Source: Styela clava
Taxonomy: Eukaryota
Assembly (NCBI RefSeq): GCF_964204865.1
Contig: NC_135254.1
Coordinates: 10,540,001 to 10,604,000, forward strand
DNA: 64,000 nucleotides
Direction of reading: 5' to 3'
Part shown: positions 1 through 64,000 of the stretch, piece after piece
How positions within the stretch are numbered: position 1 is the first letter of the stretch
How the letters are laid out: the number at the start of each line of letters is the position of its first letter
Position numbers and translations under genes: made by a program
The notes under the pieces: model-generated
What the model was told of the DNA's origin: nothing
Database searches by the model: none
Seen by the model: only the letters and a program-made list of their open reading frames with translations

Positions 1-1202
1 TAATGTTTCCAGTACACTGCAACTAAGAATAAAACTTCCAGCCTCATTAGTTCCATTATCAGAACAGTGGTGCAGATGAAATCTAATTCGACTTGCTAGG
101 ATGAATCCTAAGCATTAGGATCTGATATTTACAATACCTAAGCCTAATATGAGTAATGAGGTTAACATTTTCACAAACGTCAAAAATAATGAAGCTTTTG
201 TGGGAGACAGAAAGAGTAGAACTTCCTATTACGAGTGGGACGTTTCGATAACCTTTTAGTTACAACGTTTTTGAAATGACAGCAAAGAGATGATTAATGA
301 CGAAATTTCCTTCAGAAGAAGATGCCTATTACAAAGCTCATTAGCATTCTCTAGTCACTTATGTGTATGTTAAGCAAACCTTATTCATACAGTAAAATAG
401 AGGTATTTCAAAAATTAATTTAATTAAATATTCTTGGAGAACATGGGAAATTAAATAATAGACATTTAAAAATTAATTTATTAAAAATGACTCACTCAGA
501 TATCAAAATGTGAAAAATTATACCAGTAGAGGATCGGCCTAATACTATTTAGTACTAAACTTTAGTTGAGATTTGAACGCAATAATTTAACTGTATTCTA
601 AAAATAAATATATGTGTCAAATTTCAATATAGATATGAATTGTTTTGAATATTGGTAGATTTGTTTTTTAATATTATTTCCAATTAGTGGTGTAATTAGA
701 CACCCCATTTTCCAGAAAATAGTGTAATATTACGATGATACCTTGTGCAACAAAAGCTATTTTCTGAGAATAAATGTGTGAGTTACATATTTAATGACGG
801 ATTTGTGTTGGTTTGTGTATGAGACTCGTTCAATTTGTTTTAAATCAGGCAAGAGTCGGAAAAAGTTGAATGAATTCCATCTAAAATTTCTGAATGTGTA
901 AGTGAATGATAAAATGAGTGTAAATTACATTCTAAAGACAGACTGAAATAACTTGTAACGAAATGATTCCCTGGAATACTAAACAAACATTGCTGAATAT
1001 TTTGCATACAATTGATTGCAGTATAATTAAGCCTGCCTTTACTTTACCTAGGCTTGTTCATCATTGCATCTGAGACACATGTGCTGTATAATTGGGAGAT
1101 ATAAGCTTCTTGCACTGTAACGAGAAAACCCGAATTTTGCTGCTTGTCTGTACAGCATTACAATCTATATTTGAATTTTGTCAGCTTTTGTGATTTAGAA
1201 GA
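1..1202. repeat. Diverged, partly deleted copy of the inter-gene spacer of the cassette (unit 0)
   Basis: Blocks such as agtacactgcaactaagaat, cagcaaagagatgattaatgacgaa and gtgtaattagacac recur in the same order at ~11968-14110 and in the three later spacers. This implies another receptor gene starts just left of the window. Confidence 0.85.
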
Positions 1203-1475
1203 ATGAGAATTGAATCAATATTTTTGTTTATTCTTTTTCAATACCCAAGGCATCTCAACAGAGCAGAGCAAATCTTTTTTTAATTTTAATTTTTTTATTT
1301 AATTTAATCAAATTTAATTAATTTTAAGCCAAATTTAGAAATTATTCATTTAAATTATTCAAAGCAACTGCTCAATTTGTCGAGATCAAATTGTCTAGAA
1401 ACAGCTGCCATGACATTTATGGGGCTTAATTTTGTGGCGAAGAATAATTCCTTTTTAAGCGTCAAATGCGATCAA
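1203..1475 (+). pseudogene. Relic of the secreted VWA-FN3 gene (unit 0): signal-peptide exon only
   Basis: ATG at 1203 gives MRIESIFLFILFQYPRHLNRA, homologous to exon 1 of the intact copies. It lacks the GT donor and is followed directly by sequence matching the intron after the DGSGS exon. No VWA exons remain. Confidence 0.75.
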
Positions 1476-2116
1476 CAATTAGTTTCTTTTCTAAAAATAA
1501 ATATATGTATTATATTTTAATGTGAATTAAAAATGATATAGCTTAGTGCCATTCACACACTTTTGGTTTTCATAAATAAATAGTGAGTTGTGAAAATAAA
1601 ATTGCAAAACTCCTAAATGCAAGTATATACAAGTGTTATAGTGATCATTGGCTCAGAGATATCTTTATGCGGTAATGTAATAAATAAGGATAAGTTTGTT
1701 CCTATATTTCATAAAAATGTCTTTTTATGAATTATAATAAAACCGTTAAATTTGAGGTGAGATAGCGGGTTCTACAGGATTTAGGATAATGTGAAAGACA
1801 TAATATATATAAGCAATGGCATTCTTGCGGTTTTGCAATCTTTAGGTAATGGGAATCAGGAACCGATTAGTTGGAGTTCAATTACGACAAAATAGCATAT
1901 AGGTTCATCCCTACAACTTCGACAACAACAGTAATTTTAGAAAAACGATTTATATGTCCATTTCGTGTTCACAATTTGCACGGGACTCTATTGCATTCAA
2001 ATAACTATTTTCGATTGTTACTTCAGATTTCAAGATTAGACACCTTGCTGTCATCATCTGAGTGCCAACAACAAACGGCCCGTCAGGCGATAATGTTACT
2101 TGAGCATAGCGATCAA

Positions 2117-4353
2117 TTAGACTTCTTTTGTCACAATGACATATTCATCACCATTAGGACCAATAACTGTCCTTTGTATTCTATTCTGCCTTCTGACTGC
2201 CGTGGTCTTATCAATTTCCTCGTATACATCCTGTTTACATGATTTAAAACTTGGATTGACCGGTGTTGCAACCTTATTTCAAGACTCCCTTCTTCAGCTA
2301 GAGATGGACGGAGTGCGGTCGAGACTACTTTGATTGTTGATTCCCTTTGTATTTCAGCGAAAATTTAGTTTCGACTTTCCACAGGAGAATTTCTATCGTC
2401 TATTGATATTGGTATTGCAGGTAAAATCATATTCTGTATGACTGAATTATTCCTATTTGAATCATTGTTGAGACTTTCTTTAGTTCTCCGGGGTTCTTCG
2501 GTCTCTGTAGATTTTTTGCTCGTATTCAATTGCAACATAAGGCATAATATCATTTTTGATTTTTATGTCCGTGGCTTTGAGTGAGGTCGGCAAAGTAATG
2601 TGCTACAATATTTTGATTTTGCTACTATTCTTGGTCTTTCTTCTCATTGAATTTTGTTTTGTTGGGATAACTTCAGGCGGCATTACAACCTATATTGACA
2701 CAGTTTTCATTTCTGCCATTATTATTGGGTTCTCCAGTAAACCATGTTTCATAAGATTTAGCCTCGCCATCAATCCACGCAAAGATGTTATTTCTCACTC
2801 TTTGTAATCCAATAAAAAAGCCATATGGCTTACTTGTGCAATAAATTTTTGTTGTTAACATTTTGTCGATTATTATGGGCTACAATAAATCTTTGTCGTT
2901 AAGACTTCGTTGATTTTTACGGAAAATTGGTTAAATAAGAATAAACGTTTCACATTTTTAGGTAAGGTAAGTATATTTTTAACAAATAAAATAAATACAC
3001 CAAGTCGTAGACACAGTTTTGCTTGTTAAAGTTAGTACAACCTAAAATAATAACCAATAATTCAGAAACTTCAAAATGAAACAAATTTTTATCAGCTATA
3101 TAAAAAAGCTTTTGTCATATTTTCAGAAATTTGATGTCAAACTTAATACTACGCTTTTTCAATACTGAATGACGACTACACGAAAAACACCAAGAAAGGA
3201 GTATTCGCTCAATGTCATAGCCTATACAACATTGGTAACCAAACTATTATCGCTCGTGGCCCCCTACCAGAGGCGTTTGGCCCTCATGGCCCCCTGTTTA
3301 TCAATCCAGTAGTATTTTGTATTGTTATTTTGATTGGTAAATTCCAAATCCCATCATGTTCAAACAATTCAAACTCAACAAAGTGAAAATACCTTGTGAA
3401 ATACCTTTAACGGTCAATGAAATTAGGAAAAACTTGAAATTTCCATGTAACGTAAAAAGTAAAATCAGAGTTGAGTCTAGCATGGTGGCCCCCTCCAACT
3501 GCTCTGTAGCCTTTGTAAACCACAGGTCATAGGTTGGAAACTGCTGCTATACAATATAATCATGCCTGAGTCCGGGATCACAAGACTAGAGATGAAATTT
3601 AGCGTTTCGCTTGTTTTACCAAGAGCATCCCACCCTGTTGTATACAAAAGTTTATACTTTTGTCGAAACTCCATATGTCATCAGCTTTAGATACATAATA
3701 TTCGATATTTTTATAGTCTCTGCCAACTCCCACGACGATCTATTTAGAGAAAAACTTTGGTACACTGGTTGTGTACATTAAAATTTATATAAAAAAAAAC
3801 TCAATCGTCTTTTGGTTTTCGAAAATTTGAGATTAATATTTTTGAAAAATCATTTTCTCTGGCTACTGTTTAATAATTTCGTAAACTCTTTCAAATACCT
3901 TTGAAAAATAAAACATATTTGGAGATGTATTTTTTTTAATTTTTGAATAACGTTTAATTTTAACATTGTAATTATTTCCATCATCGTTGTTATATTGAGT
4001 GTCAAATTGGAACAATTTCTCGAGTGCAGAATACATGTTTTGAAGAGAATCGACTTACATATATCACGTACCTTGGACAGAAGTAAATTCATAAAGGTTC
4101 GTGCTTTGAGTTGTTTTTGTTGATCGGGTTGATATAATGTATGTCGATGCCGTTGAAAAGATTTTGTCTACCATATAGTTTGGGAACTGGTTTTATCCGA
4201 TGTCCATATTGCCTCTAGAGTTGTCTGCTGGACTGATTGGTTGACGGAAGTGCAAAGCAAAAACAGTCTCCTTATCATAAACTGTTGGGGCGATGTTGTC
4301 AGCGTTGGCTGTTGTCGATTCGTCCCACCCAAAACCAGATGAGCCCAGAACAG
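2117..4353 (-). pseudogene. Degenerate C-type lectin receptor pseudogene
   Basis: Four relics in gene order. Frameshifted S/T-rich exon at 4072-4353. A 174-nt CTLD exon-a at 3566-3739 (EYYVSKADDIWSFDKSINFCIQQGGM..KTSETLNFI) with frameshifts and a GC donor. Truncated CTLD exon-b at ~2690-2835 (YGFFIGL..WIDG..WFTGEPNN..ENCV). Tail-like relic with VYEEI and DEYVIV at ~2117-2235. Confidence 0.8.
3230..3546. mobile_element. hAT-type MITE
   Basis: Imperfect TIRs cattggtaaccaaact / ggttggaaactgctg flanked by a perfect 8-bp target duplication ctatacaa (3222-3229 and 3547-3554). Confidence 0.8.
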
Positions 4354-6463
4354 CTATTTAAAAAATCACAACAACTAAGCTTCAACCTTTTTGATACTTG
4401 ATTCATTCAGAGTAATTTTTCATAAAAACACGAAAACCCTTTCCCTTATTTATTATTTATTTCACATCTTCGATTCTAGAAAGTAAATATTTGGTGCTAT
4501 CTAAATCTATATTCTGCAAATTTTTTGATTTATATTCACAGTATTGCAAAACTCTTACTTGTAAATTTCATGACACAGAAGATCCAGTAGCAGAAGAAGA
4601 ATTTCTACGTTTACGTCAACATATATAATAAAATCTCAATAATAACTTGAAATCCCTTTTTATCTTGAACTACCAATCAAAAAATTTGCGCACGTGTATC
4701 CAGCTCAAATCGTTTTATCCTGCCTCCTACAAACCCTATCCAATCGTCTTATATATTTCACAGACCTACAAAATATTGCATGTCCTGTTACTTCCCTGTA
4801 TTGCCCTATTTTAAAGATATAACTTTAATCCTTCTCAGCGATTAATGAACAGATTTTATGTATGCAAAATGGATATATTTTTTCTGTTTCATGAAGTTTA
4901 CACATCCCAATCGTTTACATTATTTGTATTAACGTATTTTCTATACGTAGTTTCTACATCACCACGCTTTCCTATTCTTGCTAATATACCTACATGCATG
5001 CAGCTATACGTAATGTTTTTTTGAGTCGATAAATTTATAACAAGACATTTACACAAAGTGAATTACATGAAAAAGAGATGGTGAAATTTTAGAGATCTTA
5101 CAGTAAGTTTCTTATTGTTCACACTTGTTCTGGCATATGTAACACCAAAGTAATCAATTGTATTAGTGGACAAGAGCCCTCTCCTAAATTTATTGTATGT
5201 TTTTTCACATATGTGACTTTTGGTTGAATACAACTATATAAAATTAAACTCAGTTACTTTGTAGCTTCATTCAACAAATCTTGTAACATGGCCCTGATTA
5301 GGTAACAAAATTTTGGACAAATATTGGCTGTGACCTCCAAGTCAGGAAGTTTGATTAAAATTTATATGAATTTACAACGAAAGCTATATATGTGAAGGTA
5401 AACTAGTAATATATATTTGCGAAATGCGTTTTAAATTCAATGTTGGAATAAAATAAATTCAAATTAGTAAACAATTCTCCGACCAACTTTATCGCATATG
5501 TATATTTGAATAAATGTCAAATTTTAACACGATTGTCAGCTCTACCACTAGAATCAGATGAAATTGAGTTTTGTATATTTCATACCTTTATTGCGAGATT
5601 TAATAGATAAAACGGAAAAATTAGATTTGATAAAAACACCCATCGATTAAATAAAATTGGTAGTGTAAATTTTTATATCTTGGAATGAAACATTGTTACC
5701 AAGTCGAAAAAGGCAATGTTATGAATGATTGAAAAGTATGGATTCAGCTTTATTTATGGAATCTTATGAATCATTTTTTTTTCTGTTTTATCAGTGTATA
5801 TATTATATAAAGCGGTATGAGGCAGAACAGCGTAACATATTCGAAAACTAAAAAATAGACAAAATTTACGGTAAAAATAACTTGAAAAACCCTTCCAGGT
5901 AACCGGACAAATTAATATTGCTCCCAATACATGTTTATATCATGGTATCAAAGTAGATATAATTTATAAGATTTGAACAACGACGGCGTTTTGTCTAATA
6001 ACCGATCCGGGTCCGATCTGTAAATAGTTAACCAAGTAATCGTTCCAAATGCACAACGTGAAAGCAACACGATACTTTCCATTGGATTTGGATCAACGAA
6101 ATTCTGCTTTACTGCTTGTTTGTTTCATTGAAGAAGAATATCGTGACAATTTTCCAAGTTTCGTTCACACCTTCAATGAAAATAACGCTTTGGTAAAGCA
6201 GTTTGAATTGGATTGTTCAAATTCATAATTATTTTACAAAATTAATTGAAGTAAATTCATTGTGAATTTAACTTATATATTGGTACTATGCTGATTTGTT
6301 TGTCAGTTTTCTTTTATAAATTTTCGACGATGGGGCGAAGTTGTTGAATCTTCATCATTCAATCAATTTATAAAAGAGCTCCAAAATTACTATCGTAAAG
6401 TTCATTGGGATCAGAAAATACCTTTTAAAAAAACAAAGCAGGAGCAGTTTATAATCAACCCGG

Positions 6464-6678
6464 GGCGCTCCGGAGGTGTGTGTACCAATATGGAAGTAGC
6501 TAATTTTGTTCGCCTACTTTACATCAAGTTGTGTGAAGGTACTGAAACCTGTGGGCAGAGGGCATGTTCACTTGGCTAACACAGACAGTCCCAATCTTGT
6601 AATAGAACTAAAATAGGGGGAAATCGGAAGAAAATTATGGCCTAACCCTAACCTGGTACGCACACTACGGGAGTAGCC
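6464..6678. mobile_element. Short MITE-like element with a taaccctaacc-containing end
   Basis: Imperfect terminal inverted repeats (ggcgctccggaggtgtgtgtacc / ggtacgcacactacgggagtagcc). Shares ttatggcctaaccctaacctggtac with the element at 9641-9829. Confidence 0.55.
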
Positions 6679-6844
6679 AACCAGATGTATGACATATTAG
6701 ATAATCAACAGTTACTTCCAGAGGCAACATGGCTCGAAGTTAGGTAAGCATTAGTAGATTTATTTATCAGTCTGAACCTGTTTTTCTGCTACTAATCCAA
6801 TAAATATGTGATATTGATTATAGTTTAATTTAACTTTCCCATCC

Positions 6845-9800
6845 TTATTTAATATTGTCAATATTTGCATAGGGGTCATCGTTTACTTCAATGTCAGACC
6901 ATTCAGCATCTCCTGTGACATCGGAATTCTGATCTGTTTCAAGTTTATTGACCGTTGCATAAGTTACTTCATTGAAGTTCGAAGAATCATCTTTCTTGGG
7001 TTTCTGTACAACAGCAAGGGTCACTTTATTGTCGTCTCCATCTGAAAATGTTTCCTGTTTCACGGGGCCTTTCGTTTTAGTCTTCTGCACGGTAGCGTAA
7101 GTCGGACCAGGCACTAGCTTTTCATCAAAGGAATTTTCTGGTTGCGAATTTTTTTTAGAATCCTCAACATTGTGTTTTTGAACCGTTGCGTAAACCACAG
7201 GGGAGTTCCCGTCAAGATAACCAGAAACATTAATTTTTTCACTCTTTTTTTGCTTATCAACGACAGCGTATTGAATTTCTGATACATCTGCCGCATCCAA
7301 ATCTTTTGAGGATTTGTATAACTTTTTCGATTTTGTCTTGTTAACAGCAGTATATATAGCATTGTCGTTGCCTTCTGGGGTCACATCGTTTATCTGATTC
7401 TGATGGTTATCGGCAATGGCGTAGAGGGAATCTTGCCCGTTTGATGAGTCAACTTGATCTTCGGGTAAGTGAGAATTATTGTCTGCCTGTCCATCAAGGT
7501 TTGCAAACGTCTGATAACGAAGAGTTTCCGTATTTTGAGAATTGTCTCGACCTGATTCCACATCTCCGGGATCTGTAGCAGTAAAACATGTTAGTGATAA
7601 ATATTAATATGAAGCAGCTGTTTTGACACACTTGAAGCATTTTCGTTTGGAGGAGTTGGAAAATAGGTCGGAGCCATTCAGATTAACTGACTACAGATTT
7701 GAATACGGACTCATACACGCTATTACCTACTCGAGTTACCTATATTAATATAATCACCATAACTGAATGCATGATGAAGTTCATTAGAAACAACAATTCT
7801 GAATTTTTACGTGGAAAGATTCTATTTAGTATCGGTTGGTATCGTTGCAACAGGTTGTGATTTAAATGTAACATCTTATCTTGTTTTACGCTTCTCTGTG
7901 TAGTATTCCTATATGCTATATATTCTCAATATATTTCCCGCAAAATCACTTTTTTCTCATTAGGCATATAGTTCAAATAAGATAATCATATGGTGCACAT
8001 AGAAATGAGTATTCCTTTTTGTTTGTCATACATTTACTAGCATGTGGTAGACAGTAAAGTACAAGAATTCATCAACCCAGATAGAATACGTTGACGTAAT
8101 ACTTTAAATGAAGTTACATTAACTTACGATCTGACATTATATCCCTCGGATTAAGTTGATTTTCCATTTCTAACCCTTTATTGTAATTGCAACGATCTCC
8201 TGTGTTTATGATTCCGCGGCCTCTTCTGAAAGCAAAACTTTAGATTTTATGCATTCTCGGTGAAATGAGTAAACCCTTATTAAAAAGATATTTGGTATCC
8301 GTTCACTATTTATAAAAGATGTAATGTCATAATGTTGGATATATTACCTTTTTTTGAGTTGCTTTGAAAGTATAAAAACAATGATAAGTGCTAAAAGAAG
8401 AAACCCTCCGATAGTTCCCACGACTGGTTCAATGATTGATGTTTGTGCAGCGGGTGTAGATGGACGAAGAATTCCAATCGTCGAAATTTCAGGAATTTCT
8501 GTGTGAGATAATATAGGAATTAATATCAGTACAATATAAATGATCAGAAATTTGATTTAATACATTATGTTCATTTAAACAAGCTGACACATTTTCGCGA
8601 GCTGAAATTAAATTTAAAATATTTTGCAACGCTCACATTTGAAAATTAATCGTACGAAAGGTATTTGACTGCTTCATCCTGATGTTATACATTTGAACAT
8701 TCTAATTGGTCTTTTGATCGATGAACAAATGTTGGCCACGTTCTCACGTGCATTTTAATAAATGACTCAATTGTAGAAAAGGTGAAACTGATTGTATAAA
8801 CTTATGATTTGTTATGGTAAACTATTGCTAATACTATTATAATTATCCCACGTTTCGTTTGTATTTGAGTTTGCTTTCATTGCAGACTTTGCCATGATTA
8901 ACTCTGATCAAGTATAAATTGTTTCTTATTTGCAGCTACTAGTTTAGGATCGAACCCGTAAAATTATAAATTTCTGTTTTTTGTGCGATTTTCATCGTCA
9001 GCAAGTCACTTGAGTTAAAAGAAAGATATTAATGTAGTATTCGTAATTTTTGTTTCATTGTAGCCGTGCACCGGTACACCGGTAGTCATGGTAGTCATTA
9101 CGTCGGTGGGTTCTTCGTTTGTGGACGAGGTGGTTAACTCACCAGCAGTTGTGGTTAATGGAGATGTTGTTTCCGCAACAGTAGTCGTATAACAAGTTGG
9201 GTCTTTTGTACAATTTGCAGTCTGTTAAAAATATTCAATCAAACTAAAAGAAAATTGAAATTGATCAGTATTATTACAATTTCCAAACATGGCTTTTAAA
9301 TGGCAAAAGTTTCTTTAACATACCCGCAGAGCATTAACGAAGGCATGGTCAATAAAAGCATAATTGCTTTTATTGGAAGCGCATGGCTTGCAGGAAGCGT
9401 ATGGCGTATGGAGCGTATGAAATTCAAATTAATGGGGTCCAGACTGAGGAAGTTGCAAGTCACATTTAAAATAAGAATGAGGTGATGAAATCATTTTAAT
9501 ACGTTAGTCAATCTGTTTCGATTAATAACTAATTACGACTAAACTGACTTAAATAAATTTACCTGAGTGGCAATGCTAGATGTAAATAAATATTGTCGTT
9601 GATGAAGTTGAGTAAAAAAATTGGTACTCAATTAACTCACAGATGGCGGATACCGGAACGTAGTATGTGTACTAGATTAGGATAGGGCCATAATTTTAAG
9701 TACAAATAAGACGCGAGTCACTTGGCTAATCCTCGAACTCGTAATAAATCTAAAATAAGCAAAAATTGAAATATAATTATGGCCTAACCCTAACCTGGTA

Positions 9801-11671
9801 CACACACTACGTTCGGGTGTCCGCCATCTCGTTCACATACTTCGGGAGCGCTCAAAAATCTATCAAACGATAGCTATATAATGTAAGTGTGTCTCAACAG
9901 TGTGTACGAGAAAAATGTTTTATTTCCATTTGTAATTTTTAGTTTTGCTACGACACAGCAATAAACATGCTACAAGTAAATAAAATCCTAGGCTCATGTA
10001 ATACTTAGCAATACAGCTAGGTAATGAGCTAGCAGTTTGAACAGAAACACAATCATAATGAGTTACAAATGGAAAACAAGTTTACTTCCGATTGTGTTGA
10101 CGTATCATTGCATGAGTATGGACCAATTCTACCGCTGTCAACACAAATTCTGTCACGCAGCTTTATTCCCGGGCATTCACAACTTCCCCGAGACTCCCAT
10201 GATCCCCAATTCCAGCCTGCAGAAACATATTGATTAAAATAAGAGTTGTATTCTTCATAAGTAAGTATTCTGAAGCAATTTTATATCAGTAAATTTATAT
10301 CAAGATGAACTGTTAATACAGTATAAACGATAGAAACGATAGCATAGCTATGTAAGGTATAAACAGTGATAAGATGACATTACTAAAAACATTAACAGGA
10401 TCTTTTCTGAAATAAAAGCTAATCAAATGTAGTTAACTTTGTACGGAAAAAAGAGACAGGTTTTTCACAGTTTTATTTTATCAAAAACTGAAAGTTTTGC
10501 TGACAGTAAATTATTAATATTGTGCAACTGCTTTTTTTAATAAGCATAATTTATCTAATTGAACATTGGACCAAGATAACCCAATTCTCAATTTTCTTTA
10601 AGAGAATTTGCTCAGAGCAAAGTTAGTCGCACTCACTCGGAAAAAAAAAAACAATCGTCTCTTGATCAAAATACGGCCGGTCGCTGAAATGCCAAGTGCT
10701 ACTGAAATCATACAGTATTTTGTTGGTGCAATAGGCAACAGCGAATAACTATTGATGCGATTCTTGAAACACTTCAAATCAATGCTATAAACTATGGAAC
10801 AGTAAACATTGGCATGAGTAACATGAACTAAACTTAAGTCGATGGCAATATTATATATGAATAGAGTTATTTTCATATAAAAAAAAGAGACATAATTTAC
10901 AAATTGAGTATATATAAATTTATTACAAATAATGCTTGTTACCGATCAATCGTTGGCAGACAAATCCTGTTAGGGCGTTCGCAGCGCATTCGACGTCATA
11001 CCACGGTAGATTTGCATCATACGTGTACCACCATCCCATAGCAACACAATGTTCAAGTAGATGATCAGAAGGTTCTCCTAAGTACCAGTTAGTGTAGTTT
11101 AGTTCTGAATTGTCTTTCCATATGAAGGTATTTTTTGTGACAAATTCCTTTAATCCAATATAAAATCCATAGGGTTCTCCTGTAGACAATAAAATGCCTT
11201 AGAGTAATAAAAAGTTTTGTCGCGTGTAATATCTATTGTATGTAAACATGATTGGTTGGGACTGTTGGACATTATTGTGAACGTGTACAAATATATGAAC
11301 ACTGACGATTTAAGAATAAAAACAAAAATTCGGGGGAAAACGTAAAACGTCCTATATACCTGAGGTATTTGAGACTTGAGTCTGAATAAACGTTTGAATC
11401 TCACTAGTTTTTATCATTGCCATCTCACCATCATTGTTTTTACAGAATGTTTCAGCATCAGCATAACGTTTTTTATCATCTTTTCCAGATACGTAGTATT
11501 GGTAACTTCCAAATCCATTCCACTCACCTCTATCTGGTCGCAAAAATTAAGGGTTCAGGAATAAGCACATAATTTGAAAGACGTGAGGATATATAGTATA
11601 TGCCAACCTGCGCTAACGACGGCAACCATCCAAGCAAATATTCCAACGAATATCGAAAGATTCTCCTTCAT
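6845..11671 (-). CDS. Receptor 1: SP-CTLD-TSP1-mucin-TM-ITIM-rich tail (~553 aa), putative inhibitory lectin receptor
   Basis: Phase-compatible GT-AG exons: 11671-11608 (MKENLSIFVGIFAWMVAVVSA), 11533-11360 and 11179-10943 (CTLD: FC..IGL..W..EPS..C..WYD..C..C), 10216-10086 (TSP1 WNWGSWESRGSCECPG..RDRIC), 9221-9143 (T-rich; this donor could lie further 3'), 8498-8348 (TM VVGTIGGFLLLALIIVFIL then KQLKK), 8225-8128, 7572-6845 (IQYAVV, VVYATV, VTYATV). Total 1662 nt, open. Confidence 0.88.
9641..9829. mobile_element. MITE with ~55-bp terminal inverted repeats in intron 4 of receptor 1
   Basis: agatggcggataccggaacgtagtatgtgtactagattaggatagggccataatt versus aattatggcctaaccctaacctggtacacacactacgttcgggtgtccgccatct. 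Absent from the homologous intron of receptor 2. Confidence 0.75.
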
Positions 11672-14114
11672 TTCCGCGCTAATTATCTAACTTTCTTACC
11701 CCATAACATTCTAATTTGAATCCAAAAATTGAAATAAAACAAGGTTGATATATACCAGATAGGGAAAACTAACGAGTATCGACATAAACTTTCCATGACA
11801 ATACTAAAACATCAAAAGCTATGAATCGATTAGATAACACTAAGTACTATAATCTTCAAAGCAAATAATACAATGCATAATACTTTATGCAATACTTAGA
11901 AATGAATGATTTGATTGCCCACAATAGCATTAAGTATAATTATTCGAAAACCTTCGATATTATTTTTAGTACACTGCAACTAAGAATCATATTTCAAGCC
12001 GCATTACTTTAATTATCAGAAGAGTAATGCAGATAAGACCCTAATTCGACTTGCCGGGATGAAATAATAAGCAGTATGATCTGACAGTTCTTACCTTACA
12101 ATAACTAAGCCTAATATGAGTAATAAAGTTAATAAAGATAATATTTATAAATGTAAAAATAAATAAAGTTTTTGTGGGGGACAGAATGAAACTTCATATC
12201 ACGAGTGGGCTGTTTCAATAACCTTTTAGTCACAACATTTTCGAAATTACAGCAAAGAGATGATTAATGACGAATATGCTTCAGAAGAAAATACCTATTA
12301 CAAGACTGATTAGCCTTGTTATGCGGTATTATCTAGTCACTTATGTTTATGTCATGGATCAAGCAAACCTTATTCATACAGAAACATAGCGGCATTTTAA
12401 AAAATGAAGCACTCAGATATCAAAATTCAATAATTAGAACGGAAGAGGATTGGCTTATTTAGTTGAGATTTGAAAGCAACAATTGTTTCTTTCCTAAAAA
12501 TAAATATCTGTATCATATTTTAATATATGAATTGTTTCTAATATTGGACGAGTTTTTTAATATGAAATCTTTGATTCTGGTCTCACCAATCAACTCAAAT
12601 TATTCGCTAATGTTGAACATGATATTTCGATCATATTCTGTTTGTTTTTGTAGTATAATAAACAATAACTAATAAAGTAAATAATATTTATTTCACTATT
12701 GATACATGAATAACAGGCGGAAAAAATGAATGAATTGTATTGTTTGCTACATTGATTGGCTCATTGGTTGCGTTTTCCGTTTTGGCTTCTACTGCAGAAG
12801 CCATACGATAACCATTACTATGGCCTTCTTACTAAGAAAATGCATGTCGAGAAAACAACAACGGAGAATATGACTAATCTAAGCAGAAAGAAGATGAAAA
12901 TTACATAAACAACAACTATTAAAGTCATACATGAATATCATGACAACTTTATAAGCAAAGTCTGGTAAAGCGATGAATATTGTGGGCTATACTAGAGTTT
13001 TAACCTAATAAAAGTTTAGTAATCTCTTGTGACTGACTGCTGTGCTATCGTAAATGGCAGAAGGATTATTGAACCATTATTAAAAATACACTATTTGATA
13101 TTTGTAGAAAAACTATTCATTTATGAAATAATAAATCCATCAGATTAGATCTATCGCGTCTTATGGAACAAAAAAAATACAAACATAAAATTCAAAAATA
13201 TGTGTTGAAATAAATGAACGATTGTTGGTAAATGAGATGAATTCAGGTTTTGAGTTAGACAAGAAAAAATTTAAATTATATGTAACAACATGATTTATCG
13301 AATATCATTCTTTCTCTTAAGAGGTGTAATTAGACACTTTTATTTTCCATTGCAGAAATGAGTGTAACATTACGATGATGACTTGTGCAACAAACACTAT
13401 TCTCTGAGAGTAGATGTGTGAGCTACATATTTAGTGACGACTTGTGTTTATTTGGTATGTGTATGTGACTCGTCCAATTTTTTAGAATTTGACCAAGTTT
13501 CGGGGAAAGTTTAACGAAATTTGATTCAAAATTCAAGATTATATATTGTAAACTGTATTTTAGAGATACACTAAAATAACTGTTAACGTTCTGGCATTTG
13601 CAAAAATGATTCACTGGAATAATTAGTCATAAAAAACGAACCTTGGTGATCCCCTCGCATTTAATTGATCATAGTATAGTTAAATCTGTATTCAATTTGC
13701 ATTTGTTCGTTTATCATTGCATCTTAGCCACCTGTGCTGTATATTTGGAAAATATGGGAATTTTGCACTGCGACTGAATATCTCGAACCGAAATTAGAAT
13801 GGCGATAACAAGCAGTGATATGTAAATGGGGCATTGGCGCATGTATCAAGCGCACGTATTTGACTTATTATACATATTTTCAATTTCAATAAAATATGAA
13901 TGAATAATATACTAGTGGCAGAAGTAACTAAATGCCAAGGATTTATCAATTCTTTGTGGAAGAAATTTCTTCAAAATGTTTTGGTATTTTTATTATTCTT
14001 TTTGTTTAACAGAGCGTTTAACGTTTTTCAGAGCTAATCATTTTTACTGCTAGTTACATCCGCAAAGCATTACAATCTATATTTGAATTTTGTCAGCTTA
14101 TATGATTCAGAAGA
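11672..14114. promoter_or_regulatory. Divergent (putative bidirectional) promoter spacer, unit 1
   Basis: About 2.4 kb between the ATGs of head-to-head genes. Length and sequence are conserved in all four units. Confidence 0.55.
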
Positions 14115-17100
14115 ATGAGAAGCGAATTAATATTTTTGTTGGTTCTTCTTCAATATCCGAGGCATCTGAACGCAGCAGGTATTATTTCATTGTTATGACT
14201 TTTTTTTAGAAAATTCACTGAAAACAAGGTTACTCATACAGGTATAAGGGAGATTGATCTGATCAAAGATTTTGAGACTATAAGAGCTTAAAGGATAGAA
14301 TTGAGTGTTGGTAAATACCGATCGGCACTAAACTTAAAAGCAGTTCATATCAATACAATCAGTAAAAGATGTGTGAGGTATTGAATTCCATATACATGGA
14401 GTTTTTGGAATGAACTTAGGAATTATAGGTACACTAACAGTGAACCGATGAGAGCTCACAGTCAATCGTATTTAACGACTGAAAACATTTTAGGGGGACA
14501 ATATTCCCATTTTTCAACATTTGGTAATCGGTAGCAACGGTTGCCTGACAATATGAAATGGTAAAATTTGTTTAGATAATATAGGAAAACATTACGTTAT
14601 GTCTCAAATATTAATTTATTTTGCCAGAATGTCGTGAAACGCCCATGGATCTTGTATTTATGCTGGATGGATCGGGTTCAATCACAAATGTGAATTGGGA
14701 GCTTATGAAATCATGGGTCAAGTTGGTAGCAGAAAATTATGACTTAGGCGGATTAACACAGATTGGCGTCGTTCAGTTCTCACACTGGTTTCCAAATGAA
14801 AGGTAAGCTTAGAAAGATATAATCATTCAACAAATCCACGTCAATAAAGTAAGATTTTCCTTTTATTCATTTTGTAAGCCGAATTTATAATTTTTCTTTA
14901 AATTATTCAAAGCAACTGCTCAATCAATTAAAATTAATTTACCTATAAACAACTGCCATGCCATGAATGATTTTTTTTCAAGCGTCAGACCATGAATGTA
15001 GTTTCGAAAATTTTCTGACTGATGTACTGAGCTGTGTTATATATTGTAATATTTTTGGACACGTTAGTGGACATAACGATCGTTTTGTTATTATGTTGTT
15101 ATTGTTCTTGTTGTTCTTTGTTACAGAGAAAAAAAAATCGTTTTTCTCTTTGATCACTGGACCAATCGCTTTAAAATTTCAGTGTTTATTGAGGATCGAA
15201 TTTTTTGCTAAAATGCTATAACTTTGATTTATTTTAAATATTCAATCGAGCTGTATGAAATTCGTTATTTTGTGTGCTATGACGTCATTAAAGTTTGCCA
15301 CCATTTGGCGCTACGTTTTCATATATTGAACATATCTCTCTAGTTTCAATTACCCAAAAAGAGTCAATTTCAAACTTTGCCACTTTGTTGTTCCACTTCG
15401 CTTCGTGTTTTCACTGCTTTTATTTGAGTACAGTCAGCATACATTCTTCCAAAATCATTTTCGGCTTTTCTTTGGGTTTTCGAATCCATTGTCATTCAAC
15501 CACAAAATATGATAAAATGATTTTCATTTTTTTTAACAGCGCACAGCCATATTTAAAAACTGAAATACAGCTCGGAAAACTGAAGACTGAAGCCCAATTT
15601 AAGGTAAAATATTCATCGAGCGTTGAATACCGCTGAGGGGGGTAGCGTCACGGTACGATCAGACGAGTTTGTGTTTCAGAGTGTTTGCTGATAATGTCTC
15701 AAGCAGGTAGAATAAAAAGTATTCTTCTATAAATAAAATACAATGGTGAAATTTCGAGTTAGTTATTGGGCGACATAGGTGTCAAAAAAAATTTGAGAAA
15801 ACAGCAATATCATTCGTAAAATCAAAATTACTAAAAACCAAAATTTAGACGGACTTCGTGTGTACACGAAATGTAGTTTCCCAACAATGCTATTGAGCTA
15901 GTGTGGAGTCACGTTCTATGCAGGATAGAATTTAAAGGAAAATTTGTCGTATGATTTATCTTATTAAAAAGATTTGTTCACAAATTTGTGATATTTAAAT
16001 ATATCAAAATGCAATTAGCTTTAAAATAATAACTGAGTATTCCTTAGGCCGCTGTTGACGAAATATCAATTCATGGATTCACAACTTACACTGCACATGC
16101 CATCAACAAAACAGTAAACGAAGATTTCATGAGATCTGATCGTTTTTATGATGCTTCAGTGAAGAAAATCATTATTTTATTTACAGATGGAAGGTAATAA
16201 CTTGTCTGAACAATGTCTGAATACATGCAAAATGCCCCTATAAATCGTATCGTTAACTGTTGTTCATGTTTTTGTTATTATTGTTAATTTTCACGGTTCA
16301 TGTAATGGTAGTTAGCAGAGTTCTTTTGATATATCCGTATATTTAGCCCCTTTGTTTTTCAACTTGGGTTTGTGCGCGATATATATTATTTTTATACCAT
16401 CAAGATATTAGTTGTTGAAAATCTAAATGAATGTTATTTTAAAGCTTATTATTCAGAATTGCTACTTCAATATTTACCAAATTATTCTAATCTTAGACAT
16501 CCAAAAATTAAGAAGTAGTATAAAACCGTTTTTGTTTTGCTCGATTTATTGAAGGTATGTAGATTATATGTATGTAGATTGTAGATGATTGTAGATAATT
16601 TTTTAAATCTTTTGAAGATCTACCGACAGAAATGATTTGCTTTTGTCAGCAAAATATGCTCGGTCAAATGGGATTACTATATTTGCAGTTGGTGCTGGAG
16701 GTTATGTAATAGAGGAATTACAGGTAATCTGAAAAGTTGTAACAAATTGAAATAAGAGAAATTTTATGTTTCAATATATTATAGCTTTTCTACCTTTTGT
16801 CTAATCATTATATTTCTGTGTATTAAAGATTGTTCATCAACAAGACTGAGAAAGTATAACTAAATTAGTTATCAGGATAAAACTCTTTTTGACTGAGATT
16901 GATAAGTAACAATGTAGGCTACTGTACTTGTTTAAATGTTGTTTACATATATGAAAACAAGAATACCTATAAGCCATATTTGCATGATAATTTCTTTCTA
17001 ACAAAATGTCTATAATTCTAGCCATTAATTTGTATTCCGTGATTAGATAAGTTAGAACTCTATTAAGTAGTATTTTAAAATATTGAATAGTCATCATAAG

Positions 17101-19120
17101 CATTGCATGATTCACCGATAAATTCAACTAATATGCATATGCAATAAATACATGCACGCGATTTACATATAAAACAAGCCGGTAAACGCCCAGAATCTGC
17201 ACTGATACTTGAGGCCGGAGGTTCAGGAAAACGTTACCACACATGCAAAATAACAGATCTATAACGACAGTGTACTGCGGAACTGCCAGTTCATTTGAAC
17301 GATGCGCGGCTCTTCAGCATCTCAGCTTTGGCGGTTTTCTGTGTTTAATTGTCAAAACATATTTACTTGTATTCCAAACTCCTGAGGTTTCCCCAGTTGT
17401 AAAGTATCGAAATTAAATTACGAAATATTCTTCTACAGCAACATCCAGCAACATCAATTTTAAGTGCATTTACTTTCAATCGTTTGATATTAGAGCATTT
17501 TGTGCTCTTTGCAAACGATTGCGGGAGTGCTAGCATAACACACTGTACTTTATGAGTGATTGTCTGTGTTTTCTCGTTTGCAATGAATTTTTCTTTAGGA
17601 ATATTGACTAGTGACGCTATGCTTCGCGTCTTTTGCCACCAATCACGTGTTGCCTGTGCTTGAACATATTTGAATATACAGCGCTAGGATCGAGGGAAGG
17701 GACGTGCCAAACTTCTCTGCTGTTCAGTATGAGGTTATGATAGCAATGCCCCATAACTCCAAATCAATTCGCGGAATAAACAAATTATAGATGTTGTTAT
17801 AAATGAGAATGAATAACTTGAAGGTCACGTATGAGGAGAATGTTTGTTGTATAATTGCGATATATCACTATGTGTTGGCATGTAATAAGACTCCGGCATC
17901 CCTTTTAATTTAGCTTGCACTGGTATAATTGTGTTCATTTTTAACGACATAGTTCAATTGGGATCATATGAGTAGGAAATAACAAATAAAACGGTACCAA
18001 AAATATTTTTTTAGTAACGAACAAGACCTAACTTCGTATAGCTTGACTACAACGGATGTTTATACCGAAACATATAAAAATCAACTTTTATTCACAGATT
18101 ATTGCAAATGGCCAGGTCAATAACAATGAACGGGTGATCACAGTTTCAAATTTTACTAGGCTGAATACTACGGTAGATATTTTAAAGCAAGGTATATGTG
18201 TTATCCAAGGTAATGTTGATATTAATAGTCATTTTTTATTGAGGCAGCCACGATATATTAGTAGCATATAATTTCGAACTACGTTTTCAAAAATTCTTTG
18301 CGCCCGAATCTGATATTGAGCCAAGTCACTATAATAATTAAATGTTACACATATCGACATCATAAGCCAAAATGATATTCGATTTTTTTGTTTGTTAAAA
18401 TCAGTGGATTATAAGATGAGATGCTTTTTGCAGGCTACCACAACAAAATTAACGATTGAAATTTATTTTCTCGTTTTCGAAAAGCATTTTGTTCAATGCG
18501 CAGCGCTAACAATAACTCATTTCCTACAGATTTTTTAGCATATAATATAGAAATTAACATTCACCACAAGATATAACTGCTGAAATGTTCAAATTAAAGA
18601 GGGAATTATATAAAATTTAAAAAAATATTTACATTCGTTTATAGCTCCCTTCATAGTGTCTCGCTACACTTGCACAACTTCATCGTTAGAAGTTCAATGG
18701 AAAACAACTACATTTAAGTCGGTGTTCTCATACAGACTTCAAATTCGGGTTAGCTTTATAAATAAAATGAAAATCATTACATTGGTATAAAACACTTTTA
18801 CTGTGCGCTAGAACTTGTCATTTTATGCTAAATATCACATTTATGTATTTAACTTATAGGATCTCAAGACCAAAGAAATCAAGAAGACAAGCGTTCAATT
18901 ACTCATGAAAAAGGAACCAACAATAAAAATTCACGAAGAAAACACATCTTCAAAGTTTGCCTGCGTCACTACGACAAATTTGTATATTTCAAGCAACTAC
19001 GAAATTGTTGTTGAGCAAATATCGGCAAAAACAAACAATCAAATAAAAACCATATCCAAAGTTCTTCACAATGCAAATGGGAAGACTATTATGCGGTTAA
19101 CGTTTCTTGACTTTGTCTGA
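14115..19120 (+). CDS. Secreted VWA (I-domain-like) + FN3-like protein, copy 1 (343 aa)
   Basis: Exons 14115-14178 (MRSELIFLLVLLQYPRHLNAA), 14628-14802 (DLVFMLDGSGS), 15540-15603, 16048-16193 (GFTTYT..IILFTDG), 16618-16723 (GITIFAVG), 18098-18209, 18645-18748 (TTSSLEVQW..YRLQI), 18860-19120 (TNLYISSNYEIVV). Total 1032 nt, open, no TM segment. Confidence 0.88.
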
Positions 19121-21166
19121 GTTATATTCCGGATATCAGACATTTTAAAAAAAAAAAGATATTTTTTACACATACCAATTTAAAACACATGTAAATCTAT
19201 ATATGTGTGCGTGTTTTTTCATTCAGTGTATCGGTGGAAACCAAAATTAAACATATTAGGACAATCCATCTATTATATGCTGATAGCCACCACCACATTC
19301 AGAGTGTAATGAACTGGGTTAGGAATACGGAACCGGAAATATTCTGGTCCATCAAGATCTGTTCTTTATGTCCTATTTACTACTTCCATGGTTTCTTATT
19401 TGGGGTGAAATTGTGGAGAACACTTCATAAAAATAATGCCAACTGATTACATCTCCAAACTTGATTGAAATCCTGATTCGAATTGCTAATACAGTCAATT
19501 ATTCAGGCTGTACTTGGGCATTTGATACTGGCAAGGAAAGCCAACACTGCTTGACAATACAATCAAACTCAGTTCAGGTGAATTAAACTGAATGTTCTCT
19601 TTGCCATTCAGATTCCAGATTCAGATTCTGTCAAATAGATTATCACCTGTTATGTAAATAGATCGAAATCATGTATTCAAATTTATATGAAAAATATGTA
19701 GATTTTTTATTATTTTTCAGAATCGTTTTCGAAATCAATTTGCTTTGATTCATTTTAATGAATATTTATTATGAACACATTTCAAACTTATATTAGTAAA
19801 TTTAAAAAAAACGAATGTAATAAAGTTTTAATTTTATTTGGTTGATGTATTACAGTCTTGGAGAAACTTTTATTGCCATTATCTTAATGTTTAGTACAAA
19901 ACTATGTTATTTAGTTTATATACTCTGTCGAATTACTTATCTTCGAACGTAAGGGCAGTCAGCTAACTAAAGAAAATCATTCGAGCATGTATGTTTTTAC
20001 GTCACTACTCACAAATACCGCCATCGGTATCACATCATGAGAAAGCGTTTACCGTTTACCAAGATTTTATTTGTGCTTTTGTTTTCTTTTGAGATATCTA
20101 GGTCATATTTGAACAAATACATTCAATTTAAAATATTAATTTGTGAATATATGCTCACAAACAATATTTGTATTGAATATATAAAATTTTCGACCTTCAG
20201 TCATAGTTTTGTACAAAACGAAAATATTAATTGACCACACAGGTATGTTGATACAAAATTACAAAAAATTTCGTTTTTATTGATAACATACATGTCCTTC
20301 ATGTTTATTCAACTACTTGAAAAGTCGTTATCAAGAATATAACCAATTGAAGCGAGTCAAATGGAAGCATATTATATTTTCTGCTCTTCCTTCATTCAAA
20401 GTATTAACATGCAAAGCAAATAGATTAATGTGAACTCATGACTTAGTCCTATAGCATTAAATAGTAAAACGATACCACCAAGCTTCAAATTATTAATATC
20501 AGTTATTGCAAGAAGAATGTCAATGGCCCCAATAGACAAAGAATGAAAAAACTTCACAAAAAATGTTTATAATTCAGAAGGAAACGTGGGATGGCTGTTA
20601 TCAGGATATAGCTTTCAATAGATTATGACTTTAATTTACTCGAGTTTAGAAATATTTGTTGGAAAAACTTGATAATTAGACAATACTGCTTGTGTACCCG
20701 TTTTCATTTATGGTGGGAAATAGAGAGCCAAGGAATATCACAATGCATCCATAATATACTACATCAAACTTATATTATTAAACGGAACGCTTGAAAAGGG
20801 GCAAATGCATTTCAAAGAAACCATTAGCAGCTCAGATCATCTCATGAGAGTTATACAAATCTAGATCCTTCTTAGCTGGTTCGTATGCCACTTTCGGTCT
20901 TCTTTCGGACTTAACTTCACGTGACTTGCCTTTATAATAAAAGAGCCGAATTTCACATCCGAATCTCACGGAAAATTAACAAGAAAAACTTGAATTAATA
21001 TGCAATGGTATTTTGTTTCAATAAATATCAGTCAACACAAGCGCAAAAGTTTAAGAACAAGTAGTAATAGTTAAAGTCACAATGTGTATATGTGTATCGG
21101 AAAGAATAATATGATTCAGGATTGAACAAAAATGACAAAGGGCGATCGCCATTTATATTCAACATG

Positions 21167-24100
21167 TCAAGCATCATATTCATTTTCAGGCATTGAATTG
21201 ATGTACGGATGTTCTTTTGTTGTACGATCATTCATTTCTTCGTATTGATGATCTCCGTCTTTTATTTCTTCATAATTATGTGGGATTTCATAATTACCTT
21301 CTTTTTCTTCTCTTAACTCATTATTTCGGGAGTTCAATTGGGATGTTTGAATTTTATCATATTTTTCATGAGAAACCGGGACGTCATTAACAACCTCATT
21401 CATCTCTGAAAGACGTTGTGGTTGAGTGTCGTTTTTTTTTTTAGAAATTCCCCTGTGAACAACAATAAACTTGAAATAATTCACAAGTAGGCTTTTGGAT
21501 AGAAACAATGGATTTTTTTTTTCTTGAATTGCTTCTGTTATAGAGGACTTAGCTTATATATTAGCTAAACGTCATCGTGATCGGACGAAAATGTTAGCCC
21601 AGTATTCAAGACATTGTTCCGGACATTGAGATTGTTACTGCTGTATAAAAGATTTTATTTTACTTATTCAATTGAGAGGAAATACTCCAAATCGTTCAAA
21701 ATATACACATTTTATTGTAGTATCGATCATTTCTCACCTCATTACTTTGCATCTACGAATCAGCAAACCAATTCCGAATAAAATAGCTGCGAGAATCAAT
21801 GTGACTATGGATGAGATAATTGCAACCAATAAATTGTTGTGGTCTGCAATATAATATGTAGTAAGAATCATAAACCTTAAAAATCTATCAGGAATTTACC
21901 ACGCAACAATACTGAAGAGAGGTTAAACATGAGTTGTAAACATCGAAAAGTCAGTGAGCATATTGTACCACAAAGTGGTAGTTTGAAAACCCTAATATTG
22001 TGCACTTAGAACTAATGTCTCTTATAAGCTGTAAGCTATATAATCTTACCACCAGAAGCCATTGTGGTAGTAGTGATTGCACTAGTGAGAAAGATAGTGT
22101 TTATCTCAGTAGTTTTTGTGTCATTTGCAATGGCAGACAATGTGGAAGTATGTGTCATGTAAGTAGGAGTTGTAAATTCTTGGTATAAATTTGTTGCTGT
22201 CATTTCAACAGTTGCCGCAGTGGACGTTGTATTACAGGCAGTATCTCTTGAACAATTGATCGTCTGGAAAAAGTAATTCTGATTTAGCAATTTTTTGATT
22301 TAAATGTACGATAACTTTTATATATTCTAATAGCTATTCAAATCCTAAGTTTAATGTTCTTTAAAATGTTGAGCAAATTTGAAAATCCCTATAGAAATAT
22401 TAATTAACGTGCTAATGAAAATTATTGAAAGTGAATAATGTATCAGAAACTTCTTAGGAGAATTTGTCAATAGCAAGGTCGGTCCTGCGCTCTGAATCAG
22501 AATTATTGGAGATTCACTATTAAAACTGCGGCTTATACACTAAAATATTGAGAACTATTAAATCAACGTAGAATGATAATCATTTTTCTTTCGATTACCT
22601 CAGAGGTCAGAAATTATCAAATTACACCAAAATGAGATATTTATTTTTATTTTATACCTCAAAATTGAATCCAATGCAAATATTGGTCCCCGCCATTCCC
22701 AAGGCAATGCATGTTCGATTTCGTACTTTCATCATTGAGCTGCAGTTACATGTACTCCACGATGACCAAGTTTCCCAGTAACTTCCTACATAGTGTTAAC
22801 ATAATCTTAACTGAGAATTAACGTGCGCTTCCTCTTTTTATCGTTTTCATTGATGATGCATATTAAAACTATATCAGCATAGTATAACATAGTGAACAGC
22901 AACGGCGTGAGCCAGTGAAAACATTCGTAACATTTTGCAGCCACAAACAACTACCACCGAAGACGGGTTTCACATGAGTTGTAAAAAACAGAAAGTCAGT
23001 GAGCATATTGTACCATAAAATAGTAGTTTGGAAAATCAAATTTTGTGCACTCAAGACTAATGTCTCTTATAATTTGTAAGCTATATAATCTTACCACCAG
23101 AAGTCGTTGTGTTAGTAGTGATTGCACTTGTGGGAAAAAGAGTGTTTCTCTCCGTAGTTTTTAAATCATTTGCATTGGCAGACAATGTGGAAGTTTGTGT
23201 CATGTCTGTAGGAGTTGTAAATACATGATATATATTTGTTGCTGTCATTTCAACAGTTGCCGCGGTGGACGTTGTACTACAGGCAGTGTCTCTTGAACAA
23301 TTGGTCGTCTGGAGAAAGTAATTGTGATTTAGCAAATTTTTTTTATTCAATATATGTACGATAATTTTTTATATATTCCAACAGGTATTTAAATGCGTTG
23401 TTTAATGTTTTTCAAACAGTTACAGAAATTTAAAAATTTTCACCAAAATATTATTTCACACACTAATGAAAAATATCGAAAATGAATAATTTAGATGAAT
23501 CAGAAACTTTTGAGGAGAACTTGTCAATAGTCAGGTCCTGCGCCCTAAATTGGAATTATTAGATATTCAATTTTAGGACTGCGGATTATACACTAAAATA
23601 GTAAAAATTATCAAAACAAGATAGAATGATAATCATTTTTCATTTTGAGCACTTTAAAAGATCAGAAATTATTATATTACTACAAAGAGTGGCATTTTTC
23701 TATATCTTACCTCAAAATTAGAACCAATGCAAACATTGGGCCCCGTCCTTTCCGAATTAATGCATGTTCGATTCCGTACTTTCAACATTGAGCTGCAGTT
23801 ACATATACTCCACGATGACCAGGTTTCCCAGTATCTTCCTACATAGTGTGAACATAATCTTAACTCAGAATTAACGCGCGCTTACTCTTTTCATCGATTT
23901 TGTTGATGATGCATATTCCAACTATATCATATTCTGATTTTTCTGCTCTTTGAATTTGTTGATTTTCAAATAATTATAGATTCAGAGCTAAATTTATTTT
24001 ATCATAGTTGAAACTAAGTTAAGTTGGAGTTCTAATATATGTGTTCTATTTATATTCCTGTTCATGTTTTGCGTTATACTAAAATCCTATTTTTAACATT

Positions 24101-27100
24101 CATACTGTTCTAATCACACAGCCAAAGCATATTCGCGCTAGAGTTGATTGTATTGAAGCTATGTTGAATAAAAATGAAAACAGTTTGACCTGTCACCTCA
24201 TTACTTCTTCTTTTTATTTTTTCAACTTCAATATTAGAAAAAATATGTTAAAAATTCGTTTTTCCTCGCTGTCGCAAGTTATTTTACTCACCGATATGGC
24301 GTTGACACACCAATCCTTTTAACCCTGTTGCTCCTGTGATACAGTCTATCGTATGCCATAGAAGATTTGCGTCATAAGTTTTTTGTTCACCTATCGATAC
24401 ACAAGTATCTGTTACACTGATATGATTGTTTGGTTCTCCATCATCCCAACGAGTGAATGAAAGGTTTGTTCCGTCGTTCCATTGAAACATCGACTTTGAT
24501 TTGTCATAAACAAGTCCAATGTAGAATGTATATGGTTCTCCTGTAATAAAACATATCATATTGCTTTATACTGCTTATATACACGCATAGACAAGTGTTT
24601 TAGTGAGAGTCATGCGGTTGAAGCGTTAGCCTTAATTGAGTTGGCATTGCAAATTACGCATCTCAGTTTCAAATACCATCTCACGTCACTCATGGGTGTA
24701 ATAAATTTGCCAGACAGTGTTAAAACTAACACAGCTTCTTATATATTGTTAAATATCAGTGGTTTTTGTACATGGACCTTTTCGCGTAAATAAGCGTTAT
24801 ATCTCAAAAGGTACGGAATTATTGCATTCCGTTCGTAATGAGTATACATTGACTTTAAAATTCAGAATAATGCACGTACCTGATCCATCAGAAATGAGTG
24901 TTGTTATAAATCCTTGAGTCATTTCATTCTTTATTAATGCTAATTCGCCCTCTCTCTCTTTGAAAAATGTTTTTGAAACTTCATAAGATCTTGAAATACC
25001 ACCCGGTGAAACGTAATATTCATAACTTCCATTAGGAAACCATTTTCCTCGACCTGTTTCACAAATGAGAAATCAAATGATTGAATAATATCAGTATTTC
25101 GAGAAATGCGCAGTGAAAAAGCTCGGTTGAGCGAGATAGCATCAGTTATTGCAGGCACTTGCTTTAAATTAAGTACTAAAGTGAATAATAAAGAAAAATG
25201 TTGATATATTGACGGATTTAATAGTTTCGATTATAAGTCGTTATAGCACCTTTCGATTAGAGTCAAGTCAAGTTTAATTTTTCCAAACAGTAAATTAACA
25301 ACAATCGAACACAAATTACGAGAAACTAATAATTACACAGATTTACTGGGGAAATAGATTTACTGGTGGTCGTGGGGGACCAAAGCTGGTTATCGAGCAG
25401 CGACAGCAAAGGTTCAAATATGTTATTTAAATTTGAGCTTGGAATCTACTGTCTTTGACGCTGTCTTTCAACATTATCAGTAAACGACAACGCTAACCTA
25501 GCTTACCGGTTATATACTCTTTTAATATTGCTTTTCAACCAATAAAAAAATATATTCGTGCCAGAGTTACAATAAAAAAAAATTATACAGTTTCACTAGA
25601 GACAGATCATTGATAGAAATTGGTTCATGACTTATGTGAAAGAGAATAACAGAGCCCATTGTTCATATCGCTATCTCATTTTCGCAAAAATTGGTCAGTT
25701 TGCTGGGAAATGAAAACATAACAACCTAATTCTAGAATGAGTTTTCATTCTCACCTAGTGGAGTCAAAGACATAGTTGCATTGCAGGAAACGGATGGCGT
25801 GCATATCTAAAAACAACGTTCATTTTGTTCAATCGTACATGTACGTGTTTTAATCAAATTAACTCTAACTCTTTATTACAAGATCAAAAAAAGAGAAATG
25901 TAACAATGAAATCCAAATTAATTGGGCGCAGACTGAAAGATTGGCTAGTCACATTTAAAATTAGAATGGAATTATGGAATTATTTTGATACGTTAGTCAA
26001 TCTCTTTCAATTAACAACGAAATACAACTAAACTGACTAAAGTTTCCTGAGTGGCAATGTCATGTGTAACTATTATTGTCGTATTTGTGAGGTATAGTTC
26101 TGGAACAACACACTAATCGACATGCTGGAACTTTATAAAATCCTGAACTTTAATGTAATGCTTATCAATACAGCTAGGTAATGAGCAAGCATTTAAAACG
26201 AAAACACAATTATAATGAGTTGTATTTGTAAAACAAGTTTACTTTTGACTCTGCTGTCGTATCATTGCATGAGTATGGACCAATTCTTCCACTGTCAACA
26301 CAAGTTCGGTTTCGTTGCCTCATTCCCGGGCATTCACAGCTACCCCAAGACTCCCATGATCCCCAATTCCAGCCTGCAGAAACATACAGAGAAAATTTAT
26401 TTTGTACAACTGAGTATTCTGAGAATTTTATATCAGTAAATGTAAATCAAGATGAACTGTTAACACAGTATGAGCGGTAGAAACAATGGCAAGGTATATA
26501 AATAGTGATAAGATCAAAAGCAGTTAGTTAGTTTTGCTTGCAGTAAATTTATGATATTGTGAAACTGCTTTCTCTAAACATAATTTATCCAGTTAAATTG
26601 GAAACATTAGACCCAGATAACCCAATTCTCAATTTTCATTAAGAGATTTTGCTCGAGGCAAACTTAGTCGCACTCATTCGGAATAAAGTATACTAGTATT
26701 TGATAAAAATACGGGCGATCGCTGAAATGCCAAGTGTCACTAACTGCAATTATACAGTATTTTGGTGGGACAATAAACACCAGCGGATGCCTGCTGATGC
26801 GTTACTACAAGCAGTTCAAATCAATGCTATAATGAGCATAATCATGGGCAGTAAATCCTGACATGGTTACAATTTACCAAATTGGCCTTAAAATATATAA
26901 ATAGGTATTTGCAAAAAGATTATGACTCTTCTGTTTAACAAAGTTCAGACAACCATTTATTGCATAAAACATCAGGCTGTATTCACAAAAAATACATAAT
27001 CTACAAATTTAGTATACATTTATTACAAACAAATGTTGTTACCGATTAATCGTTGACAGACAAATCCAGTTGGATAATTCGCAGCGCATTCGACGTCATA

Positions 27101-28345
27101 CCACGGTAGATTTGCAAAATACGCGAGAAACCACCCCATAGCACCACAAGATCGGGAACTCTCACTAGAAGGTTCTCCTGTGTTCCAGTTAGTGTAGGTT
27201 AGTTCTGAATTGTCATTCCATATGAAGGTATTACTTGTGCCAACTTCCTTTAAGCCAATATAAAATCCATATGGTGTTCCTGTAAGTGTAGACAATAAAA
27301 TGCTGTAGAGCAGGATTTTCCAAACTGGGTCCTCGGGCCCGCGGTACGTGTTGACTGCACAGAGAGTCCGCAGCGATATGAAAAGATTGTGATTAATCTT
27401 TAACGATTGATCTTAATCAAAAAGTCATAGCATCTTTTTGGTTCAGCGTTGTGGACAAATATTGCAGTCAGTAAAAGCGATTTTAATTTCCTTGCTATTT
27501 TCGACGACCTACATTGTGAGGCAGCATTTTCAGCTTTTACCAATATGATGACAAAATACAGGTCGGGACTTGCCGTATAATCGAACCTACAAGTTTACTT
27601 GTCACAAATTGCTCGAGAATCGATAAATTGAGCAGTGAAAAGCATTATTACCGTTTATGTTGTTATGTTGACAAAAAAAAATTCTTTCCTCGTTGGTTAG
27701 GCACAAAAACTGATACGGGGTCTGTCAAACCTAAGATTCAAAAATAGGGGTCAGGCTCAAAAAGTTTGGGAAACCCTGCTTTAGAGTAATAAAAAGTTTT
27801 GTCGTGTGTAATATTTGTTGTATGTAAACATGACTGGTTGAAACTGTTGGAGATAAATGAAATTATATTCTTATATATGACGACTGACGAATTAAAAATT
27901 CTCAAACAATCGTATGGAGTATTCTAACGCAAATCCCAAAACGCACGAACAAAGATTCTAATGAACATAACGTTAAATACTCTTAAGCAAATTCATTCCG
28001 GGATCTGGGGTGAAGCGTAAAATGTACTGTTTACCTGAGGTAGCTGAGACTTGATTCTGAATAAACATTTGAATCTCGCTAGTTTTTATCATTGCCATCT
28101 CACCATCAGTGTTTTTACAGAATGTTTCACCATCAACATAGGATTTTTTATCATCTTTTTCAGATACGTAGTATTGGTAACTTCCAAATGCATTCCACTT
28201 ACCTCTACCTTGTCGTAAAATAAAGAGTTTATGAATAAGCACATCATTTGAAAGACATGGTGATATATTATATATACCAACCTGCGCTAACGACGGCAAT
28301 CATCCAAGCAAATATCCCAACGAATATCAAAAGTTGCTTTCTCAT
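21167..28345 (-). CDS. Receptor 2: SP-CTLD-TSP1-CTLD-(TSP1-mucin)x2-TM-short Tyr-motif tail (~718 aa), putative activating lectin receptor
   Basis: 13 phase-compatible exons: 28345-28282, 28208-28035, 27279-27043, 26373-26243, 25806-25755, 25053-24880, 24540-24292, 23838-23711, 23308-23095, 22785-22658, 22263-22050, 21843-21738 (TM LLVAIISSIVTLILAAILFGIGLLI), 21452-21167 (YDKI, YEIP, YEEI, YEEM, YINS). Total 2157 nt, open. Confidence 0.85.
21930..23930 (-). repeat. Intragenic ~1.05-kb tandem duplication of the TSP1 exon plus mucin exon
   Basis: The 128-nt TSP1 exon and 214-nt mucin exon, with flanking intron sequence, occur twice at an offset of about 1045-1053 nt. Confidence 0.9.
27311..27778. 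mobile_element. hAT/Charlie-like MITE in intron 2 of receptor 2
   Basis: TIRs caggattttccaaact / agtttgggaaaccctg and 8-bp TSD ctgtagag/ctttagag. The empty site (ccttagag) is seen in receptors 1, 3 and 4. Confidence 0.88.
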
Positions 28346-30747
28346 TTCCGCGGCTAATTATCTAACTTTCCCCATAACATTTTAATTTTAATCCAAAAAT
28401 TGAAATAAAACAAGGTCGATATATACCAGATAGGGAAACTATCTGCATAAACTTTCCATGACAATATAAAAATAGCAAAAGCTATGAATATATTAGATAA
28501 CACTACTAAATTTCTTCAAAGCTTATAATACAATGTATAATACTTTATGCAATACTTAGAAATGAATGATTTGAATGCCCACAATAGCATTAAATATAAT
28601 TATTCGAAAACCTTCGATATTATTTTTAGTACACTGCAACTAAGAATCATATTTCTAGCCGCATTACTTTCATTATCAGAAGAGTGATGCAAATAAGACC
28701 TTAATTCGACTTGCCGGGATGAAATCATAAGCAATATGATCTGACAATTCTTACCTTACAATAACTAAGTCTAATATGAGTAATGAAGTTAATAAAGATA
28801 ACATTTTTATATAATACAGAATGAAACTTCCTATTACGAGTGGGATGTTTCAATAACCTTTTAGTCACAACATTTTCGAAATTACAGCAAAGAGATGATT
28901 AATGACGAATATGCTTCAGAAGAAAATACATATTACAAGACTGATTAGCCTTGTTATGCGGTATTATCTAGTCACTTATGTTTATGTCATGGATCAAGCA
29001 AACCTTATTCATACAGAAACATAGCGGCATTTTAAAAAATGAAGCACTCAGATATCAAAATTCAACAATTAGAACGGAAGAGGATTGGCTTATTTAGTTG
29101 AGATTTGAAAGCAACAATTGTTTCTTTCCTAAAAAAGAATATTTGTATCATATTTTAATATATGAATTGTTTCTAATATTGGACAAGTTTTTTAATATGA
29201 AATCTTTGATTCTGGTCTCACCAATCAACTCAAATTATTCGCTTATGTTGAACATGATATTTCGATCATATTCTGTTTGTTTTTGTAGTATAATAAACAA
29301 TAACTAACAAAGTAATTAATATTTATTTCACTATTGATACATGAATAACAGACGGAAAGAATGAATGAATTGTATTGTTTGCTACATTGATTGGCTCATT
29401 GGTTGCGTTTTCCGTTTTGACTTCTACTGCAGAAGCAAGGATAACCATTACTATGGCCTTCTTACTAAGGAAATGCATGTCGAGAAAACAACAACGGAGA
29501 ATATGACTAATCTAAGCAGAACGAAGATGGAAATGACACGTACCACAACTATTAGAATAATACATGAATATCATGACAACTTTATAAGCAAAGCCAGGTA
29601 AAGAGATGAATATTGTGGGCTATACTAAAGTTTTAACCTAATAAAAGTTTAGTAATCTCTTGTGACTGACTGCTGTGCTATCGTAAATGACAGAAGGATT
29701 ATTGAACCATTATTAAAAATACATTATTTGATATTTGTAGAAAAACTATTCATTCATAAAATAATAAATCCATGAGTTCAAATCAATTGCGTTTTGTGGA
29801 ACAAAAAAAATAATAACCATAAAATTCTGAAATTTTGTTGAAATAAATGAACGATTGTTGGTAAATGAGATGAATTCAGGTTTTAAGTTACACAAACAAA
29901 AATTAAATTATATGTAACAACATGTTTTCTCGAATATCATTTTTTTCCTCAGGGGTGTAATTAGACACTTTTATTTTCCATTGCAGAAATGAGTGTAACA
30001 TTACGATGATGACTTGTGCAACAAACAGTATTTTCTGAAAGAAGAAGTGTGAGCTACATATTTAGTGACGACTTGTGTTTATTTGGTATGTGTATGTGAT
30101 TCGTTCAATTTTATAGAATTTGACCAAGTTTTGGGGAAAGTTTAACGAAATTCGATTCAAAATTTACGATTATATATTGTAAACTGTATTTTAGAGATAC
30201 ACTAAAATAACTGTTAACGTTCTGGCATTTGCAAAAATGATTCACTGGAATAATTAGTCATAAAAACGAACCTTGGTGATCCCCTCGCATTAATTTGATC
30301 ATAGTATAGTTAAATCTGTATTCAATTTGCATTTGTTCGTTTATCATTGCATCTTAGCCACCTGTGCTGTATATTTGGAAGATATGAGCATTTCGCACTG
30401 TGACTAAATATCCCCAATCGAAATTAATATCGCGATGTAAATGGGGCATCGGCGTATGTATCAAGCGCACGTATTTAACTTATCTATTACATATGCCTGA
30501 AATTATACATATTTTAAATTTCAATAAAATATGAATAAATTAATATACTAGTGGCAGAAGTAACTGAATGTCAAGTATTTATCAATTCTTTGGAACAAGT
30601 TTCTTTATATGTTTTGGTATTTTTATTATTCATTTTGTTTAACAGAGCGTTTAATGTTTTTCAGAGCTAATCATTTTTACTGCTAGTTACATCCGCAAAG
30701 CATTACAATCTATATTTGATTTTTGTCAGTTTACATGATTCAGAAGA
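28346..30747. promoter_or_regulatory. Divergent promoter spacer, unit 2
   Basis: Homologous to 11672-14114 and lies between head-to-head ATGs. Confidence 0.55.
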
Positions 30748-33700
30748 ATGAGAAGCGAATTAATATTTTTGTTTATTCTTCTTCAATATCCGAGGCATCT
30801 GAACGCAGCAGGTATTATTTCATTGTTATGACTGTTTTTAGAAAATTTACTGAAAACAAGGTTACTCATACAGGTATAAGGGAGATTGATCTGATCAAAG
30901 TTTTGAGACTATAAGAGATTAAAGGATAGAATTGAGCGTTGGTAAATACCGATCGGCACTAAGCTTAAAAGCAATTTTAATATCAATACAATGAATAAAA
31001 GATGTGTGAGGTATTGAATTCCATATACATGGAGTTTTTGGAATGAACTTAGGAATTATAGGTACACTAACAGTAAACCGATGAGAGCTCACAGTCAATC
31101 GTATTTAACGGCTGAAAACTTTTTAGGGGGACAATATTCACATTTTTGAACATTTGGTAAGCGGTAACAACGGTTGCCTGACAATATGATATGGTAAAAT
31201 TTGTTTAGATAATATAGGATTACATTACGTTATGTCTCAAATATTAATTTATTTTGCCAGAATGTCGGGAAACGCCCATGGATCTTGTATTTATGCTGGA
31301 TGGATCGGGTTCTATCACAAATGTGAATTGGGAGCTTATGAAGTCATGGGTCAAGTTGGTAGCAGAAAATTATGACTTAGGCGGATTAACACAGATTGGC
31401 GTCGTTCAGTTCTCACACTGGTTTTCAAATGAGAAGTAAGCTATAGAAAAAGATTTCATTTTATTTAATTAGATTTTAAGTCGCATTTATAAATAATTTA
31501 TTTAAATTATTTAAAAACAGCTGCTCTATTAGTCAAGATCAAATTGCCTAGAAACAGCTGCCATGACATGTATTTGGCTTAACTTTGTGGCGAAGAATGA
31601 TTTCTTCTTAAGCGTCAAATGAGATCATCATGATCACCATAGTTGTCAAAATTATGTCAACAGTGTTTTAGCTCTGTTGTGTATTTTAGTGCTTTAATAA
31701 AAATTAACAAGGAATTAGTTTTGATCGTTTTCCACTTTGTTCCACTTCGCTGCGAGTGTTTTTACGAATTTTATCTGGGTACAGTAAGACTAAGATACAT
31801 TCTTCTAAAATCATTTTCCGCGTTTGTTTGTATTTTCAAATTCATTGTTATTCAATAAAAAAAATTCGATAAAATAGTTTTCATTTTCTTTTCATAGCAC
31901 ACAGCCATATTTAAAAACTGAAATTCAGCTAGGAAAACTGAAGACCAAAGCCCAATTGAAGGTAAAATATTCATCAAGGGTTGAGCAGTCGAGACTGGTT
32001 CCGTCACGGTAAGATCAGACAGTTCTTTCTGATGAGGTATCGAACATGGCGGAATAAAAAGTATTCCTCTCTAATTAAAATACAATAGTAAACTTTCGAG
32101 ATAATCATTTGGTTCTATATTTTGAAAAAAAAAATTCCTTTCGTAACAACAAAAAAAACAAAACCCAAAATTTAGCATATTTTAGATTCACATGTACAAT
32201 AAACGCAGTTGCAAAACAAAGCTAGTGAGATGGTGGGGTCACGTTCTACGCGAAAAAGAACTAAAGTCATATTTGTCGTATGAATTGTCTTATTTAACGA
32301 TTTGTTCACAAAATTGTGATACCTTCAGAATTCAAAATGCAATTAGCTTTAAATTAATAACTGAGTATTCATTAGGCCGCTGTTGACGAAATATCAATTC
32401 ATGGGTTCACAACTTACACTGCACATGCTATCAACAAAACAGTGAACGAAGATTTCATGAGATCTGATCGTTTTTATGATGCTTCAGTGAAGAAAGTCAT
32501 TATTTTATTTACAGATGGAAGGTAATCTTGTCTAAACAATGTCTGAATACACGCAAAATGCACCTTTGAATCGTATCGTTAACTGTAGTTAATGTTTTTG
32601 TTATTATTGTTAATGTTCACGGTTCATGTAATGGTAGTTAGCAGAGTTCTTTTGATATATCCGTATATTTAGCCCCTTTGTTTTTCAACTTGGGTTTCTG
32701 CGCGATATATATTATTTTTACACCATCAAGATATTAGTTGTTGAAACTCTAAATAAATTTTATTTCAAAGCTGATTACTACTTTATTATTTACCAAATTA
32801 TTCTAATCTTAGACATCCAAAAATTAAGAAGTAGTATAAAACCGTTTTTGTTTTGCTCGATTTATTGAAGGTATGCTCGTGTAACAAGTCTTAAATAGGT
32901 GTGTAGATTGTAGATGGTTATAGATAATTTTTTATATCTTTTGAAGATCTACCGACAGAAATGATTTGCTTTTGTCAGCAAAATATGCTCGGTCAAATGG
33001 GATTACTATATTTGCAGTTGGTGCTGGAGGTTATGTAATGGAGGAATTACAGGTAATCTGAAAAGTTGTAACAAATTGAAATAAGAGAATTTTTATGCAT
33101 CAATATGGTATAGCTTTTCTATCTTTTGTCTAATCATTATATGTCTGTGTATTAAAGATTGTTAATCAACAAGACTGAGAAAGTATAACCAAATTAGTTA
33201 TCAGGATAAAACTCTTTTTGACTGAGATTGATAAGTAACAATGTGGGCTACTGTAGTTGTTTAAATGTTCTTTCTATTTGGGCATCTGGAGTGAGACCAG
33301 CTTCTTTTCTGTTTCTTATATCTGGGATTGGCAAAAAATATTTCATTCAAATAATATATTTTATTAAATAATTAGGCATGTTGCACGGAGAAATGACGTA
33401 TCGCGGGAGCTCGAGCTGATATGCGACTGGCGACGTTCCATTTAATCGCCCAGGATCTCCGCTGATACATTAGGCCCGTTCTCCAGCAAAACGTTAAGCC
33501 ATGCATGCAAAATTGCAGATCAATAACGGCAGTGTATTGCGGAACTGTCAGTTTATTTGGACGCTGCGCGGCTCTTCAACATCTCAGCTTGTGCGGTTTT
33601 CTGTGGCTAATTGTCAAAACATGTTCACTTGAATTCCTAACTTTCAAAGTTTCCCCAGTTGTGGAATATCGAAGTTAGTTTACGAGAAAATCACCTGGAG

Positions 33701-35847
33701 CAACATCCAACAAATCGATACATCCATACGTTTGATATCAGAGCATTTTGTTTCCTTATTGCAAACGATTGCGGGAGTGCTACCATAATACACTGCATTT
33801 GATGAACGATCGTTTGCAATGAATTTTCTTTTTACTTATTATATGGAATATTTACTAGTGACGCTCTGATTCGAGTCTTTTGCCACCATTCACGTTTTGC
33901 CTGTGCTTGAACTTATTTGAATAAACAGAGCTAGGATTGTGGGCATGGACGTGCCAAACTTTACTGCTGTCCAGAATGAGGTTATGATAATGATGTCCTC
34001 CAACTTCGAAAATAATTCGGGGGATAAACAAATTAAAGCTGTTGCTATACATGAGAATGAATAAATTAAAGGTCACGTATGAGGGGAATGTTTGTAAAAT
34101 TGTGATATATCACTTAATGACCAGACGAGCAAAACGGCGGTCATCCATTGCTGATTCATCACAATCAGTTTCACAAATCTATACACGTCATGTCATCTTT
34201 TACTTGAATAAAACACATAGAGAAAAATGTGTGATATCGTGAACTCTACAGCTTGGATTTGCTGCCCGCTCATCCGCTGGCCCGCCTCAGAGTGAGGATG
34301 AAATTCACTTAGTCTAAGTTGAATTAAATGTTTCAAGCATGGTCTCTACTGGCACAATAAACCACTTCTCAAATATCTCAATACCTGTATCTTAAAAAAA
34401 CAGATTCGAGCTATGTTCATCTATAGATCATAGTTGAATTATACTCGATGAAACTTGAACTCGACCTCGGCAAAAACAACTTTGTGTTGGCATGTAATAA
34501 GAATCCGGCATCCCTTTTAATTTAGCATTCACTGGTATCATTGTCTCCATTACGATTTTAATATTCATAGTTGTAGCAAATGTTATTTATGTCTTTGTGT
34601 TCACGTTTAACGACATAGTTGAATTGGGATCATATGAGTAGGAAGTATCAAATAAAACGATAACAAAAATATTTTTTTAGTAACGAACAAGACCTAACCT
34701 TGTATAGCTTTGCTACATCGGATGTTTAAACCGAAAAATGTTAAAAAGTTACCACGATAAGTTGTGATTGAAAAAGCAGATTGGGACAGTCGTAAAATGC
34801 AACAAGTTTAACCTAACTGACGGATAAATTTCATATACTTTTATTTACAGATTATTGCAAATGGCCAGATCAATAACAATGAACGAGTGATTACAGTTTC
34901 AAATTTTACTAGGCTGAATACTACAGTAGATATTTTAAAGCAAGGTATATGCGCTATCCAAGGTAATGTTGATATTAATAGTCAGTATTTATTGAAGCTG
35001 CTACGATATGTTAGTAGCATGTAATTTCGAACTACGTTTTCAAAATATTACTATAACTATAAGAATTAAATGTTCCCCATCTCGACGTCATAAGCCGAAA
35101 TGATATTCGATTTTTTTTTTGTTAGAATCAGTGGATTATAAGATGAGATGCTTTTTGCAGGCTACCACAACACAATCAACGATTGAAATTTATTTTCTCG
35201 TTTTCGAAAAGCATTTCGTTCAATGCGCATAGCTAATAATAACTCATTTCCTACAGATTTTATAGCATATAATATAGAAATTTACATTCATCAAAAGGTA
35301 TAACAGCTAAAATGTACAAACTAAAGAGGGAATTATATAAGATTCAAAAAAATATTTATATTTGTTTATAGTTCCCTTCATAGTGTCTCGCTACACTTGC
35401 ACAACCTCATCGCTAGAAGTTCAATGGAAAACAACTACATTTAGGTCGGTCTTCTCATACAGACTTCAAATTCAGGTTAAATTTATAAATACAATAAAAG
35501 TCATTTTATTGGTTTAAACACTTTCACTGTGCGTTATAACATGTAATTTTATGCTAAATATCACATTTATGTATTTAACTTATAAGGATCTCAAGACCAA
35601 AGAAATCAAGGAGACAAGCGTTCAATTACTCATGAAAAAGGAACCAACAATAAAAATTCACGAAGAAAACACATCTTCGGAGTTTGCTTGCGTCACTACG
35701 ACAAATTTGTATATTTCAAGCAACTACGAAATCGTTGTTGAGCAAATATCGGCAAAAACAAACAATCAAATAAAAACCATATCCAAAGTTCTTCACAATG
35801 CAAATGGGAAGACTATTATGCGGTTAACGTTTCTTGACTTTGTCTAG
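30748..35847 (+). CDS. Secreted VWA + FN3-like protein, copy 2 (343 aa)
   Basis: Exons 30748-30811, 31261-31435, 31898-31961, 32376-32521, 32947-33052, 34851-34962, 35372-35475, 35587-35847. Same exon sizes as copy 1, all open. Confidence 0.88.
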
Positions 35848-36610
35848 CTTATATTCGGGATGTCAGACTTTTCAAAAGAAGATATTTTTTACACATACCA
35901 ACTTAAAACACATGTAAATCTATATATGTGTGCGTATATTTTTCATTCAGTTCAAATAAACATATTAGGACAATCCATCTATTATATGCTGATATAGCCA
36001 CCACCACATTCAGAGTATAATAAACTGGGTTAGGAATGCGGAACCGGAAATATTCTGGTCCACCAAGTTCTGTTCTTTATGCATTATTTACTACTTCCAT
36101 GGTTTCTTATTTGGGGTGAAATGGTGAAGAACATTTCATAAAAATAATGCCAACTGATTACAGCTCCAAAGTTGATTGGAATCCTGATTCAAATTGATAA
36201 TACATTCAATTATTCAGGCTCTACTTGGGCATTTGATACTGGCAAGGAAAGCTAACACTGCTTGACAACCCAATCAAACTCAGTTCAGGTGAATTAAACT
36301 GAATATTCTCTTCTTCATTCAGATTCCAGTTTTGTCAAATAAATTATCACCATGTAATGTAAATAGATTGAAATCATGTTTTTGAATTTATAAGGAAAAT
36401 TTATAGATTTTTGTAATATTATTCGAGGACGCTTTCGAGGTCAATTTGCTTTGATTCATTTTAATGAAATATTTACTATGCACACATTTTACACTTATAT
36501 TAGTAAATCAAAAAAAAAATGAATGTAATAAATTTTGATCGTATTTAGTGATAATATTTACTGCCTTGGAGAAATTACCATTATTTAAATGTTTAGTACA
36601 AGATTATATT

Positions 36611-36833
36611 ATTTAGTTTATACTACTGTCGAATAACTTATTCTCGAACGTAAAGGCAGTCAGCTAACTAAAGAAAATCATTCGAGCACTATGTTTTTAC
36701 GTTGTTACGTATGGTTGTTCTCTTTTGGTACGAGACTAAATCATTTAGTTTATACTTTGCCGAATAACTTATTGCCCAAAGTAAGGGCAGTCAGCTAACT
36801 AAAGAAAATCATTCGAACATGTATGTTTTTACG
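36611..36833. repeat. Local direct duplication of ~90 bp (also at ~50030-50252)
   Basis: atttagtttatact...cagtcagctaactaaagaaaatcattcga...tatgtttttacgt occurs twice. The homologous sites at ~19910-20000 and ~63485-63570 have a single copy. Confidence 0.8.
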
Positions 36834-37820
36834 TGGTGACGTATGTTTTACGTCACAACTCACAGATACCGCAATCAATGTTATGCTACGGTTCACATCA
36901 TGAGAAAGCGTTTACCAAGATTTTATATGTGATACTTGTTTATATTGGAAAGATCTAGTCTAGGTCATAATTGAACAAATACATTCAATTCGGATTATTA
37001 ATTTGAGATTATATTGTTACAAACATTATTTATATATAATCTGTTTGACTTATATTCATAGTTTTGTACAAGACAAAAACAATAATGGACCATACAAGTA
37101 TGTTCTGAATTTGGTTATATTTTAAAGTTTCTATAACGAACACTTGAACGAGTGTGAACTCATCACTTAGTCCTATAGCATTATAAAATAAGACGATTCC
37201 ACCAAGCTTCAAATTATTGAATACCAATTATTGTAAGAAAAATGTCAGTGGCACCTACAAACAAAAAAGAAACACACTTAAAAAAATATGTTACTAATTT
37301 AGAAGGAAACAGGATGGATGCTATCAGGGTAAAGCTTTCAACAAAATATGACTTGAAATTAACAATATTTGTTGAAAACACTTCAGAGTTAGACAATAGT
37401 GCTTGTGTACTTGCTTTCATTTATGGTAGGAAATAGAAAACCAAGGAATATCACAATACATCCATAATACAATACATCAACTTCATTTATATTACGGGAT
37501 TCTTAAAAAAGTGGCAAATGTATTGCAAAGAAACCATTACCAGCCTAGATCATGTTATGCCAGTTATACGAATCCAGATCCACAGTTGCCTTTATAATGA
37601 AAGATCTAAATTTTACATCTCCGATATGCAATGTTATTTTTGTTTGAATAAGTATCAGCTAATACAAGCGCAGAAGTTCAAGAACAAGTAGTAATGGTTA
37701 AAATTACAATGTTTGTATGCGTTTCAGAATGTATAACAAGATTCACGACTAAACAGGAGTGGCAATGGATGATTGCTATTTACAATCAATCTGTCAAGAA
37801 TCATATTCATTTTTAGGCAT

Positions 37821-40800
37821 TTAATTGATGTACGGATGTTCTTTTGTTGTGCTATTATTCATTTCTTCGTATTGATGATCTCCGTCTTTAATTTTCTCAT
37901 AATTATGCGGGATTTCATAATTTTCTTCTTTCTCTTCTCTTAACTCATTATTTCCGGAGTTCAGTTGTGATGTTTGAATTTCATCGAAGTTTTCATGATA
38001 ACTCGGGACGTCATTAACAACCCTATTCATCTCTGAAAGACGTTGTGGTTGAGTTGCGATTTTTTGAGAATTCCTCCTGTAAACAAAAATTAAGTTAGAA
38101 TTAATTAATAAGTAGGATTTTAAATAAGAAACATTGGATTTGTTTGCGGAATTGCTTCTACCATAGAGGAGTTAGAAAAAACAATCGACGAAAATGTTAG
38201 AGCCCAGTATTGCAGACATTGTCCCAGACATTGAGATTGCGCTTACAGCTGTACAAAGAGACACACCTTACTGATTCAATTTAAGAGTGAATACTCCAAA
38301 TTTTCGGTAAATATACACATTTTGTTGTAGTATCGAACATTTCTCACCTCATTATTTTGCATCTACAAATCAGCGAACCAATTCCAAATAAAATGATTGC
38401 AAGAATCAATGTGGCTATGGATGAGACAATTGCAACCAATAAATTGTCGTGGCCTGCAATATATTTCAACATATAGTAAAAAGAATCATAAACGTTAAAA
38501 ACAATTTTCAGCATTGAAGACAGGTTAAACATGAGAATCAGAAAGTCAGTGAGCATTTTATGGAACCACAAAATAGTAGTTTTAAAAACTCTTAATTTTG
38601 TGCATTTAAGATTAATGTCTCTTATAATTTGTAAGCTATATAATCTTACCACAAGAAGTCATTGTGGTAGTATTGATTGCACCAGTGGGAAAGAAAATGT
38701 TCATCTCCGTAGATTTTGTGTTATTTGCATTGGCAGACAATGTGGAAGTATGTGTCATGTCATTGAGAGTTGTAAATTTATGATAAATATTTGTTGTTGT
38801 CATTTCAGCAGGCGCCGCGGTGGACGTTGTATTACAGGCAGTGTCTCTTGAACAATTGATCGTCTGAAGAAAGTAATTGTGTTTAGCAATTTTTCGATAC
38901 AATATATGCACGATAATATTTGTATATTCCAACATTTATTTAAATCCGAAGTTTAATGGTTTAATGTTCTTCAAAAAGTTAAACAAATTTAAAAATGCTC
39001 ACAAAAATATTAATTCACACGCTTATGAAAAATAACGAAAGTGAATAATTTAGATAAATCACAACTTTTTAGGAGAATTTGTCAATAGCCAGGTCGGGCG
39101 CCCTGAATTAGAACTACTAGATATTTACTGTTACGACTGCGGCTTATACGCTATAAAATAGTAAAAACTATTCAAACAACATAGAATGATGATCCTTTTT
39201 CTTGTGAGCCCTTTAAAAAATTAGAAATTATCAACTTACTACAAAAAATGGCATTTTTTTTGTTTCTTACCTCAAAATTAGAACCAATGCAAATATTGGG
39301 CCCCGTTCTTCCCGAGTCAATGCATGTTCGATTGCGTACTTTCATCATTGAGCTGCAGTTACATGTACTCCACGATGACCAAGTTTCCCAGTAACTTCCT
39401 ACATAGTGTAAAGATAATCTTAATTCAGAATTACCGCGCGCATACTCTTTTCATCGATGTTGTTGATGATGCATATTCAAACTATATCATATTCTTAGTT
39501 TTCTGCTCATTCAAATTGTTGTTTTTTTACAGTCAATCAATAGTTTACTTATCACCAAAATGAACAGACACTTGAATCATACAAAAACTAGGAAAAAAAC
39601 ATGAGACATCGATGAAATGAAACACGCCATATCGGTGAGTAAAATAATTTACGAATTGTTAACGTATTCTTCTAATACTTGAAATAAAGTAAATATGAAG
39701 TGATGACGTGACATGTCAAACTGCTATATTTATTCAAAATAGCTTCAATGTAATCAAGGATTTGTTCAAAGGGTATTGTTTTAAAACAAGTTTTTTTGCC
39801 TGTTTCGATTAGAATGACTGTATTTTTTTACGTAGTAAATAGGTTTAAACATAAATAGGAAAAATTGCCAATTGCTTCTTATTCGTATACAAATATACAA
39901 ATATCGATGACTTGCTTATAAAGGCCTTCTCAAGCTGTAGTGCAATACGTCCGCAAACATGGTCGGCGGAGAAAGACGTAAACGATAAGCCATTACGTGA
40001 ACCTTTGTGTCGACAAGGATTCCAACATTCTTGCACATTGTCACATCACTCATGAGGCCAGGGGCGAATATACAATTGGGCAAGGTAGGCTAAAGCCTTG
40101 AGGCCTCTAACCTCGTGGGCCTTAACAATCAATTTTGAACTCATATTAATTTAAAATCGTTTTTGATTTGTGAAGGCTTGTTCCAGGATTATGTCACTTT
40201 AAAACTTTATAGTTATCATATTTGTTATTCAGGTTAATTTTTCCAAATATTTACCGAATAAAAGATTGAAAAGTTAAAATATGGCCGAATAAATGAATTT
40301 GTAATAATACATAAACTTGAAATCCCTATTATGGCGTTATATCCCATCGATGACAGTGAAACTTGAAGCAAACACTATAATAATCATTTATGCACTAATA
40401 ATTATTCAAGAGTAGTTAGTTTTGAACGGAATATTTATGATAGAATTCAGCTGTTCGGTTTTGAGCAGTTTTTTTTATCAAAAACTGAAATTTCTGCTGT
40501 CAGTAAATTTATAATATTGTGCGATCGCTGAAATGCCAAGTGCTACTGACATCATACATTATTTTGTTGGTGCAATAAGCAACAGCGAATACCTGTTGAT
40601 GCGATACTTTAAATTATTTAAATTAATGTTTTAAAGTTTATATAAACTATCGAGCAGTAAACATTGGCATGATTAAAATGAACTAAATTAAAGTTAATGG
40701 CATTAAAATACATAAATAGTTATTTGTATAAAGAAAAAAGGACATAATCTACAAATTAAGTAGACTTATTACAATAAAAGTTTGTTACCCATTAATCGTT

Positions 40801-41517
40801 GACAGACAAATCCAGTCGGTGCATTCGCATCGCATTCGACGTCATACCACGGTAGATTTGCATAATACGCGTTAAACCACCCCATAGCAACACAAGGTTC
40901 AGGTTTATCAACATGAGGTTCTCCTAAGTTCCAGTTATCGTAGGTTAGTTCTGAATTGTCCTTCCATTTGAAGGTATTGCTTGTGCCAACCTCCTTTAAT
41001 CCTATATAAAATCCATAGGGTTGTCCTGTAGACAATAAAATGCCTTAGAGAAAAAAAAAGTTTTGTCGTGTGTAATATTTGTTGTATGTAAACATGATTG
41101 GTTGGGACTGTTGGACATTATTGTAAACATGTACAAATATATGAACACTGACGATTCAAGAATTAAAACAAAAATTCGGGGGAAAACGTAAAATGTCCTA
41201 TATACCTGAAGTAGCTGAGACTTGATTCTGAATAAACGTTTGAATCTCGCTCGTTTTTATCATTGCCATCTCACCATCATTGTTTTTACAGAATTTTTCA
41301 CCATCAACATATGATTTTATATCATCTTTTCCAGATACGTAGTATTGGTAACTTCCAAATGCATTCCACTCACCTCTATCTGGTCGCAAAAATAAAGGGT
41401 TCAGGAATAAGCACATAATTTGAAGGACGTGAGGATATATAGTATATGCCAACCTGCGCTAACGACGGCAACCATCCAAGCAAATATTCCAACGAATATC
41501 AAAAGATTCTCCTTCAT
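37821..41517 (-). CDS. Receptor 3: SP-CTLD-TSP1-mucin-TM-short Tyr-motif tail (~392 aa)
   Basis: Exons 41517-41454, 41379-41206, 41025-40789 (EPH..WYD), 39398-39271 (WETWSSWSTCNC..RNRTC), 38863-38650, 38453-38348 (TM), 38076-37821 (YEIP, YEKI, YEEM, YIN*). Total 1179 nt, open. Confidence 0.87.
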
Positions 41518-43958
41518 TTCCGCGCTAATATCTAACATTTCTAACTTTCTTAGCCCATAACATTCTAATTTGAATCCAAAAATTGAAATAAAACAAGGTT
41601 GATATATACCAGATAGGGAAAACTAACGAGTAACGACATAAACTTTCCATGACAATACTAAAACATCAAAAGCTATGATTCGATTAGATAACACTACTAC
41701 AGATCTCCAAAGCAAATAATACACAATACATAATACTTTATGCAATACTTAGGAATGAATGATTTGATTGCCAACAATAGCATTAATTATAATTATTCGA
41801 AAACCTTCGATAATATTTTTAAGTACACTGCAACTAAGAATCATATTTCAAGCCGCATTACTTTCATTATCAGAAGAGTAATGCAGATAAGACCCTAATT
41901 CGACTTGCCGGGATGAAATCATAAGCAATATGATCTGACAGTTCTTACCTTACAATAACTAAGTCTAATATGAGTAATGAAGTTAATAAAGGTAATATTT
42001 TTATAGAATACACAATGAAACTTCCTATTACGAGTGGGATGTTTCAATAACCTTTTAGTCACAACATTTTTGAAATTACAGCAAAGAGATGATTAATGAC
42101 GAATATGCTTCAGAAGAAATACCTATTACAAGACTGATTAGCATTGTTATGCGGTATTCTCTAGTTACTTATGTTTATGTCATGTATAAAGCAATCCTTA
42201 TTCATACAGAAACATAGCGGTATTTAAAAAAATAAATCACTCAGATATCAAAATTTAACAATTAGAACGGGAGAGGATTGACCTATTTAGTTGAGATTTG
42301 AACGCAACAATTGTTTCTTTTCTAAAAATAAATATATGTATCATATTTTAATATGTGAGTTGTTTCTAATATTGGACGAGTTTTTCAGTATGAAATCCTT
42401 GATTCTGGTTTCACCAATCAACTCAAATTATTTGCTTATGTTGAAAATGATATTTCGATCATATTCATATTTGTAGTATAATAAACAATAACTATAATAA
42501 AGTAAATAATATTTATTTCACTACTGACACATGAATAACAGACGGAAAGAATGAATGAATTGTATTGTTTGCTACATTGATTGGCTCATTGGTTGCGTTC
42601 CCGTTTTGGCTTCTACTGCAGAAGCCATACGATAACCATTACTATGGTCTTCTTACTAAGGAAATGCATGTCGAGAAAACAACAACGGAGAATATGACTA
42701 ATCTAAGCAGAACGAAGTTGGAAATTACATAAACAACAACTATTAGAATAATACATGAATATCATGACAACTTTATAAGCAAAGCCAAGTAAAGCGATGA
42801 ATATTGTGGGCTATACTAGAGTTTTAACCTAATAAAAGTATAATAATCTCTTGTGACTGAATGCTGTTGTATCGTAAATGACAGAAGGATTTTTGAACCA
42901 TTATTCAAAATACATTATTCGATATTTGTAGAAAAACTGTTCATTCATAAAATAATAAATCCATGAGTTCAAATCATTTGCGTTTTGTGGAACAAAAAAA
43001 AATAATCATAAAATTAAAAAATTTGTGTTGGAATAAATGAACGATTGTTGTTAAATGAGATGAATTCAGGTTTTAAGTTACACAAAAAAAAAATTAAATT
43101 ATATGTAACAACATGATTTCCCGAATATCATTCTTTCTCTTAAGGGGTGTAATTAGACACTTTTATTTTCCATTGCAGAAATTAGTGTAACATTACAATG
43201 ATGACTTGTGCAGCAAACACTATTTTCTGCGAGCAGATGTGTGAGCTACATATTTAGTGACGACTTGTGTTTATTTGGTATGTGTATGTGATTCGTCCAA
43301 TTTTTTTAGAATGTGAGCAAGTTTTGGGCAAAGTTGAACGAAATTTGATTCAAAATTTACGATTGTATATTGTAAACTGTATTTTAGAGATACACTAAAA
43401 TAACAGTTTAACGTTTTGGCGTTTGCGAAAATGATTCACTGGAATAATTAGTCATAAAAAACGAACCTTGATGATCCCCTCGCATTTAATTGATCATAGT
43501 ATAGTTAAATCTGTATTCAATTTGCATTTGTTCGTCTATCATTGCATCTTAGCCACCTGTGCTGTATATTTGGAAGGTATGAGCATTTCGCTCTGTGACT
43601 AAATATCCCCAATCGAAATTAGTATAGCGATACTAAGCAGTGATATGTAAATGGGGCATTGGCGTATGTATCAAGCGCACGTATTTAACTTATCTATTAC
43701 ATATGCCTGAAATTATACATATTTTAAATTTCAATAAAATATGAATAAATTAATATACTAGTGGCAGAAGTAACTGAATGTCAAGTATTTATCAATTCTT
43801 TGGAACAAGTTTATTTAAAATGTTTTGGTATTTTTATTATTCATTTTGTTCAACAGAGCGTTTAATGTTTATCAGAGCTAATCATTTTTACTGCTAGTTA
43901 CATCCGCAAAGCATTACAATCTATATTTGATTTTTGTCAGTTTATATGATTCAGAAGA
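41518..43958. promoter_or_regulatory. Divergent promoter spacer, unit 3
   Basis: Homologous spacer between head-to-head ATGs. Confidence 0.55.
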
Positions 43959-46900
43959 ATGAGAAGCGAATTAATATTTTTGTTGGTTCTTCCTCAATAT
44001 CCGAGGCATCTAAACGCAGCAGGTATTATTTCATTGTTATGACTGTTTTTAGAAAATTTACTGAAAACAAGGTTACTCATACAGGTATAAGGGAGATTGA
44101 TCTGATCAAAGATTTTGAGATTATAAGAGATTAAAGGATAGAATTGAGCGTTGGTAAATACCGATCGGCACTAAGCTTAAAAGCAATTTTAATATCAATA
44201 CAATAAATAAAAGATGTGTGAGGTATTGAATTTCATATACATGGAGTTTTTGGACGGAACTGAGGAATTATAGGTACACTAACAGTAAACCGATGAGAGC
44301 TCACAGTCAATCGTATTTAAAGGCTGAAAACTTTTTAGGGGGACAATATTCACATTTTTGAACATTTGGTAAGCGGTAACAACCGTTGCCTGACAATATG
44401 AAATGGTAAAATTTGTTTAGATAATATAGGATTACATTACGTTATGTTTCAATTATTAATTTATTTTGCCAGAATGTCGGGAAACGCCCATGGATCTTGT
44501 ATTTATGCTGGATGGATCGGGTTCTATCACAAATGTGAATTGGGAGCTTATGAAGTCATGGGTCAAGTTGGTAGCAGAAAATTATGACTTGGGCGGATTA
44601 ACACAGATTGGTGTCGTTCAGTTCTCACACTGGTTTTCAAATGAGAAGTAAGCTATAGAAAGAGATTTCATTTTATTTAATTAGATTTTAAGTCGCATTT
44701 ATAAATAATTTATTTAAATTATTTAAAAGCAGCTGCTCTATTAGTCAAGATCAAATTGCCTAGAAACAGCTTCCATGATATGTATTTGGCTTAACTTTGT
44801 GGCGAAGAATGATTCTTTCTTAAGCGTCAAATGAGATCATCATGATCATAATAGTTCAAAAATTATGTCAACAGTGTTTTAGCTATGTTTTATATTTTAG
44901 TGCTTAATTAAAAATTAACAAGGAATTAGTTTTGATCGTTTTCCACTTTGTTCCACTTCGCTGCGAGTGTTTTTACGAATTTTATCTGGGTACAGTAAGA
45001 CTAAGAAACATTCTTCTAAAATCATTTTCAGCGTTTGTTTGTATTTTCAAATTCATTGTTATTCAATAAAAAAAATTCGGTAAAATAATTTTCATTTTCT
45101 TTTCATAGCACACAGCCATATTTAAAAACTGAAATTCAGCTAGGAAAACTGAAGACCAAAGCCCAATTGAAGGTAAAATATTCATCAAGGGTTGAGCAGT
45201 CGAGACTGGTACCGTCACGGTAAGATCAGACCACAGTTCGTGCTCATAAGGTATCGAACATGGCGGAATAAAAAGTATTCCTCTCTAATTTAAATACAAT
45301 AGTAAACTTTCGAGATAATCATTTGGTTCTATAATTTTTAAAAAAAATTCCATTCGTAACAACAACAAAAAACAAAACCCAGAATTTAGCATATTTTAGA
45401 TTCACATGCACAATAAACGCAGTTGCAAAACAAAGCTAGTGAGATAGTGTGGGGTCACGTTCTATGCGAAAAAGAACTAAAGTAATATTTGTCGTATGAA
45501 TTGTCTTATTAAACGATTTGTTCACAAAATTGTGATACCTTCAGAATTCAAAATGCAATTAGCTTTAAATTATTAACTGAGTATTCATTAGGCCGCTGTT
45601 GACGAAATATTAATTCATGGATTCACAACTTACACTGCACATGCTATCAACAAAACAGTTAACGAAGATTTCATGAGATCTGATCGTTTCTATGATGCTT
45701 CAGTGAAGAAAGTCATTATTTTATTTACAGATGGAAGGTAATAACTTATGTGTACAATGTCTGAATACACGTAAAATGCACCTTTGCATCGTATCGTTAA
45801 CTGTTGTTAATGTTTTTGTTATTATTGTTAATGTTCACGGTTCATGTAATGGTAGTTAGCAGAGTTCTTTTGATATATCCGTATATTTAGCCCCTTTGTT
45901 TTTCAACTTGGGTTTCTGCGCGATATATATTATTTTTATACCATCAAGATATTAGTTGTTGAAAATCTATATAAATGTTATTTCAAAGCTGATTACTCAG
46001 AATTGCTACTTTATTATTTACCAAATTATTCTAATCTTAGACATCCAAAAATTAAGAAGTAGTATAAAACCGTTTTTGTTTTGCTCGATTTATTGAAGGT
46101 ATGTAGATTATATGTATGTAGATTGTAGATGGTTATAGATAATTTTTTAAATCTTTTGAAGATCTACCGACAGAAATGATTTGCTTTTGTCAGCAAAATA
46201 TGCTCGGTCAAATGGGATTACTATATTTGCAGTTGGTGCTAGAGGTTATGTAATGGAGGATTTACAGGTAATCTGAAAAGTTGTAACAAATTGAAATAAG
46301 AGAAATTTTATGTTTCAATATATTATAGCTTTTCTATCTTTTGTCTAATCATTATATTTCTGTGTATTAAAGAATGTTCATCAACAAGACTGAGAAAGTA
46401 TAACCAAATTAGTTATCAGGATAAAACTCTTTTTGACTGATATTGATAAGTAACAATGTAGGCTACTGTACTTGTTTAAATGTACTTTCTATTTGGGCAT
46501 CTGGAGTGAGACCAGCTTCCAGCTTCTCTGTTTCTTATATCTGGGATTGGCAAAAAATATTTCATTCAAATAATATTTTTCTATTAAATAATTAGGCATG
46601 TTGAACGGAGAAATGACGTATCGCGGGAGCTCGAGCTGATATGCGACTGGCGACGTTCCATTTAAGATCAAATATTAAGTGCCCAAGACCAAGCATGTGA
46701 AAATATTTAGACATAATACATTTATTACTGCTCTGCGTTGGGAATTTTAATCGCTGTAGCCCCAGTGGTGATGACATTTATGGCTGCGAGCCATCGCACA
46801 CTTGATTTGGATTTGTTCGCAATTACTGGATGGTGTGCGATATAGTAACTGAGAAAACACGCGAACCTATAAGCCAATAAAGTCAACAAATACGCATTAT

Positions 46901-49269
46901 GCACATGCACGTGATTTGCATTTAAATCAAGTCGGTAGACGCCCAGGATCTCCGTTGATACATGAGGCCCTGTTCTCCAGCAAAACGTTAAGCCACGCAT
47001 GCAAAATTGCAGATCAATAACGGCAGTGTATTGCGGAACTGCCAGTTTATTTGGACGAGCTTGTGCGATTGTCTGTGGCTAATTGTCAAAACATGTTCCC
47101 TTGAATTCCTAACTTTCAAAGTTTCCCCAGTTGTGGAATATCGAAATTAGTTTACGAGAAAATCTCCTGCAGCAACATCCAACAAATCGATACATCCATA
47201 CGTTTGATATCAGAGCATTTTGTTTCCTTATTGCAAACCATAATACACTGCATTTGATGAATGATCTCGTTTGCAATGAATTTTCCTTTAGGAATATTTA
47301 CTATAGTGACGTTATGATTCGAGTCTTTTGCCACCATTCACGTTTTGCCTGTGCTTGAACTTAAACAGAGCTAGGATTGTGGGCATGGACGTGTCAAACT
47401 TTACTGCTGTCCAGTATGAGGTTATGATAATGATGCCCCCAACTTCAAAAATAATTCGAGGGATAAACAAATTAAAGCTGTTGCTGTACATGAGAATGAA
47501 TAAATTAAAGGTCACGTATGAGGGGAATGTTTGTAAAATTGTGATAAATCACTTAATGACCAGACGAGCAAAAGGGCGGTCATCCATTGCTGATTCATCA
47601 CAATCAGTCACACAAATCTATACACGTCATGTCATCTTTTACTTGAATAAAACACATAGAGAAAAATGTGTGATATCGCGAACTCTACAGCTTGGATTTG
47701 CTGCCCGCTCATCCGCTGGCCCGCCCCAGAGTGAGGATGAAATTCACTTAGTCTAAGTTGAATTAAATGTTTCAAGCATGGTCTCTACTGGCACAATAAA
47801 CCACTTCTCAAATATCTCGATACCTGTATCTTAGAAAACATATTTGAGCTATGTTCAGCTATAGATCATAGTTGAATTATACCCGAGGAAATTTGAACTC
47901 GACCTCGGCAAAAACAACTATGTGTTGGCATGTAATAAGACTCCAACATCCTGTTAATTTTATTTCTTAATTTGGCATTCACTGGTATGATTGTCTCCAT
48001 TACAATTTTAATATTCTATTTATGTCTTTGTGTTCACATTTAACGACATAGTTGAATTGGTATCATATGAGAAAGTATCAAATAAAACGGTAACAAAATT
48101 TTTTTTTAGTAACAATCAAGACCTAACCTTTTATTGCTTGGCTACATCGGATGTTTAAACCGAAATTGGGACAATCGTAAAATGCCCACAAGTAAAACTC
48201 CACTGGCGAATAAATTTCATATACTTTGACATAAACTTTTATTTACAGATTATTGCAAATGGCCAAATCAATAACAATGAACGAGTGATTACAGTTTCAA
48301 ATTTTACTAGGCTGAATACTACGGTAGACATTTTAAAGCAAGGTATATGTGCTATCCAAGGTAATGTTGATATTAATAGTTAGTTTTTATTGAGGCTGCT
48401 ACGACATGTTAGTAGCATATAATTTCGAACTACGTTTTCAAAATATTCTTTGCGCCCGAATCTGATATTGAGCCAAGACACTATAATAATTAAATGTTCC
48501 ACATTTCAACATCATAAGCTGAAATGATACTTGATGGTTTTTTGTTTAAATCATTGGATTATAAGATGAGAGGCTTTTTGCAGGCTACCACAACATAATC
48601 AACGATTGAAATTTATTTTCTCGTTTTCGAAAAGCATTTCGTTCAATGCGCAGAGCTAATAATAACTCATTTCCTACAGATTTTATAGCATATAATATAG
48701 AAATTAACATTCACCACAAGGTATAACTGCTGAAATGTTCAAATTAATAAGGGAATTATATAAAATTCAAAAAAATATTTACATTCGTTTATAGTTCCCT
48801 TCATAGTGTCTCGCTACACTTGCACAACTTCATCGTTAGAAGTTCAATGGGAAACAACTACATTTAAGTCGGTCTTCTCATACAGACTTCAAATTCAGGT
48901 TACATTTATAAATAGAATAAAAATCATTACATTGGTCTAAACACTTTTACTGTGCGCTAAAACTTGCCATTTTATGCTAAATATCACATTTATGTATTTA
49001 ACTTATAGGATCTCAAGACCAAAGAAATCAAGAAGACAAGCGTTCAATTACTCAGGAAAAAGGAACCAACAATAAAAATTCACGAAGAAAACACATCTTG
49101 GAAGTTTGCTTGCGTCACTACGACAAATTTGTATATTTCAAGCAACTACGAAATCGTTGTTGAGCAAATATCGGCAAAAACAAACAATCAAATAAAAACC
49201 ATATCCAAAGTTCTTCACAATGCAAATGGGAAGACTATTATGCGGTTAACGTTTCTTGACTTTGTCTAG
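43959..49269 (+). CDS. Secreted VWA + FN3-like protein, copy 3 (343 aa)
   Basis: Exons 43959-44022, 44473-44647, 45109-45172, 45592-45737, 46162-46267, 48249-48360, 48795-48898, 49009-49269, all open. Carries an L>P change in the signal peptide and AVGAG>AVGAR. Confidence 0.85.
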
Positions 49270-51238
49270 CTTATATTCGGGATGTCAGACTTTTCAAAAG
49301 AAGATATTTTTTACACATACCAACTTAAAACACATGTAAATCTATATATGTGTGCGTATATTTTTCATTCAGTTCAAATAAACATATTAGGACAATCCAT
49401 CTATTATATGCTAATAGCCACCACCACATTCAGAGTGTAATAAACTGGGTTAGGAATGCGGAACCGGAAGTATTCTGGTCCACCAAGCTCTGTTCTTTAT
49501 TTATTATTTCTACTTCCCATGGTTTCTTATTTGGGGTGAAATTGTGAAGAACATTTCATAAAAATAATGCCAACTGATTACAGCTCCAAATTTGATTGGA
49601 ATCCTGATTCAAATTGATATTACATTCAATTATTCAGGCTGTACTTGGGCATTTGATGATGGCAAGGAAAGTCAACACTGCTTGACAATACAATCAAACT
49701 CAGTTCAGGTGAAAAAACTGAATGTTCTCTTCTTCATTCAGATTCCAGTTTTGTCAAATAAATTATCACCATTTAATGTAAATAGATTGAAATCATGTTT
49801 TTGAATTTATAAGGAAAATTTATAGATTATTGTAATATTATTCGAGGAAGCTTTCGAGGTCAATTTGCTTTGATTCATTTTAATGAAATATTTACTATGT
49901 ACGCCTTTTACACTTATATTAGTAAATTAAAAAAAAATGAATGTAATAAATTTTGATCGTATTTAGTGATAATATTTACTGCCTTGGAGAAATTACCATT
50001 ATTTAAATGTTTAGTACAAGATTATATTATTTAGTTTATACTACTGTCAAATAACTTATTCTCGAACGTAAAGCCAGTCAGCTAACTAAAGAAAAACATT
50101 CGAGCACTATGTTTTTACGTTGTTACATATGGTTGTTCTCTATTGGTACGAGACTAAATCATTTAGTTTATACTTTGCAGAACAACTTATTGCCCAAAGT
50201 AAGGACAGTCAGCTAACTAAAGAAAATCATTCGAACATGTATGTTTTTACGTGGTGACGTATGTTTTACGTCACAACTCACAGATACCGCAATCAATGTT
50301 ATGCTACGGTTCACATCATGAGAAAGCGTTTACCAAGATTTTATATGTGATACTTGTTTAATTTGGAAAGATCTAGTCTAGGTCATAATTGAACAAATAC
50401 ATTCAATTCGAGTTATTAATTTAAGATTATATCGTTACAAACATTATTTATATATAATCTGTTTGACTTATATTCATAGTTTTGTACAAAACAAAAACAA
50501 TAATGGACCATACAAGTATGTTCTGAATTATGTTATATTTTAAAGTTTCTATAACGAACACTTGAACGAGTGTGAACTTATCACTTAGTCCTATAGCATT
50601 ATAAAATAAGACGATTCCACCAAGCTTCAAATTATTGAATACCAATTATTGTAAGAAAAATGTCAGTGGCACCTACAAACAAAAAAGAAACACACTTAAA
50701 AAAATATGTTACTAATTTAGAAGGAAACAGGATGGATGCTATCAGGGTAAAGCTTTCAACAAAATATGACTTGAGATTAACAATATTTGTTGAAAACACT
50801 TCAGAGTTAGACAATAGTGCTTGTGTACTTGCTTTCATTTATGGTAGGAAATAGAAAACCAAGGAATATTACAATACATCCATAATACAATACATCAACT
50901 TCATTTATATTACGGGATTCTTAAAAAAGTGGCAAATGTATTGCAAAGAAACCATTACCAGCCTAGATCATTTTATGCCAGTTATACGAATCCAGATCCA
51001 CAGTTGCCTTTATAATGAAAGATCCAAATTTTACATCTCCGATATGCAATGTTATTTTTGTTTGAATAAGTATCAGCTAATACAAGCGCAGAAGTTCAAG
51101 AACAAGTAGTAATGGTTAAAATTACAATGTTTGTATGCGTTTCAGAATGTATAACAAGATTCACGACTAAACAGGAGTGGCAATGGATGATTGCTATTTA
51201 AAATCAACATGTCAAGAATCATATTCATTTTTAGGCAT

Positions 51239-54200
51239 TTAATTGATGTACGGATGTTCTTTTGTTGTGCTATTATTCATTTCTTCGTATTGATGATCTC
51301 CGTCTTTAATTTTCTCATAATTATGCGGGATTTCATAATTTTCTTCTTTCTCTTCTCTTAACTCATAATTTCCGGAGTTCAGTTGTGATGTTTGAATTTC
51401 ATCGAAGTTTTCATGATAACTCGGGACGTCATTAACAACCCTATTCATCTCTGAAAGACTTTGTGGTTGAGTTGCGATTTTTTGAGAATTCCTCCTGTTA
51501 ACAAAAATTAAGTTAGAATTAATTAATAAGTAGGATTTTAAATAAGAAACATTGAATTTGTTTTCGGAATTGCTTCTACCATAGAGGAGTTAGACAAAAC
51601 AATCGACGAAAATGTTAGAGCCCAGTATTGCAGACATTGTCCCAGACATTGAGATTGCGCTTACAGCTGTATAAAGAGACACACCTTACTGATTCAATTA
51701 AGAGTGAATACTCCAAATTTTCGGAAAATATACACATTTTGTTGTAGTATCGAACATTTCTCACCTCATTATTTTGCATCTACAAATCAGCGAACCAATT
51801 CCAAATAGAATGATTGCAAGAATCAATGTGGCTATGGATGAGACAATTGCAACCAATAAATTGTCGTGGCCTGCAATATATTTCAACATATAGTAAAAAG
51901 AATCATAAACGTTAAAAACAATTTTCAGCATTGAAGACAGGTTAAACATGAGAATCAGAAAGTCAGTGAGCATTTTATGGAACCACAAAATAGTAGTTTC
52001 AAAAACTCTTAACTTTGTGCATTTAAGATTAATGTCTCTTATAATTTGTAAGCTATATAATCTTACCACAAGAAGTCATTGTGGTAGTATTGATTGCACC
52101 AGTGGGAAAGAAAATGTTCATCTCCGTAGATTTTGTGTTATTTGCATTGGCAGACAATGTGGAAGTATGTGTCATGTCATTGAGAGTTGTAAATTTATGA
52201 TAAATATTTGTTGTTGTCATTTCAGCAGGCGCCGCGGTGGACGTTGTATTACAGGCAGTGTCTCTTGAACAATTGGTCGTCTGAAGAAAGTAATTGTGTT
52301 TAGCAATTTTTCGATACAATATATGCACGATAATATTTGTATATTCCAACATTTATTTAAATCCGAAGTTTAATGGTTTAATGTTCTTCAAAAAGTTAAA
52401 CAAATTTAAAAATGCTCACAAAAATATTAATTCACACGCTTATGAAAAATAACGAAAGTGAATAATTTAAATATATTCCAACTTTTTAGGAGAATTTGTC
52501 AATAGCCAGGTCGGGCACGCTGAATAAGAACTACTAGATATTTACGTTTACGACTGCGGCTTATACGCTATAAAATAGTAAAAACTATTCAAACAACATA
52601 GAATAATGATCCTTTTTCTTTTGAGCCCTTTAGAAAATTAGAAATTGTCAACTTACTACAAAAAATGGCATTTTTTTTGTTTCTTACCTCAAAATTAGAA
52701 CCAATGCAAATATTGGGCCCCAATCTTCCCGAGTCAATGCATGTTCGATAGCGTTCTTTCATCATTGAGCTGCAGTTGCATGTACTCCATGATGACCACG
52801 TTTCCCAATATCTTTCTGCACATTGTAAAGATAATCTTAATTCAGAATTACCGCGCGCATACTCTTTTCATCGATGTTGTTGATGATGCATATTCAAACT
52901 ATATCATATTTCTATTTTTCTGCTCATTCAAATTGTTGTTTTTTTACAGTCAATCAATAGTTTATTTATCACCAAAATGGACATACACTTGAATTAAACA
53001 AAAACTAGAAAAAAAAAGAGACATCGATGAAATGAAACACGCCATATCGGTGAGTAAAATAATTTACGAATTGTTAACGTATTCTTCTAATACTTGAGAT
53101 AAAGTAAATATGAAGTGATGACGTGACATGTCAAACTGCTATATTTATTCAAAATAGCTTCAATGTAATCAAGGATTTGTTCAAAGGGAATTGTTTTAAA
53201 ACAAGTTTTTTTGCCTGTTTCGATTAGAATGACTGTATTTTTTTACGTAGTAAATAGGTTTAAACATAAATAGGAAAAATTGCCAATTGCTTTTTATTCG
53301 TATACAAATATACAAATATCGATGACTTGCTTATACACGCCTGCTCAAGCTGTAGTGCAATACGTCCGCAAACATGGTCGGCGGAGAAAGACGTAAACGA
53401 TAAGCCATTACGTGAACCTCTGTGTCGACGAGAAGTCCAACATTCTTGCACATTGTCACATCACTCATGAGGCCAGGGGCGAATATACCATTGGGCAAGG
53501 TAGGCTAAAGCCTTGAGGCCTCTAACCTCGTGGGCCTTAACAATCAATTTTGAACTTATATTAATTTAAAATCGTTTTTGATTTGTGAAGGCTTGTTCCA
53601 GGATAATGTCACTTTAAAACTTTAAAACTAGTTATCATATTTGTTATTCAGGTTATTTTTTTCAAATATTTACCGAATAAAAGATTGAAAAGTTAAAATA
53701 TGCCCGAATAAATGAATTTGTAATAATACATAAACTTGAAATCCCTATTATGGCGTTATATCCCATCGATGACAGTGAAACTTGAAGCAAACACTATAAT
53801 ATTCATTTATGCACTAATAATTATTCAAGAGTAGTTAGTTTTGAACGGAATATTTATGATAGAATTCAGCTGCTCGGTTTTGAGCAGTTTTTTTTATCAA
53901 AAACTGAAATTTCTGCTGTCAGTAAATTTATAATATTGTGCGATCGCTGAAATGCCAAGTGCTACTGACATCATACATTATTTTGTTGGTGCAATAAGCA
54001 ACAGCGAATACCTGTTGATGCGATACTTTAAATTATTTAAATTAATGTTTTAAAGTTTATATAAACTATCGAGCAGTAAACATTGGCATGATTAAAATGA
54101 ACTAAATTAAAGTTAATGGCATTAAAATACATAAATAGTTATTTGTATAAAGAAAAAAGGACATAATCTACAAATTAAGTAGACTTATTACAATAAAAGT

Positions 54201-54940
54201 TTGTTACCCATTAATCGTTGACAGACAAATCCAGTCGGTGCATTCGCAGCGCATTTGACGTCATACCACGGTAGATTTGCATAATACGTGTGAAACCACC
54301 CCATAGCAACACAAGGTTCAGGTTTATCAACATGAGGTTCTCCCAAGTACCAGTTATCGTAGGTTAGTTCTGAATTGTCCTTCCATTTGAAGGTATTGCT
54401 CGTGCCAACCTCCTTTAATCCTATATAAAATCCATAGGGTTGTCCTGTAGACAATAAAATGCCTTAGAGAAATGAAAAGTTTTGTCGTGTGTAATATATA
54501 TTTGTTGTATGTAAACATGATTGGTTTGGACTGTTGGACATTATTGTAAACATGTACAAATATATGAACACTGACGATTTAAGAATAAAAACAAAAATTC
54601 GGGGGAAAACGTAAAATGTCCTATATACCTGAAGTAGCTGAGACTTGATTTTGAATAAACGTTTGAATCTCGCTCGTTTTTATCATTGCCATCTCACCAT
54701 CATTGTTTTTACAGAATTTTTCACCATCAACATATGATTTTATATCATCTTTTCCAGATACGTAGTATTGGTAACTTCCTAATGCATTCCACTCACCTCT
54801 ATCTGGTCGCAAAAATAAAGGGTTCAGGAATAAGCACATAATTTGAAAGACGTGAGGATATATAGTATATGCCAACCTGCGCTAACGACGGCAACTATCC
54901 AAGCAATTATTCCAACGAATATCAAAAGATTCTCCTTCAT
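51239..54940 (-). CDS. Receptor 4: SP-CTLD-TSP1-mucin-TM-short Tyr-motif tail (~392 aa), close paralog of receptor 3
   Basis: Exons 54940-54877, 54802-54629, 54444-54208, 52815-52688, 52280-52067, 51870-51765, 51494-51239, all open. Confidence 0.87.
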
Positions 54941-57287
54941 TTCCGCGCTAATATCTAACATTTCTAACTTTCTTAGCCCATAACATTCTAATTTGAATCC
55001 AAAAATTGAAATAAAACAAGGTTGATATATACCAGATAGGGAAAACTAACGAGTAACGACATAAACTTTCCCTGACAATACTAAAACATCAAAAGCTATG
55101 ATTCGATTAGATAACACTACTACATATCTCCAAAGCAAATAATACACAATACATAATACTTTATGCAATACTTAGGAATGAATGATTTGATTGCCAACAA
55201 TAGCATTAAGTATAATTATTCGAAAACCTTCGATAATATTTTTTAGTACACTGCAACTAAGAATCATATTTCAAGCCGCATTACTTTCATTATCAGAAGA
55301 GTAATGCAGATAAGACCCTAATTCGACTTGCCGGGATGAAATCATAAGCAATATGATCTGACAGTTCTTACCTTACAATAACTAAGTCTAATATGAGTAA
55401 TGAAGTTAATAAAGATAACATTTTTATAGAATACAAAATGAAACTTCCTATTACGAGTGGGATGTTTCAATAACCTCCTAGTCACAACAGTTTTGAAATT
55501 ACAGCAAAGAGATGATTAATGAGGAATATGCTTCAGAAGAAAATATCTATTACAAGACTGATTAGCATTGTTATGCGGTATTCTCTAGTCACTTATGTTT
55601 ATCTCAAGATTGGCCTATTTAGTTGAGATTTGAACGCAACAATTGTTTCTTTCCTAAAAATAAATATCTGTATCATATTTTAATATATGAATTGTTTCTA
55701 ATGTTGGACAAGTTATTTAATATGAAATCTTTGATTCTGGTTTCAGCAATCAACTCAAATTATTCGCTTATGTTGAAAATGATATTTCGATCATATTCTG
55801 TTTGTTTTTGTAGTATAAGCAACAATAACTATAATAAAGTAATAAATATTCATTTCACGAATGACACATGAATAACAGACGGAAAGAATGAATGAAATGT
55901 ATTGTTTGCTACATTGATTGGCTCATTGGTTGCGTTTTCCGTTTTGGCTTCTACTGCAGAAGCCATACGATAACCATTACTATGGCCTTCTTACTAAGGA
56001 AATGCATGTCGAGAAAACAACAACGGAGAATATGACTAATCTAAGCAGAACGAAATTGGAAATTATATAAACAACAACTATTAAAGTCATAAATAAATAT
56101 CATGACAACTTTATAAGCAAAGTCTGGTAAAGCGATGAATATTGTGGGCTATACTAGAGTTTTAACCTAATAAATGTTTAGTTATCTCTTGTGACTGACT
56201 GCTGTGCTATCGTAAATGGCAGAAGGATTATTGAACCATTATTAAAAATACATTATTTGATATTTGTAGAAAAACTATTCATTCATAAAATAATAAATCC
56301 ATGAGTTCAAATCAATTGCGTTTTGTGGAACAAAAAAAATAATCAGAAAATTCTAAAATTTGTGTTGAAATAAATGAACGATTGTTGGTAACTGAGATGA
56401 ATTCAGGTTTTAAGTTTCACAAGAAAAAATTTAAATTATAGGTAACAACATGATTTCTCGAATATCATTCTTTCTCCTAAGGGGTGTAATTAGACACTTT
56501 TATTTTCCATTGCAGAAATTAGTCTAACATTACAATGATGACTTGTGCAACAAACACTATTTTCTGAGAGTAGAAGTGTGAGCTACATATTTAGTGACGA
56601 CTTGTGTTTATTTTGTATGTCTATGTGACTCGTCCAATGTTATAGAATTTGAGCCAGTTTTGGGGAAAGTTTAACGAAATTTGATTCAAAATTCAAGATT
56701 ATATATTGTAAACTGTATTTTAGAGATACACTAAAATAACTGTTAACGTTCTGGCATTTGCGAAAATGATTCACTGGAATAATTAGTCATAAAAACGAAC
56801 CTTGGTGATCCCCTCGCATTTAATTGATCATAGTATAGTTAAATCTGTATTCAATTTGCATTTGTTCGTTTATCATTGCATCTTAGCCACCTGTGCTGTA
56901 TATTTGGAAGATATGAGCATTTCGCACTGTGACTAAATATCCTCAATCAAAATTAGTATAGCGATACCAAGCAGTGGTGTGTATGTAAATGGGGCATTGG
57001 CGTATGTATCAAGCGCACGTATTTATTACATATGCCTGAAATTATACATATTTTAAATTTCAATAAAATTTGAATAAATTAATATACTAGTGGCAGAAGT
57101 AACTGAATGTCAAGTATTTATCAATTCTTTGGAACAAGTTTCTTTAAAATGTTTTGGTATTTTTATTATTCATTTTGTTTAACAGAGCGTTTAACGTTTT
57201 TCAGAGCTAATCATTTTTACTGCTGGTTACATCCGCAAAGCATTACAATCTATATTCGAATTTTGTCATCTTATATGATTCAGAAGA
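54941..57287. promoter_or_regulatory. Divergent promoter spacer, unit 4
   Basis: Homologous spacer between head-to-head ATGs, with a small internal deletion near 55605. Confidence 0.55.
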
Positions 57288-60200
57288 ATGAGAATCGAAT
57301 TAATATTTTTGTTGGTTCTTCTTCAATATCCGAGGCATCTGAACGCAGCAGGTATTATTTCATTGTTATGACTTTTTTTTAGAAAATTTACTGAAAATAA
57401 GGTTACTCATACAGGTATAAGGGAGATTGATCTGATCAAAGTTTTTGAGACTATAAGAGATAAAAGGATAGAATTGAGCGTTGGTAAATACCGATCAGCA
57501 CTAAACTTAAAAGCAGTTCATATCAATACAATCAGTAAAAGATGTGTGAAGTATTGAATTCCATATATATACATGGAGTTTTTGGAATGAACTTAGGAAT
57601 TATAGGTACACTGACAGTAAACCGATGAGAGCTCACAGTCAATCGTATTTAACGGCTGCAAACATTTGGTAAGCGGTAACAACGGTTACCAGACAATATG
57701 AAATGGTAAAATTAGTTTAGATAATATAGGATTACATTACGTTGAATATTGTTCCAAATATTAATTTATTTTGCCAGAATGTCGTGAAACGCCCATGGAT
57801 CTTGTATTTATGCTGGATGGATCGGGTTCAATCACAAACGTGAATTGGGAGCTTATGAAGTCATGGGTCAAGTTGGTAGCAGAAAATTATGACTTAGGCG
57901 GATTAACACAGATTGGCGTCGTTCAGTTCTCACACTGGTTTTCAAATGAGAAGTAAGCTATAGAAAGAGATTTTATTTTATTTAATTAGATTTTAAGCCG
58001 CAGTTATAAATATTTTATTTAAATTATTCAAAGCAACTGCTCAATCAGTCAAGATCAAATTGCTTAGGAACAGCTGCCATGACATGTGTGGGACTTAACT
58101 TTGTGGCGAAGAATAATTCTTTCATGAGCGTCAAATGAGATCATTATCATCATCATGATCATCATAGTTCAAATATTGTGTGAACAGTGTTTCATATTGT
58201 ATATTTTGTACTGTTGTATATTTTAGTGCGTTATTGAAAATTAACAAGAAATTAGTTTTGGTCGTTTTACACTTTGTTCCACTTCGCTGCGAGTGTTTTC
58301 ACGACTTTTATCTGCTGGGTACAGTAAGACGAAGATACATTCTTCTAAAATCATTTTTGGTGTTTCTTAGTGTTTTCAAATTAATTGTTATTCAATAAAA
58401 AATATATGATAAAATAATTTTCATTTTTCTTTTCATAGCACACAGCCATATTTAAAAACTGAAATTCAGCTAGGAAAACTGAAGACCAAAGGCCAATTTG
58501 AGGTAAAATATTCATCAAGGGTTGAACAGTCGAGACTGTTACCGTCACGGTAAGATCAGACCACAGTTCTTGCTGGTGAGGTATCGAACATGGCGGAATA
58601 AAAATTATTCCTCTCTAATTAAAATACAATAGTAAACTTTCGAGATAATCATTTGGTTTTATAATTTCTCAAAAAAAAAAATACCATTCGTAACAACAAA
58701 AAAACCAAAACCAAGAATTTAGCATATTTTAGATTCACATGTACAGTAAACGCAGTTGCAAAACAAACCTAGTGAGATAGTGTGGAGTCACGTTCTATGC
58801 AAAAAAAGAACTAAAGTTATATTTGTCGTATTAAACACCTTCAGAATTCAAAATGCAATTAGCTTCAAAATAATAACTGAGTATTCATTCATTAGGCCGC
58901 TGTTGACGAAATATTAATTCATGGATTCACAACTTACACTGCACATGCTATCAACAAAACAGTGAACGAAGATTTCATGAGATCTGATCGTTTCTATGAT
59001 GCTTCAGTAAAGAAAGTCATTATTTTATTTACAGATGGAAGGTAATAATTTTATTTATTTCAATGCCCGAATACACGCAAAATGCATCTTTGAATCGTAT
59101 CGTTAACTGTTGTTCATGTTTTTGTTATTATTGTTAATGTTCACGGTTCATGTAATGGTAGTTAGCAGAGTTCGTTTGATATAACCGTATATTTAGCCCC
59201 TTTGTTTTTCAACTTGGGTTTCTGCGCGATATATATTATTTTTATACCATCAAGATATTAGTTGTTGAAAATCTAAATAAATGTTATTTCAAAGCTGATT
59301 ACTAATTTATTATTTACCAAATTATTCTAATCTTAGACATCCAAAAATTAAGAAGTAGTATAAAACCGTTTTTGTTTTGCTCGATATATTGAAGGTATGC
59401 TCGTGTAACAAGTCTTAAATATGTGTGTAGGTTGTAGATGGTTATAGATAATTTTTTGAATCTTTTGAAGATCTACCGACAGAAATGATTTGCTTTTGTC
59501 AGCAAAATATGCTCGGTCAAATGGGATTACTATATTTGCAGTTGGTGCTGGAGGTTATATAATGGAGGAATTACAGGTAATCTGAAAAGTTGTAACAAAT
59601 TGAAATAAGAGTAATTTTATGTATCAATATATTATAGCTTTTCTATCTTTTGTCTAAGCATTATATTTCTGTGTATTAAAGATTGTTCATCAACAAGACT
59701 GAGAAAGTATAACTAAATTAGTTATCAGGATAAAACTCTTTGACTGAGTTTGATAAGTAACAATGTAGGCTACTGTAGTTGTTTAAATGTTCTTTCTATT
59801 TGGGCATTCGTGAGTGAGACCAGCTTTTTCTCTGTTTCTTATATCTGGGATTGGCAAAACAAATTTCATTCAAATAATATTTTTCTATTAAATAATTAGG
59901 CATGATGATGGAGAAATGACGTATCGCGGGAGCTCGACCTGATATGCGACTGGCGACGTTCCATTTAATCGCTGTAGCCCCAGGGGTGATGACATTTGTG
60001 GCTGCGAGCCATGGCACACTTGATTTGGATTTGTTCGCAATTACTGGATGGTGTGCGATATAGTAACTGAGAAAACACGCAAACCTATTAGCCATACTCG
60101 CATATTAATTTCATTCTGACAAAATGTCTATAACTCTGGCGATAAATTTGTATTCAATGATTAGATAAGTTAGGACGCCATGATCCAGGAGAATTTTGAA

Positions 60201-62670
60201 ATATTGAATAACCATCATTGTATGATACACCGATAAAGTCAACTAATACGCATTATGCACATGCACGTGATTTGCATATAAATCAACCCGGTAGACACCC
60301 AGGATCTTCGCTGATACATGAGGACCCGTTCTCCAGCAAAACGTTAAGCCATGCATGCAAAATTGCAGATCAATAACGGCAGTATATTGCGGAGCTGCCA
60401 GTTTATTTGGACGCTGCGCGGCTCTTCAGCATCTCAGCTTGTGCGATTGTCTGTGGCTAATTGTCAAAACATGTTCACTTGAATTCCTAACTTCCAAAGT
60501 TTCCTCAGTTGTGGAATATCGAAAATAGTTTACGAGAAAATCTCCTGGAGCAACATCCAACAAATCGATACATCCATACGTTTGATATCAGAGCATTATG
60601 TTTCCTTATTGCAAACCATAATACACTGCATTTGATGAATGATCTCGTTTGCAATGAATTTTCCTTTAGGAATATTTGATATTTTGATTCGAGCCTTTTG
60701 CCACCATTCACGTTTTGCCTGTGCTTGAACATATTTGAATAAACAGCGCTAGGATTGAGGGCATGGACGTGCCAAACTTTGCTGCTGTCCAGTATGAGGT
60801 TATGACAATGATGCCCCCACACTTTAAAAATAATTCGGGGGATAAACAAATTAAAGCTGTTGCTATACATGAGAATGAATAAATTAAAGGTCACGTATGA
60901 GGAGAATGTTTGTAAATATGTGATAAAACACGCAATGAACAGACGAGCACATTGGCGGACAAGTGCGGTCAGCCACCACTATTATCACAATCAGTCACAC
61001 AAGACTACACACGTCATCTCAGCTTTCACTTGAATAAAACACATAGAGAAAAAATGTGTGATATCGCGAACTCTACAGCTTGGATCTGCTGCCTCTTCCC
61101 CGCTGGCCCCCCCAGAGTGAGGATAAAATTAAATATTAAGTTGAATTAAATGTTTCAAGCATGGTCTCTACTAGCACAATAAATCGCTTCTCAAATATCT
61201 CAAAACCTGTCAGTTAGAAACAGATTTGAGCTATATTCATCTATAGATCATAGTTGAATTATACCCGAGGAAATTTGAACTCGACCTCGACAAAAACAAC
61301 TATGTGCTGGCATGTAATAAGACTCCGGCATCCCTTTTAATTTAGCATTCACTGGTATGATTGTCTCCATTACGTTTTTAATATTCATAGTTGTAGCAAA
61401 TTTTATTTATGTCTTTGTATTCACTTTTACCGACATAGTTGAATTGGGATCATATGAGGAAGAATCGTAACAAAAATATTTTTTCAGTAATGAACAAGAC
61501 CTAACCTTGTATAGCTTCGCTACATCGGATGTTTAAACCGAAACAAATAAAAAGTTTACCACGATAATTTGTGATTGAAAAAGCAGATTAGGACAATCGT
61601 AAAATGCCCACAAGTAAAACTCCACTGACGAATAAATTTCATATACTTTGTCAGTAACTTTTATTTACAGTTTATTGCAAATGGCCAGATCAATAACAAT
61701 GAACGGGTGATTACAGTTTCAAATTTTACTAGGCTGAATACTACGGTAAATATTTTAAAGCAAGGTATATGTGCTATCCAAGGTAATGTTGATATTAATA
61801 GTCAGTTTTTATTGAGGCCGTTACGACATGTTAGAAGCATATAATTTCGAACTACGTTTTCAAAAAATTCTTTGCGCCCGAATCTGATATTGAGCCAAGA
61901 CACTATAATAATTAAATGTTCCACATCTCGACGTCATAAGCCGAAAAGAAATTCGATTTTTTTTGTTTGTTAAAATCAGTGGATTATAAGATGGGATGCT
62001 TTTTGCAGGCTACCACAACTCGTTTTTGAAAAGCATTTCGTTCAATGCGCAGAGCTAATAATAACTCATTCTCTAAAGATTTTATAGCATATAATATAGA
62101 AATTCACATTCACCACAAGGTATAACAGCTAAAATGTACAAATTAAAGAGGGAATTATATAGGATTCAAAAAAAAATATTTATATTTGTTTATAGTTCCT
62201 TTCATAGTGTCTCGCTACACTTGCTCAACTTCATCGTTAGAAGTTCAATGGAAAACAACTACATTTAAGTCGATGTTCTCATACAGACTTCAAATTCAGG
62301 TTACCTTTATAAATAGAATGAAAGTCATTTCATTGATTTGAACACTTTAACATCGCGTTAGAACGTTCAATTTTATGCTAAATATCACCTTTTGTATTTA
62401 AATTATAAGGATCTCAAGACCAAAGAAATCAAGGAAACAAGCGTTCAAATACTCATGAAAAAAGAACCAACAATAAAAATTCACGGAGAAAAGACATCTT
62501 CGGAGTTTGCTTGTGTCACTACGACAAATTTGTATATTTCAAGCAACTACGAAATCGTTGTTGAGCAAATATCGGCAAAAACAAACAATCAAATAAAAAC
62601 CAAATCCAAAGTTCTTCACAATGCAAATGGGAAGACTATTATGCGGTTAACGTTTTTTGACTTTGTCTAA
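57288..62670 (+). CDS. Secreted VWA + FN3-like protein, copy 4 (343 aa)
   Basis: Exons 57288-57351, 57778-57952, 58439-58502, 58896-59041, 59471-59576, 61671-61782, 62196-62299, 62410-62670, all open. Confidence 0.88.
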
Positions 62671-63668
62671 GTTATATTCCGGATATCAGACATTTTCAAA
62701 AGAAGATATTTTTCACACATACCAACTTAAATCACATGTAAATCTATATATGTGTGCGTGTTTTTTCATTCAGTGTATCGGTGGAAACCAAAATTAAACA
62801 TATTAGGACAATCCATCTATTATATGCTGATAGCCACCACCACATTCAGAGTGTAATAAACTGGGTTAGGAATGCGGAACCGGGAATAATCTGGTCAACC
62901 AAGCTCTGTTCTTTATGTCTTGAATACTTCCTTATGTAATTGACTACTTCCATGGTTTCTTTTTTGAGGTGAAATTGTGGATAACACTTCATAAAAATAA
63001 TGCCAACTGATTACAGCTCCAAACTTGATTGGAATTCTGATTCGAATTGATAATACATTCAATTATTCAGGCTGTACTTGGGCATTTGACAATGGCAAGA
63101 AAAGCCAACACTGCTTGAAAACACAATCAAACTCAGTTCAGGTAAATTAAACTGAATGTTCTCTTTGCCATTCAGATTCCAAATTCAGATTTCAGATTCT
63201 GTAAAATAGATTATCACCATGTAATGTAAATAGATTGAAATCATGTATTTAAATTTATATGAAAAATATGTAGATTTTTTAATATTTTTCGAAATTGTTT
63301 TCGAGATCAGTTTGCTTTGATACATTTTAATTGTATATTTACTATGAACACATTTAAAACTTATATTAGTAAATTTAAAAAAAAAAACGAATGTAAGAAA
63401 GTTTTAATTTTATTTGGTTATTGTATTACAGTCTTGGAGAAACTGTCATTGCCATTATTTTAATGTTTAGTACAAAACTATATTATTTAGTTCATATACT
63501 CTGTCGAATAACTTATCCTCGAACGTAAGTCAGCTAACTAAAGCAAATCATTCGAGCATGTACGTTTTTACGTCACAACTCACAAATGCCGCCATCGGTA
63601 TCACATCATGAGAAAGCGTTTACCAAGATTTTATTTGCGCTTCTTGTTTTCTTTTGAGATATCTAGGT

Positions 63669-64000
63669 CAGTGGTTTCCAAACTTTTCAGAGTTGGGACC
63701 CACTAATTATTACCACAGCTTTTGGCGGCCCAATTAACTTTAATTAAAAAAAATTTTATGACATAACACAGAACACAGCAATGGCTAATCATTGTAAAAC
63801 TACCGGGTTTCCTCGAAAATAAGACCAGGCCTGAAAATAAGATAATAATTTGAATTTTCAAATGATTTTAATTAAACCTTACCCTTAAAATAAATTTAAA
63901 ATGTATGGAAGAGGAAAGGTTCATTGGCCTGAGGTAAGGTGAAGATCACACCACTATTCAAGATTGTGTGATATCACAATTATGATATTTGTCACTTGAT
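63669..64000. mobile_element. Left end of an hAT-type element, possibly with a nested second DNA-transposon fragment (~63801); right end not located
   Basis: Homology to the unit-1 flank (atctaggtcatattt at ~20096) breaks at cagtggtttccaaact, an hAT-like TIR, right after atctaggt. The sequence ccgggtttcctcgaaaataagacc resembles Tigger-like termini. Confidence 0.55.

What the first reader, a model, noticed from the sequence alone, without database searches (positions are those of the whole stretch)
6845..62670. Repeated head-to-head cassette: lectin/TSP1 signalling receptor always paired with a secreted VWA-FN3 protein
Seen: four intact pairs with ATG-to-ATG spacing of 2.35-2.44 kb and a conserved spacer, plus a relic fifth pair at the left edge. 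The unit of duplication is the pair. Known: C-type-lectin folds can bind VWA/I-domains (snake botrocetin with vWF-A1, EMS16 with integrin alpha2 I-domain). CTLD+VWA fusions exist in nematodes and VWA+TSP1 fusions in apicomplexan TRAP/MIC2. Tightly linked gene pairs underlie ascidian recognition systems (s-/v-Themis). Inference: a co-regulated receptor plus soluble co-receptor, opsonin or ligand module for innate or self/non-self recognition. I do not recognise it as a described system.
Basis: partly seen in the sequence, partly recalled or inferred. Interest (0 to 1): 0.9.

Follow-up and report, generated by a model that had tools for sequence, protein, structure and literature searches.

The report
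Lectin receptor and VWA gene pairs
In the sea squirt Styela clava, a young tandem array repeats a cell-surface lectin receptor gene back-to-back with a secreted VWA-domain gene, but all the pairs are copies of one ancestral pair, so the repetition does not show that the two proteins work together.

Summary
The window (Styela clava, C5:10,540,001-10,604,000) holds four minus-strand C-type lectin (CTLD)-TSP1-like-stalk-TM receptor genes. Each lies head-to-head with a plus-strand signal-peptide-VWA gene, ATG-to-ATG 2444, 2403, 2442 and 2348 bp. A decayed fifth pair sits at the left edge.

The pairs are 13.2-16.6 kb tandem duplicates, part of an array of about 365 kb. All 14 VWA copies there face a type-1 receptor, but 10 of 24 type-1 receptor 5' ends have no VWA.

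RNA contigs from three studies show both genes transcribed, and VWA exons 1-6 spliced at canonical GT..AG sites. The 343-aa VWA reading frame is intact in all four window copies, with a complete MIDAS metal site and dN/dS of 0.21-0.45. At least five array copies are broken.

The "FN3" label was not supported by any search. The spacer is two separable promoter modules about 2.3 kb apart, not one shared promoter. Outside the array, relatives of each gene are unlinked.

My reading is a co-amplified divergent pair of two working genes. A receptor-partner relationship is untested and somewhat disfavoured. No paper found describes it.

The parts
6845..11671 (-). Receptor 1. Exons in order: signal peptide 11608-11671, CTLD 11360-11533 and 10943-11179, TSP1-like 10086-10216, Thr-rich stalk from 9221, TM within 8347-8556, tail 6845-7573. 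The tail has three consensus ITIMs at 7259-7276, 7181-7198 and 6950-6967.
   Evidence: Open reading frames and splice sites were read directly. Lectin_C scores E 1.9e-8. ITIM motif scan. The stalk and TM exon borders are inferred.
11672..14114 (.). Spacer of pair 1 (2442 bp between the start codons).
14115..19120 (+). VWA gene 1. Eight exons, 343 aa, reading frame intact.
   Evidence: Exon borders were transferred from copy 3.
21167..28345 (-). Receptor 2, probably one gene with two CTLD modules. Order: signal peptide at 28345; type-1 CTLD 28036-28206 and 27044-27274; TSP1-like 26213-26440; 52-nt linker exon 25755-25806; type-2 CTLD 24800-25072 and 24287-24565; TSP1 23675-23881; duplicated stalk/TSP1; TM; tail 21167-21470 with YEEI-x6-YEEM and YIN.
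   Evidence: The linker exon keeps its AG/GT sites and its frame, with in-frame indels, in five other copies. No RNA evidence for the junction was obtained.
28346..30747 (.). Spacer of pair 2.
30748..35847 (+). VWA gene 2. 343 aa, intact.
37821..41517 (-). Receptor 3, a chimeric form: type-1 signal peptide and CTLD joined to type-2 TSP1, stalk, TM and tail. Exons: 41454-41517, 41206-41379, 40789-41025; then the TSP1 exon, which starts within 39244-39441 and ends about 39271; stalk within 38639-38917; TM within 38347-38658; tail 37821-38075.
   Evidence: An RNA joint at 41379/41454 (CT..AC) and contigs over exons 1-2. All junctions were read and are in frame.
41518..43958 (.). Spacer of pair 3. 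The receptor-side module is roughly 41600-42355 and the VWA-side module roughly 42600-43890.
   Evidence: No RNA contigs lie over most of it.
43959..49269 (+). VWA gene 3. Exons: 43959-44022, 44473-44647, 45109-45172, 45592-45737, 46162-46267, 48249-48360, 48795-48898, 49009-49269. The transcript reaches at least 43891.
   Evidence: GT..AG joints for exons 1-5, and a loose end that reads into exon 6, in runs from three studies. Exons 7-8 are inferred from conserved open frames and canonical sites.
51239..54940 (-). Receptor 4. Same chimeric architecture as receptor 3.
54941..57287 (.). Spacer of pair 4.
57288..62670 (+). VWA gene 4. 343 aa, intact.
11..1477 (+). Relic of a fifth pair: spacer remains (11-1135), an 81% copy of VWA exon 1 (1203-1266), and a piece of VWA intron 2 (1312-1477). 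The rest of the VWA gene is gone.
   Evidence: The partner lectin exon lies at C5:10538781, left of the window.

Best explanation
This is a young, lineage-specific tandem array on Styela clava contig C5, about 365 kb long (roughly 10.485-10.850 Mb). One ancestral divergent gene pair was copied many times as a block.

One member is a type-I membrane receptor: signal peptide, C-type lectin domain, TSP1-like repeat, mucin-like stalk, TM helix, and a tail rich in tyrosine motifs. It exists with an ITIM tail or an ITAM-like/YxxM tail, and with one or two lectin modules.

The other member is a 343-aa secreted protein: signal peptide, a collagen-VI/matrilin-type VWA domain with a complete MIDAS metal site, and a beta-rich C-terminal domain of about 120 aa from no recognised family.

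Shown here:
- The arrangement and its extent across the array.
- Transcription and splicing of both genes.
- Intact reading frames and purifying selection on the VWA copies.
- Faster change in the lectin binding loops.
- Loss or breakage of the VWA gene in many units.

Inferred:
- Each gene has its own promoter module in the 2.3 kb spacer.
- The repeated pairing is inheritance by descent and is not evidence of partnership.
- The receptors act as paired inhibitory and activating recognition receptors.
- The VWA protein is a metal-dependent binder of matrix or some other ligand, whose link to the receptors is so far only positional.
For: Origin by duplication. The units are 85-95% identical tandem duplicates. 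All 14 VWA exon-2 copies lie on the plus strand between C5:10517311 and 10830399, each 3.6-4.2 kb from a minus-strand type-1 lectin exon.

Separable parts. Ten of 24 type-1 lectin 5' ends have no VWA gene, yet those sampled keep open lectin exons. The receptor-side ~750 bp of the spacer accompanies VWA-less type-1 5' ends as well as paired ones (15 full or near-full spacers plus 8 with only that part). The VWA-side ~1.3 kb occurs only with VWA copies or their relics. Neither part occurs elsewhere in the genome.

No pairing outside the array. Lectin relatives lie on C18, C1 and C3. VWA relatives lie at C5:10.22 Mb, 9.6 Mb and 16.9 Mb and on C9, C13 and C19. None are adjacent.

Both genes are real and expressed. 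Canonical splice joints and exon contigs appear in four runs from three studies.

The VWA gene is under selection. Five complete copies are open, with dN/dS of 0.21-0.45. Neutral drift at comparable divergence would leave an ORF open only 12-39% of the time. MIDAS residues are present in every intact copy.

Birth and death. In-exon stops or truncation were read in three copies. Two more are indicated by stops.

Asymmetric evolution. The lectin loop region has dN/dS 1.14 against 0.38 elsewhere in the exon. VWA proteins are 94-100% identical across intact copies.
Against: - Every VWA copy that exists faces a receptor, and no VWA copy of this type has moved away. A functional constraint on linkage would produce the same pattern.
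- Both genes appear in the same RNA runs. Those runs were chosen because they hold this stretch, so this is weak evidence.
- The VWA-side spacer is as conserved as the exons (91-96%). That could reflect shared regulation, gene conversion or simply youth.
- Synteny in other species, tissue-level co-expression and binding could not be tested.
- Exons 7-8 of the VWA model and the junction of the two-lectin receptor lack RNA support here.
Confidence: 0.62

Rival explanations
1. The VWA protein is the soluble co-receptor, opsonin or ligand of the adjacent lectin-TSP1 receptor. Pair linkage is kept by selection, so the cassette is a functional recognition module.
For: All 14 VWA copies are head-to-head with a type-1 receptor. 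Both genes are transcribed in the same four runs. The VWA gene is under purifying selection with an intact MIDAS site. From general knowledge and not tested here: C-type lectin folds can bind A-domains, as snake botrocetin binds vWF-A1 and EMS16 binds the integrin alpha2 I-domain.
Against: The pairs are copies of one event. Ten of 24 receptors lack the VWA gene but keep open lectin exons. At least five of 14 VWA copies are broken next to receptors. The promoter modules are separable and the 5' ends are about 2.3 kb apart. Relatives outside the array are unlinked. The VWA protein barely varies while the lectin loops diversify.
Confidence: 0.2
2. The VWA copies are decaying passengers with no function of their own. 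This would fit the RefSeq models of only 117-158 aa.
For: RefSeq proteins for these genes are truncated: P0022 and P0152 at 117 aa, P0151 at 158 aa. Low-depth contigs retain intron 3. Five of 14 copies carry stops or truncation.
Against: The exon 3-4, 4-5 and 5-6 junctions are the better-supported forms in the RNA contigs. Five complete copies keep a 343-aa frame with canonical splice sites, and dN/dS is 0.21-0.45 in all ten pairs. Neutral simulation makes that unlikely.
Confidence: 0.1
3. The repeats are an assembly artefact, for example haplotypes or reads stacked in tandem.
For: High similarity between units.
Against: The units differ in structure: ITIM tail against the second tail, one or two lectin modules, and different insertions in VWA intron 5. 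They diverge by 5-20%. RNA contigs carry variants that match different copies.
Confidence: 0.03

Closest known systems
Vertebrate paired-receptor clusters (NK gene complex Ly49/NKG2, and KIR/LILR in the LRC)
   Same: A tandem multigene cluster evolving by birth and death. Related ectodomains are joined to either ITIM tails or activating-type tails. Change is faster in the ligand-binding region. Unrelated genes are carried inside the cluster.
   Different: These receptors are type-I proteins with a lectin domain, a TSP1-like repeat and a mucin stalk, in one or two modules. They are not type-II lectin-like or Ig receptors. The activating-type motifs sit in the receptor's own tail. A secreted VWA gene accompanies most units. 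No homology to the vertebrate clusters is implied.
WARP (VWA1), matrilins, collagen VI/XXI-type A-domains and mussel PTMP1
   Same: Secreted proteins with a signal peptide and a MIDAS-bearing VWA domain. The closest solved relatives of the nearest full-length paralog (P0042) are collagen VI chains, PTMP1 and integrin alpha-X, alpha-M and alpha-1 I-domains. RefSeq calls the genes collagen alpha-1(XXI)-like or matrilin-1-like.
   Different: There is a single VWA domain plus a C-terminal domain of about 120 aa that matches no Pfam family. By eye it shows an FN3-like W...Y...LxxxxxY pattern. It has no collagen triple helix, no EGF and no coiled coil. It lacks the integrin I/LEG(T) motif that the ascidian integrin-like relatives P0154, P0158 and P0163 carry.
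Ciona s-Themis/v-Themis linked self-recognition pairs
   Same: Tightly linked genes, on opposite strands, for a membrane receptor and a secreted protein in an ascidian.
   Different: The domains are different. In Themis both partners are highly polymorphic and co-vary. Here the secreted partner is nearly invariant between copies, and the pair is a tandem array, not a few polymorphic loci. Polymorphism between individuals was not measured.
Classical bidirectional-promoter gene pairs
   Same: Head-to-head orientation with a conserved intergenic region.
   Different: RNA-supported 5' ends are about 2.3 kb apart, not under 1 kb. The intergenic region consists of two modules that occur separately elsewhere in the array.

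Membership tests
VWA domain (PF00092) with MIDAS | Significant match to the VWA profile | tested here: met
   Exon 2 alone scores E 1.9e-9, 38.4 bits, against a cut-off of 23.8. Exons 2, 4, 5 and 6 align to the VWA domains of P0042 and P0154.
VWA domain (PF00092) with MIDAS | The DxSxS ... T ... D metal-site residues | tested here: met
   DGSGS, TTYT and FTDG are present in all intact copies. One pseudogene has a stop inside DGSGS. Metal binding itself was not tested.
VWA + FN3 proteins (WARP/VWA1, FACIT collagens) | A recognisable fibronectin type III domain after the VWA domain | tested here: inconclusive
   No fn3 hit at E <= 10 on exons 7 and 8 of three copies. The atlas gave no family. 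A local phmmer search gave nothing. There were no homologs of 47-150 aa. Only a by-eye motif pattern fits. The two exons were not searched or folded as one joined sequence.
C-type lectin-like domain receptors | Match to Lectin_C | tested here: met
   E 1.9e-8 for type 1 and 5.8e-6 for type 2 on the second lectin exon.
C-type lectin-like domain receptors | The Ca2+/sugar site motifs EPN or QPD together with WND | tested here: not met
   Type 1 reads EPS or EPH (QPS in one copy) with WYD (WYG in one copy). Type 2 reads EPN with WHT. This points to non-canonical, possibly protein, ligands.
Thrombospondin type 1 repeat | Match to TSP_1 above threshold | tested here: inconclusive
   Type 2 scores 19.7-20 bits against a cut-off of 21.6. 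Type 1 has no hit but shows the WxxWxxW and CxC pattern.
Paired inhibitory/activating immune receptor cluster | ITIM consensus [ILVS]xYxx[ILV] in one tail type | tested here: met
   Three matches in receptor 1. This tail exon occurs only inside the array, in about eight copies.
Paired inhibitory/activating immune receptor cluster | An activating motif or adaptor-coupling residue in the other tail type | tested here: inconclusive
   YxxI-x6-YxxM, YxxM and YxN are present. The second half-site is M rather than L or I. Signalling cannot be tested here.
Paired inhibitory/activating immune receptor cluster | Diversification concentrated in the binding surface | tested here: met
   The EPx-to-WxD region has dN/dS 1.14, with 43 of 66 pairs showing dN > dS. 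The rest of the exon has 0.38, with 4 of 66. No formal site model was run.
Bidirectional-promoter gene pair | Divergent starts within about 1 kb, sharing one promoter | tested here: not met
   The receptor exon 1 contig reaches 41543 and the VWA transcript reaches 43891, leaving about 2.3 kb. The two spacer halves occur separately.
Linked receptor-ligand recognition pair (Themis-like) | Both partners variable and co-varying | tested here: not met
   Between intact paralogs, VWA is 94-100% identical at the protein level, while the second lectin exon is 69-82% identical. Allelic polymorphism was not tested.
Lectin-fold/A-domain complexes (botrocetin-vWF A1, EMS16-alpha2 I) | Physical binding of the lectin fold to the VWA domain | not tested
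   Neither full domain is available as an unaltered reference, because both are split by introns and the RefSeq VWA models are truncated. No complex prediction was run.

The most novel reading that the evidence does not exclude
The secreted MIDAS VWA protein is a constant soluble subunit or bridging factor. It would be made from the same chromatin neighbourhood as the variable lectin-TSP1 receptors and would bind a conserved part of their ectodomain. Together they would form a two-component recognition system in a non-vertebrate chordate, built from parts not used this way in vertebrates.
Probability: 0.15. Interest if true: 0.8.

Novelty: new variant of a known kind. Interest (0 to 1): 0.5.

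Why it matters
Tunicates are the closest living relatives of vertebrates but lack the vertebrate NK and antigen receptors. A large, fast-evolving cluster of lectin receptors with inhibitory-type and activating-type tails would be an independent invention of paired immune receptors.

If the VWA neighbour proved to be a partner, it would add a soluble component to that system. As things stand, the value of this work is a caution: repeated adjacency inside a tandem array is one observation, not fourteen.

The work also corrects the gene models. The VWA gene encodes 343 aa, against the 117-158 aa RefSeq models. One receptor in the window probably carries two lectin modules.

Tried and rejected
The array was therefore analysed from the window plus 18 alternating 10-kb pieces and from coordinate tables. 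Paralog loci could not be fetched.
- Receptor proteins in the public databases could not be retrieved. No contiguous exon is long enough for the length window of the homology search.
- Complex prediction and structure prediction were not used. Neither the full lectin domain nor the full VWA protein exists as an unaltered reference, and this report does not claim binding.

Left out on purpose: spliced models were searched exon by exon by reference only. Joined coding sequences were used only inside scripts, to check frames and compute dN/dS.

Searches that led nowhere:
- FN3 was not found by Pfam at E <= 10, the protein atlas, local phmmer against 235 fetched proteins or the search for homologous proteins with exon 8.
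- The repeat search of the spacer found nothing notable.
- Four literature searches found no description of this array.

Readings rejected:
- Whole-exon positive selection on the lectin exon. Mean dN/dS is 0.6, and dN exceeds dS in 1 of 55 pairs.
- The spacer as a dispersed transposon. It is specific to the array.
- Exons 21167-25072 as a separate unpaired receptor. No signal exon was found, whereas a conserved in-frame linker exon was.

Contig depths were not used to rank expression, as that tool advises.
Full report
**Source and layout**

The window is Styela clava contig C5, 10,540,001-10,604,000. It has about 32% GC and no gaps. Self-comparison shows tandem duplicates at 85-95% identity. 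Measured between VWA start codons, the periods are 16.6, 13.2 and 13.3 kb.

Stop-to-stop frames and Pfam place lectin, TSP1-like, stalk, TM and tail exons on the minus strand. VWA exons lie on the plus strand.

**Checking the observation**

Receptor start codons are at 11671, 28345, 41517 and 54940. VWA start codons are at 14115, 30748, 43959 and 57288.

The left edge (11-1477) holds spacer remains, an 81% copy of VWA exon 1 and a piece of intron 2. Its lectin exon lies just outside the window.

The spacer aligns over its whole length in nine units.

**Gene models**

RNA contigs from four runs in three studies were laid on 41150-47149.
- They show canonical GT..AG joints for VWA exons 1-5 and a loose end that reads into exon 6.
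- They show a CT..AC joint for the 74-nt first intron of the receptor.
- Loose ends at the first and second lectin-exon borders carry other copies' signal-peptide and lectin-exon sequence. The signal-exon 5' end is also supported by the X5 contig 41454-41543.

Adding two conserved downstream exons with canonical sites gives an eight-exon, 343-aa VWA protein. This frame is intact in all four window copies and in one more complete copy.

The RefSeq proteins for these genes (117 and 158 aa) stop in a retained intron 3 or skip exon 4. The spliced form is the better supported in the contigs.

Receptor 3 (37821-41517) was read junction by junction and is in frame.

The exons at 21167-25072 have no signal exon of their own. 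A 52-nt exon at 25755-25806 (phase 0 to 1) links the upstream TSP1-like exon to them. It keeps its splice sites and its frame, with in-frame indels, in five other copies. I therefore read 21167-28345 as one receptor with two lectin modules. The window then holds four receptors, each paired with a VWA gene.

The module exons have compatible phases. This explains the one-lectin, two-lectin and chimeric forms.

**The whole array**

All 14 VWA exon-2 copies lie between C5:10517311 and 10830399 on the plus strand. Each has a type-1 lectin exon 3.6-4.2 kb upstream on the opposite strand. There are, however, 24 type-1 lectin exons, so 10 have no VWA gene. Two of those ten keep VWA relics.

The spacer occurs nowhere else in the genome.
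- Its receptor-side ~750 bp accompanies VWA-less type-1 5' ends as well as paired ones.
- Its VWA-side ~1.3 kb occurs only with VWA copies or their relics.

This pattern, together with the ~2.3 kb between RNA-supported 5' ends, argues for two promoters, not one bidirectional promoter.

Outside the array, relatives of the lectin exon (C18, C1, C3) and of the VWA exon (C5:10.22, 9.6 and 16.9 Mb; C9, C13, C19) are not adjacent. A Pfam VWA scan of the genome finds nothing near the outside lectin relatives. These searches give lower bounds only.

**Selection**

VWA copies have dN/dS of 0.21-0.45 in all ten pairs, with dS of 0.055-0.097. Neutral drift at 2-5% per lineage would keep such a frame open only 12-39% of the time. 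The intact copies are therefore under selection.

Decay also occurs. In-exon stops were read in two copies, and a truncated last exon in a third. Two further copies show stops.

The second lectin exon has dN/dS of about 0.6 overall. Within the region from the EPx motif to the WxD motif, chosen in advance as the usual lectin binding surface, it is 1.14. Elsewhere in the exon it is 0.38. The sugar and calcium motifs are incomplete.

Tails come in two kinds. One has three consensus ITIMs. The other has YxxI-x6-YxxM, YxxM and YxN.

**Identity of the VWA protein**

Its nearest full-length relative is P0042, a secreted S. clava protein with two VWA domains, encoded 260-320 kb to the left of the array. 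P0042's closest solved relatives are collagen VI chains, mussel PTMP1 and integrin I-domains.

Ascidian integrin-like relatives carry the I/LEG motif after the domain. This protein does not.

The C-terminal ~120 aa gave no FN3 signal in any search. By eye, a W...Y...LxxxxxY pattern fits FN3. The two exons could only be searched separately, so the label stays open.

**Interpretation**

The repeated pairing is real, but it reflects one ancestral juxtaposition copied many times. Both genes are functional.

The points that speak to partnership lean against it without excluding it:
- relatives outside the array are unlinked;
- the VWA gene is lost or broken beside surviving receptors;
- the promoter modules are separable;
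- the VWA protein is near-invariant next to diversifying lectin loops.

Binding, tissue co-expression and cross-species synteny remain untested.

**Limits**

- Read laying was kept to 6,000 bases.
- Joined spliced proteins were not sent to any search or fold tool.

**Earlier work in this scan**

Other agents already reported the receptor array from neighbouring windows. I found no published description.

Noticed in passing
window 25755-25806 (-), within 21167-28345: A 52-nt Cys-containing linker exon (phase 0 to 1) joins a type-1 lectin-TSP1 module to a type-2 lectin-TSP1 module. This gives a probable receptor with two lectin modules. The exon is conserved, with in-frame indels, in five other array copies.
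   Followed up: partly
window 21911-22876 and 22956-23929: An internal 82% duplication inside the receptor repeats a TSP1 exon and a stalk exon. The ectodomain exons have compatible phases (1-1, 1-0, 0-1), so modules can be added, lost or swapped in frame.
   Followed up: partly
window 45173-45591 (VWA intron 3); proteins P0022, P0151, P0152: RefSeq models of the VWA genes are only 117 or 158 aa, because they read into intron 3 or skip exon 4. The RNA contigs mainly show the normal exon 3-4 junction, with low-depth contigs that retain the intron.
   Followed up: yes
window ~47385-47710, in VWA intron 5 of every copy: A dispersed repeat of about 320 bp with hundreds of candidate copies genome-wide. 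It sits in intron 5 of the VWA copies, so it was inserted before the array expanded. Copy 3 has extra inserted pieces at 46600-46880.
   Followed up: partly
window 42585-43950 versus 41590-42540: The VWA-side half of the spacer is as conserved between nine units (91-96%) as the exons. The receptor-side half is 84-89% identical. Gene conversion, promoter constraint or different ages could each explain this.
   Followed up: no
L004:9332-9506 (C5:10613.3k) and L008:6802-6976 (C5:10690.8k): Two VWA pseudogenes have single in-exon stop codons. One stop falls inside the MIDAS DGSGS motif. The copy at L007 (C5:10667.6k) has a truncated last exon.
   Followed up: yes
window 2688-2843 (-): An isolated, divergent (41-43%) fragment of a lectin exon lies between the left-edge relic and receptor 1. 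It is probably a remnant of another decayed receptor.
   Followed up: no
proteins P0154, P0158, P0161, P0163 (Styela, Ciona, Clavelina): Ascidian proteins of 400-480 aa annotated as integrin alpha-like consist of N-terminal FG-GAP-like sequence, an I-domain and the I/LEG motif, and then end. They are either truncated models or genuinely short integrin-like proteins.
   Followed up: no
L001:1444-6248 (C5:10481444-10486248, +) and L016:496-5719 (C5:10844496-10849719, +): At both ends of the array, more divergent lectin-TSP1 receptor exons lie on the opposite (plus) strand, including an ITIM-type tail at the right end. This suggests inverted border units.
   Followed up: no

What the first reader, a model, noticed from the sequence alone, without database searches (positions are those of the whole stretch)
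6845..54940. Paired inhibitory/activating receptor family: similar lectin heads on opposite-type tails
Seen: receptor 1 has a ~275-aa tail with canonical ITIMs (IQYAVV, VVYATV, VTYATV). Receptors 2-4 have an unrelated TM exon and a ~90-100-aa tail with YEEI/YEKI-KDGDHQ-YEEM plus YIN. The first CTLDs of all four are clearly homologous. Known: ITIM consensus is I/V/L/SxYxxI/L/V (SHP recruitment). YxxI/L-x6-8-YxxL/I is an ITAM, YEEI is the optimal Src-SH2 ligand, YxxM binds PI3K p85 and YxN binds Grb2. Inference: a convergent analogue of vertebrate paired receptors (Ly49, KIR, Siglec), built from type-I CTLD-TSP1 proteins.
Basis: partly seen in the sequence, partly recalled or inferred. Interest (0 to 1): 0.85.

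Follow-up and report, generated by a model that had tools for sequence, protein, structure and literature searches.

The report
Lectin receptors with two opposite tails
Four neighbouring genes of the sea squirt Styela clava encode cell-surface lectin receptors with closely related outer heads but one of two unrelated inner tails, one with inhibitory-type and one with activating-type tyrosine motifs; this resembles vertebrate paired immune receptors, but what the tails actually do is untested.

Summary
The window (Styela clava, C5:10,540,001-10,604,000) carries four intact minus-strand type-I receptor genes. R1 has a signal peptide, one C-type lectin domain, a TSP1-like module, a stalk, a TM segment and a 281-aa tail with three canonical ITIMs. 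R2-R4 have the same kind of head on an unrelated TM exon and a 91-100-aa tail (YEIP, YE[E/K]I-x6-YEEM, YIN).

They belong to a ~340-kb cluster of 24 heads, about 15 genes with the short tail and 8 with the ITIM tail. TM type is strictly linked to tail type.

New here:
- RNA contigs from two studies give GT-AG joints linking every exon of R3, from signal peptide to tail.
- A tree of the 5' module, introns included, rejects a single origin of ITIM-type heads (AU p = 3.7e-7). R1's head nests with R3/R4.
- pN/pS exceeds 1 only in the ligand-binding loop.
- The genome encodes SHP-type and Syk-type genes.

Limits: the short tail is not a canonical ITAM, its TM has no charged residue, TSP1 is below Pfam's cut-off in the window copies, and no signalling, ligand or cell type is known.

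The scan had already found this family in neighbouring windows (s1-822872, s1-812120). Verdict: a real, expressed, paired-receptor-like family. It is a new variant of a known kind.

The parts
6848..7572 (-). R1 last exon: long tyrosine-repeat tail with ITIMs IQYAVV, VVYATV and VTYATV; stop codon at 6845-6847
   Evidence: Open frame and motifs. 100% match to RefSeq P0010 residues 313-553. Eight related tail exons in the genome, all in this cluster.
8128..8225 (-). R1 juxtamembrane cytoplasmic exon (RGRGIINTG...)
   Evidence: GT-AG sites keep the frame. Matches P0010 residues 279-312. Always found with the long tail.
8348..8498 (-). R1 TM exon (I-type; VVGTIGGFLLLALIIVFIL then KQLKKRR)
   Evidence: Strictly linked to the long tail in all 8 genes.
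9080..9221 (-). R1 Thr-rich stalk exon (my model). P0010 is 21 aa shorter and gave no match of 97% or more for its stalk stretch
   Evidence: Splice-site and frame search guided by paralog P0001. Not checked with RNA.
10086..10216 (-). R1 TSP1-like exon (WNWGSWESRGSCEC...)
   Evidence: Matches P0010 residues 159-202 at 100%. No Pfam hit on its own. 77% identical to the first TSP1-like exon of R2.
10943..11533 (-). R1 lectin head: CTLD exon a 11360-11533, intron, CTLD exon b 10943-11179
   Evidence: Lectin_C matches on both exons and 3.9e-14 on P0010.
11608..11671 (-). R1 signal-peptide exon (MKENLSIFVGIFAWMVAVVSA)
   Evidence: 98.4% nt identity to the R3 exon.
21170..28345 (-). R2, the A-type gene with two CTLDs. 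Signal peptide 28283-28345, CTLD1 27044-28206, TSP1-like 26243-26371, CTLD2 24299-25051, TSP1 23711-23833, stalk 23099-23302, second TSP1 22658-22783, second stalk 22054-22260, TM 21740-21841, tail 21170-21445
   Evidence: tblastn exon map, no stops in any match. Tail alignment. Splicing not checked.
37824..38076 (-). R3 tail exon (coding part): YEIP, YEKI-KDGDHQ-YEEM, YIN then stop. RNA contigs continue as 3' UTR down to about 37150
   Evidence: Joint 38075|38347 in all four runs of two studies. Frame check.
38348..38453 (-). R3 TM exon (A-type; LLVAIVSSIATLILAIILFGIGSLI, no charged residue)
   Evidence: Joints on both sides in all four runs. Always found with the short tail.
38650..38863 (-). 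R3 stalk exon (Thr/Asn-rich, several NxT/S sites)
   Evidence: Joints 38452|38649 and 38863|39271.
39271..39398 (-). R3 TSP1-like exon (WETWSSWSTC...)
   Evidence: Joints 38863|39271 and 39397|40788. TSP_1 at 20.2 bits, below the 21.6 cut-off.
40789..41379 (-). R3 lectin head: CTLD exon a 41206-41379 and exon b 40789-41025
   Evidence: Joints 41024|41205 and 41379|41454. Query for the head census.
41454..41517 (-). R3 signal-peptide exon (an upstream in-frame ATG lies at 41538)
51242..54961 (-). R4, a near copy of R3 (96.6% nt over 7.4 kb). Signal peptide 54878-54961, CTLD 54209-54803, TSP1-like 52688-52810, stalk 52068-52274, TM 51767-51868, tail 51242-51493
   Evidence: RefSeq P0016 (LOC144422796) maps here. 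Exon map. Self-comparison of the window.

Best explanation
This is a segment of a fast-evolving ('birth-and-death') tandem cluster of type-I lectin receptors in Styela clava that works like a paired receptor family. All members share a 5' module: promoter, signal peptide and first CTLD. Its ligand-binding loop is diversifying. That module is joined to one of two alternative 3' modules, which have been exchanged between lineages by recombination.

The I module (own TM exon, a juxtamembrane exon and a ~240-aa exon) carries a periodic array of (V/I/T)xYA(T/V)V motifs. After ligand-driven clustering and phosphorylation by a Src-family kinase, these most likely dock the tandem-SH2 phosphatase (the SHP-type gene on C8) and dampen the cell.

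The A module (own TM exon and an ~84-93-aa exon) carries an acidic tyrosine cluster: YEIP, YE[E/K]I-x6-YEEM and YIN. This most likely docks Src-family SH2, PI3K p85 and Grb2, and possibly the Syk-type kinase through the ITAM-like pair, and activates the cell directly without an adaptor chain.

Shown: gene structures, splicing and transcription of the A-type gene R3, family-wide linkage of TM and tail, motif conservation, head exchange between tail types, a raised pN/pS in the binding loop, and presence of the effector genes.

Inferred: phosphorylation, which SH2 proteins bind, opposite outcomes, and the cell type and ligand.
For: - Splicing: GT-AG joints at 41379|41454, 41024|41205, 39397|40788, 38863|39271, 38452|38649 and 38075|38347 in RNA contigs. 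The two tail-side joints are in all four runs of two studies. Several intron bins have zero depth. The joined frame is open for 392 aa.
- RefSeq models join lectin heads to both tail types.
- Census: 24 heads, 16 short-tail exons and 8 long-tail exons, all on C5 10.51-10.85 Mb. TM type is strictly linked to tail type.
- Motifs are kept across paralogs and are unlikely by composition alone (p = 0.007 and 0.009).
- Head exchange: in the 5'-module tree (818 columns, 19 genes) R1 nests with R3/R4 at 100/99 support. Well-supported branches force at least 3 changes of tail type. One clade of I-type heads is rejected (AU p = 3.7e-7).
- The R1 and R3 5' regions are 90.6% identical over 4.2 kb, and the similarity stops about 265 bp after CTLD exon b.
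- Selection: pN/pS is 1.3-1.8 in windows across LGEPHVDKPEPCVAMGWFNAYYANLPWYD and 0.08-0.9 elsewhere in the head. Tails are at 0.58-0.60.
- Effectors: SH2-SH2-phosphatase exons lie within 4 kb on C8. A 615-aa ORF has two SH2 domains plus a tyrosine kinase.
- Context: the related styelid Botryllus uses clustered ITIM/hemITAM receptors with similar xAYAIV motifs and expresses Src, Syk, SHP-1, PI3K and Grb2 homologs (PMC12582321).
Against: - No canonical ITAM occurs in any short tail, because the second motif is always YxxM.
- The A-type TM has no charged residue.
- 3 of 16 short tails elsewhere in the cluster also match the ITIM pattern.
- All the tyrosine motifs also fit YxxPhi sorting signals.
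- The closest solved lectin domains are those of endocytic mannose-receptor-family proteins.
- Paralogs are young (dS ~0.15), so motif conservation among them is weak evidence. Tail dN/dS of ~0.6 shows only mild constraint.
- No relative of either tail was found outside S. clava, so deep conservation cannot be used.
- No A/I pair has near-identical heads; the best cross-type identity is 90% aa.
- The tissue of the RNA runs is unknown, and the runs are only guessed to be RNA.
It rests on a RefSeq prediction.
Confidence: 0.5

Rival explanations
1. Both kinds of tail signal through phosphotyrosine, but not as an inhibitory/activating pair. The long tail is a multi-site docking scaffold of the PECAM-1, SIRP-alpha or Draper/MEGF kind. 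There SHP-2-type binding can promote signalling, adhesion or engulfment. The short tail is a co-stimulatory-type PI3K/Grb2 dock. The two types would serve different pathways or cell types rather than opposing each other on one ligand.
For: - The motif content is compatible with this reading.
- SHP-2-type phosphatases act positively downstream of many receptors (established knowledge).
- No A/I pair has heads more than 90% identical.
- I-type binding loops are much less diverse than A-type loops: 5 of 8 share EPSSDKPEP.
Against: - Repeated exchange of heads between tail types is what paired families show.
- The same logic, ITIM versus an activating motif in clustered receptors, is documented in the related Botryllus.
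Confidence: 0.2
2. The receptors are endocytic or scavenger lectins of the mannose-receptor type. The tyrosine motifs would be YxxPhi sorting signals read by clathrin adaptors. The two tails would send cargo along different trafficking routes, with no immunoreceptor-type signalling.
For: - The best solved-structure relatives are macrophage mannose receptor CTLDs (2.7e-21), the IgY receptor of the PLA2R family, PLA2R and Endo180. All are type-I endocytic lectins.
- YEEI, YEKI, YEEM and YATV all fit YxxPhi.
- An acidic cluster flanks the short-tail tyrosines.
Against: - Five or six periodic copies of (V/I/T)xYAxV in a 240-aa tail are far more than sorting needs, and they fit the fuller ITIM/ITSM pattern.
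- YxN at the extreme C-terminus and YxxP are not sorting motifs.
- The heads lack the sugar/Ca2+ residues expected of a classical uptake lectin: EPS/EPH/QPS and WYD instead of EPN/QPD and WND.
Confidence: 0.15
3. The family serves a non-immune recognition task in which fast evolution is also expected, such as gamete self-sterility, larval settlement or tissue adhesion. The resemblance to immune paired receptors would then be superficial.
For: - A diversifying binding loop and tandem birth-and-death evolution are also typical of reproductive recognition genes.
- The tissue source of the RNA runs is unknown.
Against: - ITIM arrays and SH2-docking clusters are signalling devices typical of leukocyte-type receptors.
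- Transcripts were found in runs of two separate studies, though the tissue is unknown.
Confidence: 0.1

Closest known systems
CEACAM1 / CEACAM3 and Fc-gamma-RIIB / Fc-gamma-RIIA (vertebrate paired receptors that signal through their own tails)
   Same: - Clustered paralogs with related ligand-binding heads.
- One form has a long tail with ITIM/ITSM. The other has different TM and cytoplasmic exons and an ITAM-like motif in its own tail, so no adaptor chain is needed.
- Heads are exchanged between the two forms by recombination.
   Different: - The head is a C-type lectin domain plus a TSP1-like module, not Ig domains.
- The activating-type motif is YxxI-x6-YxxM with extra YxxP and YxN, not a canonical ITAM.
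- Function is untested.
- There is no sequence homology to these families.
NK-complex and myeloid C-type lectin pairs (Ly49, NKG2A/C, DCIR/DCAR, Dectin-1 cluster)
   Same: - Lectin-fold heads that lack the classical sugar/Ca2+ residues.
- ITIM-bearing and activating members sit side by side in a rapidly duplicating cluster.
   Different: - Those are type-II proteins with N-terminal tails, and their activating forms use a charged TM residue to recruit DAP12 or FcR-gamma.
- Here the proteins are type I (signal peptide, C-terminal tail), the TM has no charged residue, and the nearest lectin domains by sequence are mannose-receptor-family CTLDs.
Botryllus schlosseri Fester / FcoR families (PMC12582321)
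   Same: - Same tunicate family (Styelidae).
- Clustered, fast-turning-over receptor genes.
- Tails with ITIMs of similar flavour (LAYAIV, VAYAIV, [A/D]VYxxV) or activating-type motifs.
- Swapping of motif-bearing exons.
- The signalling machinery is present.
   Different: - Those are Ig-superfamily proteins in which the recognition chain (FF) and the signalling chain (FcoR) are separate, adjacent genes.
- Here recognition and signalling are in one chain with a lectin head.
- Styela clava is solitary, and no allorecognition role is known for these genes.
Mannose receptor family (MRC1, PLA2R, Endo180, DEC-205)
   Same: - Type-I membrane proteins with one to several tandem CTLDs and tyrosine motifs in the tail.
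- They are the best sequence matches among solved structures.
   Different: - Those have an N-terminal ricin-like domain and an FNII domain, 8-10 CTLDs, a short endocytic tail, no ITIM array and no TSP1 module.
- They are single-copy conserved genes, not a diversifying cluster.

Membership tests
C-type lectin-like domain (Pfam PF00059) | Significant match to the Lectin_C profile over the whole domain | tested here: met
   P0010 (R1) scores 3.9e-14 / 53.7 bits and P0016 (R4) 1.4e-14 / 55.1 bits, against a cut-off of 22.6.
Classical Ca2+-dependent sugar-binding C-type lectin | EPN or QPD triplet plus the WND triplet that hold Ca2+ site 2 | tested here: not met
   All 24 heads read EPS/EPH/EPT/QPS and, with two exceptions (WFD, WSD), W-Y-D or W-Y-G at these places. 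The neighbouring unrelated CTLD exon at 2676-2879 does have EPN.
Thrombospondin type 1 repeat (Pfam PF00090) | Match above the curated cut-off (21.6 bits) | tested here: inconclusive
   R3's exon scores 20.2 bits, R4 17.1 bits and R2's first module 15.3 bits. R1 has no hit. The homologous module of paralog P0001 passes at 32.7 bits.
Paired inhibitory/activating receptors (functional class) | Clustered paralogs with closely related ligand-binding domains on different tails | tested here: met
   There are 24 heads in ~340 kb. Head identity is the same within and between tail types (82.2%, 83.7%, 81.2%). Heads were exchanged between tail types (AU p = 3.7e-7).
Paired inhibitory/activating receptors (functional class) | Inhibitory members carry the ITIM pattern (I/V/L/S)xYxx(I/V/L) in the tail | tested here: met
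   R1 has IQYAVV, VVYATV and VTYATV. The five full-length long tails (240-244 aa) have 1-4 ITIMs each, and three of them also carry TQYA[V/F]V, an ITSM pattern. The ITSM motif also survives in the two shortened copies. This is the motif level only; binding is not tested.
Paired inhibitory/activating receptors (functional class) | Activating members have a charged TM residue that recruits an ITAM adaptor, or a canonical ITAM YxxL/I-x6-8-YxxL/I of their own | tested here: not met
   The TM segment LLVAIVSSIATLILAIILFGIGSLI has no charged residue. None of the 16 short tails matches the strict ITAM, and 15 of 16 match only if M is allowed at +3 of the second motif.
Paired inhibitory/activating receptors (functional class) | Opposite signalling outcomes and shared or related ligands shown by experiment | not testable with these tools
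   No functional data exist. No paper on this family was found.
ITIM/ITAM signalling pathway present in the organism | Genes for a tandem-SH2 phosphatase (SHP type) and a tandem-SH2 tyrosine kinase (Syk/ZAP-70 type) | tested here: met
   SH2 exons at C8:10921780 and 10923767 plus a phosphatase exon at 10925693 lie on one strand. L024:416-2260(-) is a 615-aa ORF with two SH2 domains and PK_Tyr at 3.5e-83.

The most novel reading that the evidence does not exclude
The cluster is a lectin-based, single-chain counterpart of NK-cell receptor complexes in a solitary tunicate. Inhibitory members with conserved binding loops would read a self ligand. Rapidly diversifying activating members would read altered-self, allogeneic or pathogen ligands. 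New inhibitory/activating pairs would arise by swapping the TM-tail module onto existing heads. Together with other two-tail clusters that the scan noted on other folds in this genome, this would mean that the paired-receptor logic was widely deployed in the chordate lineage on non-Ig folds, independently of KIR, Ly49 and CEACAM.
Probability: 0.25. Interest if true: 0.8.

Novelty: new variant of a known kind. Interest (0 to 1): 0.6.

Why it matters
Tunicates are the closest living relatives of vertebrates, and solitary styelids show haemocyte-mediated allogeneic reactions whose receptors are unknown.

This family is transcribed. It has about 24 members, a diversifying binding loop and two interchangeable signalling tails. 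That makes it a concrete, testable candidate for such recognition.

It would also show that the inhibitory/activating pair design can be built in one chain on a type-I lectin scaffold. Because the two tail modules sit on near-identical promoters and heads (R1 versus R3/R4), the window offers a natural matched pair for chimeric-tail and phosphopeptide experiments.

If the tails turn out to be sorting signals or non-opposing docks, the family is still a clear example of module swapping in a fast-evolving lectin cluster, but it would be of ordinary interest.

Tried and rejected
- Tree of the CTLD1 exons alone (408 columns). Tail types were interspersed, but one clade of I-type heads was not rejected (AU p = 0.065). 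Adding the signal-peptide exon and introns resolved it.
- Tandem Repeats Finder on the R1 tail exon found nothing. The periodic xYA(T/V)V(Q/N)K units are visible only at the protein level, so any internal duplication is old.
- Pfam on the tail and TM exons gave only sub-threshold noise.
- Relatives of the tails elsewhere:
  - The long tail against 1.84 billion representatives found two clusters, both S. clava.
  - The short TM-plus-tail region found three S. clava proteins.
  - Whole protein P0001 found only S. clava proteins.
  - In the genome itself, neither tail occurs outside C5 10.51-10.85 Mb.
- A strict ITAM was searched for and not found in any tail.
- Motif conservation among paralogs was considered as evidence of constraint and largely set aside. 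The copies are young (dS ~0.15) and about half of all short-tail columns are invariant anyway.
- Extra divergence of CTLD exon b between R1 and R3 (84.8%, against 94% in intron 2 and upstream) could reflect selection. The first 260 bp of intron 3 are equally divergent (84.7%), so a mosaic boundary is an equal explanation.
- RNA support for R1 could not be sought.
- Joined spliced models were built only inside scripts from window coordinates, for frame checks and local tblastn. Those searches used single exons by reference or protein ids returned by the tools.

Full report
**What the window is**

The window is G000:C5:10,540,001-10,604,000, 32% G+C and without N. Proteins found with its sequences are NCBI RefSeq models named 'uncharacterized protein ... 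[Styela clava]' on a contig of the same length as C5. The organism is therefore the club tunicate Styela clava, as an earlier scan note suggested.

The window consists of four tandem units of about 13-17 kb that are 81-97% identical at the DNA level. Each unit holds one receptor gene on the minus strand.

**Gene models**

R3:
- RNA-derived contigs of four runs from two studies were laid on 37000-42500.
- They show six joints with CT..AC ends on the plus strand, which is GT..AG on the minus strand: 41379|41454, 41024|41205, 39397|40788, 38863|39271, 38452|38649 and 38075|38347.
- Depth is zero in several whole intron bins, so the runs behave as spliced RNA, although their records only guess 'RNA'.
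- The TM-tail joint and the stalk-TM joint are seen in all four runs. Single contigs of 237-336 nt with 3-5 differences cross them.
- Joined at the exact sites, the frame is open for 392 aa. It reads: signal peptide, CTLD (two exons), a TSP1-like exon, a Thr/Asn-rich stalk, a TM segment without charged residues, and a 91-aa tail.
- No single contig spans all exons. The evidence is a chain of overlapping joints, and at the 92% threshold some contigs come from paralogs.

R4 is a near copy of R3 (96.6% over 7.4 kb) and equals RefSeq P0016.

R1:
- It was modelled from canonical splice sites guided by the paralog P0001. The result is 574 aa.
- RefSeq P0010 maps at 97-100% to the same exons, apart from its stalk stretch, which gave no match of 97% or more.
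- R1 has a separate TM exon, a 33-aa juxtamembrane exon and a 241-aa last exon.

R2 has two CTLDs, three TSP1-like exons and a duplicated TSP1-stalk block before the A-type TM and tail. All exon matches are free of stops, but its splicing was not checked.

**Domains**

- Lectin_C is clear in R1 and R4.
- The TSP1 modules of the window copies fall just below Pfam's cut-off, while the homologous module of a paralog passes.
- The heads lack the EPN/QPD and WND residues of sugar-binding C-type lectins.
- By sequence they are nearest to CTLDs of the mannose-receptor family.

**Tails**

The R1 cytoplasmic part (281 aa) has 11 tyrosines:
- Three are in canonical ITIMs: IQYAVV, VVYATV and VTYATV.
- AIYTAV and PTYATV miss the pattern only at position -2.
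- VTLAVV is a decayed copy.
- The units recur every 22-31 residues as xYA(T/V)V(Q/N/D)K. No DNA-level tandem repeat remains.

The short tails read ...NYEIPHNYE(E/K)IKDGDHQYEEM....EHPYIN. R3/R4 stop there, and R2 continues with SMPENEYDA.

Composition-preserving shuffles give p = 0.007 for at least three ITIMs in the R1 tail. They give p = 0.009 for an ITAM-like pair in the R3 tail.

From the later stalk onward R1 and R3 share no meaningful similarity. The first residues of the stalk (ANCTKDPTCYTT against INCSRDTACNTT) are still homologous.

**The family**

Six-frame searches of the genome and an exon map of 23 fetched stretches give 24 first-CTLD heads, 16 short-tail exons and 8 long-tail exons. 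All lie on C5 between 10.51 and 10.85 Mb.
- The A-type stalk, TM and tail always occur together. So do the I-type stalk, TM, juxtamembrane exon and tail.
- Three long-tail copies carry stops or deletions, and one head has no tail. This is the pattern of birth-and-death evolution.
- Each of the five full-length long tails has 1-4 ITIMs. TQYA[V/F]V (TxYxxV, the ITSM pattern) is present in five of the seven copies.
- All 16 short tails keep YEIP and YIN, and 15 of 16 keep YE(E/K)I-x6-Y(E/K)EM.
- None has a strict ITAM. Three, none of them in the window, also match the ITIM pattern at a variable place.

Neither tail was found outside this cluster in the genome, nor outside S. clava in the protein collections. 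Those collections may lack other styelid proteomes.

**Do heads and tails travel together?**

- Mean head identity is the same within and between tail types.
- A tree of the two CTLD1 exons alone was poorly resolved, and one clade of I-type heads was not rejected (p = 0.065).
- With the whole 5' module (signal-peptide exon to CTLD exon b, introns included; 818 columns, 19 genes) the tree is well supported. R1 sits inside a 100/99 clade with R3, R4 and one more A-type gene. Six I-type genes form a clade whose sister is R2, and the eighth I-type gene lies elsewhere.
- Well-supported branches force at least three changes of tail type. One clade of I-type heads is rejected (AU p = 3.7e-7). The groups were defined by the tails before any tree was made.
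- The R1 and R3 5' regions are 90.6% identical over 4.2 kb, from the neighbouring VWA exon to about 265 bp beyond CTLD exon b. There the similarity ends.
- The 3' part of R3 instead matches R2 at 81-86%.

So R1 (ITIM tail) and R3/R4 (short tail) share a recent 5' module. The TM-tail modules have been re-assorted by recombination. This agrees with the scan note that R3/R4 look chimeric.

**Selection**

- Pairwise Nei-Gojobori estimates give dN/dS of 0.35 for CTLD exon a and 0.60 for exon b.
- A sliding window shows a single peak of pN/pS, 1.3-1.8, across LGEPHVDKPEPCVAMGWFNAYYANLPWYD. Values elsewhere are 0.08-0.9.
- By alignment to the Pfam profile and to mannose-receptor CTLDs, this stretch is the loop region that forms the primary binding site in C-type lectins (the mapping is inferred).
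- Tails are at 0.58-0.60.
- Caveats: pairwise counts ignore recombination and shared ancestry, and the loop region was first picked by eye before the sliding window confirmed it.
- I-type loops are less varied than A-type loops: 5 of 8 read EPSSDKPEP.

**Effectors**

The genome has SH2, SH2 and tyrosine-phosphatase exons within 4 kb on one strand of C8, which is the SHP architecture. It also has an intronless 615-aa ORF with two SH2 domains and a tyrosine-kinase domain, the Syk/ZAP-70 architecture.

In the related styelid Botryllus, Src, Syk, SHP-1, PI3K, Grb2 and Crk homologs are expressed where ITIM/hemITAM receptors act (PMC12582321).

**Interpretation**

The most likely reading (about 0.5) is a paired-receptor-like family. 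The long tail would recruit an SHP-type phosphatase. The short tail would dock Src-family, PI3K and Grb2 SH2 domains, and perhaps Syk through the ITAM-like pair, acting without an adaptor chain as in CEACAM3 or Fc-gamma-RIIA.

SH2 preferences for YEEI, YxxM and YxN are established knowledge (Songyang et al. 1993, cited from memory). Whether they hold for tunicate proteins is inferred.

The rivals are:
- non-opposing phosphotyrosine scaffolds (0.2);
- endocytic sorting signals on mannose-receptor-like lectins (0.15);
- a non-immune recognition role (0.1).

**Novelty**

- Paired ITIM/activating receptor clusters are known in vertebrates, and ITIM/ITAM-bearing clustered receptors are known in Botryllus and Hydractinia.
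- A single-chain, type-I CTLD/TSP1-like version in a solitary tunicate was not found in the searched literature.
- The genes are unnamed in RefSeq.
- The scan had already reported this same cluster from neighbouring windows (s1-822872, s1-812120). It also noted similar two-tail clusters on other folds in this genome.
- What is added here: RNA evidence of splicing, the statistical rejection of head-tail co-inheritance, the located pN/pS peak, and the presence of the effector genes.

Noticed in passing
window 14615-14803, 31248-31436, 44460-44648, 57765-57953 (+): A VWA-domain exon (PF00092, 1.9e-9) lies head-to-head about 2.9 kb upstream of each receptor's first exon. There are 14 copies in the cluster, 86-100% identical in protein. 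The four window copies differ by only 2-8 of 189 nt, so they are far better conserved than the lectin heads beside them. Whether it is a full gene co-duplicated with each receptor, a functional partner or a relic is open.
   Followed up: partly
window 2676-2879 (-) and 2120-2278 (-): A different CTLD exon with a canonical EPN motif (Lectin_C 6.4e-7). Downstream of it is an open frame with VYEEI and EYVIV. This is probably another lectin receptor gene between the cluster units.
   Followed up: no
L024:416-2260 (-) = G000:C5:24185215-24187059: An intronless 615-aa ORF with two SH2 domains and a tyrosine-kinase domain (Syk/ZAP-70 architecture). It is on the same chromosome piece as the receptor cluster, 13.6 Mb away.
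   Followed up: partly
G000:C8:10921780-10925824 (+) (L025): Two SH2 exons followed by a tyrosine-phosphatase exon within 4 kb, the architecture of an SHP-type phosphatase. One search also lists many tandem phosphatase-domain exons on C1, C2 and C3.
   Followed up: partly
window 39804-40033: One RNA contig (230 nt, low depth) lies inside the 1.39-kb intron 4 of R3. R2 has its first TSP1-like exon and second CTLD at the corresponding place. It may be a relic exon used now and then, or a transcribed repeat.
   Followed up: no
window 38807|39271 versus 38863|39271: Run X5 shows a joint that enters the R3 stalk exon 56 nt further in (ends GC..AC, one contig). It may be an alternative splice or a paralog. 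RefSeq also lists stalk-length isoforms for I-type paralogs (P0001, P0003, P0004).
   Followed up: no
window 16800-17700, 33400-34300, 46700-47800, 60200-61000: Repeated intergenic blocks with open frames of 100-157 aa and no Pfam match (two were tested). They recur in each tandem unit and are probably remnants of a mobile element carried along by the duplications.
   Followed up: partly

Follow-up and report, generated by a model that had tools for sequence, protein, structure and literature searches.

A tandem cluster of 24 genes encoding C-type lectin–TSP1–mucin–TM receptors lies in the Styela clava genome and contains the 64-kb window, by which we mean the whole stretch of 64,000 nucleotides analysed. 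Positions follow the window numbering, R1 to R4 denote the receptors inside the window, and g-numbers denote cluster genes, of which g03, R1's own tail-B neighbour, lies just outside it. Eight genes carry a long ITIM-type tail (tail A) and 15 a short tyrosine tail (tail B). Pfam scans of exons and of the database models returned Lectin_C and TSP_1; neither tail gave a meaningful match. The closest database proteins are uncharacterised Styela clava models, and in homology searches, with 8 of the 150 listed distant matches examined, the full architecture was matched only by Styela clava models; a Ciona match covered the lectin domain and stalk only. Two members, g20 and g21, are 99.8-100% identical across most of the gene.

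R3 is an open seven-exon gene on the minus strand (41517-37821) with GT-AG introns throughout, and its product corresponds to the C-terminal 392 residues of database model P0168 (Table 1). All six introns appear to be spliced in contigs that are probably RNA-derived, and in these exon 3 joins exon 4 directly, a lectin-to-TSP1 skip of 1390 nt. Exon 3 by itself passes the Pfam Lectin_C cut-off (37.8 bits against 22.6), identifying a C-type lectin-like domain, and the tail ends at an early stop, common to R4, g20 and g21, by which the last tyrosine is lost. The inverted remnant in intron 3 is 72% identical to R2 at 24144-24302 and matches g16 at 553/711 positions; an older deletion-plus-inversion in this intron eliminated the second lectin domain together with TSP1-A. 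Two features of R2 escaped the original prediction: a second lectin domain, at 25053-24292, and the presence of two TSP1-mucin blocks.

Table 1. Coordinates of R3, its parts and the other genes delimited in the window.
Feature	Positions	Strand	Remarks
R3 exon 1, signal peptide, R1-like	41454..41517	-	98% to R1, 89% to R2; intron 1 joint in contigs
R1-like tract, proximal promoter to intron 2 end	41026..41990	-	5′ edge approximate; includes private ~102-bp intron-2 deletion
R3 exon 2, lectin domain A first half	41206..41379	-	Pfam Lectin_C E 0.008, under cut-off; R1 clade not rejected, p-AU 0.36
R3 exon 3, lectin domain A second half and hypervariable loops	40789..41025	-	Lectin_C E 3.5e-9
R3 intron 3, inverted remnant: final bases of second lectin domain exon, donor site, next intron	39624..40322	+	inverted matches to R2, g16
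R3 exon 4, TSP1 type B	39271..39398	-	Pfam TSP_1 E 7e-4, 20.2 bits vs cut-off 21.6
Crossover 2 interval, intron 4	38922..39211		g01-like to g20/g21-like; site counts, permutation
R3 exon 5, TSP1 end and Thr/Ser-rich stalk	38650..38863	-	gene model P0168; splice contigs
R3 exon 6, TM segment without charged residue	38348..38453	-	sequence
R3 exon 7, tail B with five tyrosines	37821..38076	-	gene model P0168
R4, seven-exon chimera like R3	51239..54940	-	94-99% to R3 by segment; database model P0009
R1, tail-A gene, three ITIM-consensus matches	6845..11671	-	about 11150-12050 common to R3/R4
R2, tail-B gene, two lectin domains and three TSP1 exons	21167..28345	-	tail class is R3's; not R3's donor
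VWA-domain gene, 5′ exons	43959..46270	+	head-to-head with R3; Pfam VWA E 1.3e-9 at 44472-44648; only 5′ exons delimited

The 5′ part of R3 is nearer to R1 than to R2, as originally predicted: beside the signal exon (Table 1), identity to R1 and R2 is 97 and 88% over the upstream 200 bp, 97 and 82% in intron 1, and 94 and 84% in intron 2. All seven peptides named in that prediction were found in their places, including the R1-like DRGEW at the exon-2 start, but exon 2 as a whole is 92% identical to R1 and 94% to R2 and uninformative as to parentage, R1 and R3 differing there at 14 sites and neither parent being favoured by a derived site. R1, g01, R3 and R4 have an identical ~102-bp deletion in intron 2 and form a clade at 99/96 in the 5′ segment tree, and four intron-1 and three intron-2 states seen in R1 recur in R3 and R4 and are absent from all 19 further genes scored. 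The same clade is rejected in exon 3 (p-AU 0.0015) and intron 3 (p-AU 0.005), where g01, g03, R3, R4, g20 and g21 stand together at 100/99. R3's intron-3 junction is found in g03, g20 and g21 as well, and the junction clade is rejected on the 5′ segment (p-AU 1e-66, KH and SH 0, IQ-TREE); a first AU test had returned p 0.295 although the log-likelihoods differed by 226, and the IQ-TREE rerun was trusted. Among sites derived in R1 or g03, 60/62 are for R1 down to 40912 and then 16/17 for g03 (0/5000 permutations), which places crossover 1, from R1-like to g03-like, inside the exon 3 region between 41146 and 40776 with the best split near 40912, though these sites sit in the hypervariable loop and may include homoplasy. 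No single tree holds along the gene, 20/20 cross-segment comparisons being rejected; these pit each segment's own best tree against the others, which favours rejection, and the weight is placed on the constrained tests and site permutations.

Crossover 2 falls in intron 4, with 90/91 sites for g01 before the switch and 219/219 for g20/g21 after it (0/2000 permutations). Tail identity is 98.5% between R3 and g20, 98.1% between g01 and g03, and 80.3% between R3 and g01. The identity of g01 and g03 is uneven (88% in exon 3, 92% in intron 3 and 98% in the tail); therefore, further events were layered on. The TSP1, mucin, TM and tail exons had been predicted to be R2-like, and they do belong to R2's class (tail B) with no R1 counterpart, but R2 is not their source: R3 is 87-92% identical to R2, against 98% to g20/g21 in the tail and 99% and 98% to g03 in the TM and TSP1 exons. 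As a tail donor R2 was rejected, its tail being 89% identical vs 98% for g20/g21, and it is among the most distant tail-B genes. A clade of R2, R3, R4 and g01 is rejected in intron 2 (p-AU 4e-30) and exon 3 (p-AU 0.014).

The lectin head itself had been taken for a mosaic of R1 and R2, which the larger gene set does not bear out. Derived states are with R1 at 38 of 39 sites and with R2 at one, without a breakpoint (4876/5000 permutations as extreme), and of the 26 exon-2/3 sites at which R3, R4 and R2 agree against R1, 24 show a state that is also found in half or more of the 19 other genes. KEVGT and NQVSATS each occur in 18/23 genes, KEVGTSNTF in 9/23 and YVDGE in 6/23, and exon 3 of R3 is equally near R1 and R2 (85% each). 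The 'R2-like' peptides are family-wide states, and the head looked mosaic because only four genes were in view. As expected of recombinant paralogues, R3 shows discordant trees along its length and localisable breakpoints: the chimerism of R3 and R4 is real, giving two recombinant genes in the 24-gene cluster, and recombination between the two tail classes is demonstrated. The genes are best read as a tail-B body with the 5′ end of an R1-like gene, the tail-B partner being first g03-like and further along g20/g21-like instead of R2.

The order of the genes is regular. Each of the seven tail-A genes on the minus strand is preceded upstream by VWA exons (g17 by the first exon only) and followed directly downstream by a non-A gene, and 8 of the 15 tail-B genes stand head-to-head with VWA genes, with promoters interspersed among those of tail-A genes. 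Monophyly of the tail-A promoters is rejected (p-AU 5e-6); the six internal promoters form a clade at 98/98, and the 15 VWA-adjacent promoters reach a clade support of only 81/83. This order suggests that unequal crossover may have collapsed units of a tail-B, a tail-A and a VWA gene. We propose, with a probability of about 0.68, that R3 and R4 were built by two crossovers. The first would have joined the 5′ end of an R1-like gene to a g03-like tail-B gene; the second would have added a g20/g21-like stalk, TM and tail. The ancestral repeat would have been the tail-B, tail-A and VWA unit, and crossing over between the similar heads of an A gene and its B neighbour would have deleted the A body. 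The product would be an A head on a B body followed by the VWA gene, that is, a B receptor under an A promoter and head-to-head with VWA. Promoter, signal exon and introns 1-2 would thus have passed from the R1-like gene in crossover 1, and a g20/g21-like gene would have supplied the stalk, TM and tail of the product in crossover 2.

The exchange with R1 likely ran from an R1-like gene to R3/R4. Alternatively, R1 could be the recipient, the native tail-B head of R3, R4 and g01 having given it promoter to intron 2 by gene conversion, which we consider unlikely. In intron 2 R1 nests among the tail-B genes g03, g14, g01, R3 and R4 (99/97), and its placement in the clade of six tail-A genes is rejected both there (p-AU 0.00015) and in exon 3 (p-AU 0.0026). 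R1 is atypical also in being without the intron-2 insert found in six other tail-A genes. Atypical and nested in this way, it may therefore have received part of the tract in the opposite direction, and it is a patchwork, 97-99% identical to R2 at 12200-12799, R3-like at 11150-12049, below 91% to every gene at 9350-11149 and tail-A below 9350. However, the R3 promoter and signal exon cluster with the tail-A genes g11, g15 and g23 (86/85), not with g03, g20 and g21, and R3/R4 therefore needed an A-class 5′ end anyway. With R1 as recipient, R3/R4 would still be recombinant at 39211-38922.

An assembly artefact, through haplotype switching or collapsed repeats, is improbable. The near-identity of g20 and g21 means that some copies are perhaps unpurged haplotypes, and no contig examined spans the whole gene or phases the breakpoints; yet R3 and R4 differ by 1-6% and have both breakpoints in common, the first also with g01, the 414 kb examined contain no N run, and run X1 contributes contigs over 39513-39772 and over 40244-40773, each with 1-3 differences. 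Hardly credible is a single crossover of an R1 head onto the tail of R2 that left patches of R2 in the lectin domain and made R3 the activating partner of R1: it fits the pattern inside the window alone, where R2 and R3 have one tail class, but meets the 89% identity of the R2 tail, the rejected clade of R2, R3, R4 and g01, and the commonness of the peptides. The pairing falls as well, because the exchange left out the variable lectin half and the lectin domains of R1 and R3 are 79% identical, below the mean of 82% between tail classes.

Therefore, under the two-crossover origin, promoter and signal exon moved and the variable lectin loops did not, so that R1 and R3 are not classical paired receptors. 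At the level of the cluster, two tail classes, one with the ITIM consensus, occur together as in paired-receptor families: [ILVS]xYxx[LVI] is present in 6/8 tail-A reading frames, three times in R1, and, as read from the sequences, absent from the R2, R3 and R4 tails. Tail B carries YxxI-x6-YxxM, YxxM and YxN, below a TM without charged residue. Lectin-domain identity across 23 genes averages 84% within each tail class; near-identical ligand-binding domains across classes were sought in the same genes and none was found, the best A-B pair reaching 90%. EPN/QPD with WND are calcium-dependent sugar-binding lectin motifs, EPN being the canonical mannose motif; at these positions domain A reads EP(H/S/T) or QPS and, in most cases, WYD, with EPH in R3/R4. 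Mean pN/pS is 0.36 in exon 2 and 0.65 in exon 3, values that do not show whole-exon positive selection, and the variable residues would lie on the binding loops, as placed by motif position only. From these sequences, the proteins are probably surface receptors of type I, and their variable lectin loops may read foreign or self ligands. Judged by motifs only, tail A may recruit phosphatases and be inhibitory, and tail B may recruit SH2 kinases or adaptors and be activating. The swap would shift the place and time of expression of a tail-B receptor, not its binding.

KLR proteins are type II, and their activating members have a charged TM residue and an adaptor; the Styela receptors, type I with an uncharged TM, differ. 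The best solved-structure match of the lectin domain is PDB 5xts (E 2.7e-21), C-type lectin domains of the mannose-receptor family, but it spans the lectin domain only, and R3/R4 have EPH and a predicted signalling tail. Chimerism itself is an expected process in tandem families. By the account in PMC3210942, Ly49/KLRA, NKG2/KLRC, NKR-P1 and PIR resemble the Styela cluster in being tandem, with two tail classes and patchy conversion or crossover, the KLR families also in their lectin-like domains (PMC3210942). Vertebrate paired receptors are described there as homogenising ligand-binding exons between opposing partners (PMC3210942), whereas the Styela tract ends before the variable loops and no A-B pair exceeds 90% lectin identity. 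Closer at hand are the Fester family and Fester co-receptors (FcoR) of another tunicate, Botryllus schlosseri, outlined in PMC12582321 as type I receptors encoded in clusters and bearing ITIMs or other tyrosine motifs, whose ectodomains and tails are mixed by intergenic recombination and whose genes are paired in encoding and copying, all of which recalls the Styela cluster (PMC12582321). However, by that outline these are immunoglobulin-superfamily proteins (PMC12582321), while the Styela ectodomain is C-type lectin, TSP1 and mucin with a VWA protein as partner; the two are set apart by description, Pfam giving Lectin_C and TSP_1, not an immunoglobulin-like ectodomain, in the Styela exons and database models scanned.

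In conclusion, the cluster contributes another ectodomain type, the third, to the independently evolved, fast-recombining clusters of ITIM/tyrosine-tail receptors, in a close invertebrate relative of vertebrates, and with unusually clean breakpoints and parents still in the cluster, the effect of a tail-class swap can be asked directly. What the swap moves seems to be regulation and not ligand binding, opposite to the pattern in vertebrate paired receptors. More speculatively, and on balance doubtfully, the locus might be NK-complex-like in a solitary tunicate, with about 24 lectin-TSP1 receptors bearing inhibitory or activating tails, each inhibitory promoter shared with an adjoining head-to-head VWA gene whose secreted product serves as ligand or co-receptor, and activating receptors acquiring these promoters through repeated crossovers; if true, signal polarity would be rewired and specificity kept.

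The 5′ end of receptors 3 and 4 (R3 and R4) is linked to receptor 1 (R1) by true shared descent, as the original prediction held, and the peptides and coordinates it gave were correct. R1, R3, R4 and the cluster member g01 form a clade over the promoter, signal exon and intron 1 (support 99/96), have in common four states in intron 1 and three in intron 2 that occur in 0/19 other scored genes, and carry a ~102-bp intron-2 deletion with identical ends, from which the intron-2 deletion of g14 differs. Exon 2 (p-AU 0.36) and intron 2 (p-AU 0.31) are compatible with this clade, whereas exon 3 (p-AU 0.0015) and intron 3 (p-AU 0.005) reject it. R3 is closer to R1 than to receptor 2 (R2) in the upstream DNA (97% against 88% identity), the signal exon (98% against 89%), intron 1 (97% against 82%) and intron 2 (94% against 84%), closer to R2 in exon 2 (92% to R1, 94% to R2) and equally close to both in exon 3 (85%).

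The original observation is borne out in part: the chimerism of R3/R4 by recombination was confirmed by these discordant clades and by two breakpoints, and the donor has to be corrected. At breakpoint 1, 60 of 62 derived sites distinguishing R1 from g03 favor R1 as far as 40912, and past that point 16 of 17 favor g03 (0/5000 permutations). g03 is the tail-B (short tyrosine tail) gene immediately downstream of R1, and its start codon lies 385 bases beyond the window, so it was not visible to the original prediction. The head of g01 is R3-like (97-99%) and its tail g03-like (98.1%), so that from sequence g01 would be the product expected of an R1 by g03 crossover. Breakpoint 2 lies in intron 4: in the quartet of R3/4, g01, g03 and g20, with two sites of the third type excluded, 90/91 sites favor g01 above 39211 and 219/219 favor g20 below 38922 (0/2000 permutations). 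Intron 3 preserves the trace of an older event: ~700 bases of R3 are a copy, in inverted orientation, of the last part of the second lectin exon together with its intron (553/711 identical to g16; 72% to R2). Since this copy persists, a two-lectin ancestor lost TSP1-A and lectin B (the second lectin domain) in the lineage of g01, g03, R3, R4, g20 and g21, which groups with 100/99 support in intron 3. The R4 TSP1 exon, which pairs with that of g12 (100/98) and not R3, marks a small separate conversion. g20 and g21 (L024-L026) are 99.8-100% identical along most of the gene, either as a very recent duplicate or as an unpurged haplotype.

R2, which had been proposed to supply the stalk, TM and tail, is excluded as the 3′ donor, as its identity to R3 over the 3′ half is 87-92%, whereas g03 reaches 98% in TSP1, 97% in mucin and 99% in TM, and g20/g21 reach 98% in the tail. 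The lectin head had likewise been read as an R1/R2 mosaic. However, at 24 of the 26 lectin-exon sites where R3=R4=R2 against R1, at least half of the other genes agree with R2, R3 and R4, making R1 the outlier, and KEVGT and NQVSATS each occur in 18/23 genes (frameshifted g08 excluded). With derived states defined by a frequency ≤0.34 among other genes and sites with <10 comparable genes dropped, 38/39 sites favored R1 over R2, and no breakpoint between the two was found along R3/R4. R2 is also a mosaic, with a g17-like promoter, g15/g23-like exon 2, g12-like intron 2 and g09-like remainder.

R3 has seven exons, an open frame and GT-AG introns, and equals a database model. All six introns are joined across in contigs from four probable-RNA runs, whose source among six same-layout genes is not distinguishable; these joins include the 1390-nt skip from lectin A (the first lectin domain, exons 2-3) to TSP1-B, which two runs from a single study show with a short side of 27-28 bases. 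A search of the 377-Mb genome placed all 24 scored matches to R3 exon 3 at C5 (NC_135254.1) 10.51-10.84 Mb, and exons were mapped across 10.46-10.874 Mb; all 15 proteins that matched exon 3 are models from Styela clava, and 13 carry the name uncharacterised. The window spans C5:10540001-10604000, and in the cluster numbering g01-g24 R1 is g04, R2 is g05, R3 is g06 and R4 is g07. Every cluster gene starts with a signal exon and the two-exon C-type lectin domain A. The 3′ end comprises mucin-A, TM and the long ITIM-type tail A in eight genes, and mucin-B, TM and tail B in 15, while g18 is head only; g08 and g18 are broken, as is g01. Many genes carry TSP1-A, a linker exon, lectin B and another TSP1 between head and tail, with three such blocks in g09.

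Features of the receptor cluster (positions without prefix are window coordinates)
Feature	Position	Observation
Breakpoint 1, R3	41146-40776	Safe interval, because sites at the split fall in a hypervariable loop
Short R3 duplication	41530-41540	Just 5′ of start codon, creating in-frame upstream ATG; also at matching R4 place; missing in g01 and R1
R4 TSP1 exon	52688-52815	
R2 intron-2 insert	27313-27786	~470 bp, inverted ends, near 8-bp target duplication; g12 and six tail-A genes carry related inserts
VWA-domain gene	43959-46270	Predicted signal exon; 14 other units at C5:10.517-10.831 Mb
Promoter and VWA first exon	1-1524	Diverged copy (70-87%) upstream of g03
Lone lectin exon	2688-2870, +	Distant; recurs upstream of g14, g16, g18
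g01 TSP1 exon (L004)	C5:10512126-10512253	In-frame stop; predicted product a secreted lectin
g09 (L008-L010)	C5:10619666-10635076	Three tandem blocks of lectin B plus two TSP1-mucin pairs, giving a receptor with four lectin domains; 3′ part 93-100% identical to R2
Bordering lectin receptor gene (L001)	C5:10481444-10486224, +	Distant (38-49% identity, both bordering genes); matching database models with different long tyrosine-rich tails; relatives on other contigs
Bordering lectin receptor gene (L031)	C5:10848820-10849713, +	As L001

VWA exons lie head-to-head upstream of each of the seven minus-strand tail-A genes, and the gene immediately downstream is non-A in every case (g03, g10, g12, g14, g16, g18 and g22), while eight solitary tail-B genes (g01, R2, R3, R4, g08, g09, g20 and g21) are head-to-head with VWA. 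A distinct promoter is common to six internal genes (98/98); the promoters of the solitary tail-B genes are interspersed with those of tail-A genes, whose monophyly is rejected (p-AU 5e-6). We propose that unequal crossover between the head of an A gene and that of its B neighbour would yield precisely this arrangement, an A promoter on a B body with the VWA gene kept, an outcome that favors the direction originally predicted, in which R3/R4 received an R1-like 5′ end. In intron 2 and exon 3, however, R1 does not resemble the remaining tail-A genes, and it is itself a four-part mosaic, so sequence traffic between the classes probably ran both ways. Fifteen of the 24 receptor genes have a VWA gene head-to-head at a distance of ~2.4 kb (for g17, the first VWA exon only); co-duplicated with the receptors, the VWA gene is possibly their co-regulated partner.

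In Botryllus FF/FcoR, ectodomains and tails are reported to be mixed via intergenic recombination and genes occur in pairs, although those are immunoglobulin-superfamily proteins, unlike the Styela C-type lectin receptors (PMC12582321). Vertebrate opposing receptors have homogenised ligand-binding exons (PMC3210942), a pattern not seen in the Styela cluster. Among openly available titles and the openings of abstracts, no paper on this Styela cluster was found, though a genome paper may describe it. The recombination process is already known; for the receptor family, its VWA pairing and the promoter-only swap, no earlier description is apparent.

Three ITIM-consensus matches occur in the R1 tail and at least one in 6/8 tail-A frames, and none was seen in the tail-B sequences read by eye. 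Tail B carries YxxI-x6-YxxM, YxxM and YxN, motifs with putative links to Syk, PI3K and Grb2, and a stop common to R3/R4, g20 and g21 eliminates the last tyrosine; judged from such motifs, the two tails would have signaling roles. Lectin A varies most beyond the EP motif and near the strands that follow it (positions 87-101 and 109-126 of 136), at or 3′ of breakpoint 1. Contrary to the paired-receptor reading, the exchange would not have made a shared-ligand pair, as lectin identity is 79% between R1 and R3 and ≤90% in every A-B pair; rather, it would place a tail-B receptor under an A-class promoter.
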